Below are positions 1 through 56,184 of a DNA stretch of 56,184 bases, piece by piece. Position 1 is the stretch's first letter, and every line of letters begins with the position of its first letter. The notes under the pieces were generated by a model. The model was not told where the DNA came from. It saw only the letters and a program-made list of their open reading frames with translations, and searched no databases. The stretch is from a virus (taxonomy: Duplodnaviria; Caudoviricetes): the IMG/VR virus record IMGVR_UViG_3300042566_000389, positions 1 to 56,184 of that record; one strand, written 5' to 3'. The position numbers were made by a program, and so were the translations under genes.

Positions 1-233
1 ATAGGTTGAAGTCGCGAACTGGATGACACCGAGAAATAAACATAGTGACTAAGGGTTAACCCTATTGTTATTGTGTGTGCAATAAAGTATCATAACAACT
101 TATAATATATCAATGAAGGGTATCAATGGCAACTTGGGCGGAACTCGGTATTGACTTGCGCGGACATTCATCCGGCGAGGTTAAGACTATTTGCCCGAAG
201 TGTTCGCATACCCGCACCAAGAAATCCTATCCA
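1..233. repeat. Terminal direct repeat, left copy (circular overlap)
   Basis: Identical to 55952-56184 except position 106 T vs 56057 C; the repeat ends inside the primase gene, so it is probably an assembly overlap of a circular genome. Confidence 0.95.
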
Positions 234-1814
234 TGTTTGAACGTGAACATCGACAAGGGTCTCTTTAACTGTTGGCACTGCTCGTGGTCTGGCGGTGTCG
301 GCACCGGAGCGTACATGCAGCAAATCAAGAAGACGTATCGCAAGCCAGAGTTTCGTCCGACCGTGATGAGTGATCCCGCCCTGGCCTGGTTGGCTACACG
401 TGGCATCACCCCTGAAGTGGCGGCTCGCAATCAGCTGTCGGTTGCAACCAAGTACATGCCTCAGATCGAGGCGGAAACCAAGTGCATGGCGTTCCCTTTC
501 CTCAAGGCAGGAGAGATTGTCAACGTCAAGTACAGATCACCCGACAAGTATTTCACCCAAGAGAGTGGCGCTGAGAAGACTTGGTACAAGTATGACGACA
601 TCGATCCCAAGTGCACGATCATTACCGAGGGCGAGTTTGATGCGCTCTCGTTCGAGGTGGCCGGTCATCGGCATGCCATTTCTGTACCTGATGGTGCGCC
701 CTCCATCGAGAGCAAGTCGTTCGATAAGAAGTTCACATACATCGATGTGGAAGATCCAGCCATCGAGGCAGTTGAGAAGTTCATCCTGGCGGTGGACAAC
801 GATGCTCCCGGCAAGAAGCTCGAAGAGGAACTGGCGCGTCGTCTCGGCAAAGAGCGTTGCTACCGGGTCAAGTGGCCTGAGGGATGCAAGGATGCGAATG
901 ATGTTCTCGTCAAGCTGGGCAAAGAGGTACTCGCAGATCTTGTCCAGTATGCAGAACCGTACCCGGTCGATGGCATCTTCGAACTCGAGTCATTCGGCAA
1001 CGACCTCGACAACATCTACGAGAACGGATTACCCGCGGGGCTGACCACTGGGTGGGACAACCTCGATGATTTCTACCGCCCGATGGAAGGGCAGTGGACG
1101 TTGGTCACGGGTGTGCCAGGCATGGGCAAATCGGAATGGCTCGATGCGTTGGCGATGAACCTGACCAAAGAGCACAACTGGATGATCGGCGTGTGCTCAC
1201 CAGAGAATCAGCCCATCACATTCCATGCCGCCAAGTTGATGGAGAAGTACGCAGGTAAGCGTCTGCACAAGATGTCCAAGCCTGAGTACGACGAGGCGAA
1301 AGAATGGGTCAACCACTTCTTCAAGTTCATCCTGCCTGAAGACCGCACCCTGGATTCAGTACTGGCGAAAGCCAAGCTGTTGGTCAGGCGCTACGGAATG
1401 CAGGGAATGATCATCGATCCATACAACGAGATCCTCCATACCAACCGCAAGGATGGCGTGAGTGAGACCGAGTATGTGTCCGAGTTCTTGGCGCAGATCC
1501 GTGGCTTCGCTCGTTCGATGGGCATTCACATCTGGCTCGTTGCTCACCCAACCAAGTTGCAGAAGGGCGTGGATGGCAAGTACCCCGTGCCTACTGGCTA
1601 CGACGTGGCGGGGTCTGCTCACTTCTTCAACAAGGCCGATAATATTATTGCAGTACATCGGGACAAGTCGAACCCTGATGCGTATTCAGAAGTGCACATC
1701 CAGAAGATCCGATCGCGTTGGCTTGGTCAGCTTGGTCATGTCTGCTTGCAGTGGGACAAACACTCTGGTCGATTCACCGTACCGCCAGGTCATGGCGATG
1801 CGTTCATCCGATAG
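126..1814 (+). CDS. Twinkle/T7 gp4-like DNA primase-helicase
   Basis: N-terminal Zn-binding CPKC..CWHC, TOPRIM motifs ITEGEFDALS, DND..G and KDAND, SF4 helicase Walker A GVPGMGKS, IIDPYN, LVAHPTK. Confidence 0.93.
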   Translation: MATWAELGIDLRGHSSGEVKTICPKCSHTRTKKSYPCLNVNIDKGLFNCWHCSWSGGVGTGAYMQQIKKTYRKPEFRPTVMSDPALAWLATRGITPEVAARNQLSVATKYMPQIEAETKCMAFPFLKAGEIVNVKYRSPDKYFTQESGAEKTWYKYDDIDPKCTIITEGEFDALSFEVAGHRHAISVPDGAPSIESKSFDKKFTYIDVEDPAIEAVEKFILAVDNDAPGKKLEEELARRLGKERCYRVKWPEGCKDANDVLVKLGKEVLADLVQYAEPYPVDGIFELESFGNDLDNIYENGLPAGLTTGWDNLDDFYRPMEGQWTLVTGVPGMGKSEWLDALAMNLTKEHNWMIGVCSPENQPITFHAAKLMEKYAGKRLHKMSKPEYDEAKEWVNHFFKFILPEDRTLDSVLAKAKLLVRRYGMQGMIIDPYNEILHTNRKDGVSETEYVSEFLAQIRGFARSMGIHIWLVAHPTKLQKGVDGKYPVPTGYDVAGSAHFFNKADNIIAVHRDKSNPDAYSEVHIQKIRSRWLGQLGHVCLQWDKHSGRFTVPPGHGDAFIR

Positions 1815-1822
1815 GACACAAC

Positions 1823-2140
1823 ATGACAACAGAACTGAAAGCAGCTGCGGCTGAGCACCATAGAGACGATGCGGTAGCTGACGCTTACACCTACATCACG
1901 CAGTTCCACAACGATCCAACCACAATGGAGATACACGCGCTGCGCAATACCAACCAATCGCTTGCAGCACGAGTCATTGAGTTGCACAAGAAGATTGATG
2001 AGCTGCACCACGAGATGGATGACTTGCGCCGAGGTAAAGAACGTATGCGCAGGGAGCGTGACGAGCTGAGCCTGCTGATCATTCAGATGCGCAAGCGAAT
2101 CGCAGACATCATGCACTCGTCGTTGGATGATTTGAAATGA
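1823..2140 (+). CDS. Hypothetical coiled-coil protein
   Basis: ATG at 1823 after AGGA; heptad-rich; overlaps next gene (ATGA). Confidence 0.7.
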   Translation: MTTELKAAAAEHHRDDAVADAYTYITQFHNDPTTMEIHALRNTNQSLAARVIELHKKIDELHHEMDDLRRGKERMRRERDELSLLIIQMRKRIADIMHSSLDDLK

Positions 2141-2379
2141 CCAAAGAGAAAGTCAAGTTCACCAAGAAAGGGGTGAAGGTATACGCCGATGGTGGTTACA
2201 ACCACAACGTCGAGTTGCTGGCGCATGTTAGGGATACAGGTAACGGATTCATTGCGCGGTTCCCCAGCTACTGCAGCACGGCGCAAGACAACTACGTTTG
2301 CCTTGACTACTCCGATGCTGAGCATCTGCGCACAGCGTTGAACGCGCTGCACAAGAAGGACAACGGGTTTGACTTATAG
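2137..2379 (+). CDS. Hypothetical protein
   Basis: 80-aa ORF translationally coupled within the operon. Confidence 0.65.
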   Translation: MTKEKVKFTKKGVKVYADGGYNHNVELLAHVRDTGNGFIARFPSYCSTAQDNYVCLDYSDAEHLRTALNALHKKDNGFDL

Positions 2380-2665
2380 AAACCGGAAACTCCTCGATCT
2401 GGCACGTGATCAGGCATGCGTGATGTGTGGCGCCCAAGATGGAACGGTGGTGGCTGCTCATTCAAACCTGCAGGAACACGGCAAGGGGATGGGGCTCAAG
2501 GCGCACGATGGTATGGCGGCATGGCTGTGTCACCGCTGCCACTCGCAGCTGGATCAGGGTAAGGCGATGACAAAGCACGAGAAGAATGTGTACATGCTTC
2601 AGGCTATTTGCCGCACGTATATGCACATGTGGGATCAACAATTGATTGAGGTAGTACGCAAATGA
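2369..2665 (+). CDS. DUF1364/YbcO-like Zn-binding putative nuclease
   Basis: YRNRKLLDLAR..CVMC..TVVAAHSN..GKGMGLK.HD..CHRCH pattern; TTG start. Confidence 0.75.
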   Translation: MTYRNRKLLDLARDQACVMCGAQDGTVVAAHSNLQEHGKGMGLKAHDGMAAWLCHRCHSQLDQGKAMTKHEKNVYMLQAICRTYMHMWDQQLIEVVRK

Positions 2666-3123
2666 CAGTGATTGCATGGGACGGAAAGACACTCGCGGCT
2701 GATAAGCAAGCGACCGAGGGTGGGCTGCGGCAGGTGACAACCAAGATCATGTTGGTTGAGAAGGGCAAGTTCAAAGGACATCTGCTGGCTGGCGCTGGTT
2801 CCTCGTCCCAAGCAAACATGCTGATGGCGTGGTTCGTACAAGGCGCTGACGCTGAGTGTTTCCCCAAGTATCAGGACACCGATGATTTATCGGCTGCGCT
2901 GCTGGTCATCACGCCAAGCAGAGAGATCCTGCGCTACGACTTCAACCCCATCCCGGTTGTATTCCACGACGAGAAGTACGCCCTGGGAACTGGACGCGAG
3001 GTGGCTATCGGCGCAATGGCAATGGGCGCTACCGCAGTTGAAGCGGTTGAGATTGCATCACGGCTGTGCTCAGGCTGCGGCATGGGGATCGACAGCATCA
3101 CGATGAAGAAGGGGAAGAAGTGA
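2662..3123 (+). CDS. Ntn-hydrolase (HslV/proteasome beta-like) phage protein
   Basis: N-terminal M-T-VIAWDG..LAADKQ, GAGS and ALGTG motifs typical of Thr-nucleophile folds. Confidence 0.55.
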   Translation: MTVIAWDGKTLAADKQATEGGLRQVTTKIMLVEKGKFKGHLLAGAGSSSQANMLMAWFVQGADAECFPKYQDTDDLSAALLVITPSREILRYDFNPIPVVFHDEKYALGTGREVAIGAMAMGATAVEAVEIASRLCSGCGMGIDSITMKKGKK

Positions 3124-3455
3124 TGGACATCGAACGGATCATGCACGAGTACCGCACTCGAGTTGCGGAGTACTCCAAGGCTAGGGCTAAGCGCACCTAC
3201 GTGGAGGAATTCAAGAAGTCCAAGTTCGCCATCCTGATGAAGGAGGCAGAGCGCCAAGGTTTCAAGACGGCAGCTGCGCAGGAACGTGAGGCGTATGCGT
3301 GCCAGGAATACATCGATCTGCTGGATGGATTGCAAGCTGCAGTCGAGGCCGAGGAAAGATTGAGGTACGACATGAAGGCGTTGGAGATGCAAGCGGAAGT
3401 GTGGCGAACCCTGCGTGCGGACGAGCGCTTCGAAAGGAAATCGTATGGCGCTTAG
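3123..3455 (+). CDS. Helical protein, possibly UvsY-like recombination mediator
   Basis: Coupled start (TGATG); AQEREAYA..Y..L..WRT..A.ER pattern. Confidence 0.5.
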   Translation: MDIERIMHEYRTRVAEYSKARAKRTYVEEFKKSKFAILMKEAERQGFKTAAAQEREAYACQEYIDLLDGLQAAVEAEERLRYDMKALEMQAEVWRTLRADERFERKSYGA

Positions 3456-3810
3456 TGATCCGCGTAAACGTAACCCCCGTGCTGTGCTGAACAAGTCGGG
3501 CGGCTACTACCCGCCTTGCTTCAACAGCTCCCGTGAATACAGCCAGTGGGTATTGCTGCTCAAGGTGAGTAACGCTGGCGTGAACTTGGGTTACTGCGTT
3601 GACTGCACTCCCGACTACAAGATGGAGATGATGTGCGAGGGCAGGTGTTCGCATCCTGAAACTCAATTCATCGTGCGCCGTAACAGTCTGGAGCGTGACG
3701 AACTGGAAGTGATTGGCGTGTCCGATGAGAGTTATTACTGGACGCAGGTGTCGCAGGGTGCGGCTGTGATTGATGGTGCAAACGATGGCAAAGATAAACA
3801 GCAGAGCTAA
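3445..3810 (+). CDS. Cys-rich hypothetical protein
   Basis: AAGGA RBS; PPCF..YCVDC..GRC putative metal ligands. Confidence 0.65.
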   Translation: MALSDPRKRNPRAVLNKSGGYYPPCFNSSREYSQWVLLLKVSNAGVNLGYCVDCTPDYKMEMMCEGRCSHPETQFIVRRNSLERDELEVIGVSDESYYWTQVSQGAAVIDGANDGKDKQQS

Positions 3811-4210
3811 GGGCAAGTCTGCAGAAAGGGAACTGATCAGCGAACTGAAGCAGCTGCTCCCGGCTGAGATGACCAAAGACCTGGAGCGCAACCTGGAACA
3901 GACACGAGGTGGAGGGCACGACATCATTGGGCTGGCTGGCTGGGCACCCGAGGTCAAGCGGTATGCGCAGGTGCTGCCCGCAGATCTCGCCTCGTTCTGG
4001 GAGCAGACAACAACCCAAGCACGGAACGATCGGTCACGGCCTGCGTTGTTCTTCCGCGAGGATCGCAGGGAATGGCGAGTGGTACTGCGAGCAACCGACC
4101 TAATGGGGATTGAGTCTGAGAACAGCGACGACCTAGACAACACGGTGCAGGTGTCGCTGCCTTTCTTTACACGCTTTGCGGAGAGACTTCGCTATGTTCA
4201 AGAGTCCTGA
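3785..4210 (+). CDS. PD-(D/E)xK Holliday junction resolvase-like nuclease
   Basis: NSRAKGKSAEREL..GGHDI..EVKR motif arrangement. Confidence 0.75.
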   Translation: MAKINSRAKGKSAERELISELKQLLPAEMTKDLERNLEQTRGGGHDIIGLAGWAPEVKRYAQVLPADLASFWEQTTTQARNDRSRPALFFREDRREWRVVLRATDLMGIESENSDDLDNTVQVSLPFFTRFAERLRYVQES

Positions 4211-4676
4211 TCAAGCGTTGGCATTCGCATTTCGCATGCGTCATAGCCACGTCGTGAGCCTGCCATCTGGCACGTACCTAGCGCAGAAGACAGACCATCA
4301 ACACTCGAGCGATCGGCTGACCCAGTACGACCTGCATGCTCAGGCTGGGATGATCTTCAGCTGGCTTTCCAGACGCCCGGAAGAAGATCAGATCTACGCT
4401 TTCTATCTGCACGGAACGATCAGGGAACGTCGCGTGGCGGCTTCGCTAATCATCCGAAGGAATAAGGAGCGCTTGGCTGGGTACAAACTTTCACATGTGC
4501 AACTACGGAATGCTGTGTTGGGAAGATCGGTGCGTGATGTCTCTGATGCTTCAGGACTTTCGCAATATAAGGCGTGGAGGTTACGCCGAGATCTCGCGGA
4601 GATCTTTGAACCGATTCAAGAGCGGCTGATGACAGCGATGCAAGATGAGTTGATCTCATCAAACACCGCTGTTTAG
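4194..4676 (+). CDS. Putative late-gene regulator (Q-like antiterminator/activator)
   Basis: Last gene of the replication operon; C-terminal HTH-like segment SVRDVSDASGLSQYKAWR. Confidence 0.45.
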   Translation: MFKSPDQALAFAFRMRHSHVVSLPSGTYLAQKTDHQHSSDRLTQYDLHAQAGMIFSWLSRRPEEDQIYAFYLHGTIRERRVAASLIIRRNKERLAGYKLSHVQLRNAVLGRSVRDVSDASGLSQYKAWRLRRDLAEIFEPIQERLMTAMQDELISSNTAV

Positions 4677-4747
4677 CCTAGATGATAGAGAGTTATGATG
4701 GCTTCGCAGTCTCCCGACTGTACCCTTCATACCTCTCTCGGAGGTTT

Positions 4748-4781
4748 CACCCCAGGTCTCATAACCCTGGGGTATTTTTTT
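4748..4781 (+). terminator. Intrinsic terminator between convergent operons
   Basis: ACCCCAGG-tctcataac-CCTGGGGT followed by a T run. Confidence 0.75.
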
Positions 4782-5187
4782 ACTCAGCTTGTGCTAGCTC
4801 TGCTTGCATCTTGGCTAGCTTCTTACGTGCATGCGTCAGCTTCAATGAGAAACTGAGCGCACGCTTCCATGCTTCCGACTTCGGCTTACCCTTGAGTGCA
4901 GTCGAGATCTTCTGCCGCACCTCTGGGCTATGCGTTGAGCCGGGCTGTCTGCCACCTCGACGCTTGGGCTGAGCCTTCACCTCAGGTTTAACTTTCACCT
5001 GCAGCTCAGGCTGAGTGACGATCGCCTTTGGTGGACGACCGCGGCGCTTCTGTATCTGGTCACTCTTGATCTTGTATGTACGCTCATACAGATCAGACAT
5101 GGCAAGCAGCTGCCCCTCAAAGGTGCGATGCTCTTTGGCAGCAAGTGTTTCGATACGTGCGATCGTTTCTTTCTTCAGTGCGTGCAT
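4780..5187 (-). CDS. DNA-binding protein (Arc/RHH-like + AT-hook + NUMOD3)
   Basis: AAKEHRTFEGQL, KRRGRPPK, HSPEVRQKISTALKGKPKSE motifs; AAGGAG RBS. Confidence 0.65.
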   Translation of the reverse strand: MHALKKETIARIETLAAKEHRTFEGQLLAMSDLYERTYKIKSDQIQKRRGRPPKAIVTQPELQVKVKPEVKAQPKRRGGRQPGSTHSPEVRQKISTALKGKPKSEAWKRALSFSLKLTHARKKLAKMQAELAQAE

Positions 5188-5198
5188 GGTATTACTCC

Positions 5199-5519
5199 TT
5201 AGTTAACTGCTGGGCTGGAATCAAATGGATTCATCTTGTTGTCTAGCATGTAATGGAACAGCGCGAAGTAGCGCCGTCTATTGGTTGCTCCTCCAAGACG
5301 ACGCACTACGTGATCCGATCCTCCAAGACGACGCACTACGTGATCCGATATTTCCATGAACTTTTCGCGAGACATCATCAAGACTGTCTTGTTATTCCAA
5401 GTCAGCTTGACGTGTGTTCCGCCGTTAGCTGTTGATAAGTTCGCTCCGGCACGGAACTTGGAGAACTCAGGTAATTCGTACTCATCGATTGCTTTGACTG
5501 CGCGTTGATAGAAAATCAT
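5199..5519 (-). CDS. Hypothetical protein with internal 10-aa duplication
   Basis: AAGGAG RBS, coupled to upstream gene; SDHVVRRLGG twice. Confidence 0.65.
   Translation of the reverse strand: MIFYQRAVKAIDEYELPEFSKFRAGANLSTANGGTHVKLTWNNKTVLMMSREKFMEISDHVVRRLGGSDHVVRRLGGATNRRRYFALFHYMLDNKMNPFDSSPAVN
5289..5349. repeat. Perfect 30-bp tandem duplication
   Basis: tcctccaagacgacgcactacgtgatccga x2. Confidence 0.95.
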
Positions 5520-6607
5520 GCTGTTACTCCTTCAAGTTTGATGTCTGCAAGGGCGCAGAGTTCAGGTTCCATTTCTTCCCAGATCTCGCAGATGAGATCG
5601 GCTGCTTCACCAACATCCTCGTTCACCATCTTTGAGATACCAGCGGCATTGAAGATGCTGTTGCGTTCGTTGCCATAGATCTCATAGATGAAACGCATGG
5701 CTGACATTGGACTGTTGTCGATCCAGTCAAGCGCACCTTGGAATCCGCCCAGCTGTACTGCGTTGTAGCTGTTGCGAATCAGACGCTTGAACTGTTCCGT
5801 CGATAGCTTCGGTGCCTCGTAACTTTTGCTGCGCTTCTTACGCTGCTTGGTTTTCTTAGACACCTGAGCTGGCGCTGGCTTCGCTTGCATCTCACGATCC
5901 ATGCGATCCCATTCACGCCACGTTGACGAGCTGGCGTAGCGCGAATCCCAGAACTCTGATTGAGTCTGCGCTGGATACTTGGGCTGATAGCTGTTCGGTG
6001 TGTACGCACTTGGTGTGTACGGCTTGACCGGAGCTGGCGGCTTGCCATATCCAAACTTGTATGGTGTCCAAGCGTAGGTGTTGGAGTACCAAACATCATC
6101 GTGAACAACACCGCTGCTCTTGTTGATGATCACAGAGTCGCCATCCTGATTCATGAAGGCGAACTTGTTGCTGTACCCAATGTGATTTGCGATCAAGTCT
6201 TGGAACCCAGGGTTGAATATCAGATTGGGATTCTCTTGCAGCATGGGCTTCAAGAAGTTCTGGATGTAATGCCAGGTGTCTGACATCTTCGGATCTTCTT
6301 TGTTGCCGGTAGACAGGATGCCGTTGTGCGCCATCCAGATACCGGGCACAACCTCATACGGGTGGCAATTGGCGATGTCGATTGCGCCGTGTGTCTTCAT
6401 GCGGAAGTGGATGATCGCTTCGTTACCAGCTACCTGATCGTTGTACAGGTCTTCGATCTCCTGCATGTTGCCAATCGACTTGATGACTTCGACTGAATCG
6501 CCACGCTTGACGATAGCTCCGAAGCCATCGGGGTTCTTGCTGTAGAAGTCGAGTAGCTGCTCGTAGCTGAACGTTGTATTGGCGGGGTGGTGAATAAGAA
6601 TGCACAT
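5516..6607 (-). CDS. Class II glutamine amidotransferase
   Basis: N-terminal Cys2 (MCIL), NPDGFG, HFRMKTHG, NCHPY, HNGI, SDT motifs. Confidence 0.88.
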   Translation of the reverse strand: MCILIHHPANTTFSYEQLLDFYSKNPDGFGAIVKRGDSVEVIKSIGNMQEIEDLYNDQVAGNEAIIHFRMKTHGAIDIANCHPYEVVPGIWMAHNGILSTGNKEDPKMSDTWHYIQNFLKPMLQENPNLIFNPGFQDLIANHIGYSNKFAFMNQDGDSVIINKSSGVVHDDVWYSNTYAWTPYKFGYGKPPAPVKPYTPSAYTPNSYQPKYPAQTQSEFWDSRYASSSTWREWDRMDREMQAKPAPAQVSKKTKQRKKRSKSYEAPKLSTEQFKRLIRNSYNAVQLGGFQGALDWIDNSPMSAMRFIYEIYGNERNSIFNAAGISKMVNEDVGEAADLICEIWEEMEPELCALADIKLEGVTA

Positions 6608-6633
6608 GAAATACTCCAGTAAAGTTAAGTTGA

Positions 6634-8103
6634 TTAAGCTGCAATGCGTTGTGACTGCTCATCATCTGAGCTGTCGTTGAGAGACAAATAGCTGCGCAGA
6701 TATTTAGTATCTGCCCTGTTATCTGTGGACAAAATGAATTGCTTGAACCCAAGCGAGTTGAAGTCCCGCATGGATACGACACCTGGTGTGCAGAACTCGC
6801 AGACCGCATTGACAAACTCAAGCGCAGCCATGATTGACTCGTACCGTAGAGAGCCGCGGAAGATACGGAACTCCACTGTCTTGTCACCGCTTACGTTGAG
6901 CGCTTCGTAGCGATCGCCAGTTGCCTTGCCATGTGGCGTGAACTTCGCCATCTCTGGCTTGAACCTTGAATAGCCAGACTGATAACGACGTGCAATCTTC
7001 TTGATCAAAGACTCATTGCGAACGTCGTTGAGGAACGACTGCATCCGGTAGATCTGTGCTTGTGACAGATACTCCCGACCGACGTGGACGTGAAACCCGC
7101 AGCTGCCACCCTCGTGGGATCGCATGCCTTTCTTCACGTCCTTGTTATTCAGAAACGCTGCGAACTTCTCAGCGTGTACATCCAGGCCAGCTGGCTGAGT
7201 GATGATCTCGAAACCGCCCGATCCAATCGAACCGTCGCGTTCGAAGAAGCAGTACTCACCGACTTGACCTGACGGATTGAGTACGTCATGCACCCGGCCA
7301 GCACCGTTCGATGCGCTGCCAGTCGTGACCTGAACCTCCAGCTCGCAACCGAACGCACGACGATTGGACTTGAACCAGGTTGACTCGATCAGCTTGAAAC
7401 CCTTGCGCTTGCTACTGTGGTAGTCAGCGATCAGATTTCTGTATGGCGACCAGTCGTTGTGGTGCCAGAGCTGACGTGCTTCATTGAATGTGAAGTGAGG
7501 ATGACGACGATCGACGGTAACCGTTTCGCCATATTGATTGAATGCAGATACAACAAACTCTGGAAGTACAAAGTTGTTGTTGTATGAGCTGACGACGCGC
7601 GTGCCGTCATTCAGCAGTGTTGTTGCGCATGTCTGGCAAACGCCCTCGTTGTGACCAAACCCTTCAGCTGAACCACTCAGAAGAATCACGTCGCTAGTGA
7701 AGTGACCGCAGCTGGCGCGAGTTACACCTGCGCGGCTTGCTATACCGATGACGAACGATCCGTCACCAGCCTCTTCGAATTCAACGAGGCTCTGTTGAAA
7801 GAAAGTCGAGACGTTCCGGCTTTCTTCGATGCGCATGAACTGAAGCACCAGCTTCAAGCGACGTGCACCCAGGGGAGCGCTCTTGCTTGCGAGTGATGCA
7901 ACCGCCAGCATCTCATCGACGAAGCTGTTATCGACCGTGATCATTAGCTTCTTGATCAACAACAGCCAGCGATTGGTATGAATCCGAGCTGACGATGCGC
8001 GTGACATCGACTTGATGATGCGCTTGGTTAAGAGGTTGAGGAACGTGGTGCGTTCCAGCTTGCCTGCGATGAGGCGTGAACGTGCATAGCGATACATATC
8101 CAT
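6634..8103 (-). CDS. Putative amidoligase (COOH-NH2 ligase, Amidoligase_2-like)
   Basis: FGCELEV, ERDGSI, FEIITQP, SCGFHVHVG, RYEALN, TVEFRIFRGSL motifs. Confidence 0.85.
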   Translation of the reverse strand: MDMYRYARSRLIAGKLERTTFLNLLTKRIIKSMSRASSARIHTNRWLLLIKKLMITVDNSFVDEMLAVASLASKSAPLGARRLKLVLQFMRIEESRNVSTFFQQSLVEFEEAGDGSFVIGIASRAGVTRASCGHFTSDVILLSGSAEGFGHNEGVCQTCATTLLNDGTRVVSSYNNNFVLPEFVVSAFNQYGETVTVDRRHPHFTFNEARQLWHHNDWSPYRNLIADYHSSKRKGFKLIESTWFKSNRRAFGCELEVQVTTGSASNGAGRVHDVLNPSGQVGEYCFFERDGSIGSGGFEIITQPAGLDVHAEKFAAFLNNKDVKKGMRSHEGGSCGFHVHVGREYLSQAQIYRMQSFLNDVRNESLIKKIARRYQSGYSRFKPEMAKFTPHGKATGDRYEALNVSGDKTVEFRIFRGSLRYESIMAALEFVNAVCEFCTPGVVSMRDFNSLGFKQFILSTDNRADTKYLRSYLSLNDSSDDEQSQRIAA

Positions 8104-8137
8104 GATTGAAACTCCTAAGTGTGGGAAAGAAAGAGGA

Positions 8138-8176
8138 GGCGACTGCCGCCCCCGTAGGGATTAGGCGGTAGGCGCC
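8138..8176 (-). promoter_or_regulatory. RNA hairpin upstream of RBS (RNase III-like processing site)
   Basis: Minus strand GGCGCCTACCGCC..GGCGGCAGTCGCC, then a pyrimidine tract and AGGAG. Confidence 0.5.
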
Positions 8177-8499
8177 GGTGTTAATTTGGTATCGGGAAGT
8201 GGGAGGATGCGAGCTTTGCCAACTGATCCCGATCTAGCGGACTTCTTAAAAGCATCGAGCAACGTGAAGTTCATCTGCGCAGATATGTTTGCCCAGAAGT
8301 TTTCAAAGTCTTCATTGTCATCTCGGCAGAAGACTGCATCTCCTCCTCTGTTGTAAATGTCGTTGAATACTTCGTCGTCATCATCGATGTCGTAGCTGTA
8401 CCCGTTGTCATTCAGCAGGTCACGCAGCAAAGCGCCATCTGCTGTGAACGGTTCGTCAAATGCACGTTCGATTCTTTGCAATACATTTGAGTCACTCAT
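8161..8499 (-). CDS. Acidic hypothetical protein
   Basis: GAGGAG RBS; DIDDDDE-rich. Confidence 0.7.
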   Translation of the reverse strand: MSDSNVLQRIERAFDEPFTADGALLRDLLNDNGYSYDIDDDDEVFNDIYNRGGDAVFCRDDNEDFENFWANISAQMNFTLLDAFKKSARSGSVGKARILPLPDTKLTPAPTA

Positions 8500-8831
8500 T
8501 TGTTTAACTCCTCAAGAACCTGGTCAGTCTTCTTGTCGAGCGTCTTGCCCCACTCGAGAATCTCTTTGACTGTTTTCTCAGGCATGTTGTAGGCATCAGC
8601 CATCGTGCTCAGACCCAGGTCAGTCATCTGTGCCAGCTGCCCGAGCACACCGTGTATCGCTGCATCAGGTGCTTCACGGTTAGCGATGATTGAGATGAGA
8701 CGACCGAGGTGAAAGGACATATGCACGAACGAAACAGCCCGTGCGTACGGCTCTCCTTGGATAGCCTTGATACTGTCTATCGTTTCCTGGATAGATGTTT
8801 GCAAATCAGAAATAAGTTTGTCTTTACTCAT
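8496..8831 (-). CDS. Hypothetical helical protein
   Basis: GGAG RBS before MSKDKL. Confidence 0.7.
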   Translation of the reverse strand: MSKDKLISDLQTSIQETIDSIKAIQGEPYARAVSFVHMSFHLGRLISIIANREAPDAAIHGVLGQLAQMTDLGLSTMADAYNMPEKTVKEILEWGKTLDKKTDQVLEELNK

Positions 8832-8846
8832 GTTGAACTCCAAAGA

Positions 8847-9041
8847 TTAAGAAGAATGAAGAGGCGACTCATCCCCTTCACGGAGTGAGGGGTGAGTTGC
8901 CGGGGTGTCGAGGGTTAACTGCCATTGGTAATGGGGGAAGTTGCCAACGTTGCTGCCGTTGCAAAGGCCGGTGATGACGTTGCCGATTGCATCATCCAGC
9001 TGCCAAAGCTCATCGACTTCGATGTTGATGGTGAGTTTCAT
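8847..9041 (-). CDS. Hypothetical protein
   Basis: GAGGGG RBS, ATGA coupling. Confidence 0.6.
   Translation of the reverse strand: MKLTINIEVDELWQLDDAIGNVITGLCNGSNVGNFPHYQWQLTLDTPATHPSLREGDESPLHSS
8863..8901 (-). promoter_or_regulatory. RNA hairpin upstream of RBS (RNase III-like processing site)
   Basis: GGCAACTCACCCCT..AGGGGATGAGTCGCC-TCT, same 3' arm as the 8138 and 11462 hairpins. Confidence 0.5.
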
Positions 9042-9328
9042 GTCTGACACCCCTCATAGACAGCTACGTTGCGAACAATCTGAACGCGGCTGGAAAGGTG
9101 AGGCATAGGCTGAGCTACGCCCGTTGCGAGATCGACCAGAAAGAATGGGCGCTCATCGTCATACAAACCATGCAACAGGCCAGGTCGGCCAGCTCGTTTG
9201 CCCTTCTCGTTGAATACAGAAACGAGATACAGCGCAGGCAACAACTCGCCGCATGAATCCGTAATGCGAACCACATCTCCAGCTTGTGCGTGGCAAAGCT
9301 TCGGTAATGCTGTGTTGATAACGATCAT
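9038..9328 (-). CDS. Hypothetical protein
   Basis: GAGGAG RBS, coupled. Confidence 0.7.
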   Translation of the reverse strand: MIVINTALPKLCHAQAGDVVRITDSCGELLPALYLVSVFNEKGKRAGRPGLLHGLYDDERPFFLVDLATGVAQPMPHLSSRVQIVRNVAVYEGCQT

Positions 9329-9489
9329 GTTGATTTCTCCTCGACAAAGACAACCTCAGCAAAGAGATCGTCGTAAGGCACGTTCTGATATGCCTTGGTT
9401 AACGCCTTGCGACCAGCATCAGCCTGGTCTTCGGCTTCGATGTCCATGTACACGGACGCTTCGTAGTGAACTTGCACGTTGAACTTCAT
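9325..9489 (-). CDS. Small acidic hypothetical protein
   Basis: AGGAGG RBS before MKFNVQVHY. Confidence 0.65.
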   Translation of the reverse strand: MKFNVQVHYEASVYMDIEAEDQADAGRKALTKAYQNVPYDDLFAEVVFVEEKST

Positions 9490-9689
9490 TCCATCCTCCT
9501 GTTGAAATACTTGGAGCACTCGACTGCTACGTTGTCGGTCATCTCAACCGTTCGGTAATACAGCCAGTCAGGCCCGTCGTTAAACGCTTCGTTGGCACGA
9601 CAGAACTCAGTTGCTCTTTGTTCTGTGGTGAATACTGCGATGTGCATGTCGCCATCCATGCCATCGTTAACGCATACGTACAGCTTCAT
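9486..9689 (-). CDS. Small hypothetical protein
   Basis: GGAGG RBS, coupled. Confidence 0.7.
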   Translation of the reverse strand: MKLYVCVNDGMDGDMHIAVFTTEQRATEFCRANEAFNDGPDWLYYRTVEMTDNVAVECSKYFNRRME

Positions 9690-10036
9690 TCCTCCACCTC
9701 CAATGGCCAGGCACGATCGCCATAACGATGCAGCCCAGAAGCCAACGCTGCTACATCAGCTGCTTCCATAGATTCGTAGAGGTACCCGTAGTGATGACCA
9801 GGAATCGTGCAATACCGATTGATCCAGTACGTCTTCTTGACTGGAGCCATGACGAATCTGTTTTTCATATCGTCGAGCGTTCGTACAGCGGGGAACTGAT
9901 CGTTCAATTGGTACATAACAGTCTTGGTTTGCTCATCAAACGCAATGACGCGTCCGATGGAACGTGCACCTGAGATAGTTGGATTGAACGAAATTTGTGC
10001 GCCAGCTAAAGCGGCTGTGAGATTGAAAGGTTTCAT
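9686..10036 (-). CDS. Hypothetical protein
   Basis: AAGGAG RBS; MKPFNLTAALAG N-terminus common in phage early proteins. Confidence 0.7.
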   Translation of the reverse strand: MKPFNLTAALAGAQISFNPTISGARSIGRVIAFDEQTKTVMYQLNDQFPAVRTLDDMKNRFVMAPVKKTYWINRYCTIPGHHYGYLYESMEAADVAALASGLHRYGDRAWPLEVEE

Positions 10037-10039
10037 GTG

Positions 10040-10354
10040 TTACTCCTTGAGGTCAGGGAAAGGGATCTTGGTTAACTCACCGATTTGCACCGGCTTCTTG
10101 CGGGTACTGCGTTCGATCTCGATCATGCGTTGGATCGAATGAGGGCGACCTGTCTCGGCGTTGATGTACCAAGGCGTGCCGCCTCCGCCACCTCCAGATG
10201 TGCCGCCGCCACCTCCAGCTCTGACCCGAACAACGTCTCGGCTGAGGATCTGCTGAAGAACTGTCATTTGCCGCCTCAGTTCTGATGGAGCAGTTGCAAC
10301 TGGTTCGTCGTTGTTTTGAAAGCTGTCTGTGATGGGGTTGTAATAAAGCGGCAT
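10040..10354 (-). CDS. Hypothetical protein with Gly linker
   Basis: AGGAGG RBS before MPLYYNP. Confidence 0.6.
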   Translation of the reverse strand: MPLYYNPITDSFQNNDEPVATAPSELRRQMTVLQQILSRDVVRVRAGGGGGTSGGGGGGTPWYINAETGRPHSIQRMIEIERSTRKKPVQIGELTKIPFPDLKE

Positions 10355-10412
10355 GCTTCCTCCTTGCACGGAAAGATCCAGCGATACGGCAGCGCTGGTA
10401 TTGAGAGTGAAT

Positions 10413-10457
10413 CGCAAGTGCGGAGCGCTGAAAAGAACTCAACACTCCGCACCTGCG
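10413..10457 (-). promoter_or_regulatory. Long intergenic RNA hairpin
   Basis: GCAGGTGCGGAGTGTTGA / TCAGCGCTCCGCACTTGC, an 18-bp stem including GU pairs. Confidence 0.55.
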
Positions 10458-10459
10458 TG

Positions 10460-10651
10460 TTAGACGAACAGAGAGAAAGACAAAAACAAAACTACGATTG
10501 ACGCCAGACCGAGCAGTCCACCCAAGACAACCTTGACTGGGTGAATACGCTCAGGTTCGTAAGGCACATAGCCTCGATCGAACTCACGGATGGAGCGACC
10601 TGCGAAGTTGGGTGAAGAAAGATCAGGGTGATGTTTAGGCCAGTTGCTCAT
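10460..10651 (-). CDS. Small protein with C-terminal TM helix
   Basis: GGAG RBS; hydrophobic VVLGGLLGLASIVVLFLSFSLFV. Confidence 0.65.
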   Translation of the reverse strand: MSNWPKHHPDLSSPNFAGRSIREFDRGYVPYEPERIHPVKVVLGGLLGLASIVVLFLSFSLFV

Positions 10652-10740
10652 GGTTGAACTCCAAAGTAAGCGAGAAGGGTTGCGACGGCGGCGAGCTTGA
10701 TGGTGAGAAGAACCAAGATCTCGGTGATTTCTGCGTTCAT
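10648..10740 (-). CDS. 30-aa hydrophobic membrane peptide
   Basis: GGAG RBS; MNAEITEILVLLTIKLAAVATLLAYFGVQP; coupled to next gene. Confidence 0.55.
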   Translation of the reverse strand: MNAEITEILVLLTIKLAAVATLLAYFGVQP

Positions 10741-10852
10741 ATTAACTCCATTGGTTGATACTGCAACAGTACTGCTGATACTCGAAGGTGCAAAGAGCCG
10801 GAAACCCTTGGCGCAAAACACCTCCGATGTATCGAGAACACGTAGAGGAGAA

Positions 10853-11194
10853 CTACTGCTGCTTGTTAGAAGTGAAGTGAGCACGAAGAAGAGCGACAGC
10901 CTCGTGAACCTTAGCGTCATGTGTCTTGGCAAGTCCCAAGAGAGCCAAAGCTTCAAGCACCTTGGTTGACATCTCCAGTTCACCGCAAGTCATGCGTGTG
11001 AGTACGCGACCTCCAGTATTCTTGAGATGCTCTTTATCCCGCTTAGATGCAGGAGCGTTACGGATGATGCACGATGCTTCCCAGGACGTGGTTGGCATCT
11101 CGTTAATGGAGATGAGGCTGCGATCAATCAGAGCGTTGATGCGGTTGATCTGAGCTTGTGTAGCTGCGCGAACGGTGTTGTTTTCGATAGTCAT
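10853..11194 (-). CDS. Hypothetical protein with two AT.AQ..T..EAS-like repeats
   Basis: GGAG RBS before MTIENN. Confidence 0.65.
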   Translation of the reverse strand: MTIENNTVRAATQAQINRINALIDRSLISINEMPTTSWEASCIIRNAPASKRDKEHLKNTGGRVLTRMTCGELEMSTKVLEALALLGLAKTHDAKVHEAVALLRAHFTSNKQQ

Positions 11195-11236
11195 GATAAG
11201 AACTCCAGGTAGTTGAGAGGTAAAAAGAAAGAAAGA

Positions 11237-11277
11237 AGCAACTGCCCCCTTCAAAGCGAAGCGTGGGGGCAGGTGCT
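11237..11277 (-). promoter_or_regulatory. Hairpin with conserved 15-nt loop (copy 2)
   Basis: CTGCCCCC-ACGCTTCGCTTTGAA-GGGGGCAG followed by a pyrimidine tract. Confidence 0.65.
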
Positions 11278-11288
11278 GGTGAGGAGAG

Positions 11289-11438
11289 TTACTGCTGTAG
11301 ATCGAAAAGAAACTGGTTGTAAGGCTCAGAGTCAACAGGAAGAACCGCGAAGTCATCAGACATGTGATTCATCTCCTCCAGTTCCTCTGCGTAACACCAA
11401 GTTCCATCAGCCCATACAAGAATGTCTTCGCTGTTCAT
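11289..11438 (-). CDS. 49-aa highly acidic protein, first gene of the accessory operon (absent from the ORF track)
   Basis: AAGGAG RBS; MNSEDILVWADGTWCYAEELEEMNHMSDDFAVLPVDSEPYNQFLFDLQQ. Confidence 0.7.
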   Translation of the reverse strand: MNSEDILVWADGTWCYAEELEEMNHMSDDFAVLPVDSEPYNQFLFDLQQ

Positions 11439-11461
11439 ATCAAACTCCTTTAGAAAATAGA

Positions 11462-11503
11462 GGCGACCACCTCCTTCAAAGCGAAGCGTGGAGGTGGTTA
11501 GCC
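11462..11503 (-). promoter_or_regulatory. Hairpin with conserved 15-nt loop (copy 1)
   Basis: ACCACCTCC-ACGCTTCGCTTTGAA-GGAGGTGGT-CGCCTCT, then AAGGAG. Confidence 0.65.
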
Positions 11504-12129
11504 GGAGGGGAAATCTGGGAGGAGTCAGTGAAGGAAAAGGCTAGGAAAATCAGAGAGGTATGCAACGATTAACAGACGCGAGACCGAGATCTGGAGAAGC
11601 GACATCTCATCCCCCGAGTGACAATAAAGGGAAATGCGTCACATATCTGGTACAGAAAGCCCCGAAACCCGCATTAATGCTGGCTGAGCTACTGATTAGT
11701 AGCCAGTAAACGTATAGGAACAGCCCTGATCTCCGACATGGCACCCCGGTACGGGCCAATGAACGATCGGTACGGGGGTAGTGAGGCTCCAGCTGTATCA
11801 CCTACACACGCACGTGACTCATCTTTCACAGACCTGTACACAAATCACGCTTTTCTGTACACATCACCCGGGACATGTACAAAAAACGCTGTTTTATCGA
11901 CACGTCGTGTAACTTATAAGTTACCGTAATGCCTGTTTGTGTACCTTATATGTTGCATTTCACCAGATATGGCAGCGGAAAGAGAGCAATCGAGTATCGC
12001 GACTGCACTCTCGCTGCCGTTTTCCCTTCGGGAGTTGGACTTTGACAGGAAGGTCACCCCCGTCTGGGGCGCAGGAGCGTGATACCGGGGGTATTAACGG
12101 TACCTACGCTGTATTATTCAAACGATATG

Positions 12130-12138
12130 TGCTATTAT
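12130..12138 (+). promoter_or_regulatory. Candidate extended -10 promoter for the tRNA/late transcript
   Basis: TGcTATTAT in an AT-rich patch upstream of a structured leader and the tRNA. Confidence 0.35.
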
Positions 12139-12256
12139 TCAGCTAATCTTGCACAATACTGTGCATATCTAGCATCGAATAGAACCCCTCACGCCTCTTT
12201 ACTGTGATACGCGCCCATGATCGGGACGGAAACGCGCACCCCGAGGGGTCTTTTAT

Positions 12257-12331
12257 TGCGGAGTGGCGCAGCAGCAGCGCACCGGACTCATAATCCGGGG
12301 GTCGGAGGTGCAATTCCTTCCTCCGCAACCA
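12257..12331 (+). tRNA. tRNA with CAT anticodon (Met or Ile2)
   Basis: Acceptor TGCGGAG/CTCCGCA + ACCA, D stem GCGC/GCGC, anticodon arm CCGGA-CTCATAA-TCCGG, T arm GGAGG-TGCAATT-CCTTC. Confidence 0.88.
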
Positions 12332-12374
12332 GGAAACACGGCTCCAGCCTCTGCGTTTTGTACGCTGGAGTTCT

Positions 12375-13088
12375 CTATGCAGTTTCCAGCAGGCGCTCCA
12401 AAGCCTGTTTTACCTGAGTGACACCGCCAGATACCGGCGTGTAGGGCACCTTCGAAGCTTTCAAGACCGCATCGTGCGCATGGGAGAGGAATCCCACCAT
12501 GCCGATCGCCGCGTCTGCATGCGCGAGCATGGACTTCAAGGTGTCGTTGGACTGATCCTTCGACCAGAACCGTATATCGAGCTTGTCTTCAAAGGCGGCT
12601 TCAATCGTTTTGGCTTGGGAGTTGAGCGTTCCAGCGACGATCACCCGCGGCAGTTTCACTCGACTGGGATGCGCCATCCGTCTGATGGCGGGAAGCGAAG
12701 AGATGGGGCTGTCGTTAAACAGGCTCACCAACTCCGGCTCTCTCATGGCGCTCCTGATGGCCTTAGCCAGGATCTTGCCGACAAACGCGGCAATGACATC
12801 CTCCAGGTCATCACGGGCTTTTTGTTCAGTGTGCTGAACCGCCTGCTGGAGTTTTTCTTCGCACGAATCTTTCTGCTGGTGTTCCATCTCTCGGATCCTG
12901 GCGGGTACACCGTCGGTGAACCAGGGTACCTGGGACAGGGCGGCGATAGTTCTGCGCCGGTCTTTCGGGATCGCCTGCTGAGCGTTGATCAGAGCTTCTC
13001 GAGTCGAGAACACTTGCTTGGCCATCATGGCGGTGGCGGCGTGGTTGATAAGAGCGTTTCGCTCTTCCTCTGTCCATCGAATACGCAT
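12375..13088 (-). CDS. Protein with C-terminal DUF2325-like domain
   Basis: GGAG RBS; VIVAG..ADAAIGMVGFLSH..K..KVPY..GG pattern. Confidence 0.6.
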   Translation of the reverse strand: MRIRWTEEERNALINHAATAMMAKQVFSTREALINAQQAIPKDRRRTIAALSQVPWFTDGVPARIREMEHQQKDSCEEKLQQAVQHTEQKARDDLEDVIAAFVGKILAKAIRSAMREPELVSLFNDSPISSLPAIRRMAHPSRVKLPRVIVAGTLNSQAKTIEAAFEDKLDIRFWSKDQSNDTLKSMLAHADAAIGMVGFLSHAHDAVLKASKVPYTPVSGGVTQVKQALERLLETA

Positions 13089-13182
13089 CGTTTCTCCGTT
13101 GGCTAGGTATATCAGCGTACCGAATTCTCCTTATTTTTGTTTGTAGTCAATAAGCTCAAAAGACTCTTAAAGGTTAACGCCC

Positions 13183-13449
13183 GTGCTCTCCAAAGATCAA
13201 CTGCAGAAATTTCTAAACCAATTTGAAGTCTTGCGCGGGATCACGGTCGATTACGAAAGTGATATCAAGCAGGCGCTTGCACCGCAGGTGGTTTTGCTGA
13301 CCGGCATGGTCAACATCAACGGCACGCCTCACATGTTCGAGGCGGAACTGAACCTCAACGAATTCCAATCACAGAAAGACCTGACACGGCTCGCTGGCGC
13401 AATGCTCAAAGCGTTCGACCAGGCAGGCGTAGAGACACTAGGAAAATAA
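13183..13449 (+). CDS. Hypothetical protein
   Basis: GTG start; abuts terS. Confidence 0.6.
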   Translation: MLSKDQLQKFLNQFEVLRGITVDYESDIKQALAPQVVLLTGMVNINGTPHMFEAELNLNEFQSQKDLTRLAGAMLKAFDQAGVETLGK

Positions 13450-13683
13450 ATGGCAGCACGTAAAAAGATCCGGCACGACGACAACACCCGCTTGAAGATT
13501 CAGGCAGCTCAGTTGATCAATCGTCTGACGGCCCACGCAAACGGTGAGGTCGAACTCAGTTCCACCCAGGTGCGTGCGATCGAAGTGCTGCTGCGCAAGA
13601 CACTGCCTGACCTTTCTGACGTTCGGATGGATGTCGAGTCCGCTCCGATCACATTCCAACTTGATCTCGGCGGGAAGAAGTAG
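13450..13683 (+). CDS. terS: Terminase small subunit
   Basis: KIQAAQLINRL..LSSTQVRAIEVLLRKTLPDL; directly upstream of terL. Confidence 0.75.
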   Translation: MAARKKIRHDDNTRLKIQAAQLINRLTAHANGEVELSSTQVRAIEVLLRKTLPDLSDVRMDVESAPITFQLDLGGKK

Positions 13684-15110
13684 TGGATGTCATTTCATAC
13701 AAACCTCCTGGCCCGGTTGCAGCCGCCTTCCATCAAGACGACAGTTTTGTGCGTGGGCTTATGGGGCCTGTTGGTTCGGGTAAGAGTTCATCTTGCTGTG
13801 TGGAAATCGTGGCAAGAGCTTTGCGACAAGCTCCGTCACCCGATGGAGTAAGGCGCTCCCGATGGCTGGTGATGCGCAATACCTATCCAGAACTGAAGTC
13901 CACAACAATCAAGACCTGGGAGACCTGGTTCCCCAGCAACGTGGCTCCGTTCAAGTGGGACACACCGATCACGTCCACGATGAAGATCTCCGATATTGGG
14001 GACGGCACAGCGATGGAACTCGAGGTGATGTTCATGGCGCTGGATCGCCCAACGGAAACAGGAAAGCTGCGCTCGTTGGAATTGACCGGCGCCTGGATCA
14101 ACGAAGCCTCGGAGATTCCAAAAGAGATCTTTGATATGGTCACCCAGCGGGTGGGTCGTTACCCATCCAAGCTAGTCGGTGGCCCGAGCTGGTGCGGCAT
14201 CATCCTGGACACCAACCCGTGTGATGACGATCACTGGTACTACAAAATCGCTGAAGAAGAGCAGCCGCCCGAGTGGAAGTTTTTCCGCCAGGCTGGTGGT
14301 CTATACCTCGAGAACAGCGTCTACGTTCCGAACCCGGATGCAGAGAACATCTTCAACCTGCCGGGCGGTTATGAGTACTACCTTCGCCAGCTGACCTCCA
14401 AGCCGGAGGACTGGATCAACGTGTTCCTGTTGGGGAACTATGGATCCACGAAAGATGGCAAGCCTGTTTACCCTGAGTACAACGACAAGATCCACTGCCT
14501 GACGAAGAACGTCGAGGCTGAGCGCGGTCTGCCGATCGTCCTGGGGTGGGACTTTGGACTGACCCCGGCTTGCGTCATCATGCAAGTAACAGCACGTGGA
14601 AAAGTTATCGTGCTGGATGAAGTCATATCAGAAGACATGGGTATCCGTCAGTTTGCAAACGACATGGTGAAACCCCTGCTGATGAACAAATATGGCGGCT
14701 TCACTGTGTACTCCGCCGGTGACCCCGCTGGAAACATCAGGGCGCAAACGGATGAACGCACCTGTCTGCAGGAGCTGCTTGAAGCTGGCATTGCCACCGA
14801 GCCTGCTGGGACAAACGACTTCATTCCGCGGCGTGAAGCTGTCGCTTTCTTCATGACGAAGATGGCAGATGGCGAACCAGCATTTCTGTTGAATCCGCGC
14901 TGCACCACCATCCGTAAGGGTTTGGGTGGGCGCTACAAGTACGAACGCCTGAAGACAACAGGCAACGCCAGATACAAAGACAGGCCAGTCAAGGACATCT
15001 ACTCGCACATTCAAGATGCCCTGCAGTACGCCTGCTTGCGAGTGCGTAGTGGGCTGACCCCGGCAAGGGCAAGGCATGTGACCAAAAAATCCGCACGTGG
15101 ATGGACATGA
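13683..15110 (+). CDS. terL: Terminase large subunit
   Basis: Walker A GPVGSGKS, WINEASE, DTNP, nuclease GWDFGLTP and HIQDALQY. Confidence 0.95.
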   Translation: MDVISYKPPGPVAAAFHQDDSFVRGLMGPVGSGKSSSCCVEIVARALRQAPSPDGVRRSRWLVMRNTYPELKSTTIKTWETWFPSNVAPFKWDTPITSTMKISDIGDGTAMELEVMFMALDRPTETGKLRSLELTGAWINEASEIPKEIFDMVTQRVGRYPSKLVGGPSWCGIILDTNPCDDDHWYYKIAEEEQPPEWKFFRQAGGLYLENSVYVPNPDAENIFNLPGGYEYYLRQLTSKPEDWINVFLLGNYGSTKDGKPVYPEYNDKIHCLTKNVEAERGLPIVLGWDFGLTPACVIMQVTARGKVIVLDEVISEDMGIRQFANDMVKPLLMNKYGGFTVYSAGDPAGNIRAQTDERTCLQELLEAGIATEPAGTNDFIPRREAVAFFMTKMADGEPAFLLNPRCTTIRKGLGGRYKYERLKTTGNARYKDRPVKDIYSHIQDALQYACLRVRSGLTPARARHVTKKSARGWT

Positions 15111-15115
15111 ACTGA

Positions 15116-17212
15116 ATGAGTTATCTCAACAACAAACCTGAAGTCGAAGTCGATGTCTCAGAGAATGGGGCATTGGAGGACAACTCCAGCTTCGAGACCA
15201 ACCTTGCCTCTTATGTGCGCAAGTGCTGGGAGCAAGCGAAGGTAGCGCGTGCTGAGATCACTGAGCGTCTGCTCAAGTGTGAGCGCCAGCGCCGCGGGGT
15301 CTATGACCCTGACAAGGCTTCAGAGATTGCCAGGATGGGCGGCTCCGACATCTACATGATGCTCACGGACGTGAAGTGCCGTGCGGCTGAATCGTGGATC
15401 CGGGACGTAATGTTTGGCCAGCAGGATCGGGTATTTGACCTGACGCCATCCAACAGCCCACAGATGCCGCCAGAGATGCAACAAGCGATTGTTGACCTGG
15501 TGCGCACAGAAGCGGAGCAGTACGTCAACCAGGACGGCGGTGAGCTGCATCCTGAGACGTTCCGTGCTCGCATGGAAGAAGTGCATGAAATGATCATGCA
15601 ACGCCTGAAGACTGAAGCGGAAGATGCCGCTCGTCGTATGGGCGACAAGATTGAAGATCAGCTGGTCGAGGGCAAGTTTGAGCCATCGCTCAAGACGTTC
15701 ATCACGGACTTCGTGACGTTCCCTACCGCCATCATGAAAGGCCCAACGGTCAAGCGCCGCAAGGTCATGAAGTGGGGGCCGAACTTCCAGCCGATCGTGA
15801 GTACAGAGTTCTTACGGGAGTGTGAGCGGGTATCGCCTTACGATGCCTATCCCTCTCCGTCGTCAACAGGTGTGGATGATGGGTATTTCATTCATCGTCA
15901 TCGCCTGTCACGTGCCTCGCTTGACGCATTGCGTGGCACACCTGGTGTGGACGAGGACGCACTTCAGACGGTGATAGAGCGTCACGGCAAGAGCGGCTAT
16001 CGGTCGTTTCAAGCTGGTGACACTGAGCGCCGTCACCTCGAAGGTAAACCGTTCCGCACCCCGATCAACGAGGATCAGATTGAGACCTTGGAGTTCTGGG
16101 GTTCGGTGAATGGCCAGTGGTTGCTCGAGTGGGGCCTGGATGATCCAACGATCCGTCCTGACCGCGAGTACGAGGTCAACCTCTGGTGGACAGCCAATTT
16201 GGTTTGGAAGTGCATTCTGAATCCAGACCCGCTTGGCCATCGTCCCTACGACATCAGCAGCTGGGAAGAAGTTCCACACAGCTTCTGGGGTATCGCCCTG
16301 CCTGAGATCATGCGTGATACACAAGTGATGTGTAACGCAGCCGCTCGCAGCTTGGCGAACAACATGGGTATCGCCTCCGGCCCTCAGGTTGAGGTCACGG
16401 TCGATCGCTTGCCTGATGGTGAGGATCTGTCGGACATCTACCCCTGGAAGATCTGGCAGGTGACATCCGACCGTACTGGTGGTGGTCAGCCAGCCGTCAG
16501 GTTCTTCCAGCCGAACATGAACGCAGATGTGTTGATGTCGGTGTTCCAGAACTTTGCACGCCAGGCCGATGAAGTTACGGGCATTCCGAACTATGTGTAC
16601 GGTTCGAGCAACGTCAGTGGAGCGGGGCGTACTGCTAGTGGACTTTCGATGCTGATGGATAACGCATCAAAAGGTATTAAACAAGCAGTAGCAAACATTG
16701 ATAAAATAGTTTCTGGCATTGTGCAGAGACTATATCTGCATAACATGATGTACGACTCAGATCCGTACATCAAAGGCGACTACAAGGTGGTTGCCAAAGG
16801 CGCGATCGGCCTCATCCACAAAGAGGCACTGCAGATCCGCCGTAACGAGTTCCTGGTTGCTACCGCGAATCCTGTCGATCTACAGATCGTCGGGCAAGAA
16901 GGCCGCGCCTACCTCCTGCGTGAGGCTGCTCGTGGCTTACAGATGGATACGAGCAAGCTGGTTCCAAATCCAAGCGAGATGGAAGAGCAGCGTATCCAGC
17001 AGATGGCGCAAGGTCTGGCACAACAGATGGTTGAGCAGCTCATGCAGCAGCAACAGCAGCAAGCTCTGCCACCCGCGGCTCCAGCTGAACCTCCTCCAGG
17101 CCCTCCGCCCGGCCCAGCCCCAATGGCAATGGCTGACGGTGGTGAGGTTGACGTAGCTCCAGAAGTACTCGATCGATATTTAGCGTCTGTCGTAATGCGC
17201 GACGCAATGTAA
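15116..17212 (+). CDS. Portal protein
   Basis: 698 aa after terL; podoviral portal motifs (FWGIALPE, RTASGLSMLM); Q/P-rich tail. Confidence 0.9.
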   Translation: MSYLNNKPEVEVDVSENGALEDNSSFETNLASYVRKCWEQAKVARAEITERLLKCERQRRGVYDPDKASEIARMGGSDIYMMLTDVKCRAAESWIRDVMFGQQDRVFDLTPSNSPQMPPEMQQAIVDLVRTEAEQYVNQDGGELHPETFRARMEEVHEMIMQRLKTEAEDAARRMGDKIEDQLVEGKFEPSLKTFITDFVTFPTAIMKGPTVKRRKVMKWGPNFQPIVSTEFLRECERVSPYDAYPSPSSTGVDDGYFIHRHRLSRASLDALRGTPGVDEDALQTVIERHGKSGYRSFQAGDTERRHLEGKPFRTPINEDQIETLEFWGSVNGQWLLEWGLDDPTIRPDREYEVNLWWTANLVWKCILNPDPLGHRPYDISSWEEVPHSFWGIALPEIMRDTQVMCNAAARSLANNMGIASGPQVEVTVDRLPDGEDLSDIYPWKIWQVTSDRTGGGQPAVRFFQPNMNADVLMSVFQNFARQADEVTGIPNYVYGSSNVSGAGRTASGLSMLMDNASKGIKQAVANIDKIVSGIVQRLYLHNMMYDSDPYIKGDYKVVAKGAIGLIHKEALQIRRNEFLVATANPVDLQIVGQEGRAYLLREAARGLQMDTSKLVPNPSEMEEQRIQQMAQGLAQQMVEQLMQQQQQQALPPAAPAEPPPGPPPGPAPMAMADGGEVDVAPEVLDRYLASVVMRDAM

Positions 17213-17221
17213 GGAGCCAAG

Positions 17222-17494
17222 ATGGCCAAGCTATTCCAGGGTAAAGACGACAAGGCAGAAGAGATGGCGGAAGCCAAAGCCTTGAAGAACGGCAAGATCA
17301 CCAAGGGCGATTACGTCAAGGGTGAGACTTCTGAAGGTCATAGCAAGGGCGCTGCGAAGAAGGCCGACATGATCAAGAAAGGCAAGATGACTCCAGCCCA
17401 GTACGCCGCAGGCGAGGGCAAGGAACGCAAGATGGCTGATGGCGGCATGGTCTGCACAGGCTATCGCTCGGCTCAAGACTACGGGAAGAAATAA
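17222..17494 (+). CDS. Small basic virion-associated protein with MADGG motif
   Basis: AAGGAG RBS; K-rich internal repeat; KMADGGMV. Confidence 0.7.
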   Translation: MAKLFQGKDDKAEEMAEAKALKNGKITKGDYVKGETSEGHSKGAAKKADMIKKGKMTPAQYAAGEGKERKMADGGMVCTGYRSAQDYGKK

Positions 17495-18268
17495 ATGGGA
17501 TACGTACCAGAGTGGTCTCGTGGCTCTATGGCCAAGTCAGCAGGCAGCAAAGCCCAATCGGGAATTGTTAGCAAGCCGCTGTTTCATGGCGCACAAGCTG
17601 TGAAGTTGGCTGATGGCGGTGACGTAGCTGAGGCTATGCCGGTTGATCTGCCTGGTTACGAGGGCGACAAGCTTGGTGACTTCATCAATGAAAAGATGAG
17701 TGGCAAGCCAGACGCGAATGAGACTGAAGCCAAGTCCGATGTTTACAAGGGCAACTTCAACCAGGCGTTTGCATCTGCTCGAGCTGACGGTCACAAAGAG
17801 TTCACCTGGAACGGCAAGCGCTACGGCACTCAGATGGCTTCGGAAGTGAAGAAGCCTGAGAAAGCGCCGGAGAGTGAATCTAAGTACACGCCTCCCGAGG
17901 TTCCTGCTGATCCTCAGACCGACAACCACATGGGTTATGCCCATCGTCGCTTGACCGGTCGGAACGGTTTGGAAGGTGAGCGTGAGCTGAAGAACGGTGG
18001 CCCATCAAGTATTGCTGCCAGACAGCTCAAGGATCGCTTGGAAGATGCCAATGCAGCTCGCAAGCCAGGCTCGATCAACTTCAGCCAACTGCGTGAGAAA
18101 AATGGCGACTATCGCTATGAGCGCATGAAAGCGAACGAAGAGGCCAACAACCGCGGCCCGATGCACGATGAAGCTGAAGGTAAAGATACCGGCAGCACAC
18201 CCAAGCCACAGCCCCGCGGCAAGCAAGCCACGAAGGACAAGATGGCCAATTACCTGAAGAACAAATAG
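17495..18268 (+). CDS. Hydrophilic putative internal head protein with LADGG motif
   Basis: KLADGGDV; FNQAFASARADGHKEFTWNGKRYGT motif. Confidence 0.7.
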   Translation: MGYVPEWSRGSMAKSAGSKAQSGIVSKPLFHGAQAVKLADGGDVAEAMPVDLPGYEGDKLGDFINEKMSGKPDANETEAKSDVYKGNFNQAFASARADGHKEFTWNGKRYGTQMASEVKKPEKAPESESKYTPPEVPADPQTDNHMGYAHRRLTGRNGLEGERELKNGGPSSIAARQLKDRLEDANAARKPGSINFSQLREKNGDYRYERMKANEEANNRGPMHDEAEGKDTGSTPKPQPRGKQATKDKMANYLKNK

Positions 18269-18498
18269 TGCTCAAGAATCCATCCAAGAGAGTCATCCAG
18301 GCGCTAGCCGCCCTTGAGTCTGATCCAGACTTTAAAGAGGTGCTGGCATGGCTGGAGGAGTCTCGAAACACATTCATGCTTGACGGCTTCTATACCAAAG
18401 ACGAGGTTCAATCTCGCTGGTTCCAGGGAGCAGGTCAGGCAGTAACCGAGTTTCTCGATAAGGCGCAGTTAGCCCGAGAGACTCTACGCAAGTTCTGA
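18268..18498 (+). CDS. Small head-module protein (Bbp19-like position)
   Basis: Between portal and scaffold; PDFKEVLAWL..RWFQG. Confidence 0.6.
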   Translation: MLKNPSKRVIQALAALESDPDFKEVLAWLEESRNTFMLDGFYTKDEVQSRWFQGAGQAVTEFLDKAQLARETLRKF

Positions 18499-18604
18499 TT
18501 CGAAAGAGTCAACCCTAGCTGGCCGGGTATGGTCAGCAACTAATGAAGACTACCGAATGGGAGTCGCGTAATTACCGCGAGGCTTACGCACAACCTGGTG
18601 GCTC

Positions 18605-19561
18605 ATGGAGAGAAATGTGGCAATTCCACGCAAAGTGCAAGAAGCGGCAGACAGAGCCGAGGCCCTCCACAAACAGGTTTATGAGACCCAAGTAGCTGGA
18701 GACCCGCAGAACGCCCAAGTAGTGAACCCTGATCCGACTCCCGTCGTTGATCCTTCCCCGCAGCCCAATGATCCGGGCGTAGCAAATTCGACTGACACTC
18801 CACCCGCAGGTGAGCAGCCAGACCAGCCGAAGAAGGATGACCAATGGGAACATCGGTACAAGGTGATCGAAGGGAAATACCGCGCTGAGGTGCCTCGTCT
18901 AAACGCGGACAACCGCGAGCTTCGTCAGCAACTCGACGCACTCAAGAATGAACTCGAGCAGTTGAAGAGTCGGGGTACCGAACAGGCCACGTCACTCATC
19001 AGCACAGAGGATCGCGAGAAGTATGGCGATGATCTGCTCGACGTTATCAAACGCGCAGCGCAAGAACAGGTTGCGTCCAAGGACAGCGAGATCGCTGAGC
19101 TGAAGCGTCAATTGGAGACGGTCACTACGACCACCGCCAAGAGCGCCGATGTCAGCTTCTACGACCAATTGGGCAACATGGTTCCAGACTGGGTAACGAT
19201 TAACGCCGACGATCAATTCCTCAAGTGGCTGGATGAATACGACGAATTCACTGGACGTACTCGTCAAGACCTCCTCTCGGATGCAGAGCAATCGCGTGAC
19301 GCTAATCGCGTTGCGAAGTTCTTCACCAGCTGGAAGGCCAGTCAGTCAACCCACGCAACCAATACCCAGCGTGCACTTGAGTCCCAAGTAGCGCCCGACT
19401 CCAACCGAGTTGTGTCGCCACCTACGGGCAAGAGGATGTTCTCTCGAGGCGAGATTGCAGCGTTCTACGCAGCAGCCCGTCGCGGTGAAGTCAGCGCAAA
19501 GGAGATGGTCGCGATGGAAGCAGAAATCCACTCCGCAACTCTTGATGGGCGCATTCGTTAG
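18605..19561 (+). CDS. Capsid scaffolding protein
   Basis: Acidic P-rich N-terminus, coiled coil, directly before the major capsid gene. Confidence 0.8.
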   Translation: MERNVAIPRKVQEAADRAEALHKQVYETQVAGDPQNAQVVNPDPTPVVDPSPQPNDPGVANSTDTPPAGEQPDQPKKDDQWEHRYKVIEGKYRAEVPRLNADNRELRQQLDALKNELEQLKSRGTEQATSLISTEDREKYGDDLLDVIKRAAQEQVASKDSEIAELKRQLETVTTTTAKSADVSFYDQLGNMVPDWVTINADDQFLKWLDEYDEFTGRTRQDLLSDAEQSRDANRVAKFFTSWKASQSTHATNTQRALESQVAPDSNRVVSPPTGKRMFSRGEIAAFYAAARRGEVSAKEMVAMEAEIHSATLDGRIR

Positions 19562-19570
19562 CCCCAGAGT

Positions 19571-19585
19571 ATCAGCGGTACTGAT
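19571..19585. promoter_or_regulatory. Operator-like palindrome upstream of the capsid gene
   Basis: ATCAGC-GGT-ACTGAT matches the ATYAGC-N3-GCTRAT family. Confidence 0.45.
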
Positions 19586-19608
19586 ATTCAATTCAAAGGA
19601 AATATAAA

Positions 19609-20592
19609 ATGGCAGTTGATGTCTCTAGCGGTTATCCGCAATACAGCGCTTCGAATGGTTCGGGCGCGAAATTCATCCCCGAGATTTGGTCGGGCAAGCT
19701 CCAGGTCAAGTTCTACAAATCGACCGTTTTGGCCGAGATCACGAACAACGACTGGGAAGGTGAGATCAAGGGTTCGGGCGACAAGGTTCATATCCGTTCG
19801 ATCCCCACCATCACGATCCGTGATTACACCAAGGGTCTGAACCTCACCAATGAGGTGCCAGAAAGCACCCCGATCGAACTGACGATCGACAAGGGCAAGT
19901 ACTTCTCCGTCGTCGTTGACGATGTGGATGAAGTGCAGGCTGACGTTCGCCTGATGGACATGTTCACCAACGACGCATCTGAGCAGATGAAGATTGCGAT
20001 CGACGGCAACGTGCTCCAGACCGTGTACGCCGATGCAGCTGCTGCCAACAAAGGCACGACTGCTGGCGCGATCTCCGGCAACATCAACCTCGGTACTGCA
20101 AACAGCGCCTTGGCTCTGACCAAAGATGGCGCTTCGAGCACCAAGGCTGTCCTGGATCTGATCCTCGACATGGGCCAGGTTCTCGATGAGCAGAACGTCC
20201 CTGAAGACGGTCGCTGGTTGGTCATCTCTCCTTGGGCTGCAGCTCTGCTCAAGAAGTCTGACCTGCGCCAGGCTTACCTGACCGGTGATGACCAGTCGCC
20301 TCTGCGTAACGGCAAGATCGGCATGATCGATCGTTTCACGATCTACACGTCGAACAACCTCCTGAAGGTTGCCGATAACGCTGGCACGACTGGTAGCACA
20401 GCCGATGACTTCAACGGCTTCTACTTCATGGCTGGTACCCGTGATGCGATCTCGTTCGCTTCGCAAATCACCAACGTTGAAACCCTGCGTGCTCAAAGCA
20501 CCTTCGGCAACATCGTTCGTGGTCTGAACGTGTATGGCTACAAAGTGGTTAAACCAGAAGCCCTCGTGACGGCATACGTCAAGAAAGGCTGA
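19609..20592 (+). CDS. Major capsid protein
   Basis: FIPEIWSGKL, GDKVHI, TIDKGKYF, VRGLNVYGYKVVKPEAL; strong codon bias; terminator downstream. Confidence 0.92.
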   Translation: MAVDVSSGYPQYSASNGSGAKFIPEIWSGKLQVKFYKSTVLAEITNNDWEGEIKGSGDKVHIRSIPTITIRDYTKGLNLTNEVPESTPIELTIDKGKYFSVVVDDVDEVQADVRLMDMFTNDASEQMKIAIDGNVLQTVYADAAAANKGTTAGAISGNINLGTANSALALTKDGASSTKAVLDLILDMGQVLDEQNVPEDGRWLVISPWAAALLKKSDLRQAYLTGDDQSPLRNGKIGMIDRFTIYTSNNLLKVADNAGTTGSTADDFNGFYFMAGTRDAISFASQITNVETLRAQSTFGNIVRGLNVYGYKVVKPEALVTAYVKKG

Positions 20593-20600
20593 TGAATGAG

Positions 20601-20628
20601 GGGAGGGGGTTAACGCCCCCTCTCTGTT
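20601..20628 (+). terminator. Hairpin/terminator after the capsid gene
   Basis: GGGAGGGGGT-TAAC-GCCCCCTCTC-TGTT. Confidence 0.6.
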
Positions 20629-20635
20629 CGAGAAT

Positions 20636-20845
20636 ATGAAACTACTGAAACAGAAAAGCTCCGGTGAAATCTACGTGTGGACTGAGTTGCTCGCAAAGCG
20701 CGACGACATGGAACCGTATGAGCGCCCCGTCGTAGCACCAGCAGTACCCGAAGTTGTTGCTTCTCCTGAGCCGGTTCAAGCCGAGCCAGCTGACGAGAGC
20801 ATCAAACAGATGGCACAAGCCGTTCTGAAAAGACGCAAGAAATAA
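20636..20845 (+). CDS. Hypothetical protein
   Basis: 69-aa ORF in the structural operon. Confidence 0.65.
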   Translation: MKLLKQKSSGEIYVWTELLAKRDDMEPYERPVVAPAVPEVVASPEPVQAEPADESIKQMAQAVLKRRKK

Positions 20846-20857
20846 CAGGGATCTTCT

Positions 20858-21169
20858 ATGAAAGCTTCCGCAGTCAAACGCGAGGGCAGCAAGCTCGTCT
20901 ACCGCGGACATGAATTTGATGGCTTCAACAAGCCAAAGACTGCGCCTGACGGTGACACCCACAAGAAGATGGTGCTCGCTAAGAAGGGCGATGAAGTCAA
21001 GCTAGTCAAGTACGGACTGCGTGGCATGGAAGACTACACGCAGCACAAAGACCCCAAGCGCCGGGAGAACTATCTCAAGCGCTCAGCGGGAATCAAAGAT
21101 AAGAACGGCAAGCCAACCAAGGATGACCCGTTCAGCCCAAATCACTGGGCACGCAAAGACCTCTGGTAG
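20858..21169 (+). CDS. Basic DUF5754-like protein
   Basis: VKYG..GMEDYTQHKDPKRRENYLKR..SPNHWAR..LW. Confidence 0.55.
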   Translation: MKASAVKREGSKLVYRGHEFDGFNKPKTAPDGDTHKKMVLAKKGDEVKLVKYGLRGMEDYTQHKDPKRRENYLKRSAGIKDKNGKPTKDDPFSPNHWARKDLW

Positions 21170-21173
21170 ATAG

Positions 21174-21500
21174 ATGGCGACATTTCAAAACATCATTAAC
21201 GACGCACGTGTAGATCTGCAAGACACGGATGGCACTCGCTATACCGACGCACAGATGATCGGTTATGCCAACGATGGTGTTCGGGAAATGTTCCGCATTC
21301 GCCCAGACTTTCGGCTTGGCAGCTACATGACCGCTGTTCCCACGTATGCGGCGACTGACGCGCTGCCGATCCCCGATCAATATCGCATGCTGCTCGAGCA
21401 CTACCTTGTCTTCCGCGCTGAAGTGCGTGATGACGAGTACGCAGTCAACGGTCGCGCCTCTGGGTTCTTAGCTCGCTTTGAAAAGGAACTCAAGACATGA
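21174..21500 (+). CDS. Head-tail adaptor (DUF6682-like)
   Basis: IINDARVDLQD..RYTD..YANDG..RPD. Confidence 0.7.
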   Translation: MATFQNIINDARVDLQDTDGTRYTDAQMIGYANDGVREMFRIRPDFRLGSYMTAVPTYAATDALPIPDQYRMLLEHYLVFRAEVRDDEYAVNGRASGFLARFEKELKT

Positions 21501-22144
21501 GCGCGTATACCGCTTTCCTCGACAACGTTCTCCCGCACGTTCCAGGCTGCACACCAGAGATGGCGCTCCTGGAAATCAAGAACACTGTCATCGACTTCTG
21601 CGAGAAGTCACTCATCCTCCAGCAGGATCACGATCCGGTCACAGCCATTACAGGCATTGTTGACTACGACCTGGAGCCGCCTAGCGGTTATCTCGTCGTG
21701 AAGATCATGAACGCTTGGTACAAGGGCGTGAAGCTTGACCCGCTTTCACCCGACCAGGTGGAGACCCCATCGGTTTACAACCAGAACTCTGGTTATCTCG
21801 TGAACCGGGGTGATCCTCGCTACATCCTACAAAAAGACGCACGTACTTTCTCGTTGTATCCAATCCCGAGTGAAGACGCTGCTCTTGCCGTAACCATGCG
21901 GGTGGCGCTTAAACCAACCCGGTCTGCTACCACAATTGATGATCTCATTTACGAAGAGTATGCCGAGACCATTGGTGCTGGTGCCGTATCCCGCCTGGCC
22001 TTATCACCCGGAAAGCCTTACTCAAACCGACAGCTCGCTGCAGACAAACAAAGTCTGTACATCGCAGGGCTGAACGTCGCTCGAGACAGAGCACAGAAAG
22101 GCTATGTCCGCTCAAGCAAACACGTCCGCATGCGCCGGATCTAG
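21497..22144 (+). CDS. Head-tail adaptor/tail tubular protein
   Basis: LPHVPGC..IDFCEKS..ALKP..PGKPYSN. Confidence 0.7.
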   Translation: MSAYTAFLDNVLPHVPGCTPEMALLEIKNTVIDFCEKSLILQQDHDPVTAITGIVDYDLEPPSGYLVVKIMNAWYKGVKLDPLSPDQVETPSVYNQNSGYLVNRGDPRYILQKDARTFSLYPIPSEDAALAVTMRVALKPTRSATTIDDLIYEEYAETIGAGAVSRLALSPGKPYSNRQLAADKQSLYIAGLNVARDRAQKGYVRSSKHVRMRRI

Positions 22145-22158
22145 CTACGAGGTAATAA

Positions 22159-24141
22159 ATGTCTCTAACCACATGTAACGTCGTTTGTACCGTACACGAC
22201 GATGCTGGCCTTCCGGTAGCAGGCGCGACGGTCACGGCCAAGCTGAATCGATACGAGGTGTACAACGGTTACATCGTTCCTCAGACGGTTACGGGCACGA
22301 CGAACGAAGCTGGTGTCACGACTCTGGCTTTGTGGCCAAACGAGTTGGGTTCCACTGAATCGTCGTACCTGATCAAGATCTCTGCGCCGAACGGCAAGAA
22401 CTTGTCAACGACGGCGATGGTGCCAAACGTTTCGACAATGCCGTTACACCTGATCGCCAACCTGCCTCCGTATGAAGGCAAGTCTGATGGTGAGCTGGCA
22501 GTTGACCAGGCGATCGCGTCCGGCGCTATTGCAGTTGCATCAGCCGAAGAAGCAGCAGCCAGCGCAACAGCCGCGGCGGGTTCAGCTACGTCAGCCGCAT
22601 CGTCTGCAGCCAGCGTGTCAGCTAGTGCCGCAACCGCCACGACCCAGGCTGGCATTGCGACTACCAAAGCAACTGAAGCATCGGCAAGCGCCAGCTCAGC
22701 ATCCACTTCAGCCTCAACGGCTACCACTCAAGCCAGCCTCGCCACGACCAAAGCGACAGCAGCCAGCGAATCCGCTACTGCAGCTGCAGCGTCAGCCGCG
22801 ACGGCCACAACCAAAGCAACCGAAGCAGCCACGAGCGCAACCAGCGCGTCAGGCTCAGCCACGACTGCTACAACCAAAGCAGCTGAAGCTGGTGCAAGCG
22901 CATCTGCCGCTTCAGGCTCTGCCAATGCCGCGGCTTCAAGCGCAACCAATGCAGCTTCGAGTGCAACGGCTGCAGCATCGTCAGCGACCAGCGCAGCAAA
23001 CTCCGCTACGACGGCCACGACGAAAGCAGGCGAGGCATCTACTAGCGCCAGCGCCGCAAACACCAGCGCAAACAGCGCATCGAACTCAGCCACGTCGGCA
23101 GCATCATCGGCATCGACTGCTACGACCAAGGCATCAGAGGCGGCTACAAGCGCCAGCACAGCAACAACCAAGGCTAGCGAAGCCAGTACGTCTGCATCAG
23201 CAGCTGCGGCATCTGCAACCAGCGCATCGTCTAGCGCAAGCTCAGCTTCTACAAGTGCAACAAACGCAGCCAACAGCGCATCGAGCGCCAACGGTTTCGC
23301 TTCGACGGCAAGCACTCAGGCTGGTATTGCAACGACCAAGGCGACTGAAGCAGCAGCATCAGCAGCAGCAGCGGCCAGTAGCGCCAGCGTGGCAGCAGCA
23401 GGCGGCATCAGGTTTGATACTGCACAGACACTCAACAGCACAGAGAAAGCGCAGGCTCGCAGCAACATGGGCTTGGCGACTGTTGCAGCTACCGGTGCTT
23501 ACAACGACCTGACGGGCAAGCCAGATCTGAGCGTGTATGCGCTGCTGTCTTCTGTCGGTGCAGCTAACGGCATCGCCCAGCTTGACTCGAGTGGCAAAGT
23601 CCCAGTCGGTCAATTGCCAACCAGCACGACAGACACGGTGACTGAGGGCTCAACGAACCTGTACTTCACCAATGCTCGTGCACGTGCGGCTATTAGCGTA
23701 GCCGGTGGTCTGTCGTACAACGCATCGACAGGTGTGATCACTGGCCCAACGCTGGCTACCGTAGCAACGAGTGGCGCGTATGGAGATCTATCTGGTACGC
23801 CAACGATCAACGCGCTTGTACCAACCCAGACTGGAAATGCAGGGAAGTACCTGCTGACTGACGGCACTTCGGTTTCCTGGGCTTCTGTTGACGCTTTGCC
23901 TTCGCAAACTGGCAACTCTGGTAAGTACCTGACAACCGATGGCACCACATCGTCCTGGGCATTGATCAATGCTGGCGCAGTTGGCGGCGGGTCAGACAAG
24001 GTGTTCTGGCTCAACGATCAAGTGATTTCTAGCGACTACACCGTGCCATCAGGAAAGAACGCATCAAGCGCAGGCCCGATCACGATTAACTCAGGCGTGA
24101 CCGTCACGGTTTCGTCCGGTTCAACCTGGGTGGTGGTCTGA
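22159..24141 (+). CDS. Long tail fibre with Ala/Ser/Thr-rich shaft
   Basis: ATTKATEA repeats, GIAQLDSSGKVP, LPSQTGNSGKYLTTDG repeats, C-terminal AGPITINSGVTVTV..TWVVV. Confidence 0.85.
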   Translation: MSLTTCNVVCTVHDDAGLPVAGATVTAKLNRYEVYNGYIVPQTVTGTTNEAGVTTLALWPNELGSTESSYLIKISAPNGKNLSTTAMVPNVSTMPLHLIANLPPYEGKSDGELAVDQAIASGAIAVASAEEAAASATAAAGSATSAASSAASVSASAATATTQAGIATTKATEASASASSASTSASTATTQASLATTKATAASESATAAAASAATATTKATEAATSATSASGSATTATTKAAEAGASASAASGSANAAASSATNAASSATAAASSATSAANSATTATTKAGEASTSASAANTSANSASNSATSAASSASTATTKASEAATSASTATTKASEASTSASAAAASATSASSSASSASTSATNAANSASSANGFASTASTQAGIATTKATEAAASAAAAASSASVAAAGGIRFDTAQTLNSTEKAQARSNMGLATVAATGAYNDLTGKPDLSVYALLSSVGAANGIAQLDSSGKVPVGQLPTSTTDTVTEGSTNLYFTNARARAAISVAGGLSYNASTGVITGPTLATVATSGAYGDLSGTPTINALVPTQTGNAGKYLLTDGTSVSWASVDALPSQTGNSGKYLTTDGTTSSWALINAGAVGGGSDKVFWLNDQVISSDYTVPSGKNASSAGPITINSGVTVTVSSGSTWVVV

Positions 24142-24386
24142 TGGGTTGGAAACTAAATGCTCCAAGCGGAGGAAGTGTTGAGCTGTACCCGGCTGACACA
24201 GCATCAAATGTGACGTTCTCTATTCCAGGTGACGGACAGATGATCATTGCGGACGCTGATACTGGTGCAGCACTGATCCCATCTGGATACACATTTCAAC
24301 GTCCGCCATCTCCGTCAGTCGGTATGGCTAGGGTGAATAAAGATTCTGGTGCCGTGGAGATTTACAACGGCGCAGCTTGGGGATAA
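24141..24386 (+). CDS. Fibre adapter, N-terminal-only paralog of the Gly-rich fibre proteins
   Basis: KLNAPSGGSV..QRPPSPSVGM.R.N..EIYNG aligns by eye with the N-terminus of 24390. Confidence 0.65.
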   Translation: MGWKLNAPSGGSVELYPADTASNVTFSIPGDGQMIIADADTGAALIPSGYTFQRPPSPSVGMARVNKDSGAVEIYNGAAWG

Positions 24387-24389
24387 CGG

Positions 24390-25442
24390 ATGGCATCGAA
24401 AGTAAAACTTAATGCGGCATCTGGCGGCTCAGTCACGATCCAGCCAGTTGATACAGCAGGCAACTACACAACCAAGATTCCTGCTGCAGGTGGCGTGGCT
24501 GTGATTGCTGATTCTGCAACTGGGGCAATGCAGCTTCCGGTTGGCACGACGGCGCAGCGCCCTGCTAGTCCGCAGGTTGGCTGGACAAGATTTAATAGCA
24601 CGCTCGGATATGCCGAGATTTACAACGGCACGACATGGACTGGGTTCTTTGGATACTCAGCTGCGTTCCTTGTGGTCGCTGGCGGTGGTGGCGGGTACTC
24701 AGCAGGCGGTGGTGCTGGCGGCATGCTGGCTTCTACCATCAAGTTAACGCCAGGAACTGCCTACACAATTACCGTAGGTGCTGGTGGTGCAGCCACGACT
24801 GGAAGCGCTCCTTACAACGGATCAATCGGCGGAACTTCATCGATAGGTTCTGTTGTGGTTGCTACCGGCGGCGGTGGCGGTAGTGGCTATTACGGCTCTC
24901 AAACCGGTGGCAACGGAGGTTCTGGTGGTGGTGGATACAGCGGTAGCGGATCTGCTGGAACAGGAATTTCTGGACAAGGTTTCCGAGGCGGTTATTTCGA
25001 TGGCTCCCAACAGTATGGCTACCCAGCTGGCGGCGGTGCTGGCGGAGTAGGCGGCAACAACAGCGGCCCATATGGAGCTGGTGCTGGTGGTCGCGGCTTG
25101 TACTGCGGGATCACAGGAGCTATTGCTTATTACGCAGGCGGCGGTGGTGGTGGCGCTGATACCAATTACGGAAATGGCGGTGCAGGCGGAGAGGGTGGCG
25201 GCGGCGGCTCAAACCAAGCAAACCAAAACGGAGTCGCAAATACAGGCGGCGGCGGAGGTGGTGGCTGGTATGGCGCAACAGCAAGAAATGCAGGCGCTGG
25301 CGGCTCCGGCGTTGTCATCATTGCTTATCAAAGCTTGATCCAACTTGGCTCTGGTGGAACTGTCACTTCATACACCGAAGCAAACACCGGCCTCAAATAT
25401 TGGGTTCATACCTTTACTACATCCGGTACATACACAGCATAA
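24390..25442 (+). CDS. Glycine-rich tail fibre/adhesin 1
   Basis: QRPASP module + LVVAGGGGG polyglycine domain + HTFTTSGT end. Confidence 0.8.
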   Translation: MASKVKLNAASGGSVTIQPVDTAGNYTTKIPAAGGVAVIADSATGAMQLPVGTTAQRPASPQVGWTRFNSTLGYAEIYNGTTWTGFFGYSAAFLVVAGGGGGYSAGGGAGGMLASTIKLTPGTAYTITVGAGGAATTGSAPYNGSIGGTSSIGSVVVATGGGGGSGYYGSQTGGNGGSGGGGYSGSGSAGTGISGQGFRGGYFDGSQQYGYPAGGGAGGVGGNNSGPYGAGAGGRGLYCGITGAIAYYAGGGGGGADTNYGNGGAGGEGGGGGSNQANQNGVANTGGGGGGGWYGATARNAGAGGSGVVIIAYQSLIQLGSGGTVTSYTEANTGLKYWVHTFTTSGTYTA

Positions 25443-25451
25443 GGAAACAAC

Positions 25452-25808
25452 ATGGCACATTTCGCAAAAGTAGTTGACGGTACGGTTGTCAACGTCATCG
25501 TGGCTGAACCGGAGTTCTTCGACACGTTCGTTGATAACTCGCCCGGTCAATGGATTCAAACTTCATACAACACCCACGGTGGTGTTCACTCTAACGGCGG
25601 GACTCCGCTGCGCAAAAACTACGCTGGAATCGGCTTTACGTATGACGCTCAGCGTGATGCGTTCATTCCGCCCAAGCCATTTGCAAGCTGGTCGTTGAAT
25701 GAAACAACCTGCTTGTGGGATGCGCCAACACCAATGCCAACTGATGGCAAGCGGTATCAGTGGGACGAAGCAACTATGAGCTGGCAAGAAGTCGTAGTTG
25801 CACAATAA
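25452..25808 (+). CDS. Fibre-associated (chaperone-like) protein
   Basis: MAHFAKV..WIQTSYN..LRKNYAGIG..DAFIPPKPF.SW, commonly next to Gly-rich fibre genes. Confidence 0.7.
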   Translation: MAHFAKVVDGTVVNVIVAEPEFFDTFVDNSPGQWIQTSYNTHGGVHSNGGTPLRKNYAGIGFTYDAQRDAFIPPKPFASWSLNETTCLWDAPTPMPTDGKRYQWDEATMSWQEVVVAQ

Positions 25809-25817
25809 GGAAGAATC

Positions 25818-26774
25818 ATGCCGTTAGACATTCAGGGCACGGATTATCTAAAGCTGCCAGTCGGGACTGATTCTCAGCGCCCAGCCTCTCCGTCTTTCGG
25901 AATGGTTCGAGGCAGTAGTACCAGCGGGAACCTGGAGTGGTATGACCCCTCCACAAGTTCATGGAAGCCTATCTATCAAATGCCTGGTTACTCGGTTGAG
26001 TACCTGGTTGTTGCTGGTGGTGGATCCGGTGGATCAACAAACTATGCGTGGAATTCAGCTGGTGGTGGCGGTGCTGGCGGCGTACTGACAGGCACATCAA
26101 ACCTAACGACTGGAGTCGCATATACGGTTGTTGTTGGAGCTGGCGGCGCAGCTGTCTATGGCAATAGCACCGGCGTCAATGGCATCAACGGGAATAACTC
26201 GTCTTTCAATACTGTTACCGCACTTGGTGGCGGTGCTGGCGGCGCAGGAGGCACATCTCCAGGTTTTGCTGGCGGTAGCGGCGGCGGTGCTGGACGTAAC
26301 GCATACGGCGGCGCAGGCACTACAGGCCAAGGCTACAAAGGCGGTGACTCGCTGCACACCGATCCATATTCGGGTGGCGCTGGCGGTGGCGGTGCTGGTG
26401 CTGCTGGCGGCGCAGGCCCAAGCGCTGGTGTTGGCGGCATTGGAGTTACCAGCTCGATTACTGGAGTGAGCACGTATTACGGTGGTGGCGGCAGTGGTGC
26501 GATGTATTACGGCACACCAGCATCTGGCGGTGGTGGACGAGGAGGTGGTTCCGGTGTGTTGGCAACTGCTGGCACGGCGAATACCGGAGGTGGTGGTGGA
26601 GGATATTACTGGGCTGATGGTGGCGGCGGAACACAAGGTTACTCAGGCGCTGGCGGCTCTGGAGTCGTTGTATTGCGCTATCTCGGCACTCAGCGTGGTG
26701 TAGGCGGAGCGGTCACTTCTTCTGGCGGTTACACAATTCACACCTTTACGTCCTCTGGGACTTACATTGCATGA
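25818..26774 (+). CDS. Glycine-rich tail fibre/adhesin 2
   Basis: Same architecture as 24390. Confidence 0.8.
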   Translation: MPLDIQGTDYLKLPVGTDSQRPASPSFGMVRGSSTSGNLEWYDPSTSSWKPIYQMPGYSVEYLVVAGGGSGGSTNYAWNSAGGGGAGGVLTGTSNLTTGVAYTVVVGAGGAAVYGNSTGVNGINGNNSSFNTVTALGGGAGGAGGTSPGFAGGSGGGAGRNAYGGAGTTGQGYKGGDSLHTDPYSGGAGGGGAGAAGGAGPSAGVGGIGVTSSITGVSTYYGGGGSGAMYYGTPASGGGGRGGGSGVLATAGTANTGGGGGGYYWADGGGGTQGYSGAGGSGVVVLRYLGTQRGVGGAVTSSGGYTIHTFTSSGTYIA

Positions 26775-26784
26775 GGACAAATAG

Positions 26785-27738
26785 ATGTCAACAGTTATTA
26801 GTGGCTCGACAGGCGTATATCCACAGCAGTGGACTACCGCTACGCGCCCGGCCAGTCCCTATGCAGGGCAAAGCGGTTTCAACTCAACCACAGGACAGCA
26901 TGAGTGGTATGACGGTACAGCATCAAGCTGGAAGCCGTTCTCTCAACCAGCAGGCTACCTGGTCAACTACCTTGTTGTAGCTGGAGGTGGGGGCGCTGGT
27001 AGTGGAGGCGGCGGTGCCGGTGGTGTTTTAGCAGGGTCTATATCGCTGTCATCTGGTAATGCGTACACGATTGCTATCGGCGCTGGCGGTGCTGGAACCG
27101 TATACAACAGCGGCGCTGCCCCGGCCTATTCTGGAGGCAACTCGTCCATAAGCGCGGTTGCTACTGCACTTGGCGGTGGTGGCGGCGGATGGGTTAACGG
27201 CAGTCTTGCGCTGAGTGGCGGGTCTGGCGGCGGTGCTGGCGCTGCTTCGTCAGGTGTTTACTCCGGTGGTACGGGAACAACTGGGCAGGGTTACGCCGGT
27301 GGATCGAACGGTACTAATGCTTCTCCTTATCCGGCTGGCGGGGGCGGCGGCGCAGGTGCTGTTGGCGGTACAGGCAGCGGCAGTGTTAGCGGAAGTGGAG
27401 GAGCAGGCGTATCAAGCAGCATCAGCGGTGCTGCTACATATTATGGTGGCGGTGGTGGCGGTGGCTCTACAAACTCAGGTGCAACTGCCGGGGCTGGTGG
27501 CGTAGGTGGCGGCGGCGCTGGTGGTGTGACCACCACAGGATCTAATGGATCTGCAAACTCCGGTGGCGGTGCTGGCGGTGGTCGTGACAACCCAGGCGTA
27601 TTTGGTGGCAATGGCGGGTCTGGAGTGGTAATTCTTAGTTACCTTGGATCACAGCGCGGAACTGGCGGTACGGTCACTTCGTCCGGTGGCTACACAATCC
27701 ATACGTTCACATCCTCCGGGACGTATTACTCATGGTAA
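26785..27738 (+). CDS. Glycine-rich tail fibre/adhesin 3
   Basis: Same architecture; TRPASP..YLVVAGGGG..YTIHTFTSSGTY. Confidence 0.8.
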   Translation: MSTVISGSTGVYPQQWTTATRPASPYAGQSGFNSTTGQHEWYDGTASSWKPFSQPAGYLVNYLVVAGGGGAGSGGGGAGGVLAGSISLSSGNAYTIAIGAGGAGTVYNSGAAPAYSGGNSSISAVATALGGGGGGWVNGSLALSGGSGGGAGAASSGVYSGGTGTTGQGYAGGSNGTNASPYPAGGGGGAGAVGGTGSGSVSGSGGAGVSSSISGAATYYGGGGGGGSTNSGATAGAGGVGGGGAGGVTTTGSNGSANSGGGAGGGRDNPGVFGGNGGSGVVILSYLGSQRGTGGTVTSSGGYTIHTFTSSGTYYSW

Positions 27739-27941
27739 TTAAACCGGACTGGAAACAAATCCTGCGCAAAGCATGGAGCGTTCGACTCATCATCCTGGCT
27801 GGCTTGTTCAGCGGCCTGGAGGTGGTTGTTCCTCTGTTCAGCGATGCAATCCCACGCAACATGTTTGCTTTGCTTAGCGGTATCAGTACAGCTGGTGCGC
27901 TAATAGCGCGGGTGATGATGCAGAGGAATATGGATGAATAA
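27732..27941 (+). CDS. Holin/antiholin
   Basis: 69 aa, two TM segments, WK..AWSVR, directly before the endolysin. Confidence 0.7.
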   Translation: MVIKPDWKQILRKAWSVRLIILAGLFSGLEVVVPLFSDAIPRNMFALLSGISTAGALIARVMMQRNMDE

Positions 27942-28392
27942 GGTTCGAACTGCTGCCGCCAGCCTGGTGGTGAGTGGAAGCGTTCTCGTGGGCTTGGCTG
28001 TTCACGAGGGGTACGTTGGCACCGCCTACAAGGATCCGGTTGGAATCCCCACGATCGGATTTGGCGAAACAGCTGGAGTGCAGATGGGGCAAACCACGAC
28101 TCCAGTACGAGCGCTGGTTCAACTCCTGGATAGCGCCAACAAACACGCCAAAGGGATGGTTGAGTGCATCAAGGTGCCGATCAGCCAGAACGAGTTCGAT
28201 GCGTACCTGGACTTCACCTACAACGTAGGGGTCGGTGCCTTCTGCAGATCCGGCCTGGCCAAGCTGCTTAATCAAGGCAAGTACGAGGAAGCGTGCGCTG
28301 AGCTGAAGAAGTGGGTGTACGCAGGCGGCAAGGTGCTTCCTGGCCTCGTCACACGCAGAGAGAAGGAATACAAAACATGTATTGGGGAATAG
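27934..28392 (+). CDS. GH24 lysozyme, SAR-type endolysin
   Basis: Weakly hydrophobic N-terminus, HEG..AYKDPVGIPTIGFG catalytic E/D/T, YNVG, GLVTRR.KE. Confidence 0.92.
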   Translation: MNKVRTAAASLVVSGSVLVGLAVHEGYVGTAYKDPVGIPTIGFGETAGVQMGQTTTPVRALVQLLDSANKHAKGMVECIKVPISQNEFDAYLDFTYNVGVGAFCRSGLAKLLNQGKYEEACAELKKWVYAGGKVLPGLVTRREKEYKTCIGE

Positions 28393-28838
28393 ATGTCCGT
28401 GTGATCGGAATCGCGGTGGCTACGGTTGTCATCTTCTTTGCCGGATGGTTTGGTAATGGCTGGCGCTGGGAAACGAAGTATGTGGCGCTACAGAAGTCGC
28501 ATGCCGAAGCTGTCATCCAGGCTCAGCGTGAAGCTAAGCGCAAGGAGCAGATCCTCCAATCCCAAGCTGACCAACAACTGGTAGAGAAGAATGTCCAAAT
28601 CAAAGCTATTCGCACTGAGCTTGACCGTGCTCTTGTCGAGCTGCGCAAGCGTCCCTCCCGTGTGCCAGTGCCCAACGCTCCCGCCTCTAGTAAAGGAGCA
28701 ACCGGAGCCGACCTTTCAAGAGAGGATGCAGAATTTCTTATCCGGGAAGCTGCCAGGGCCGACGGGCTTGTAGCCCAGCTGCAGTACTGCTATCGGATGT
28801 ACGACGAAGCTAGGGGTGCCCTGTCGGGTAAACCCTAA
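28377..28838 (+). CDS. Rz: Inner-membrane spanin
   Basis: N-terminal TM, AGW..NGWR, coiled coil. Confidence 0.8.
   Translation: MYWGIDVRVIGIAVATVVIFFAGWFGNGWRWETKYVALQKSHAEAVIQAQREAKRKEQILQSQADQQLVEKNVQIKAIRTELDRALVELRKRPSRVPVPNAPASSKGATGADLSREDAEFLIREAARADGLVAQLQYCYRMYDEARGALSGKP
28591..28773 (+). CDS. Rz1: Outer-membrane lipoprotein spanin, embedded in Rz
   Basis: Signal peptide with lipobox LSSC, Pro-rich, nested in the +1 frame. Confidence 0.75.
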   Translation: MSKSKLFALSLTVLLSSCASVPPVCQCPTLPPLVKEQPEPTFQERMQNFLSGKLPGPTGL

Positions 28839-28912
28839 ATATCACACAACTACAATATCAGCAAGCGTAATACAATATAGCCTGTTTGATATTCAATGCT
28901 CGGTAAAAACAA

Positions 28913-29155
28913 ATGAGTCTTGAAATTCACCGCGATCTTGGAAAGCACGAGGCTCAGATCGAGTCATTGAACGAACAGGTCAAGCGCATGCACGAGGATC
29001 AGCAGCTAATGATGGCGCAGCTGGCCGACATCAAGCAGACCCTCTCCGAAGCAAAAGGCGGGTGGAAGACCCTGATGTGGGTTGGCGGGTTCTCCGCAGC
29101 CCTGGGCGGAATAATCGTAAAGGTGATGACGTGGATGCAGATTCTCCCAAAGTAA
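28913..29155 (+). CDS. Coiled-coil + TM protein (XhlA/holin-like)
   Basis: Coiled coil then GGWKTLMWVGGFSAALGG. Confidence 0.6.
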   Translation: MSLEIHRDLGKHEAQIESLNEQVKRMHEDQQLMMAQLADIKQTLSEAKGGWKTLMWVGGFSAALGGIIVKVMTWMQILPK

Positions 29156-29427
29156 ATACCCCGGCCATTGTGTTGGTCGAGTGGTTAGATGCGGAACATG
29201 AGTTCGGCTGGATGGACGGCAACGAACTCGAAGATCAAGAACCGGTTCTCAACTGCTTCACGGTTGGCTGGCTATTGAAAAAGACAAAGACACACATCCG
29301 AGTGTGCCAAACGTTCTCACACAACAACCATGCCCAGACCTTGGTGATACCAAAGGGAATGATTGTGTCGATGACGGTTCTTCAACCTCCGATCTCAAGG
29401 TGTCCCAGTGGCCACAAAAATAAGTGA
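29131..29427 (+). CDS. Conserved hypothetical protein
   Basis: GTG start; VLVEWLDA..GW..TVGWL..IPKGMI. Confidence 0.6.
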   Translation: MDADSPKVNTPAIVLVEWLDAEHEFGWMDGNELEDQEPVLNCFTVGWLLKKTKTHIRVCQTFSHNNHAQTLVIPKGMIVSMTVLQPPISRCPSGHKNK

Positions 29428-30346
29428 TGAAGTGTTTATCAGTACATGGCAACGATTGCAGAACGCAACACTTGTTTCCAAAGAGCTAGACCTGGATCTG
29501 CGGTCAGTGCATCGCAGACGTAAGAGCCTCGAGGGCAGATACACGCTGCCGTTGAAATCAGCAGACCCACGATCACCAACATTCGTCCGACGAGAACACT
29601 CTCCGCGGATCGACTGCGAGATGCAGAACGGAGTGATCGTAGTTGGATCGGACGCGCATTATTGGCCTGGTGTTATCAGCACCGCTCATAAAGCATTTGT
29701 AGCAACGATTAAAGAATTAAAGCCTCAACTTGTAGTTGTCAACGGAGACCTCTTTGATGGGGCACGAGTAAGCCGCTGGCCGCGATCCGACTGGTCGCAA
29801 AGCCCTACGGTTAAAGACGAGCTACAGGCCGTTTCAGATCGCTTGTTTGAAATCAAGCAAGCAGCCGGAAGCGCAAAGATTTGGTGGTGCCTCGGCAATC
29901 ACGACATGCGCTTCGAAACCAAGCTGGCCAATATGGTTCCAGAGTTCGAAGGCGTGAAAGGCTTTGCGCTGCAAGATCATTTTCCAGAAGTGCCAATGAC
30001 CATCAGCTTGATGATCAACGGCAACCTGATGATCAAGCATCGCTATCACAACGGTGTGCATGCCACGTTCAACAACGCTTTAAAGAGCGGCGTGAATATG
30101 GTCACAGGTCACCTGCACCGTCTCCAGGCTACGGTCTTCAGCGACTACAACGGATCTCGTTGGGGTGTTGACTGCGGAACCTTGGCGGACACGGAAGGTG
30201 ATCACATGCACTACGGCGAAGACAACCCGATGAATCATTGCTCTGGGTTTGCCGTTCTCACCATCCACGATGGGCAGTTGTTGCATCCAGAGTTCTGCTC
30301 TGTGCACAACGAGAAAGCATTCTTTAGAGGTAAACAAGTGGTGTAA
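29408..30346 (+). CDS. Calcineurin-like metallophosphoesterase with N-terminal HTH-like region
   Basis: SDAH, NGDLFD, GNHD, GHLH motifs. Confidence 0.85.
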   Translation: MATKISDEVFISTWQRLQNATLVSKELDLDLRSVHRRRKSLEGRYTLPLKSADPRSPTFVRREHSPRIDCEMQNGVIVVGSDAHYWPGVISTAHKAFVATIKELKPQLVVVNGDLFDGARVSRWPRSDWSQSPTVKDELQAVSDRLFEIKQAAGSAKIWWCLGNHDMRFETKLANMVPEFEGVKGFALQDHFPEVPMTISLMINGNLMIKHRYHNGVHATFNNALKSGVNMVTGHLHRLQATVFSDYNGSRWGVDCGTLADTEGDHMHYGEDNPMNHCSGFAVLTIHDGQLLHPEFCSVHNEKAFFRGKQVV

Positions 30347-31978
30347 ATGACAGTTCTCAAAGCAACAGCCTTCAGCGGCTTAAATCCACGTACAGACCCA
30401 CGTTTGCTACCGGACAACGCAGCCGTTAAGGCTGTTAATGGGAAGCTGCAGACGGGCACACTTAAGCCATACAAGGCTCCAGGCACGATCGCATCGCTGT
30501 CGAAGCCTGGGACTATCAAGACAATCTATCGCTTCGGGGAAGAGGTCGTCGGTGATGCCAACTACTGGTTTCACTGGACGACCGATGTCAACGTTGTCAA
30601 AGGCCCGTTGTCCGACGATGCGTTTGAGCGCACGTACTACACGGGTGACGGCGTTCCCAAGATGACCACCAACGCAATTGCATTAACCGGTGGCACAAAC
30701 TACCCGATGAACTATTACAACCTCGGGTTGCCTTCTCCTTCCTCAGCTATCACCGCCTCAGTCACTGGCTCGCCTACCGAAGCATCGGCCTTGGCAGAAA
30801 CTCGCGTCTACACCTACACGTTCGTCTCTGAACTGGGTGAAGAAAGCGCTCCCGCTGAAGCATCCAATGCGGCTGACGTAAAGGTTGGCCAATCGGTTGT
30901 GTTGACAGGCATGAGCACGGCTCCTGTAGGCGCATACAACGTAACGACCAAGCGAATCTACCGTTCCGTCCAAGGATCTGGTGGAGCTGGTTATCTGTTC
31001 GTTGCCGAGATCCCTGCTGCAAACACCTCCTATACGGACAGCGTGTTGGCTGCAAACCTGGGTGAATCTCTTGTGTCTCTGTCCTGGGATACGCCGCCGG
31101 AAGACATGGCTGGCTTGTGCATCATGGCAAACGGCATCATGGCTGGCTTCTCCGGTAAGGACATCTGCTTCTCAGAACCTTTTGTTCCGCACGCCTGGCC
31201 GACCGGATACCGCCTGCAGTCCGACCACAACATCGTTGGCATCAGCGCGTTCGGTACGTCCCTATTTGTTGGCACAGACGCATTCCCATACATCATCACT
31301 GGTATCGACCCAAGCGGCATGACGATGACGAAAAGCCCGTCGCGCCAAGCTTGTGTATCCAAGCGTTCGATCGTTGATATGGGCGGTGGCGTGTTCTACG
31401 CATCACCCGATGGCATCTGCCTGGCTGACGGTAACGGGGTGCAGGTACTGACCACGCAGCTGATGACTCAGGATGAATGGCAGGCATACAACCCATCTTC
31501 GATCCATGCCACCCAGCTCGATGGGCGTTACTTCGCCTTCTACGACACGGGCACAGTGCAGGGATGTCTCGTCCTGGATCCGACAGGAGATGGCGCTCAG
31601 CTATGGGAGAGCGATGTCTATTACACCGCGGCGTACAACAACGTCAAAGCGGATGCGATGTACCTGGCTACGACCGGCAGCGTCAAGAAGTGGGACGCAG
31701 GATCAACCAACCTGACTTATCAGTGGAAGTCGAAGACCTTTGTGTTGGCCAAGCCAGAGAACATCGGTGTCGGCCAGGTGTTCGCCAATGCTTATCCGGT
31801 GACGATGAAGGTCTATGCGGATGGCATGCTCAAGACAACCAAGACGGTTGCAAATGAATACCCGTTCAAGTTGCCATCAGGCTTCAAGGCTCGCGAGTGG
31901 GCATTCGAGCTGGTTGGTTCAAATGAGGTCACGTCTGCTCAGCTGGCATCCACAACGATGGAGTTGACCCAGGCATGA
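30347..31978 (+). CDS. Tail nozzle/stabilisation protein (P22 gp10/T7 gp12 analog)
   Basis: FSGLNPR.DPRLLP, FSEPFVPHAWP, YASPDG, WKSK; beta-rich. Confidence 0.75.
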   Translation: MTVLKATAFSGLNPRTDPRLLPDNAAVKAVNGKLQTGTLKPYKAPGTIASLSKPGTIKTIYRFGEEVVGDANYWFHWTTDVNVVKGPLSDDAFERTYYTGDGVPKMTTNAIALTGGTNYPMNYYNLGLPSPSSAITASVTGSPTEASALAETRVYTYTFVSELGEESAPAEASNAADVKVGQSVVLTGMSTAPVGAYNVTTKRIYRSVQGSGGAGYLFVAEIPAANTSYTDSVLAANLGESLVSLSWDTPPEDMAGLCIMANGIMAGFSGKDICFSEPFVPHAWPTGYRLQSDHNIVGISAFGTSLFVGTDAFPYIITGIDPSGMTMTKSPSRQACVSKRSIVDMGGGVFYASPDGICLADGNGVQVLTTQLMTQDEWQAYNPSSIHATQLDGRYFAFYDTGTVQGCLVLDPTGDGAQLWESDVYYTAAYNNVKADAMYLATTGSVKKWDAGSTNLTYQWKSKTFVLAKPENIGVGQVFANAYPVTMKVYADGMLKTTKTVANEYPFKLPSGFKAREWAFELVGSNEVTSAQLASTTMELTQA

Positions 31979-33528
31979 GCGAGATCGTTCTCACGGGCGA
32001 TGGCCCAAAGATCCCCCAGATTCCAACCGTCCCGATTTCTGATCAGAACGTGCGCACGGCTGTTGAAGGCATCAGGAATATCTTCAATACCAGAGCGTTC
32101 GGCAAGAACGAGGTTGACCGCTGGGTGACTTGGCGTGATCTGGTGAAGAGCAACATCGTTGTCTACCGAGATGGCGACACCACGTTCACCGGTAATCAGG
32201 GCGGCAACTTCTTTCCTATTGGAGAGGATCCGGCCGATTTCACGCCACCACCCGCTCCGGTCAACCTGACGGCTGTATCAGCGGCTTTGACGGTGATCCT
32301 GGAATGGGATGACCCTCAGTACGCCAACCTCGCCTACGCAGAGATCTGGCGCTCCACAACCAATGACCTTGGCGCAGCAGTCAGGATTGGCACAACGGTC
32401 TCGTTTCTGTACGCAGATGCAGTTGGCGCTGGCAGCATCACCTATTACTACTGGGTGCGCCTGGTTTCCAAGAAGGACATCGTTGGGGCATACAACTCCT
32501 TGATTGGGACGATGGCAGCAACCGGTCTGATTGGCAACGTTGATCTTGGGCCTTTGATTGTTGAAGCCGCGAACCTTGCAGTCGATGCGGTTGAAGAAGG
32601 CAAGATCAAAGACTTCGCAGTCACAACAACCAAGATTGCAAACCTGGCTGTCGGTAACGCTGCGATTGCCAATGGCGCTATCACCAACGCAAAGATCGAG
32701 AACCTGGCGGTTGACTCAGCCAAGATTGCCGACGCTGCGATTGTTGCCGCCAAGATTGCTGATGCGACGATCACGACGGCCAAGATCGGGGATGCCCAGA
32801 TCACGGGTGCAAAGATCGCCAACGCCACGATTGGTACGGCGAACATCACCGACGGTGCAATTACAAACGCCCTGATTGGTGACGCGCAGATCTCAACAGC
32901 CAAGATTCAGACGGCTGCGATTACCAACGCCAAGATTCTGGATGCCACGATTACCGGGGCAAAGATCGCTAGCGCGACGATCGGTACAGCCTTGATTGCT
33001 GACGCTGCCATCGTTTCTGCGTTGATTGCGGATGCTGCGATTGTTGAGGCGAAGATTGCTTCAGCCGCTATCAGCTCGGCCAAGATTCAAGATGCTGCCA
33101 TCACGAACGCAAAGATCGGATCAGCCGCTATTACCAGCGCCAAGATCGGTGACCTCGAGGTGGGCACGATCAAGATTGCTGGCAACGCGGTGTCATTCGG
33201 TGGTGCTGTGGTGGGTAGTGGCGCAGCCGGGTTCTATACGGCAGTCGGTGGGACGCTGGCGGTCACGGCATACGCAGGTGGCACGTCAAACGGCGGCAAC
33301 CTGTTCTACATCATCGTAGACGGCACGACGATTGACACGTTCCCAGCTGGTGCTCCGGTGTGGAGAAACAGTGGCGGCGATGCTGGCGCTTTGTATATCG
33401 AGGCGTATGGCGCGATGTCGGGCGTGTCGTCTATCTATCTTGGCCCAGGTAGTCATTCTGTTGGCTTCTACTTGGCAGACCAGGCATACAGCCCCGCCAG
33501 GATTATTTGGAACTTCTTCCAGCGATGA
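31975..33528 (+). CDS. Tail tip/fibre protein with FN3-like domain and AKI.DA.IT repeats
   Basis: TPPPAP..EIWRS..YYWVR then many decapeptide repeats. Confidence 0.75.
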   Translation: MSEIVLTGDGPKIPQIPTVPISDQNVRTAVEGIRNIFNTRAFGKNEVDRWVTWRDLVKSNIVVYRDGDTTFTGNQGGNFFPIGEDPADFTPPPAPVNLTAVSAALTVILEWDDPQYANLAYAEIWRSTTNDLGAAVRIGTTVSFLYADAVGAGSITYYYWVRLVSKKDIVGAYNSLIGTMAATGLIGNVDLGPLIVEAANLAVDAVEEGKIKDFAVTTTKIANLAVGNAAIANGAITNAKIENLAVDSAKIADAAIVAAKIADATITTAKIGDAQITGAKIANATIGTANITDGAITNALIGDAQISTAKIQTAAITNAKILDATITGAKIASATIGTALIADAAIVSALIADAAIVEAKIASAAISSAKIQDAAITNAKIGSAAITSAKIGDLEVGTIKIAGNAVSFGGAVVGSGAAGFYTAVGGTLAVTAYAGGTSNGGNLFYIIVDGTTIDTFPAGAPVWRNSGGDAGALYIEAYGAMSGVSSIYLGPGSHSVGFYLADQAYSPARIIWNFFQR

Positions 33529-33890
33529 ACGAATACATTTCCTTTTACGACTCGACAGGCAAGATTATCGGGATGGCGTCATCCCAGGCAGAGGTGATGC
33601 CGATGATCAAAGAGAACACCACCGATCCGTATGTGGACGGTGAATGGTTTGGTCACCCTGTTTACGTACTGGACGGGCAAGTAACTCCCAGACCCGCAAA
33701 CCCATCTGTCTTGACAGGGACAACGCTGACCAACGTGCCAGTGCCAGCCACGATCAAGATCAACGACGCAACATACGAATCAAACGAATCCAGAGTTGAA
33801 CTCGGATTTAGTCAGCCCGGTACATACAGGGTTACGGTGATTGCCTGGCCGAACCTGGACAAGGAGTTCCAAATTGAAAATCCAGCATAG
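33525..33890 (+). CDS. Tail-associated protein
   Basis: Coupled; FYDSTGKI..PGTYRV..WP. Confidence 0.65.
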   Translation: MNEYISFYDSTGKIIGMASSQAEVMPMIKENTTDPYVDGEWFGHPVYVLDGQVTPRPANPSVLTGTTLTNVPVPATIKINDATYESNESRVELGFSQPGTYRVTVIAWPNLDKEFQIENPA

Positions 33891-34056
33891 CGAGGACTAC
33901 CGAAAGCTCAGAGCTGCGGAGTACCCAAAGATTGGAGACCAGCTGGACGCGATCTACAAGCTGGCTCAGTGGATGAAGAACAGCCAGTCGATGCCAGTCG
34001 AGACGTTGGAGTGGCTGGATCAAGTAGCAGCAGTTAAGTCGAAGTACCCAAAGTAG
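33874..34056 (+). CDS. Small tail assembly protein
   Basis: AAGGAG + TTG; YRKLRAAEYP.IGDQLDA..VKSKYPK. Confidence 0.65.
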   Translation: MKIQHSEDYRKLRAAEYPKIGDQLDAIYKLAQWMKNSQSMPVETLEWLDQVAAVKSKYPK

Positions 34057-34114
34057 CAACGTTTGCCGACAGTTATCGCTATTAAAATAGCAAAACAGCA
34101 ACACTAATCACTAT

Positions 34115-34522
34115 ATGTCTACCCGTTTGATTATCGATGACGATCGCGTCTACAAATTCCTGCGAGAGCAGGGTGTGGACTTGGCTCGTGCAGCGGATCA
34201 ACAGGGCATCGGACTGGAGCGTGATGGTGAGCTGGTCGGCGGTGTGTTGTACGAAGGTTTCAACGGCCCGAACATCTGGATGCACTGTGCCGGAGTGGGC
34301 AATTGGATAACGAAGTCACTGCTCAAAGCAGCCTTCGCCTATCCGTTCGTTCAGCTTGGTGTCAGCAATGTCTGGGGCTGGGTTGACGCATCCAATGCCA
34401 AGGCTCGTCGGTTAAACGAACACCTGGGATTTACACAACAGACAGTGATTCCGGGTGCTGCCAAAGATGGCGACGTAATCATTTACCGCATGACACGCGA
34501 GGGATGTCGATTCCTCCGATAA
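34115..34522 (+). CDS. GNAT acetyltransferase-like virion morphogenesis protein
   Basis: FAYPFVQLG..N.KARRLNEHLGF; precedes the ejection genes like P22 gp14/T7 gp13. Confidence 0.75.
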   Translation: MSTRLIIDDDRVYKFLREQGVDLARAADQQGIGLERDGELVGGVLYEGFNGPNIWMHCAGVGNWITKSLLKAAFAYPFVQLGVSNVWGWVDASNAKARRLNEHLGFTQQTVIPGAAKDGDVIIYRMTREGCRFLR

Positions 34523-34533
34523 GGATCTAAAGA

Positions 34534-35793
34534 ATGTTTGATGAAATGAACCGCTTCGGCAAGCACGCCGATTTCATGGCCTTCTACGGCGATGAGTGCG
34601 ATGACCCCAGAGACCCAGTAGCACGCCGTATTGCTGTTCGCAAGAAAGGCAACGTGTGTTTTGGCGGTAAAGGCGGAGACGCACCTGATCCCAACCCCGG
34701 CATGCTTGCATCAGCTGACGCTGCACGCGAGATCGCTCAGGTTCAGAAGCAAACGGCTGACGAAACGCTGAACTTCTACAAGCAGCAGTACGCCGAGATG
34801 AAGCCGATGATTCAGGAAGTCATGCAGAATGACATGAACATCGCCAAGGCGAACGCTGCCCGTGCGGATGAATACGCTCAGTACGAACGTGAGACGTTCC
34901 GCCCACTCGAGAAGAACCTGGTCAAAGACGCAGAGGAATACTCGACTGAAGGCAAGCGTGAAGCCCTGGCAACCAAGGCCGCGGCTGATGTCAACACAGG
35001 ATTTACAAACGCACGCGAACAAGAGGGACGAGCACTGTCTCGCATGGGTGTCAACCCGAACTCTGGTCGCTTCGCTGCGTTAAACAAACAACTCACTCTC
35101 GGTCAGGCTGCAACTTCAGCTGGCGCAATGACGAAGGCTCGCGATGACGCTGAGCAACTTGGCTTTGCACGTCGGATGGACGTAACGCAGCTTGGTCGTG
35201 GTTTGGCTGGTAACGCATCTACTGCCTACGGCGTATCGATGGGTGCTGGTGAGGCGGCTCGTAACAGCGCGATCGCTGGCGGCAACTTCATGGGTGGCGG
35301 CTACGGTGCAGCTCAGGCTGGATACAGCGGCGCAGCCAACTCATACGGTACGGCAGGCAACATCTATGGCCAGGAATTCCAAGGCCGTATGCAGGGCTAC
35401 CAAGCGCAACAGCAAGCATCTAGCTCAGCGATGTCTGGTATCGGATCCATGATCGGTACCGGTATCGGTGCGTATATGAGCGGCGGTTTGTCACTGGCAG
35501 CTGCAGCAGGGAAGAAAGCGGACGGCGGGATTATCAGAAAAGCGAATGGCGGCAAGGTAACGCGTCGTGCACTCAAGCTAGCTGATGGCACTCATGTTGG
35601 TGCAGGCCCAGTCGCTGGCCCAGGTGGCCCGGTCGATGACAAGGTACCTGCTCTGCTGTCAGATGGCGAATACGTCCTGCCAGCAGACACCGCAGCCAAG
35701 ATTGGCAAAGACAAACTCGACAAGCTGGTTGACAAGACGCATACACCAGCCGCTGTACAGCGCAAGCGCAAAGCACTCAAGGGGAAAAAATAA
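34534..35793 (+). CDS. DNA ejection (pilot) protein 1
   Basis: CF-GGKGG N-terminal motif, RMGVNPNSG, Gly/Ala membrane-like segment, C-terminal ADGG..GPG..DD.VPALLSDGEYV. Confidence 0.75.
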   Translation: MFDEMNRFGKHADFMAFYGDECDDPRDPVARRIAVRKKGNVCFGGKGGDAPDPNPGMLASADAAREIAQVQKQTADETLNFYKQQYAEMKPMIQEVMQNDMNIAKANAARADEYAQYERETFRPLEKNLVKDAEEYSTEGKREALATKAAADVNTGFTNAREQEGRALSRMGVNPNSGRFAALNKQLTLGQAATSAGAMTKARDDAEQLGFARRMDVTQLGRGLAGNASTAYGVSMGAGEAARNSAIAGGNFMGGGYGAAQAGYSGAANSYGTAGNIYGQEFQGRMQGYQAQQQASSSAMSGIGSMIGTGIGAYMSGGLSLAAAAGKKADGGIIRKANGGKVTRRALKLADGTHVGAGPVAGPGGPVDDKVPALLSDGEYVLPADTAAKIGKDKLDKLVDKTHTPAAVQRKRKALKGKK

Positions 35794-36884
35794 TGGCTGG
35801 TCTCGCCGGTTTAGGTGGCTTCGCTCAGGGCATGACCCAGGGCTTGAACAACGGTATTCAAATGGGCAAGGCGGCGCAAGAGCGTGAGAAGTATCAGCTT
35901 GAGCGCCCAATCCTTCAGGCGAATGCGCAGAAGGCCGAGCAGGAAATGACGTTCCAGCAGGACTATGCAGAACGGTTGAAACAGATCTACGCAGAGGGCG
36001 CTGGTGGTGAAGTCCAGAACGAAGACGGCACCGTTACTACCAAGCCACCGCTGGATCCAATCACGATGGAGCTGCGTGCGTCTGACGCAATGAAGCAGTC
36101 CATGTTCAAGGCTGGCATCAACGACATCAAGCGTCTGAAAGAAGCACGCGAGTACAGCAAGATGATCGAAGAGGAGGGTGTCATGGACGCGATGCAATAC
36201 GCGCTCAAGAACCCGAATGATCAGGCGGGTATTCGTGAGCGCTTCAACGCCAATGGAAAAATCAAGCTTGGCGAAGACGTGACGATCGGAATCGAGCAGG
36301 GCGACTTCGGCCCGAAGGTTGTCGGCTACAAGGTTGGCGCAGATGGCAAACAGGTCAAAGCTTTTGATGGCTCTGATCTATTGAAGCCGTATGTCAGTGC
36401 GCAAACCCTGGCTCAGATCGAAGCTCAGAAAGACATTACCAGCGTCAAGGAACGAGGCGACGACCGTCGTACTGCATTGACAACTGGCGCAACGATTGAA
36501 GCTGCACGACTGCGTGAAACCGCAGCGGATAAGCGTCAGCGTGCTATGGATGACCGTCAGGACAAGCGTGATCAAAATGCCTTTGATCGCCAATCTCGAG
36601 CAGAAGCAGCCAAGCAACTCCGTGACGATATTCAAAGCATCCAGACTGGTGTTACTGCTGACATCGGCGCGGCTCTTCGCAACAGCATGAACTCGATCGA
36701 TTCCGACCGCACCATCATTATCAACCGTGAAGCGGCGGCTCTGGCTGAATCTCTCTACCGTGATGACCCGCACTATCGCAACCGTCCGAACGCTGCACGA
36801 GCCGATGCTTCTGCTGCAGTGCTGAAGAAATACGGAATCAGTACAGACCCAACTTTCGTAAAACCCAATCCTCCTAAGAAGTGA
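35793..36884 (+). CDS. DNA ejection protein 2
   Basis: GLGGFAQG N-terminus, helical, second of three ejection genes. Confidence 0.7.
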   Translation: MAGLAGLGGFAQGMTQGLNNGIQMGKAAQEREKYQLERPILQANAQKAEQEMTFQQDYAERLKQIYAEGAGGEVQNEDGTVTTKPPLDPITMELRASDAMKQSMFKAGINDIKRLKEAREYSKMIEEEGVMDAMQYALKNPNDQAGIRERFNANGKIKLGEDVTIGIEQGDFGPKVVGYKVGADGKQVKAFDGSDLLKPYVSAQTLAQIEAQKDITSVKERGDDRRTALTTGATIEAARLRETAADKRQRAMDDRQDKRDQNAFDRQSRAEAAKQLRDDIQSIQTGVTADIGAALRNSMNSIDSDRTIIINREAAALAESLYRDDPHYRNRPNAARADASAAVLKKYGISTDPTFVKPNPPKK

Positions 36885-36887
36885 TCA

Positions 36888-39800
36888 ATGGCTGAACTTT
36901 ACAAATCCGCAGACGAGGCATCACGAGAGGTGCGCAGCACTGGGCAAACAGGTCAACTGGGAACAGAAGACCAGGCCCGGATGGAGCCATCTCGCACCGC
37001 GATTACGCCTCCTGATGCGGCAGTACCAGCAACACCCGCAGCTCCTCCAGAGCGCTATGTCAGCCCGATTCTGTCGGCGTATGAGAAAGCGCCGCTTGGT
37101 GCGCCAGTGGCGAATCAGACAGCGGAAGAGCCATACGAGTCTACGATCCTTAAGAACTACCGCGCCAGCTATGAATACGATCGAGCTGAGGCGGCAAAGA
37201 ATGCACCAGCTCCAGTAGCTGGAAACAAAGACGGCAACTTTGGTACTGACCTGGTTGCGTTGACAGCCCTTGGCGTTGACAACCTGGCTGCAAATGCACG
37301 CGAGTTGATTGGTCGCGTCCCTGGTATTGGCAAGTCAATCGTTAACGGGCTGGATGCAATCGACCGCTGGACTACCGGTAAAGGTAGTGATCAGCTGATT
37401 CGTGAAAGCACGCAGAAAAGTAAAGAAGCTCTTACGCCAGAGATGACGTCGGCGCAGAACAAGCAGTGGTGGGATTCGGAAGCCGGTTCATTTGGTTCGG
37501 CATGGACTGACCCGCGCAGCTACATCAGCGGAATCGTCCAGTCTCTGCCAGAACAAGCTATCTCGATGGGGCCTGCGCTTCGTCTGGCTAAGGGCGTGTA
37601 CTCAGCCAAGATCGCCGCAGGTGCATCAAAAGAGATTGCAGCGGCAGCAGCCGCACGTGCAGCCACAATTGCTGGCGGCATCTCTGAAGGTGCTTTGGCT
37701 GGCGCTGGCTCAGCCCGTGAAGTGCGTGACCAGGTGATGGCTCTTGATCCAAAGATCCTCGAGCAGTCACAGGCGTTCCAGACCTTGATCGGTCAGGGCA
37801 TGGATCCGGTTGAGGCAAAGTCGGCTCTGGCTGAAGACCTTGCAACTCAGGCGTTCATCACGTCAGGCGTAATCACAGGCGCATTCGGTGGATTTGGTGA
37901 TCGCGTCCTGGCGAAAGCAATCACGACTGGCCTTGGCAAAAACATGATCACCCGCGGCTTCAAAGGCGCTATCGGTGAAGGTGTGCTTGAGGAATTCCCA
38001 CAGGAATATGGATCGAAAGTCGCGCAGAACCTGGCTTTGCAGCAGGCTGATTCGCGTGTTGGTGCGTTCGATGATGCGCTCAACAGCGGTCTTGGCGGTC
38101 TAGCCACAGGCGGTATCCAGGGTGGCGCAATGACTGCCATCGGCGGAAAGAACGCAGGCGAACCCAAGACCCAGGAAGTGACTGATACAGACGGCAACGT
38201 CACGGTGAAGTACAACACCGAGGTCAACCAAAACAACCAGGATCAGGCACGCCAATTCAAGATGACGGATGACGAGTTCAACTCGCGCATCCAGAACCCT
38301 GCCTACATGGCAGCTGAGTACCTGATGTCTGATGACGGTACTCGCGCACTCCTGCGTCAGGCCAATCCTGACATGGACTTCAACTCCATGATCAAAGATC
38401 AAGAGCTGGTCAATCAGGGATTGGAGATGCGCACCAATGATCCAGCCTGGAACTCATTCTTCACTCGACTGGAGGAGACCGGACAAGGCAAGCCGGGCAC
38501 TTCTTCGCCTGCTGATATTAGCGATCCTAATAAGGACGCTCCGTTCGATCCATCGGATACGGCTGACAACCCCGCTCCACGTTTCACGCCTAGCCGCGCA
38601 AACATGGACATCGCTGGTGATCTGGCCAGCCAGGGGATTGATGAGGCTGAGGGCGTATTCACCCGCAACAAGCCAGGTGCAGATCAAAGCAATCAGCAAC
38701 TCACTAGCGGCCCGGAGCAAACCGAGAGCGCCACGAATCCAGAGATGGATGTCCTGCGCGAGGGCTACAGCCGTGAGGTTCGCAACATTGAGGCGATGAC
38801 AGATCCTGCTCGCCAGCGCTACACGGCAGACCAGGCCATCACCAGCATGATCCGTTCAGGCTTCACGTTTGATGAAGCCAACCAGATGTTTGGTCAGTTC
38901 ATCACGCCGATCGAGGCAACCGATGTTGCTGACACTGGTGCGACTGAGCAACAAGCTCCGGTTGAAACGGTCAGCGAAAGACTGCAGACATTCAACAAGG
39001 TTCGCAAGAATCTGGTTAAGCAAGACAACGGCAAGTGGAAAGTTGATTCCACTGAAGCCGACTACGCCCCTGCCAACCTGTCGCCAGACATCTACAAGAT
39101 CGCCTCTATGTTTGGCGTGAAGGTGGTCGGGTTCAAGTACACGGGCAAAGATCCAAAGATGGCACGTCGAGCTGGCTTGTCCACGCCTGACGGTATTGCC
39201 CTGAACGCTAGCGTGCGTGATCAGTTCCTGACCGTGTTTGGTCACGAGGTCTATCACAACCTATCCAAGCGTGACAAAGCCCTCGCCAAAGAACTTGAGG
39301 CGCGGGTGCTGGAGTACATCTCCGAGGAAGGCCGCGAGGCAATGCGCACCAAGCTGGCGAACATCGGCTATGACGCATCCAAGATGGACGAGGAGACGGT
39401 TGCTGATGTCATGGGCATCATGTTCCAGGACGCTCAGTTCTGGGAGAAGTTGAGCCAGGAAAAACCTAGCCTAGTGCAGCGTGTGATGCGCGTCATTGAT
39501 GACTTGATTCGCCGCTTTGGTCAGTTGAACAACCGCTCAGAACTTGTCGCGTTGCACATCCAGGAAATGGAAACCGTGCGCGACATGATGGCTGATTTCG
39601 TCACGCAGGCTCTGGACAAGCAACAGGCTCAGACCACCGCAATTGATGAGTCAATCGAGATTGGTGATGACCCTGTGGGTCAGTTCAAAGCGATTGCAGC
39701 GACCGGTAACAAATCTGCTGCAGCCAAGTTCTTCAAAGAAGCAAAGCTGTTCCCAGTCATGGGCAACTTCAACGTGGCGTATGACGAGGCGAACAAGCCT

Positions 39801-42800
39801 GCACCTGCGCCAGTGGAGAAGGTTGCTCCAGTACAGAAAGCTGCAGCTCCGGTTGAGACCTTGCCTGGAGATATGCCGCCTCTGCGTGAAGCTGACAACC
39901 AGGACACATCACCTCCTCGCAAGCCTGGCAAGTTTGAGAACGGCACAGCTATCGACGCTGGCACGTACTCACCGCCACTCAAGGCAGAAGCAACAGACCT
40001 TGGCACAGCCGCCAAGGAGACTGATGCTCAGCGTAAGGAACGCGTCAAGTCAAAAGCTGCAGCAGCTCGCAAGACATATTCAGACGGCGTTGCACGCGCA
40101 ATCATCAACCAGGATCTCGATTCCAAAGGTGATGGCGTTGTCACTCCAAAGGTTGAGTACGAGTTCCTGAAGGGCAAAGACGCTGAGGGCAACCCGATTG
40201 TGGTTGGCAAGGTGTTATCGGCCAACGGCAAGTACTACCGCTTCAACATCAAGCCTGACGGCAGCTTCAACTACGGCACCGCTGACAACGTTGGCGCTGT
40301 CATTGCCAAGCTCCCAGAGGGCGCTACGTTGCGTCGTGTCCGTGAAGGTGCTGACCCAGTTCAGACCAGCATGGATCTGTACGGCAACAAAGAGCAGGCC
40401 AACAAGTTCAAGGCTGAAGTCCAGCGCATCATGACTCAGGCATTCACGCCAAGTCGTGTCGCCCAGGATCTAGCCGAGCTGCGTCAATCGCTTCAGGACA
40501 AGTTCCAGACCCCGTTCTTCAAGAATGGCAAGGATCGTTCTGACGCTGAGTACATCTTCAAGATGTTTGCTGACGTTGGCGCTATCAGCTCTGACGACGT
40601 GGTGCAGAAGAACGAAGAGATTGATGCCATCAAGGCAGCGATTGAGAAGCTTCAGAACCAGGACGTGCGTGCGCGTGCCGGGATGGTGAAGGTCAACGCA
40701 GCCAAGATCGATGACGCTCTGGATAACCTGCGCCGCGACATGGCTGAAGCCGGAATGAGCCAGCAGCAGATCAATGAGATCGTCGGCCCAGCTCAGGACA
40801 GCTTAGCTGCGTTGCAAGATAACAACGATGCTCAGTCTGTACTGGAAGAGACCGGTAACGACCAGCCAACCCGTGACGAGAAAACGCAGAACCTGCCAGG
40901 TCGCCAATTCTCAGACGCACGTCAGGCTGCAGCTGCCGCTGTCGATGAGATCGTCAACTCCAACACCAGCCCGATCACGATCATTCGTCGTGAGCTGAAC
41001 AAGCCCGACCGCGAGTTCACGTTCAGTGACCTGCGCAAGGAAATGGCTGCGCGTGGCATGGACATCTCTGAGATCGACCGTGAGGTTGCTCAGTGGCCTG
41101 CTGCTCAATACAGCCTCGAGTACTGGGTGAACAAGAAAGCAGGCGTGATGAACCCATACGCCGCCCGTACAGCCTGGTTCAACTCGTACAAAAACATCAT
41201 GGCCATCTACAAGGGTGAGCCAGCGATGCAAGCGCAATATGAAAAAGAACTATCGGATGTCGAGCGTCGATTCATTCGCTCTATGGAGGCGCAGCGTGAA
41301 GCTGTCCGTAACCGTCGAGACGAGGTGGTCGATGAGTTTGGCGTAGGCAAGCAGACACCTGAAGAGGCATTCCCGCACGCGCTGTTCAACAAGTACAGCC
41401 TGAACGACATGCGCAACCTGGAGGAAGCAAACATTCCCGAGGATGACGCTGCCGTGCTGCGATCACTGGTTGGTGGCAACACCACATTCCTGCCCCGTTT
41501 GTGGCTGGATGACGTGGCGTATGCGATGGATGCCCGTAAAGACCTGCGTGATCAGATCCTGGCTGGCATGAGCGATCGTGAAGCTCAGGCTGTCACACGC
41601 TACTTACAGATGTCCGCGGCTGCTCTGGCTAACAACGAGCGCATCAGCGCACTGCGTAGCTACAGCACGATGCTGGACAACATCGAAGGTCTCGACCGTG
41701 AGGCTTACGAGGCGTTCAAACAGCAGATTATCTACGCTGATCTGAAGGCTATCCCCGCTGTTCTGCAACGAGCACAAGAGATTGCCGACATCACATCTCA
41801 AGCTAAGGACAAGAAGCAGCTGGGTGAAATGCTCAGCGCCTTCCTCGACAAGGTGTATCACGAAGATGAGATGCAGTCGCGCACCTTGGATGAAACCAAG
41901 GACGAGTTCGACAAGATCGCTGGACGTGGCACACCTGAAGTAACCGACGCGGATGTGGACGGCTACCTCGAAGAGATGAATCGTCTTGGCGCACAGGAAG
42001 GGCAGCTGGATCGCACCTCTGCTCGCAACAACCTGATGTACCAGAAGATCGCCCAAGCCATCGTTGATGAGCAGCAGGGCAACATCCAGGTCAACGAGAA
42101 CGAAACACCTGCATCCACGAATGACCAGCCTGAGAACCAAGTTGGTCTGAGTGGTGACATCCAGTACAAGCGTGGTCGCTTCTCAAGTGGCCCAGCTGCA
42201 GCAACCGTGCAGGCTCACATTGCTGAGATCACCCAGAACTGGAAGAACAAGCCAAACGTCCAGGTCTTCTACAACGTAGAGCAGATCGCTGATCCTGAGC
42301 TGCGTGCACGCCTGACCGAACGAGCTGAAGCTGGCGCGTTCAAGGGTGCGATCGATCCGAACACTGGCGCTGTTTACATCTTCAGCCAGCACGTTGAGGA
42401 CGTGGCCGACGCTGAGTTCGTGATGTTCCACGAGCTGTACGGTCACTGGGGCTTGCGTCGATTCTTGGGCGACAAGCTGAACGCATTCCTTGAGAACCAG
42501 TACCGCCTGAACAAGCAGATCAAAGCCGAAGCCGATCGCCAATTCAATGATGCGATTGAAGACGGTAGCCCCATGTCACGCCTGGAGTCGGTGGAAGAAG
42601 CCATCTCCGACATGGCAACCAAAGGCGAAGGCAGTCTCTTCCGCCAGTTGATTGGTCAGCTGGTGTCTTGGCTGCGCAAGCACAACATGAACACGGTTGC
42701 TAACTGGATGGACTCCAGCGGAACAGCCGAGCTGGCGCATGTCCTGGCTGCAGCACGTAGAGTGGCACGCACTGGTGAAGGCGTTTCGCCTATGAACGGT

Positions 42801-45800
42801 GCTCCACAGAAGGTGTTGTACGCACGCAACAATAAGCCGGTTGAACTGTTCTCTACCCGTGACGACAAGCTCACTGGCTACGCCCGTATGAACCCGGTCA
42901 ACCAGTACTGGACGGTGTTCACGATTAAAGATCCTGCCACCGGAGACTTTGGCGCTATCACTGTCGAAGACCTGGGTGAGGCAACTGCAGTCCTGAAGAA
43001 GGTCGGCACGATCTCCAAGTCGAAAGACCGCGACACGCGCCAGCAGATTGACCCGAACAACCTCGAGCAGATCCCTGACTACAACAACCTGAGTGGCTGG
43101 AAGAAGTTCACCCGCAACGCTCAGATCCATTTACAGAACGTCTATCTGCCGATCTTTGAGGTGGCTCGATTCCTGGATAGCAAGGGCGTGAAGAACAGCG
43201 TGATCCAGGACTTGATCATGTACGAGTCACGTCTTGGCTACTTCGTCAATGACTTCGAGAAGCGCATCGCCAATCCAGTTCAGCGTTTATTGGCTGACGC
43301 TGGTAAGAAAGGCGCGACCGTCGAGGACATCGATGAGTACCTGATGGCACGTCACGCAGAAGAGCGTAACGACGCAATCAACACGATCAATCCAGACAAC
43401 CGCCAGGGCTCTGGCATGTCCACCAAGGAAGCGGGTGAGGCACTCAAGCGATTGGAAGCCTCTGCCTTCTCGACTGAGCTGAAAGAGATTGGCAAGTTGA
43501 TGGATCAGTTGAGCCGAGACAAGCTCAACGCGCTGCTGAATTCTGGCTTGATCAACAAGTACCAGTACGCCGCGCTGTCCAAGTACGAGCACTACGTCAA
43601 CCTGTCAGGAAACAAGGCTCTTGGCCTGGATGCGTATGACAGCAAATCTCTGGGTGGCAAGGCGTTCAACCTGAAGGGCGCTGATGTAATCCGCTCAACA
43701 GGTCGCGGCACCAAGGCGGTTGATGTTCTGCAGAACACGATGAACTCGTACCTGTCAGCCATCATCCGTGCGCAGAAGAATCGTCCTGTTACCGCCATCC
43801 TGAAGATGATGGAGCAGAACCCAGATCCGACATACGTCACGATCGAGCCAATCAAAGAGAAGAAGACGGTCAACGTTGAGCGCCTGAACTTTGATAAGCA
43901 GATCCTGCGTGTGATCGGTGATGCGCCAACAGAATTCTCCGGTCGTGAGTACCTTAAGGAATTGAAGTCACGCGTTGAAAGCGGTGAGATTGATACTGAC
44001 GATGCCTTGTCTGAACTGGCCAGCCGAATCAACGAAGCCGAACAGCGTCGAGATGGCATCACGCCGGCAGACGCAACCAAGGCTATCCGCCAGTTGAGCG
44101 AAGCCGTTGTCACATCCGCACGACTGTCGCCTGATGGCTACGTGTCAATGGTGGAAGACAACAGCCTGATGCTCGATCCGTCCGTCCTGGTTGCCAAGGT
44201 GGATGGTCGCCCTGTCGTTATGCGCTTTACTGAGCGTGGCGGTGAGTTCATCCAGTCGATCACCGGCATGAACATCCAGCAGGGCGGTGCGTTCACCGAG
44301 GCAATGGGCAAGTGGAACAGATTGTTCAGCCAGCTCGTTACCTCCTGGAACCCAGCCTGGTTGCCGATCAACTTCATCCGAGACATTCAGACTGCATTTG
44401 CCAACGCCTCATCCGATCCTCGTGTCGGTGTGAAGCTGGCCAATGAGATGCGTAAAGAGTGGATGCCTGCGCTCAAAGCTGCATGGCGCTACACCCGTAT
44501 CGAACAGGCTGAGATGAAGGGCGAGGAAAGCAAGGCCATGCTCTCTGATGAGTGGCGTGACCTGATCCAGGACTTCTACAAAGATGGTGGCGGCACGTTC
44601 TTCCTTGACCGTAAGGGCTTGGAGCAAACGCTTGACAAGATCAACCGCCATATCAACGGGCCTCACGGTGTTCGCGAGAACATTGAAAGCAAGCTAGAAG
44701 TCATTGGCGACTTCATGGATTTGCTGGCTACACCTTCTGAATTGGCACCTCGCCTAGCTGCATACAAGGTGCTCTTGAAGAACGGCTGGTCACGCGAAGA
44801 CGCTGCGCAGTACGCCAAAGAACTCACCGTCAACTTCAACATGAAGGGTGAGGGCAAGTCGTTCCGCTCGATGTACGTGTTCGCTAACCCAGCCATTCAG
44901 GGTACGTTCCGTCTGTTCCAGGATTACAGCCGCGGCGATAATGGCATTCAGCGCTTTATGCCTAGCAACCGATTCGCTGCTGTGGCTGGCACATGGATGA
45001 TGCTTGGCATGCTCGCCAACTACATCGCTCGCGCAATTGGCGGTGATGATGATGAGCGCCCAGGTGTTGACCAGCTCGACACGATCCCTGGCTTCAAGCG
45101 TTCCACCTCGCTGATCTTCATGCCGAATATGGTTGGCGGATCTATCCCTGTGGCTTACGGATGGAACCTGTTCTCCACGGCTGGCACCTACATGTTTGAT
45201 GTGATGACTGGGCGCACCAAGCCTGAAGTCGCAGCAACCAAGGTACTGGCTACGGCGTTCGATTCCCTGTCACCGCTTGGCTCTGGCGCTGAATCGAAGA
45301 CGTTGACTGGCATGGGACTGAAGACGTTCCTGCCTTCACCTCTGGTGCCTCTGGCTGAACTTGGCTTGAACGAGAACCGCTTTGGCGCTCCGATCTACAA
45401 AGAGTCGAATGCGTTCTCTGACATCAAAGAGGGCAACGCGTACATGCACTTTAACAGCGTGAACCCGCTGTCCAAGGCAGCGATGCAAGCCCTGGCACAG
45501 GCAACTAGCGACGGCAACGCACGCTACAAGCCAGGTCTGATTGACGTGAACCCTGCTGCTGTTGATTACCTGATCTCGTCGTACCTGCCAGGCTTGTTCA
45601 ACGAGGCGTACAGGTCTGCCGGATGGGCTGCTAACAAGATGGCTGGTCGTGACGTGAAGGATCTGCCAGTGCCAGTCGTTGATCGCTTCAAGGCGAAGAC
45701 ACCTGAAGGCTTTGATAACGGCGCAGTGAAGCGTGTGAGCGCAGCTGTTGACACTGTGTTCAGTGAGTTCAGTTCACGGGCAACATCGCCTGAGCGCCGC

Positions 45801-46085
45801 CAGCAAATTGTGAACGAGCACCCAAGTCTTGGAGCTGCAAAGGCTGTCGTCAGCGGGGTCAATCAAGACCTACGCAAGATCAGCAGCCAGCTTAAAGCGG
45901 CGGAAGAAGATCCGAGAATCTCTGATGCAGACAAGGTGCGGTTCCGCAACCAGATGGAAGAGCAGAAGAAATATCATGCTCGCCGTCTGGTGCAGGCCGC
46001 GGTTGCTTCAGGGTTTAAAGATGAGGTGATCGATAACAAATCCGACACCTTCATTGGCAAAGTCGGTGAACGACTCAGGAAGTGA
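36888..46085 (+). CDS. Large polyvalent DNA ejection protein (two HExxH modules, LPD38-like C-terminus)
   Basis: 3065 aa; Gly/Ala N-terminal region, GHEVYH and FHELYGH, NFIRD, AKELTVNF, N.NRFGAPIY. Confidence 0.8.
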   Translation: MAELYKSADEASREVRSTGQTGQLGTEDQARMEPSRTAITPPDAAVPATPAAPPERYVSPILSAYEKAPLGAPVANQTAEEPYESTILKNYRASYEYDRAEAAKNAPAPVAGNKDGNFGTDLVALTALGVDNLAANARELIGRVPGIGKSIVNGLDAIDRWTTGKGSDQLIRESTQKSKEALTPEMTSAQNKQWWDSEAGSFGSAWTDPRSYISGIVQSLPEQAISMGPALRLAKGVYSAKIAAGASKEIAAAAAARAATIAGGISEGALAGAGSAREVRDQVMALDPKILEQSQAFQTLIGQGMDPVEAKSALAEDLATQAFITSGVITGAFGGFGDRVLAKAITTGLGKNMITRGFKGAIGEGVLEEFPQEYGSKVAQNLALQQADSRVGAFDDALNSGLGGLATGGIQGGAMTAIGGKNAGEPKTQEVTDTDGNVTVKYNTEVNQNNQDQARQFKMTDDEFNSRIQNPAYMAAEYLMSDDGTRALLRQANPDMDFNSMIKDQELVNQGLEMRTNDPAWNSFFTRLEETGQGKPGTSSPADISDPNKDAPFDPSDTADNPAPRFTPSRANMDIAGDLASQGIDEAEGVFTRNKPGADQSNQQLTSGPEQTESATNPEMDVLREGYSREVRNIEAMTDPARQRYTADQAITSMIRSGFTFDEANQMFGQFITPIEATDVADTGATEQQAPVETVSERLQTFNKVRKNLVKQDNGKWKVDSTEADYAPANLSPDIYKIASMFGVKVVGFKYTGKDPKMARRAGLSTPDGIALNASVRDQFLTVFGHEVYHNLSKRDKALAKELEARVLEYISEEGREAMRTKLANIGYDASKMDEETVADVMGIMFQDAQFWEKLSQEKPSLVQRVMRVIDDLIRRFGQLNNRSELVALHIQEMETVRDMMADFVTQALDKQQAQTTAIDESIEIGDDPVGQFKAIAATGNKSAAAKFFKEAKLFPVMGNFNVAYDEANKPAPAPVEKVAPVQKAAAPVETLPGDMPPLREADNQDTSPPRKPGKFENGTAIDAGTYSPPLKAEATDLGTAAKETDAQRKERVKSKAAAARKTYSDGVARAIINQDLDSKGDGVVTPKVEYEFLKGKDAEGNPIVVGKVLSANGKYYRFNIKPDGSFNYGTADNVGAVIAKLPEGATLRRVREGADPVQTSMDLYGNKEQANKFKAEVQRIMTQAFTPSRVAQDLAELRQSLQDKFQTPFFKNGKDRSDAEYIFKMFADVGAISSDDVVQKNEEIDAIKAAIEKLQNQDVRARAGMVKVNAAKIDDALDNLRRDMAEAGMSQQQINEIVGPAQDSLAALQDNNDAQSVLEETGNDQPTRDEKTQNLPGRQFSDARQAAAAAVDEIVNSNTSPITIIRRELNKPDREFTFSDLRKEMAARGMDISEIDREVAQWPAAQYSLEYWVNKKAGVMNPYAARTAWFNSYKNIMAIYKGEPAMQAQYEKELSDVERRFIRSMEAQREAVRNRRDEVVDEFGVGKQTPEEAFPHALFNKYSLNDMRNLEEANIPEDDAAVLRSLVGGNTTFLPRLWLDDVAYAMDARKDLRDQILAGMSDREAQAVTRYLQMSAAALANNERISALRSYSTMLDNIEGLDREAYEAFKQQIIYADLKAIPAVLQRAQEIADITSQAKDKKQLGEMLSAFLDKVYHEDEMQSRTLDETKDEFDKIAGRGTPEVTDADVDGYLEEMNRLGAQEGQLDRTSARNNLMYQKIAQAIVDEQQGNIQVNENETPASTNDQPENQVGLSGDIQYKRGRFSSGPAAATVQAHIAEITQNWKNKPNVQVFYNVEQIADPELRARLTERAEAGAFKGAIDPNTGAVYIFSQHVEDVADAEFVMFHELYGHWGLRRFLGDKLNAFLENQYRLNKQIKAEADRQFNDAIEDGSPMSRLESVEEAISDMATKGEGSLFRQLIGQLVSWLRKHNMNTVANWMDSSGTAELAHVLAAARRVARTGEGVSPMNGAPQKVLYARNNKPVELFSTRDDKLTGYARMNPVNQYWTVFTIKDPATGDFGAITVEDLGEATAVLKKVGTISKSKDRDTRQQIDPNNLEQIPDYNNLSGWKKFTRNAQIHLQNVYLPIFEVARFLDSKGVKNSVIQDLIMYESRLGYFVNDFEKRIANPVQRLLADAGKKGATVEDIDEYLMARHAEERNDAINTINPDNRQGSGMSTKEAGEALKRLEASAFSTELKEIGKLMDQLSRDKLNALLNSGLINKYQYAALSKYEHYVNLSGNKALGLDAYDSKSLGGKAFNLKGADVIRSTGRGTKAVDVLQNTMNSYLSAIIRAQKNRPVTAILKMMEQNPDPTYVTIEPIKEKKTVNVERLNFDKQILRVIGDAPTEFSGREYLKELKSRVESGEIDTDDALSELASRINEAEQRRDGITPADATKAIRQLSEAVVTSARLSPDGYVSMVEDNSLMLDPSVLVAKVDGRPVVMRFTERGGEFIQSITGMNIQQGGAFTEAMGKWNRLFSQLVTSWNPAWLPINFIRDIQTAFANASSDPRVGVKLANEMRKEWMPALKAAWRYTRIEQAEMKGEESKAMLSDEWRDLIQDFYKDGGGTFFLDRKGLEQTLDKINRHINGPHGVRENIESKLEVIGDFMDLLATPSELAPRLAAYKVLLKNGWSREDAAQYAKELTVNFNMKGEGKSFRSMYVFANPAIQGTFRLFQDYSRGDNGIQRFMPSNRFAAVAGTWMMLGMLANYIARAIGGDDDERPGVDQLDTIPGFKRSTSLIFMPNMVGGSIPVAYGWNLFSTAGTYMFDVMTGRTKPEVAATKVLATAFDSLSPLGSGAESKTLTGMGLKTFLPSPLVPLAELGLNENRFGAPIYKESNAFSDIKEGNAYMHFNSVNPLSKAAMQALAQATSDGNARYKPGLIDVNPAAVDYLISSYLPGLFNEAYRSAGWAANKMAGRDVKDLPVPVVDRFKAKTPEGFDNGAVKRVSAAVDTVFSEFSSRATSPERRQQIVNEHPSLGAAKAVVSGVNQDLRKISSQLKAAEEDPRISDADKVRFRNQMEEQKKYHARRLVQAAVASGFKDEVIDNKSDTFIGKVGERLRK

Positions 46086-46404
46086 TTTGCTGTAGTCGAT
46101 CGACTAACTCGATAAGGGGTTTCGCTGGGACACGTGCAATACCCAGTGAAACTCCTTGCTCTTCTGCCTCATTGGCTTGGCGGATCAGCTCTTCTGCCTT
46201 GATCTTCACAAGCAGTTCCTTGATTGCCTCCAGGTGCAGACGTGGCTTGGTCATCTCACGTTCAATCTTGGTGTAGTACGCCACCATCCCTGCCATCGAG
46301 ACGTACTCACGGCGCAGGGTTTCCAAATCCATCCCCGCTACCTGATCCAACGCTTGCTGCTCAGCTTGTGCCGCGTATTCACGCGCATTGTCGTAGACGT
46401 TCAT
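46075..46404 (-). CDS. Hypothetical protein
   Basis: GAGGAG RBS before MNVYDN. Confidence 0.65.
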   Translation of the reverse strand: MNVYDNAREYAAQAEQQALDQVAGMDLETLRREYVSMAGMVAYYTKIEREMTKPRLHLEAIKELLVKIKAEELIRQANEAEEQGVSLGIARVPAKPLIELVDRLQQITS

Positions 46405-46415
46405 AACAGCTCCTC

Positions 46416-46559
46416 TCATGATGCCAATTTGTACAGACCGATGTTAGCGAACGCGTATCCGATATAAGCCATACACATCCCCGCATTGCCCTTCAACCCT
46501 TGCTCGATCGCCACGTATGCGTAGATCGCGCCTGTCACTGCTATCAACCACCCGCTCAT
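46416..46559 (-). CDS. 47-aa two-TM membrane protein (absent from the ORF track)
   Basis: MSGWLIAVTGAIYAYVAIEQGLKGNAGMCMAYIGYAFANIGLYKLAS; coupled start. Confidence 0.65.
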   Translation of the reverse strand: MSGWLIAVTGAIYAYVAIEQGLKGNAGMCMAYIGYAFANIGLYKLAS

Positions 46560-46819
46560 GTGTTTTCCCCTGTTGCTTTGGCGAGTGCGGCTCTGGCTTG
46601 CGTCAATAACTTTAACGATCTACCCGCAAACCCGATAATCGTTTGACTTTCTTTGGCGGCAACATCAAACGCTTTCAACACCTCCACCAACTCCTGATTC
46701 ACCTCATGCAAGCGGCGTAGTTCGTCTGCGGCGGCTTCACGCCATCGGTGCGTCCCTGCGATCCATTCACCGTTATCTGCTTCTTCAGCCAAACGTAATG
46801 CTTCTGGTTGTGTGTTCAT
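46556..46819 (-). CDS. Hypothetical protein
   Basis: QPEALRLA..AADELRRLH..ARAALAKATG, typical phage early ORF. Confidence 0.7.
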   Translation of the reverse strand: MNTQPEALRLAEEADNGEWIAGTHRWREAAADELRRLHEVNQELVEVLKAFDVAAKESQTIIGFAGRSLKLLTQARAALAKATGENT

Positions 46820-47055
46820 TTTGTTTTCCCCAAGAACAGCGGCTCAGCATCCTCAACCGGGAACGGCTCCGACTTATCCATATAGTAATAACGGTTGCCT
46901 CTCCTGATACGCCAGGCCACAGGCTTATCCGGTTCATCAACAGGAAAGAACTCCTCATCCTGTTTGTATAGAAGCCAGAACACGAAGTTAATTGCGCAAT
47001 ACACAGCCGCCAGCACCAGGGCGATTAGCGCGATTGCATTCAGGAAGTTACTCAC
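46816..47055 (-). CDS. Hypothetical membrane protein
   Basis: N-terminal TM, PVAW motif. Confidence 0.6.
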   Translation of the reverse strand: MSNFLNAIALIALVLAAVYCAINFVFWLLYKQDEEFFPVDEPDKPVAWRIRRGNRYYYMDKSEPFPVEDAEPLFLGKTK

Positions 47056-47272
47056 CCGTCACCTCCCGTGCCTCGAGCATCTTGTCAGCCAGGATGTATG
47101 CGTTCCTGGTGAGCGTTGTGTCGTCGTAGTTCACCTGACCCAGTGCGTTGCCACACCCAGCCACGATGCCTTGCATGGCTGCAGCTGCAAAATAGTCACG
47201 TAGCTTCATGCCAGACAGCTGGCCGGTTGAGTCAAATTGTGTTCTTGGAAATGCGCGTTCGTTATTCATCAT
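47048..47272 (-). CDS. Conserved phage protein
   Basis: AFP..GMKLRDYFAAAAMQG..AY.LAD.ML.AR. Confidence 0.75.
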   Translation of the reverse strand: MMNNERAFPRTQFDSTGQLSGMKLRDYFAAAAMQGIVAGCGNALGQVNYDDTTLTRNAYILADKMLEAREVTGE

Positions 47273-47442
47273 TGGCCTCCTGGTGCCTTAACAAGTTTTC
47301 CTGCAATCAAACTGGGTGCCTGTTCAACCTTGGTCATGCGGTGATTCCACTTGCCAGGCTTGAGCGGCTTGAACTCAAACTGCTGTTTCGGCGTTGCGCC
47401 GCGTGGGTCAGCTTTCGTTACATCTGGATATGTCATTCTCAT
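47269..47442 (-). CDS. Hypothetical protein
   Basis: Coupled on both sides. Confidence 0.5.
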   Translation of the reverse strand: MRMTYPDVTKADPRGATPKQQFEFKPLKPGKWNHRMTKVEQAPSLIAGKLVKAPGGQ

Positions 47443-47627
47443 GCTGCTCTCTCCATTCTTTCTTTTGCCCAACGCTCACGAGTTGCCTTGCTTGCGTAGA
47501 TCGATTCGTTCTTCCGGTTGACACAGGCGTTGCACACCCATCTCGTTGTTGTCTTGCGCTTGTACGTCTGACCGCCTTCGATTGAGCGCATGCCCTGACA
47601 GGCCGTGCAGTATTTCTTGTCTGTCAT
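47439..47627 (-). CDS. Zn-finger hypothetical protein
   Basis: CTAC..CNAC; GGAGG RBS. Confidence 0.65.
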   Translation of the reverse strand: MTDKKYCTACQGMRSIEGGQTYKRKTTTRWVCNACVNRKNESIYASKATRERWAKERMERAA

Positions 47628-47959
47628 GCGACCTCCTTGTCCAGACGCTTTGCCGCCAACAGATCCGAGTACTTGTCTGGGTAGCGCAGCTTCAGCTTGT
47701 CGATGTTCTGCTTGGCAACCTCAGCCATATCCACCCCAAGGGCTTCGCAAGCTAGCGCCACGTACCAGAGCAGGTCGCCTAGTTCTTCCAGCGCATTGCC
47801 GTGATCCAGCGTCTTGTTGTAGATGGCGCTCTTCTTGATGGCATCGGCAAACTCACCGGCCTCGCCCGTCACTCCAAGCGCCGCATGCAATAGGTCGAAG
47901 TTCTGATCAACTCGCTTTGCTGTTCTCAGCGCATCACGCTGGTATTCGTAAAAATTCAT
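47624..47959 (-). CDS. mazG: MazG-like NTP pyrophosphohydrolase
   Basis: LGVTGEAGEFAD..EELGDLLWY..NIDKLKLRY. Confidence 0.88.
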   Translation of the reverse strand: MNFYEYQRDALRTAKRVDQNFDLLHAALGVTGEAGEFADAIKKSAIYNKTLDHGNALEELGDLLWYVALACEALGVDMAEVAKQNIDKLKLRYPDKYSDLLAAKRLDKEVA

Positions 47960-48093
47960 GCTGTTTCCCTGTACCAAAATTGTTGCAAGATGAACTGCTA
48001 TTTACTGCTTCACAGTGCTCGTTAGGTTGCGCGTCCCCGATTCAAGTTGTTGAATCTACGAGCTTATGAACAGCACTATTAACGCTATCAGTC

Positions 48094-48140
48094 GATTCGT
48101 AATCAGTAGGTCGGACGTTCGAGTCGTCTCAGCAGCACCA
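48094..48140 (+). mobile_element. attP core: 3' half of tRNA-Thr(CGT)
   Basis: GA-TTCGTAA-TCAGT anticodon loop, GGACG-TTCGAGT-CGTCT T arm, CAGCAGC-ACCA; 5' half absent; abuts the integrase stop. Confidence 0.85.
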
Positions 48141-48144
48141 ACCG

Positions 48145-48157
48145 AATCAACCATTTA
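48145..48157 (+). promoter_or_regulatory. IHF binding site next to the attP core
   Basis: AATCAACCATTTA is an exact match to WATCAANNNNTTR. Confidence 0.65.
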
Positions 48158-49229
48158 CAACTACAAGGCGTGGGCGGGGCGTAGGGGTCTGTACCAAAAC
48201 CGTACCAAACGCCTTATCGACCATCGCCGCGGCATCCCTGAGGTGGTCAATCGACAGGTGGGCATACCGCTGCACCATCTGCGAATCCTTCCAACCACCC
48301 AGCTCCTGGATCACCTCGAGTGGTACGCCCTGTTGCCGCATGAGCGATGCCCATGTGTGCCTCAGATCGTGCCACCGCAGGTTCTCTAGTCCTGCCGCCG
48401 TGCATGCACGCTTCCACACCTTGCTTGGAATCTCCCGGACTGGAGCGCCACTGTCCTTGAGGAAGACCCACTCCGAATCGTTGCGTTGCTGTCGGAGGAT
48501 GGCCAACGCTTCTGCGTTCAGCGGGATCCGCAACAACTCACCGTTCTTCATGTACTGCCCCAAGATCGTGGCGGACTTGTTCTCCTCGTCCACTTGATCC
48601 CACCTCAACCGCAACACGTTCCGACGCCGAAGTCCGGTCGCTACCGCCAGTCGAGCCGCCATTCCATACGGGCTAGGCAAAGCATCAACCAACCGCACCA
48701 CCTCTTCGGGTGACAAGAACCGGAGCCGCGTCACCTCGCCTGTCTCAAAGCGGTACAGCGGGGGTTCTTCACCGGTACTGAACCACCGGTACTCCCGATA
48801 CGCCGCATTCATCACAGCACGTAGGTAAGCGATTCTCCGGTTCACATCAGCCGGGCCGCGCTGACCACCACCCCGCTGCTTCGGCACCGTCAACCACCAC
48901 GCCCTGATCTCTTTCACCATATCTGGTGTGATCTCATCGAGGTAGCTGACCTCACGTTTCTTGAACTGAGCTGTCCACCAGGCTGACTGTTTCTCATATT
49001 CCGAGAACGTCGCCAGGTTTTCGTGCTCCTTCAAGTACCGCTTTGTTGCCTCAGCCCAAGTCCTGCGGGGCTTCTCACCGAGTGCTCTCTCTCGAAAACT
49101 CTCGGCGTACTTCCTAGAAAGGATCTCTCTAGCCAGCTTCTCGTCGCCTGTCCCAGAGGATGTCTGGAACCGCTTGCCGTTGACTGACCACCGACCCCAC
49201 CACACCGAACCCCGTTGGATAACTTTCAT
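48147..49229 (-). CDS. int: Tyrosine integrase
   Basis: TGLRR, KNG, HDLRHTWAS, LGGW, RYAH catalytic motifs. Confidence 0.95.
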   Translation of the reverse strand: MKVIQRGSVWWGRWSVNGKRFQTSSGTGDEKLAREILSRKYAESFRERALGEKPRRTWAEATKRYLKEHENLATFSEYEKQSAWWTAQFKKREVSYLDEITPDMVKEIRAWWLTVPKQRGGGQRGPADVNRRIAYLRAVMNAAYREYRWFSTGEEPPLYRFETGEVTRLRFLSPEEVVRLVDALPSPYGMAARLAVATGLRRRNVLRLRWDQVDEENKSATILGQYMKNGELLRIPLNAEALAILRQQRNDSEWVFLKDSGAPVREIPSKVWKRACTAAGLENLRWHDLRHTWASLMRQQGVPLEVIQELGGWKDSQMVQRYAHLSIDHLRDAAAMVDKAFGTVLVQTPTPRPRLVVVNG

Positions 49230-49260
49230 GATTCACGCTCCTTCGGGGACGCGCACAAAC

Positions 49261-49300
49261 ATTATATACAGCAACATAAATATATGTCAACGCTGCTAAT
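49261..49300 (-). promoter_or_regulatory. Integrase promoter with overlapping operator
   Basis: TTGACA-18-TATAAT (49290-49261); palindrome GTCAAC-GCT-GCTAAT at 49286-49300. Confidence 0.75.
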
Positions 49301-49303
49301 ACA

Positions 49304-49540
49304 TCACGGTAAACGTTTGAACCATTTGGGGTAATGCGCCGTACCTTTGAAGATGCCTTCGACCATCTTGGCTACCTCTCTGGCACCGTCGTCCCCCATC
49401 TCTTTGCGCAACTGGGTGTAGTGCTTCTTGCGTCCTGCCTGGGTTCTGATTGCCGCTGCGGTGTGCACCCTGTCTTCAAACTCACGCTGAGTGCGTTCGA
49501 TGTCCGCTGCCCACTTGGCTTCTTGTGCGTCGTCACTCAT
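49304..49540 (-). CDS. Hypothetical protein
   Basis: Operon context. Confidence 0.6.
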   Translation of the reverse strand: MSDDAQEAKWAADIERTQREFEDRVHTAAAIRTQAGRKKHYTQLRKEMGDDGAREVAKMVEGIFKGTAHYPKWFKRLP

Positions 49541-49883
49541 GAAACATGTCCACGCCAATCAGCTTTCCCGCCTCATCAAATATGTACACAACGTTGGGTG
49601 GGTAATCCGTGTTAGCCAGCACCTGTTTCAGATGTGTGCTGTAGAACACGTGCTGCTTCACCGTTTCAGGGCCACGAGACTCCTTGATGCGGTACTCAAA
49701 CTCTGGTCGCCACGCAGGTCGATCGTCTACTTCCTGCCACCTGGTGCCTTGATTGGGACGGTACTCAATGGCGTACCCGTCAGCCCAAGCCTTGATGCAA
49801 TCCGCATGAACGTGGGCGATCTCTTTCTTGATTGGCATACCTCTTCCTTCAAACACAGATTTATCTCCGTCGTAACTCAACAC
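49533..49883 (-). CDS. Conserved phage protein
   Basis: HVHADCIKAWADG..IEY..P.W..EYRIK. Confidence 0.7.
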   Translation of the reverse strand: MLSYDGDKSVFEGRGMPIKKEIAHVHADCIKAWADGYAIEYRPNQGTRWQEVDDRPAWRPEFEYRIKESRGPETVKQHVFYSTHLKQVLANTDYPPNVVYIFDEAGKLIGVDMFHE

Positions 49884-49885
49884 GG

Positions 49886-50134
49886 CTACTCCTTAGAAAG
49901 TTGCATGGCGGCACGATGGATACGTGCATCGAACCACCGACGTACTGCATAGCTACGAGCGACTGACACCCCGGTGTAAAGCAGACCAATCAGGAAGTTG
50001 TCGCTCAGTGAAACGTGGAACCCGAACAAGGGCAGGATCAACAGGTTGGCTATGTAGTTGATGCAGAAGCCAATCAGAATGTTGATACCCGCCTCGATCA
50101 GAGACCCCTTCTTGGTTTGCCTCACGTGGCTCAT
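49886..50134 (-). CDS. Small two-TM conserved phage protein
   Basis: QTKKGSLIEA..N..IG..SVARSYAVRRWF. Confidence 0.7.
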   Translation of the reverse strand: MSHVRQTKKGSLIEAGINILIGFCINYIANLLILPLFGFHVSLSDNFLIGLLYTGVSVARSYAVRRWFDARIHRAAMQLSKE

Positions 50135-50319
50135 GGCAACAAGCTCGACAGCGCCACAACCCATCCGATGACGACGATAATCAAGCCGCTAATAAACGTC
50201 CACTTGACTAATACATGCGCCCACGGGAAGAGCTTGCCCCACGGATCAACGCTCTCCAGCGCAACGATCAACACCATCGAGACCACGAACAGAACCGCTC
50301 CAAACAGTGCGAACATCAT
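50131..50319 (-). CDS. Membrane protein
   Basis: Two hydrophobic segments, coupled. Confidence 0.55.
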   Translation of the reverse strand: MMFALFGAVLFVVSMVLIVALESVDPWGKLFPWAHVLVKWTFISGLIIVVIGWVVALSSLLP

Positions 50320-50750
50320 GGCAACCACTCCTTGGGACGGTCATCCCCTTCAGGGAAGGTCTGTGCGTATAGCGTGAGCATACGCAGGTTGCACATCGCG
50401 TGAGCCAGGTGCGGCTGACCAGACTCAGGATCGATGTCCTCGCCCGATTGCCAAGCCGCTAGGTGACGCAGAGCGCAAGCCATCGGGATCGACCACTTCA
50501 TCCCCTTCATCCAGTTGAAGCGCTTGTACTTGGCTTCGCCGTACATCCAGACGCGTGCTTCATCTTCAAGGGTGGACAGAGGGATCAAGCTGAGGTCAGC
50601 CTTTCCTGCGTTGTACCGTGCACCAGATCCACGCTCGTTGCTGTTCACGTCACCCACCTGCTTCTCGAGTGGGCCGAACGTCAATGCCACCGGATCATCA
50701 ATCTGGTACGCATCAGCCAACGTCTTTGGTGTGAATGGCCATTTCTCCAT
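50316..50750 (-). CDS. DUF5664-like dATP/dGTP diphosphohydrolase domain protein
   Basis: YNAGK..LSLIP..YGEAKY..NWMKG..ALRHL..GEDIDPESGQPHLAHAMCN. Confidence 0.85.
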   Translation of the reverse strand: MEKWPFTPKTLADAYQIDDPVALTFGPLEKQVGDVNSNERGSGARYNAGKADLSLIPLSTLEDEARVWMYGEAKYKRFNWMKGMKWSIPMACALRHLAAWQSGEDIDPESGQPHLAHAMCNLRMLTLYAQTFPEGDDRPKEWLP

Positions 50751-50886
50751 GCGCCTTCTCCTGTTTCAGTTTGTTCAGTTCCTTTCTGAGCTGCTCGATC
50801 GTTTGATCCCGCTGCTCCAACTTTTCCATCAACCCCCGCGCCAGCTCCATCGACTGGTCGCAGGTCTCACAACTGTGTGTGCTCAT
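50713..50886 (-). CDS. 57-aa CxxC + coiled-coil protein (absent from the ORF track)
   Basis: MSTHSCETCDQ..; fills the operon gap with ATGA coupling. Confidence 0.55.
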   Translation of the reverse strand: MSTHSCETCDQSMELARGLMEKLEQRDQTIEQLRKELNKLKQEKAHGEMAIHTKDVG

Positions 50887-51218
50887 CTGTATCTCTCAAT
50901 TCCAAGTTCCCGAGCGACATCCCACATGTCTTCATCTAGGCTGGGTTCCGGTTCATACATGTCATCCTCTGGCCGTCGAGGCTTGACCGACCGACTACGT
51001 ACAGGCTTGGGTTGCCTGACCTTCTGCACACGTGGAGCCTTGGGCGGCTTCTCAACCTTGACGGTTGGCGCTCTCAACTCATGGGCTGTATCCAGAATTT
51101 CAATCGTGGCAAACCTGAACCCGCACTTCTCGCACTTCCGCTTGCGCCGATACCCACGACCCTCGATCAACCTGGAGTCATAGACATCGGTGCGAGCAGA
51201 GCACTTGATACATTTCAT
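50883..51218 (-). CDS. NrdR-like Zn-ribbon protein
   Basis: MKCIKC..T.VYDSR..RRKRKCEKCGFRFATIE. Confidence 0.75.
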   Translation of the reverse strand: MKCIKCSARTDVYDSRLIEGRGYRRKRKCEKCGFRFATIEILDTAHELRAPTVKVEKPPKAPRVQKVRQPKPVRSRSVKPRRPEDDMYEPEPSLDEDMWDVARELGIERYR

Positions 51219-51400
51219 CCAGCGTTGGCCTGATTAACCAAGTCACCGAGCAGCTCGTAAAACGCAAACGCAGCGGCCTCTGCTTGCGTCAGATCACTGT
51301 CATCGTCGCTTGCTCTATCAGCAACAAATTCAACCTTCACCGGGAAACCACCGTTCTCTTCGGTGTTCACGTCTTCAAAAGAAATCAATACCTTTGCCAT
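51215..51400 (-). CDS. Small acidic protein
   Basis: GAGG RBS before MAKVLISFED. Confidence 0.55.
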   Translation of the reverse strand: MAKVLISFEDVNTEENGGFPVKVEFVADRASDDDSDLTQAEAAAFAFYELLGDLVNQANAG

Positions 51401-51407
51401 TGTTGCC

Positions 51408-51656
51408 TCACTGAAGTGGATGTTCTGATTTAACCAACGTGCTTGCGTGTTCGAACACAGCCGTTGATGCGATACGCATTTGCTCGAGAATGTCATCGAC
51501 CTTCTCTTTCTCCACATCAGCCATAGCCAAAGCAGAACCAGTCAAGACTGCGAACAGATGCGCCCAGTCTCCGATGTTCATCTCACGCTCGTGAGCCGCG
51601 GCAAAGTCCATCCACATGCGGGTGAATTCACCCTTGAGTTCGGTTACGTCATTCAC
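51408..51656 (-). CDS. Hypothetical protein
   Basis: AAGGGG RBS + GTG start overlapping the xis end. Confidence 0.55.
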   Translation of the reverse strand: MNDVTELKGEFTRMWMDFAAAHEREMNIGDWAHLFAVLTGSALAMADVEKEKVDDILEQMRIASTAVFEHASTLVKSEHPLQ

Positions 51657-51840
51657 TGGTGTTCCCCTTGTTGTATTGCTCACGCAGATACGAGTCGATG
51701 TCCTCGCGTTTGAATCGGTATGCACGTCCGATCTTGGCGGCAGGCAGAGCGCCGTTCTTAGCCAGTCGTCGCACGGTGAAGCTGGAGAGGCCAACGTAAC
51801 CCGCCGCCTCCTCAACGTTCATCAGCTTGTTCTCTTCCAT
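51649..51840 (-). CDS. xis: Excisionase/HTH_17 DNA-binding protein
   Basis: LMNVEEAAGYVGLS..TVRRL..G.LPAAKIG..YRF..DID. Confidence 0.8.
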   Translation of the reverse strand: MEENKLMNVEEAAGYVGLSSFTVRRLAKNGALPAAKIGRAYRFKREDIDSYLREQYNKGNTSE

Positions 51841-52020
51841 TTATATTTCCTTGCAGTGCTTCAATAAAAAATCTGGTGTGAACTCAACGAGCCTTGCGTC
51901 CATGAGTTCACGCTTGTTCATTTGCATGTGACCTTCCACGTCGAGCGCATCAAGCATGCAGACATAGGTCTGCCGAGCCTGGTGATACTCAATCACGTTC
52001 AGCCACTTCCCCGATGGCAA
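51841..52020 (-). CDS. Hypothetical protein
   Basis: GGAGG + TTG start gives MPSGKWLNV.. Confidence 0.45.
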   Translation of the reverse strand: MPSGKWLNVIEYHQARQTYVCMLDALDVEGHMQMNKRELMDARLVEFTPDFLLKHCKEI

Positions 52021-52858
52021 ACGAATCCTCCGTCCGGTCAGCCTGATACTGAGAGCAGAACGGGGCAACTTCGCAGTACTCGGCGCACCGCTTGTATCCA
52101 CCCTTTCGTTCTTCAATAAAAAGGCCGTCAGCGACTGGGGATTCAATGTCATCTTTGTTCTCATAAACACGGATGGCACGCTTGCCACCCTTCTTCATCA
52201 ACGCCCACTTCGTCCCCTCGTACCAACGTTCATCATCAGTACACAACACCTTCTCTCCTGCTGATGCTTTTTGATGCAGGGAAACACGTTGGCATATGTA
52301 CTGATAGATCACGTCATCAGGAAGAACCTCGATGTCGATCGACACGATCGGGGCAATGGGGTAATTCGCCTTACGTTTGGACTCGGACTTCTTCCAGTCA
52401 CGCAAGATCGCCACGATTCGCAAGCCGTCCACCTTGTAGCCGTTCTGGATTGCAAGCCAACGAAGAATGTTGAGTTGCCAAGTCCAATCCGCTACGTCTC
52501 CAGCCATCACTTTGTAGGCGCCGGTGACCTTGTAATCGTCCAGGGTGGTGCCATGCAGGTCGATGCGATCGAACTGACCGGACAATTGCCAACCGTTGAC
52601 TTCTGCATACAGCCGCTCTTCAACGATGTCGGACTTGTTCGCCCGTTCCAGGATGGTGTGCACCGCCTGGCCAAGCAACGCCCAGACTCGATCACTCACA
52701 TCCTCAACGATTGAAGCCTTGAACTTGGAGATCAACTGACGACGCTGAGGTGAATCGATCAGCTTGGTCACGGAGATGTCCCCGCCACCTTTGTACGGAT
52801 CGTTCTTGACAGCCTGGAGGATTGCGTCCGGCAGGTTGTATGTGTTGGTTAGATGCAC
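51989..52858 (-). CDS. PD-(D/E)xK (Cas4-like fold) recombination exonuclease
   Basis: SVTKLI, GQAVH, LSGQFD, DYKVT, C-terminal RC..YC....FC. Confidence 0.8.
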   Translation of the reverse strand: MHLTNTYNLPDAILQAVKNDPYKGGGDISVTKLIDSPQRRQLISKFKASIVEDVSDRVWALLGQAVHTILERANKSDIVEERLYAEVNGWQLSGQFDRIDLHGTTLDDYKVTGAYKVMAGDVADWTWQLNILRWLAIQNGYKVDGLRIVAILRDWKKSESKRKANYPIAPIVSIDIEVLPDDVIYQYICQRVSLHQKASAGEKVLCTDDERWYEGTKWALMKKGGKRAIRVYENKDDIESPVADGLFIEERKGGYKRCAEYCEVAPFCSQYQADRTEDSFAIGEVAERD

Positions 52859-53166
52859 GAGTCCTTCTCCGATTGATGAAGGAGTTCACGCAGGAGATAA
52901 CCCTCGTGTGTCCAGATCTGTTTGATGGCGTTGTCGTAGGCGTAGCGCTTGCCGACTTCACGATCAAAGTTTTCAGCCGAGGCGGGGGTCGATGTTCCGA
53001 TGAACTTGAATCCGTTCTCAACCGTCAAGATTGCAACGGTCGTCGTGTCATGCGAGATGTACGCCACGTCCTTGACCAGCGATGCGATGTGCTCGATCGT
53101 CACCTTGGGCGCTGTCTTGGTGGACACAACCTGCTGTGCTTGCTCAAGAGTGATTGATGGTTTCAT
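52849..53166 (-). CDS. Phage gp49/66 family protein (Acb4-like nucleotide sponge)
   Basis: APKVT..I..TTVAIL..NGF..GTS..S.ENFD.EVG..A..NA..IW..EGYLL. Confidence 0.75.
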   Translation of the reverse strand: MKPSITLEQAQQVVSTKTAPKVTIEHIASLVKDVAYISHDTTTVAILTVENGFKFIGTSTPASAENFDREVGKRYAYDNAIKQIWTHEGYLLRELLHQSEKDSCI

Positions 53167-53334
53167 TTACTCGTCCTCAGCAGGAGCAGGTGGAAGTGAA
53201 GCTGCTTGCGGCGTGATCTGAGGAATCGCAATGTCATGGATCAGATTGATCGGCGCTTGCGAGAACTTGTATGGAATCTCGGACAGCATGTTCAGCACTT
53301 GATTGAGCTGTTCGATAGTGAATGTGACTTGCAT
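53167..53334 (-). CDS. Small hypothetical protein
   Basis: GGAG RBS; N.VL..L.EIPYK..I..I. Confidence 0.6.
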   Translation of the reverse strand: MQVTFTIEQLNQVLNMLSEIPYKFSQAPINLIHDIAIPQITPQAASLPPAPAEDE

Positions 53335-53357
53335 ATGTGCTCCGTTATTGGTGGGTA

Positions 53358-53790
53358 CTGACACAGCTGAGCACTGTTATATGTTCCCGCATACGCCCCT
53401 GTGTAAGGTCAATGCTCATGTGTGTCAGACCTCGTCTTTCCGAGGCGTCATGTTGGTTCCCATAAAGCAGGGTTTTCTTGTAAAGGAGATCTTCTAAAAC
53501 ACTTCAGCGCCAAGCCGCTAACACTCGACACCAACACAGCTGAGGACTCAAATCGCATCGATCGCCCATATCCGGCTGATGAGACCGACTGGTGCTTCAG
53601 GTCATCACTCCTGAACGAATCCTCATGTGTGTTGGCGCTGTCTTTCCAGCTGTCACCGAGAAGCAGATTTCCCTTTCGGTTACGGGTTGGGCCTGTGTAG
53701 GACAGGTGGAGTATTGCGGCGCACTTCAGATGCCACCGGAGACCGTGCGCCCACATCTGCTAGATGTCATGAAGAGTCTTCCGGCCTTCG
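53358..53790 (-). ncRNA. Structured non-coding region with two related RNA units
   Basis: Two copies of RTGACR-[stem GGAAAGAC stem] followed by ACACACATGAG..CTCAGCTGTGT stems. Confidence 0.6.
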
Positions 53791-53794
53791 TCCG

Positions 53795-54049
53795 TTACCA
53801 GTCGATCGTGTCTGCATCCTGGCGCTGAGCCGGGGCTTGCTGACGTGGAGCACCACCGCCATTCGCGCCTGTGTCTACGTCGAGACTGCCGCGCAGATAC
53901 TTGGTACCTGCCTTGCTCGTCGCTTCCCAAAGACCGCCTCGATAGTTCGTGCCATCAGCCATCTCAATGACGACGTTGAACTGGGGTGCCTTGGGATTCT
54001 CTGAAGGCTTGGCTTTGAAGACGGAGATGTTGTTGTATTGCTTGGTCAT
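53795..54049 (-). CDS. SSB-like/DUF736-like protein
   Basis: NPKAPQF..GGLW..SKAGTKYL.G; acidic aromatic tail DTIDW. Confidence 0.65.
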   Translation of the reverse strand: MTKQYNNISVFKAKPSENPKAPQFNVVIEMADGTNYRGGLWEATSKAGTKYLRGSLDVDTGANGGGAPRQQAPAQRQDADTIDW

Positions 54050-54058
54050 AGTGGTTCC

Positions 54059-54736
54059 TTATGCGGGAGTTGTTGCGTTGGTTTTAATCTTGGACTGAAG
54101 CTTGGCTATCACTTCAGGGAGTACGGACTGCGGCAGGGCTACGAGATCACCAACACCGTATGCCTTGGCGATATTCGAATCTTTGACACCCGCTTGCTTG
54201 ATCAACTCGAGAACGATCTTGAGTTCGTCTTCGCTAATCGTTGCGGGTGTTGCGGGTGAATCCATGAAGCCGGATGCCTTGGGCTTCGGGCCAACCACAT
54301 GGGTTGTCGCATCTGGATCTTCATCAATCGGGATAGCGAACAGTTGAAACGCCATGTACTTGTAGGCGATCGACAGCGCTTTGTTCGTTGCCTTGTCACC
54401 CGAGTCCATCGCTTCACCAGGAACGGAGCAGACAACCGAGCTGCCGTCGATGGTCGAGTACACGGTGAAGTCAACTTGAACCGTCACGTAGAAGAGTGGG
54501 TTGCCACGACTATTAACACGCTCATTAACTTCACGATTCCTGATATTCGGGACGATGACAAGATCGGCTTCAACAAGATGCTGAGCCATCCGGTTCATCA
54601 CATCATCAATGCCGCGGAACTTGAAACCCTGCGATTCGTTCTTGCGATTCTTGCCGATGCCGTTCTCTGCAAATGCGGCGATCACATGCTTGATTCCCTG
54701 CAGTACATGCGGTGATTGTGGTTTGGCATCTGCCAT
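54059..54736 (-). CDS. erf: ERF family single-strand annealing protein
   Basis: GFKFRGIDD, GEAMDSGDKATNKA.S.AYKY..F.IP..DPD. Confidence 0.88.
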   Translation of the reverse strand: MADAKPQSPHVLQGIKHVIAAFAENGIGKNRKNESQGFKFRGIDDVMNRMAQHLVEADLVIVPNIRNREVNERVNSRGNPLFYVTVQVDFTVYSTIDGSSVVCSVPGEAMDSGDKATNKALSIAYKYMAFQLFAIPIDEDPDATTHVVGPKPKASGFMDSPATPATISEDELKIVLELIKQAGVKDSNIAKAYGVGDLVALPQSVLPEVIAKLQSKIKTNATTPA

Positions 54737-54769
54737 AAACCCTCCGTTGTTTTGTTTGACTGTGTTGAA

Positions 54770-54799
54770 ATCATAACCTCATTTATTAGCCATTGCAAT
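54770..54799 (-). promoter_or_regulatory. PL-like promoter with operator
   Basis: TTGCAA-17-TATGAT; ATTAGC-CAT-TGCAAT overlapping. Confidence 0.65.
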
Positions 54800-54840
54800 A
54801 TATATTTGCACAAATCATAAATATATTTGCAGTGTTGTTA

Positions 54841-55500
54841 TTAAGACACAGGTGAGAAGACTGAGATAACTCGACCTACGATGCGTAGCAGACCGAACAC
54901 ATCTTTAGATAGGCGTTGCTTCTTGCCAGCTCCACTGCTGAGCACAACACCGTCAGCCTCAATAGTCAGGCGACGACCGATGATGGCATCACCCTCTTGC
55001 AACAGGTACACCCCATCACTCGGTGTCTTCTGTTCACGATCGTCAACCAGGAACACGGTGCCTGCCGGGAACTCTTTGAAGCTGGAGTCTTCAACACGCA
55101 CTAGCTTGATGTGATCAGCTGGTACTCCTACGGCTTGACAGAACCGCTCAGAGAACGCGAACCAATCGAGGACGGTACTTGTCTGCATCCCACCGAGAAC
55201 GCCTGTCGTAGGCGCTGTATACCCGTCCAATGATGTTGGTACTGGCTTGCCAACTAGCGGGGCAAACCGAGGTGATATGTCTTTGATCTCAACCCTAAGC
55301 AACTTTGCAAACTTCGCAGCTGCTTGGAAGTTGAGGCTCACCTTTCCGTTGATGTACTGAGAGATTGCACCCTGGCTGTTGTAGCCCAGCTCCTTCGCTG
55401 CCTTCACCTGGCTTAGGTGCAACGTATCTTTCTTTGCAATCCAAAGTTGTTTGAGTCGCCGTGCATCCTCGCGCTCCTCACTCGACAGCTCTCTCATCAC
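54841..55500 (-). CDS. cI: CI-like repressor (HTH + degenerate S24 domain)
   Basis: RLKQLW..LSQ..A.ELG..SQGAISQYINGK..LN; C-terminal V.DS..G..FLVD..DGVY. Confidence 0.85.
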   Translation of the reverse strand: MMRELSSEEREDARRLKQLWIAKKDTLHLSQVKAAKELGYNSQGAISQYINGKVSLNFQAAAKFAKLLRVEIKDISPRFAPLVGKPVPTSLDGYTAPTTGVLGGMQTSTVLDWFAFSERFCQAVGVPADHIKLVRVEDSSFKEFPAGTVFLVDDREQKTPSDGVYLLQEGDAIIGRRLTIEADGVVLSSGAGKKQRLSKDVFGLLRIVGRVISVFSPVS

Positions 55501-55541
55501 ACACCCTTTCTTATATCGAGATTGTTGTTACTACGCCACGA

Positions 55542-55570
55542 AGTATCAGCACAGCAATTCAACATGTCAA
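55542..55570 (-). promoter_or_regulatory. PRM-like promoter
   Basis: TTGACA-17-GATACT; ATCAGC-ACA-GCAATT overlapping. Confidence 0.6.
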
Positions 55571-55590
55571 TAGCGCCAATCAATTATCTG

Positions 55591-55619
55591 TTGCACAAAA
55601 GAATCAACCCGGCTAATAT
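55591..55619 (+). promoter_or_regulatory. PR-like promoter with operator
   Basis: TTGCAC-17-TAATAT; ATCAAC-CCG-GCTAAT at 55603-55617. Confidence 0.65.
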
Positions 55620-55883
55620 TCAATCATCACGCGAATATGTGATTGCGGATACAACTGAACGGGTAACTCCTTAACAACGGGTGAGACGGTAGCGGTGTAA
55701 TCCAAAGAGCCTCACTACTGGGATGTGAACGTAGGAAGAGAGGCGAGCGGTGGGGAAGGCAGACCGCTTACGTGAATGACTGCCGGGTGCTAAGAGACTC
55801 AGGGTGAGAACTCCAGCTGAACGTCTGCTCACGGTTAACCCGTGGGATAGACAGGGGTGCGTCCAGATCTAGCGTGATGTGGT

Positions 55884-55930
55884 TAAACAGAGTGAACAGT
55901 AAACAGAGTGACAGATAAAGAGTGACAGTA
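55884..55930 (+). repeat. Three imperfect iteron-like direct repeats
   Basis: TAAACAGAGTGAACAG / TAAACAGAGTGACAG / ATAAAGAGTGACAG followed by an A-rich tract. Confidence 0.7.
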
Positions 55931-55951
55931 AGGGAATAGAAACAAAAACAA

Positions 55952-56184
55952 ATAGGTTGAAGTCGCGAACTGGATGACACCGAGAAATAAACATAGTGAC
56001 TAAGGGTTAACCCTATTGTTATTGTGTGTGCAATAAAGTATCATAACAACTTATAACATATCAATGAAGGGTATCAATGGCAACTTGGGCGGAACTCGGT
56101 ATTGACTTGCGCGGACATTCATCCGGCGAGGTTAAGACTATTTGCCCGAAGTGTTCGCATACCCGCACCAAGAAATCCTATCCA
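55952..56184. repeat. Terminal direct repeat, right copy
   Basis: Copy of 1-233 with one mismatch. Confidence 0.95.

Follow-up and report, generated by a model that had tools for sequence, protein, structure and literature searches.

Cleavage of the tape measure proteins of phages lambda and T5 has been known for decades, and the capsid targeting sequences of T4-type phages are removed by a prohead protease. These targeting sequences, as well as the capsid localisation signal of P1 DarB, are short terminal peptides common to unrelated internal head proteins, and in this they are similar to the five-residue motif considered here. In contrast to them, this motif is located at either end of the proteins or inside them. 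Another difference is its occurrence in tail proteins, which are never inside a capsid; this argues against an encapsulin-type shell-binding role in general.

The cleavage of T5 pb2 was mapped "after R1127", as stated in PMC10038345. In a 2025 paper, the lambda product gpH* is given as ~78 kDa (about residues 1–710) and the other fragment as ~14 kDa, and the cut site of gpH and its catalyst are described there as unknown. The conversions of pb2 into pb2* and pb2C and of gpH into gpH* and gpHC are the closest known maturation events to the case described below, in which a protein, P0004, has the same order of elements, namely a hydrophobic stretch, the motif PhiAxGG, a conserved acidic segment and a C-terminal part. 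Unlike the T5 and lambda proteins, P0004 belongs to a podophage and has no tape-measure role. Another difference is that the motif is also carried by the portal protein and two small proteins of the head region.

Motif-bearing proteins of the phage

The window, i.e., the whole stretch of 56,184 nucleotides that was analysed, is a complete 56-kb genome of a temperate podophage, for which our own crude gene call gave 74 ORFs (17,425 aa). The SU10-type portal protein P0001 (698 aa; 15116..17212, + strand) was recognised by PF23899 SU10_portal (E 6.5e-13), phrog_332 (E 3.8e-58) and phrog_1216. Its C-terminal tail, reading ...PMAMADGGEVDV..., consists of a Pro/Ala-rich linker, Tag 1 (M-ADGG; 17129..17143, +, with ADGG from nt 17132) and a C-terminal segment of ~20 aa (17144-17209). 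The basic 90-aa protein P0002 (17222..17494, +) bears Tag 2, M-ADGG within KMADGGMV (17432-17446, +; ADGG at 17435), 17 residues from the C terminus. In the 257-aa protein P0003 (17495..18268, +), Tag 3, L-ADGG within KLADGGDV (17606-17620, +; ADGG at 17609), follows a conserved N-terminal part of ~38 aa. The major capsid protein is encoded at 19609-20592.

P0004 (419 aa; 34534..35793, +) is an internal or ejection-type virion protein matching phrog_8003 "virion structural protein" (E 9e-62) and is composed of a long helical hairpin, a Gly-rich hydrophobic stretch, the tags and a module. The uncharged stretch, rich in Gly, Ala, Ile and Met (residues 299-326; 35428..35511, +) and with conserved G304 and G308, lies directly 5' of the first tag. 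Tags 4-6 (35515..35592, +) are K-ADGG in KKADGGII (35515-35529; 35518), K-ANGG in KANGGKV (35539-35553; 35542) and the degenerate L-ADGT in KLADGTHV (35578-35592; 35581), after which GPVAGPGGPVDDKVPALLSDGEYVLPAD comes. The module core (residues 356-410; 35599..35763, +) has the pattern G.G.V.GPGGPVDD.VPALLSDGEYV.PAD, continued by a helix and HTPAAVQR, and there is no second copy of it in the genome. All the peptides quoted in the first-pass annotation were found in the sequence; its coordinates lie one codon 5' of each Ala.

That annotation spoke of four virion proteins with a common peptide. The common motif was confirmed, but P0002 and P0003, which gave no PHROG, Pfam or NCBIfam match, are suggested to be virion proteins by their gene position only.

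Conservation of the motif

Five copies of [MLFYIVK]A[DN]GG were counted in the portal protein, P0002, P0003 and P0004, against 0.50 expected when residues were shuffled within each protein (n=2000; mean 0.50, maximum 4); a count of 5 was reached in 0/2000 shuffles. The conservation of the motif in orthologs, a check named beforehand, was established at the same places in relatives. The portal tail tag is present in 34/35 complete tails at ≥66% identity and in 0/19 at ≤50% identity. ADGG is invariant across 21 distinct portal tails with a mean column identity of 41% and with varying flanks. Positional counterparts of P0002 are ORFs of 53-126 aa with 1-3 tags, and those of P0003 have 209-351 aa and one or two tags near residues ~40-90. 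Within P0004, A329, G331 and G332 show little or no variation among 25 family members. The tags, frequently arranged in tandem with a period of 8-11 residues, occupy low-complexity regions predicted to be disordered. Since the motif is enriched, invariant in portal tails and found at the same positions in relatives, it is a real, selected and conserved feature common to four head and ejection proteins.

A widespread module of tape measure proteins

The module, defined from alignments A1 and A3, comprises ~65 residues with the layout PhiAxGG-x-[IV]-x-GPG-(4)-D-x-[IV]PA-x-L[ST]-x-GE[YF]V, a short helix and again PhiAxGG; Phi in PhiA[DN]GG is M, L, F, Y, K or R. With E≤1e-3 as the limit, a profile search collected 14,936 representative proteins that contain it (1,662 at E≤1e-10), and tape measure proteins were found with E down to 5e-59, so that the recurrence of such a segment in siphophage tape measure proteins, mentioned in the first-pass annotation, was borne out. 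Most of the proteins are tape measure proteins, including those of lambda (gpH), JBD30 and Douge. Against PDB sequences, a 59-module profile gave 1.5e-27 for the Douge protein, 6.9e-10 for JBD30 and 0.0032 for lambda gpH. Two giant matches scanned were tape measure proteins with PhageMin_Tail, one of them with M23, and two shorter matches carry NlpC/P60 or CHAP plus LysM. Giant tape measure proteins hold 3-8 modules. The module has no Pfam or NCBIfam entry; in particular, Tape_meas_lam_C (PF09718) gave no match in 7 module sequences even at E≤10, and in gpH it spans residues 627-701, upstream of the module (733-782).

The 150 top-scoring profile matches contain 316 modules, in which Ala predominates at position -17 (68%) and Gly at -15 (76%) and -14 (82%); at -18 there is F, Y, K, L or R. 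The sequence [AS]xGG stands exactly 17 residues before the PA.LS core in 209/316 modules, and a second [AS]xGG is located at +26..+50 from this core in 234/316; tape measure proteins differ greatly from one another at x (T, S, A, D, G). Judging from these alignments, PhiA[DN]GG is the leading and trailing element of the module rather than a free-standing tag, and the link of ADGG with the GPG..LSDGEYV segment, proposed earlier, holds in tape measure proteins, where both form one unit.

In P0004, residues 362-402 carry the full core from GPG to GE[YF]V and then the helix. G358, G362, G364, G365, P366, D368, D369, P372, A373, L375, S376, E379, V381 and P383 are invariant among the 25 family members. 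The canonical spot, 17-18 residues before P-A, is occupied by the degenerate V-G-A-G-P, and the true tags are 22, 35 and 43 residues before the core P-A; some orthologs retain xxGGxV.GPGG at the canonical spot. The module typically comes right after a Gly-rich hydrophobic stretch, as in P0004 (residues 299-326), and the succession of a hydrophobic stretch and PhiAxGG is also characteristic of lambda gpH, JBD30 gp46 and T5 pb2. The proteins that carry the module, namely siphophage tape measure proteins and P0004, exit the virion before the DNA does.

Co-occurrence of tags and module

The module was found in 5/5 tag-positive and 0/5 tag-negative relatives, and an outlying tag-positive genome also has it. 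Thus, the co-occurrence, another check named beforehand, was observed, with about two lineages of the portal tree behind it (this tree requires no fewer than 2 changes of the tag label). In 80 other loci with the module, the other proteins (259,567 aa) contained 11 tags, which is the chance level, and no fewer than 5 of these 11 sit in module proteins that the search pattern had missed. Therefore, the multi-protein "system" suggested at first is a peculiarity of this clade rather than a general property of the module.

Structure and relatives of P0004

AlphaFold2 predicted helices at residues 55-298 of P0004. In the monomer, the tags are disordered (pLDDT 31-37) and the module is without a confident fold (mean pLDDT 66.6, helix only). 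Of the initial interpretation, the motif, its conservation and its link with the module were retained, but the assumption that the module reads, i.e., binds, the tags was not supported by these models.

The N-terminal ~200 residues of P0004 are ~30% identical to those of the phrog_8003-related virion proteins of Bcep22, BcepIL02 and GP4, and the genes have the same neighbourhood, in which a GNAT gene immediately precedes and the gene of a DarB-like giant protein follows. Unlike P0004, these homologs stop at the hydrophobic stretch and are without tags or module. All four scanned orthologs with an extra insert of ~100 residues (P0071, P0072, P0079 and P0090) carry there the self-cleaving intramolecular Peptidase_S74 chaperone (25.8-29.6 bits, cut-off 22), which separates the hydrophobic stretch from the tag and the module. 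This insertion, together with the homologs ending at the hydrophobic stretch, suggests that the C-terminal part of P0004 is detachable. In the S74 chaperone of tail spikes and fibres, a C-terminal part is shed after oligomer assembly, as might be the case here, but its sequence is unrelated to the module. P0004 of the window itself is without an S74 domain (no Pfam match to PF13884 at E≤0.01).

Proposed cleavage at the motif and rival explanations

The relaxed motif occurs only twice in the 1219 residues of T5 pb2, and one copy is R1127-A-E-G-G, so that the cut, as given in the source cited above, falls directly before AEGG. In 6 T5-like proteins, the most distant of which is 37% identical, R, A, G and G do not vary, and x is E, A, N or S. 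The T5 region scored below zero or about 2 bits against the module HMM, BLASTP against gpH gave E 12, and hhalign gave a probability of 0.2%; with no homology detectable, the support from T5 consists of the five-residue motif and its invariance. The gpH module lies inside the region of the unmapped gpH cut. A cut before A734 would give 79.8 + 12.5 kDa, somewhat off the quoted ~78 and ~14 kDa, the lambda site being bracketed by gel masses only. Hence, the idea of ADGG as a cleavage signal is favoured by the T5 cut at AEGG and the lambda cut in the module region, but the former is a match at the motif level and the latter a bracket.

In our opinion, the motif is best explained as a maturation-cleavage junction that was copied by this clade onto portal and head proteins, and we assign to this a probability of roughly 45%. 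The cut would fall between Phi and Ala of the motif, and the downstream acidic core with its invariant Asp and Glu would be the cis determinant: either a protease would recognise it, or it would process itself, but only in the assembled oligomer. The junction would have been copied in this clade onto the C-terminal tail of the portal protein and onto the two small proteins whose genes separate those of portal and scaffold; all four proteins could then be trimmed, or engaged in another way, by one event of processing or recognition within the procapsid. The selection on the motif, its membership of the module, the wide distribution of the latter, the mapped T5 cut, the lambda cut region, the detachable C-terminal part and the co-occurrence argue for this reading. 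We infer that the motif sites of this phage may be cut, either by a protease or by the module itself, and that lone tags may be handled by the same machinery as the module. Against cleavage, the poor monomer fold and the disordered tags are hard to square with an autonomous autoprotease, and small proteins with little in them besides 2-3 tags resemble multivalent ligands rather than substrates. Giant tape measure proteins would fall into pieces if cut at their 3-8 modules, which would be feasible only after assembly, and 71/225 strict tags in the best matches are without a nearby module, which was also counted against cleavage.

It is possible, if somewhat doubtful, that the PhiADGG hairpin is instead a ligand of the GPG..LSDGEYV-helix element and that cleavage is unnecessary. 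Binding would occur in cis or between oligomer chains in tape measure proteins and in trans in this clade, where P0004 would be tethered to portal tails and the small multi-tag proteins would form cross-links in the procapsid. Such docking agrees with the unity of tag and core in tape measure proteins, with their co-occurrence, with the single core per genome facing several tagged proteins, with the multivalent appearance of small proteins with 2-3 tags and with a monomer unfolded alone, as expected for an element folding on binding; however, it leaves the mapped T5 cut exactly at the motif unexplained, and the 80 other module loci show no tags above chance in other proteins. A passive structural element would be a tight Asx-Gly-Gly turn or hinge that has neither a specific partner nor a protease. 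It would be favoured in proteins that have to be kept extended and to pass through the portal or tail channel, and duplication or recombination of a short cassette would have spread it over several proteins. This would fit the disordered low-complexity surroundings, the highly variable x and the tandem period of 8-11 residues. We consider it unlikely, since the portal is not ejected, yet ADGG of its tail is invariant amid varying flanks, Ala and Gly-Gly are conserved far beyond the needs of a generic hinge, and the motif coincides with the T5 cleavage site as cited. Chance recurrence of a short word in compositionally biased Ala/Gly/Asp-rich tails is extremely improbable in view of the composition-preserving shuffles, of the position conserved across dozens of contigs and of the invariant columns.

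The question of a protease gene bears on two more explanations. The region between 13.6 and 46 kb has 26 ORFs, none of which matched a protease family, and a T4- or HK97-like system of prohead protease and capsid targeting was rejected, there being no protease gene in the head module. The earlier statement that no prohead protease gene is recognisable is consistent with this, but it has to be qualified by the only peptidase-like match, an HslV-family ORF (153 aa, starting with M-T-V; 2662..3123, +; phrog_1040 "peptidase HslV family", E 4e-29), which is no more than a candidate protease. If this enzyme or a host protease cut the motif independently of the module, the latter would be a mere neighbour. 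The gene occurs in 3/5 tag-positive and 0/5 tag-negative relatives; nevertheless, two tag-positive genomes with completeness ratings of 99% and 100% do not have it, and it is located in the replication region and has no Pfam match. Given 14,936 module proteins from widely differing hosts, a host enzyme would have to be common to all of these hosts, so this explanation seems quite improbable. Another idea, also rather doubtful, is that the module is a self-contained processing cassette with a scissile PhiAxGG and an Asp/Glu core that is competent or accessible to a protease only in the oligomer. If true, many thousands of tailed phages would possess a maturation system without a protease gene, which would account for the conversion of lambda gpH into gpH* and for the T5 pb2 cut; lysin domains would be released from polyprotein-like giant tape measure proteins, and the tagged portal tails and the small head proteins would be the targets, in trans and within the procapsid, of the single module that the ejection protein of this clade carries.

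Conclusions

The preferred reading, a cleavage junction at the motif, leads to predictions at the level of residues, namely F733/A734 in lambda and F1019/A1020 in JBD30 instead of the assumed 1066, and extends to every PhiAxGG junction of giant tape measure proteins. A short, countable motif is now linked to the cleavage of tape measure proteins, and a newly defined module of about 15,000 representative proteins is without an entry in domain databases. The spread of the motif to the portal tail and small head proteins in one podophage clade suggests that one recognition event can be reused, which would organise or trim internal head proteins in phages without a prohead protease. If so, the motif could be a portable tag for loading cargo into phage heads or releasing it.

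Genome Organization

The record (56,184 bp, IMG/VR, completeness rated 100%) was divided into 74 ORFs by our own gene call. On the plus strand, the genes of the large terminase (13683–15110) and an SU10-type portal (P0001, 15116–17212) are followed by a 90-aa ORF (P0002), a 257-aa ORF (P0003), a conserved 76-aa ORF, a putative scaffold of 318 aa (phrog_13678) and a P22/T7-like major capsid protein (19609–20592), downstream of which lie adaptor and tail genes and then lysis genes. Further along this strand, a calcineurin-like metallophosphoesterase gene (29408–30346) lies within the structural/ejection block, and a GNAT acetyltransferase gene (34115–34522) lies between the internal-virion-protein gene (30347–31978; phrog_511) and that of the ejection-type protein P0004 (34534–35793; phrog_8003). 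The pairing of GNAT with a virion protein gene is also kept in BcepIL02 and GP4. After a 363-aa ORF on the same strand comes a polyvalent giant protein of 3065 aa (36888–46085, +), with a DarB-like/endolysin-like N-terminal region (105–438) and LPD38 (2729–2922); neither the tag nor the module discussed below was found in it. The phage is considered temperate because an integrase (48150–49229), an Erf-like annealing protein (54062–54736) and a repressor-like regulator (54844–55500) are encoded on the minus strand. Four related records (G005, G007, G008 and G010) are classed as proviruses.

Three paralogous Gly_rich_2 (PF21722) proteins of ~320–350 aa (24390–27738, +) have N-terminal segments in common and alternate with small ORFs, resembling a cassette of alternative tail-fibre tips. 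An Amidoligase_2-type enzyme gene (6637–8103, −; PF12224, E 2e-6) adjoins that of a class-II glutamine-amidotransferase-like protein (5519–6607, −; a weak match, E 0.0025, below the cut-off), and the two (5519–8103) may form a pair for small-molecule or peptide ligation. Conjugation at Gly-Gly through the amidoligase, in the manner of ubiquitin or Pup, was considered and dropped, as nothing pointed to it.

Tag Motifs in the Window and Its Relatives

All the tag peptides quoted in the first-pass annotation were found in the sequence. Copies of ADGG or ANGG begin at nt 17132, 17435, 17609, 35518 and 35542, and a degenerate ADGT at 35581, each with M, L or K in front. Four proteins of the 74-ORF gene call contain 5 copies of [MLFYIVK]A[DN]GG, an enrichment over the mean of 0.50 in within-protein residue shuffles (0 of 2000 reached 5), and chance recurrence is excluded for practical purposes.

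The motif is kept in the P0004 orthologs of all seven IMG/VR contigs, at 33–58% identity, as ΦADGG or ΦANGG (Φ is M, L, F, Y, K or R) followed by G.GGP.DD.[IV]PA.LS[DN]GE[YF]V. Five whole related records repeat the tag at matching sites: in the ejection protein of all five, in the portal tail of G002 and G004, in the small post-portal ORF of G003 and G004, and in the longer ORF beyond it in G002, G004 and G005. A wider portal-based scan gave 80 loci, 23 of which were omitted (20 at ≤28% identity and 3 with portals cut by contig ends); among the 57 analysed, two were without a portal ORF and one had a cut tail, leaving 54 counted, many of the scanned loci being near-copies. At ≥66% portal identity, ΦADGG was found in 34 of 35 complete tails, and 31 of these 34 loci had at least one further tag in ORFs up to 2.2 kb downstream; at ≤50% identity, the motif was found in none of 19, in tails and downstream ORFs alike. 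Among public phages, the nearest one, Rhizobium phage RHph_TM3_14A (portal identity 37%), is without the tag. When the 21 distinct tails were aligned, the only invariant columns were A, D, G and G, at a mean column identity of 41%.

In P0003-type proteins, the N-terminal ~40–55 residues up to the tag are conserved and the sequence beyond it poorly so, an arrangement like that of a propeptide and its processing site. These proteins (window 17495–17620; G002, from 4818) begin with M-G/S-x-x-P-[END]-W, a segment that basic residues separate from the tag. The same N-terminal segment is present in G004 (from 39010 and from 43252), including in an extra 126-aa protein, and may be a second common N-terminal signal.

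A Widespread Module of Tape Measure and Ejection Proteins

Searching 1.84 billion representative proteins with a profile built from the P0004 C terminus gave 14,936 matches at E ≤ 1e-3. Of these, 1,662 reach E ≤ 1e-10, and 25 reach E ≤ 1e-30. The best matches are proteins of 2,000–8,000 residues with 3–8 matched stretches; the two giant ones scanned are tape measure proteins with PhageMin_Tail, one also having M23 peptidase and HAD phosphatase domains, and two shorter matches contain NlpC/P60, or CHAP plus LysM, with modules on the flanks. The consensus of 316 modules from the 150 best matches begins [FYKLR]-A-x-G-G-x-[IV]-x-G-P-G-(4)-D-x and continues directly with [IV]-P-A-x-L-[ST]-x-G-E-[YF]-V-[VI]-x-A, after which comes a helix that ends in N. 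[AS]xGG stands exactly 17 residues ahead of P-A in 209 of the 316, and a second [AS]xGG stands 26–50 residues beyond P-A in 234. A strict [DN] tag lies within 60 residues upstream of 67 of 334 modules, in 30 of these at distance 18, and no module lies near 71 of the 225 strict tags. The tag and its supposed reader are thus two parts of one repeat unit. It may be concluded that the tag is the junction element of a module that is found very widely in tape measure and ejection proteins and has no annotation.

No entry for the module was found in Pfam (7 modules, E ≤ 10) or NCBIfam (7 proteins), and PF09718, taken from an ESM Atlas row, was rejected as its family, spanning residues 627–701 of lambda gpH, outside the module. 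For P0003 and the P0004 C terminus, the ESM Atlas matches were limited to viral clusters without names and to tape measure rows with low scores. In the paper library searched, no relevant paper was found for ADGG in phage, the module strings, or a tape measure motif or cleavage.

A second profile, built on 59 modules that came from the window, from four of its relatives and from 46 diverse IMG/VR loci, matched three PDB chains, all tape measure proteins: Douge gp16 (1.5e-27, two copies), JBD30 gp46 (6.9e-10) and lambda gpH (0.0032). A weak PDB match to MTH1895 (E 0.76), obtained with a smaller profile, was gone with this larger one. According to the structural papers, only residues 1658–1699 of Douge gp16 and the last 33 of JBD30 gp46 were built, and residues ~690–817 of lambda gpH were not resolved; in none of the three chains is the module visible. 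By tblastn against public phages, 1047 records were matched. Many of these share with lambda just residues 745–785 of gpH (L197), the ~40-residue module core (75–91% identity among the matches listed), so the core is commoner than its flanks.

Architecture of P0004 and Cleavage of Tape Measure Proteins

In P0004, the tags come after an uncharged Gly/Ala/Ile/Met-rich stretch (residues 299–326). Homologs of the Bcep22/BcepIL02/GP4 type have a similar N-terminal helical part but stop at the hydrophobic stretch, without tags or module. The order of elements in P0004 is identical in lambda gpH (Gly-rich stretch, F733-ATGG, core, Y778-ATGG), JBD30 gp46 (Gly/Ala-rich stretch, F1019-ASGG, core) and T5 pb2 (hydrophobic stretch, R1127-AEGG). 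The four scanned P0004 orthologs with an extra insert of ~100 residues (P0071, P0072, P0079 and P0090) all contain Peptidase_S74, a self-cleaving chaperone domain, which separates the hydrophobic stretch from the tag and its module; these insertions suggest that proteins of this family form oligomers and can shed their C-terminal part. The P0004-like P0094 (648 aa) has two core segments, at least six xDGG tags and a DUF6496 domain (PF20106, E 1e-9) with tags on either side. Foldseek of the P0004 model against the PDB gave generic coiled coils only, none at E ≤ 0.001; phmmer against PDB sequences gave no match at E ≤ 10, and tblastn of the C-terminal 100 aa, a short, low-complexity query, gave none in public phages.

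T5 pb2 contains just two copies of the relaxed motif in 1219 residues. One of them begins at R1127, after which the protein is cut according to the published report (PMC10038345), and the cut therefore falls between Φ and Ala. The rough chance of its falling within the six positions of a motif copy is 2 × 6/1219, or ~0.01. In six T5-like proteins (pb2 and five relatives chosen from spread tblastn rows, identity down to 37%), R, A, G and G are invariant and x is E, A, N or S, and the His of the proposed metallopeptidase motif varies (H, K or N). The T5 segment has no detectable homology to the module. For lambda gpH, the authors of the structural paper modelled ends between 691 and 730; a cut before A734 would yield 79.8 and 12.5 kDa (computed), and the lambda masses only bracket the site. 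For JBD30 gp46, a cut at 1066 was assumed in the structural paper by analogy with T5, and the motif predicts 1019/1020.

In our opinion, the best-supported mechanism is that the tag may be a junction at which maturation cleavage takes place between Φ and Ala, the acidic core being its cis determinant. In the window clade, the portal tail and two proteins of the head region would have received copies of this junction; the probability of this reading is put at roughly 45%. Asn/Asp succinimide self-cleavage after [DN] was dropped, the T5 cut preceding Ala and x not always being D or N, as were RTX-like calcium repeats, for mismatch of the pattern.

Alternative Explanations

ADGG had been proposed as a cleavage or loading signal, with the core as its reader or autoprotease. 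A docking motif, bound by the core, is a tentative alternative. The P0004 ortholog contains the sole module core of each clade genome, and the module is present in 5/5 tag-positive and 0/5 tag-negative relatives; of the latter, four records are at least 94% complete and two genomes have a short, distant homolog of the P0004 N-domain without the module. This co-occurrence rests on about two lineages. A portal tree built quickly from 21 rows unites the main tag-positive group in a single clade (SH-aLRT 98–99) and places G005, with a lone tag and a module, outside it (support 96), so that no fewer than two changes of the tag label are required; even these two lineages could be confounded by phage mosaicism. 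In 80 other module-bearing loci (10 kb each side), 259,567 residues yielded 11 tags outside the module protein, which is close to chance; at least five of these are in module proteins missed by the pattern and four in one neighbour in locus L121. Tagged portal and head proteins are thus special to the window clade. That neighbour, a protein of 716 aa encoded immediately downstream of a module-bearing protein of 372 aa (L121, from 10303, +), has its ΦA[DN]GG tags at residues 152, 181, 209 and 237, 28–29 residues apart. Complex prediction for the P0004 module (alignment A1, 45–110) and the portal tail (alignment A4, 36–70) scored 0.01 (mark 0.32, without controls) and weighs neither for nor against binding. 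In AlphaFold2 predictions of whole P0004 and of the canonical module (59 rows), no confident fold was obtained near the tags, which the models leave disordered, and only the core hairpin and helix were modelled, with moderate confidence.

A tag serving as a passive hinge is unlikely. Still less probable is a substrate of a protease independent of the module. The earlier view that no prohead protease gene is recognisable holds, none of these families being matched, but the ORF at 2662–3123 (+) resembles an HslV-family peptidase (phrog_1040, E 4e-29; no Pfam match), starts with M-T-V and lies in the replication region beside primase/helicase and HNH endonuclease genes. This gene is present in 3/5 tag-positive and 0/5 tag-negative relatives; as an obligatory protease it was rejected, being missing in two of the five tag-positive genomes, which are 99% and 100% complete.

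Conclusions

If the tag is a cleavage junction, the question of lambda and T5 tape measure cleavage becomes a set of residue-level predictions. The finding also defines a large, unnamed module.
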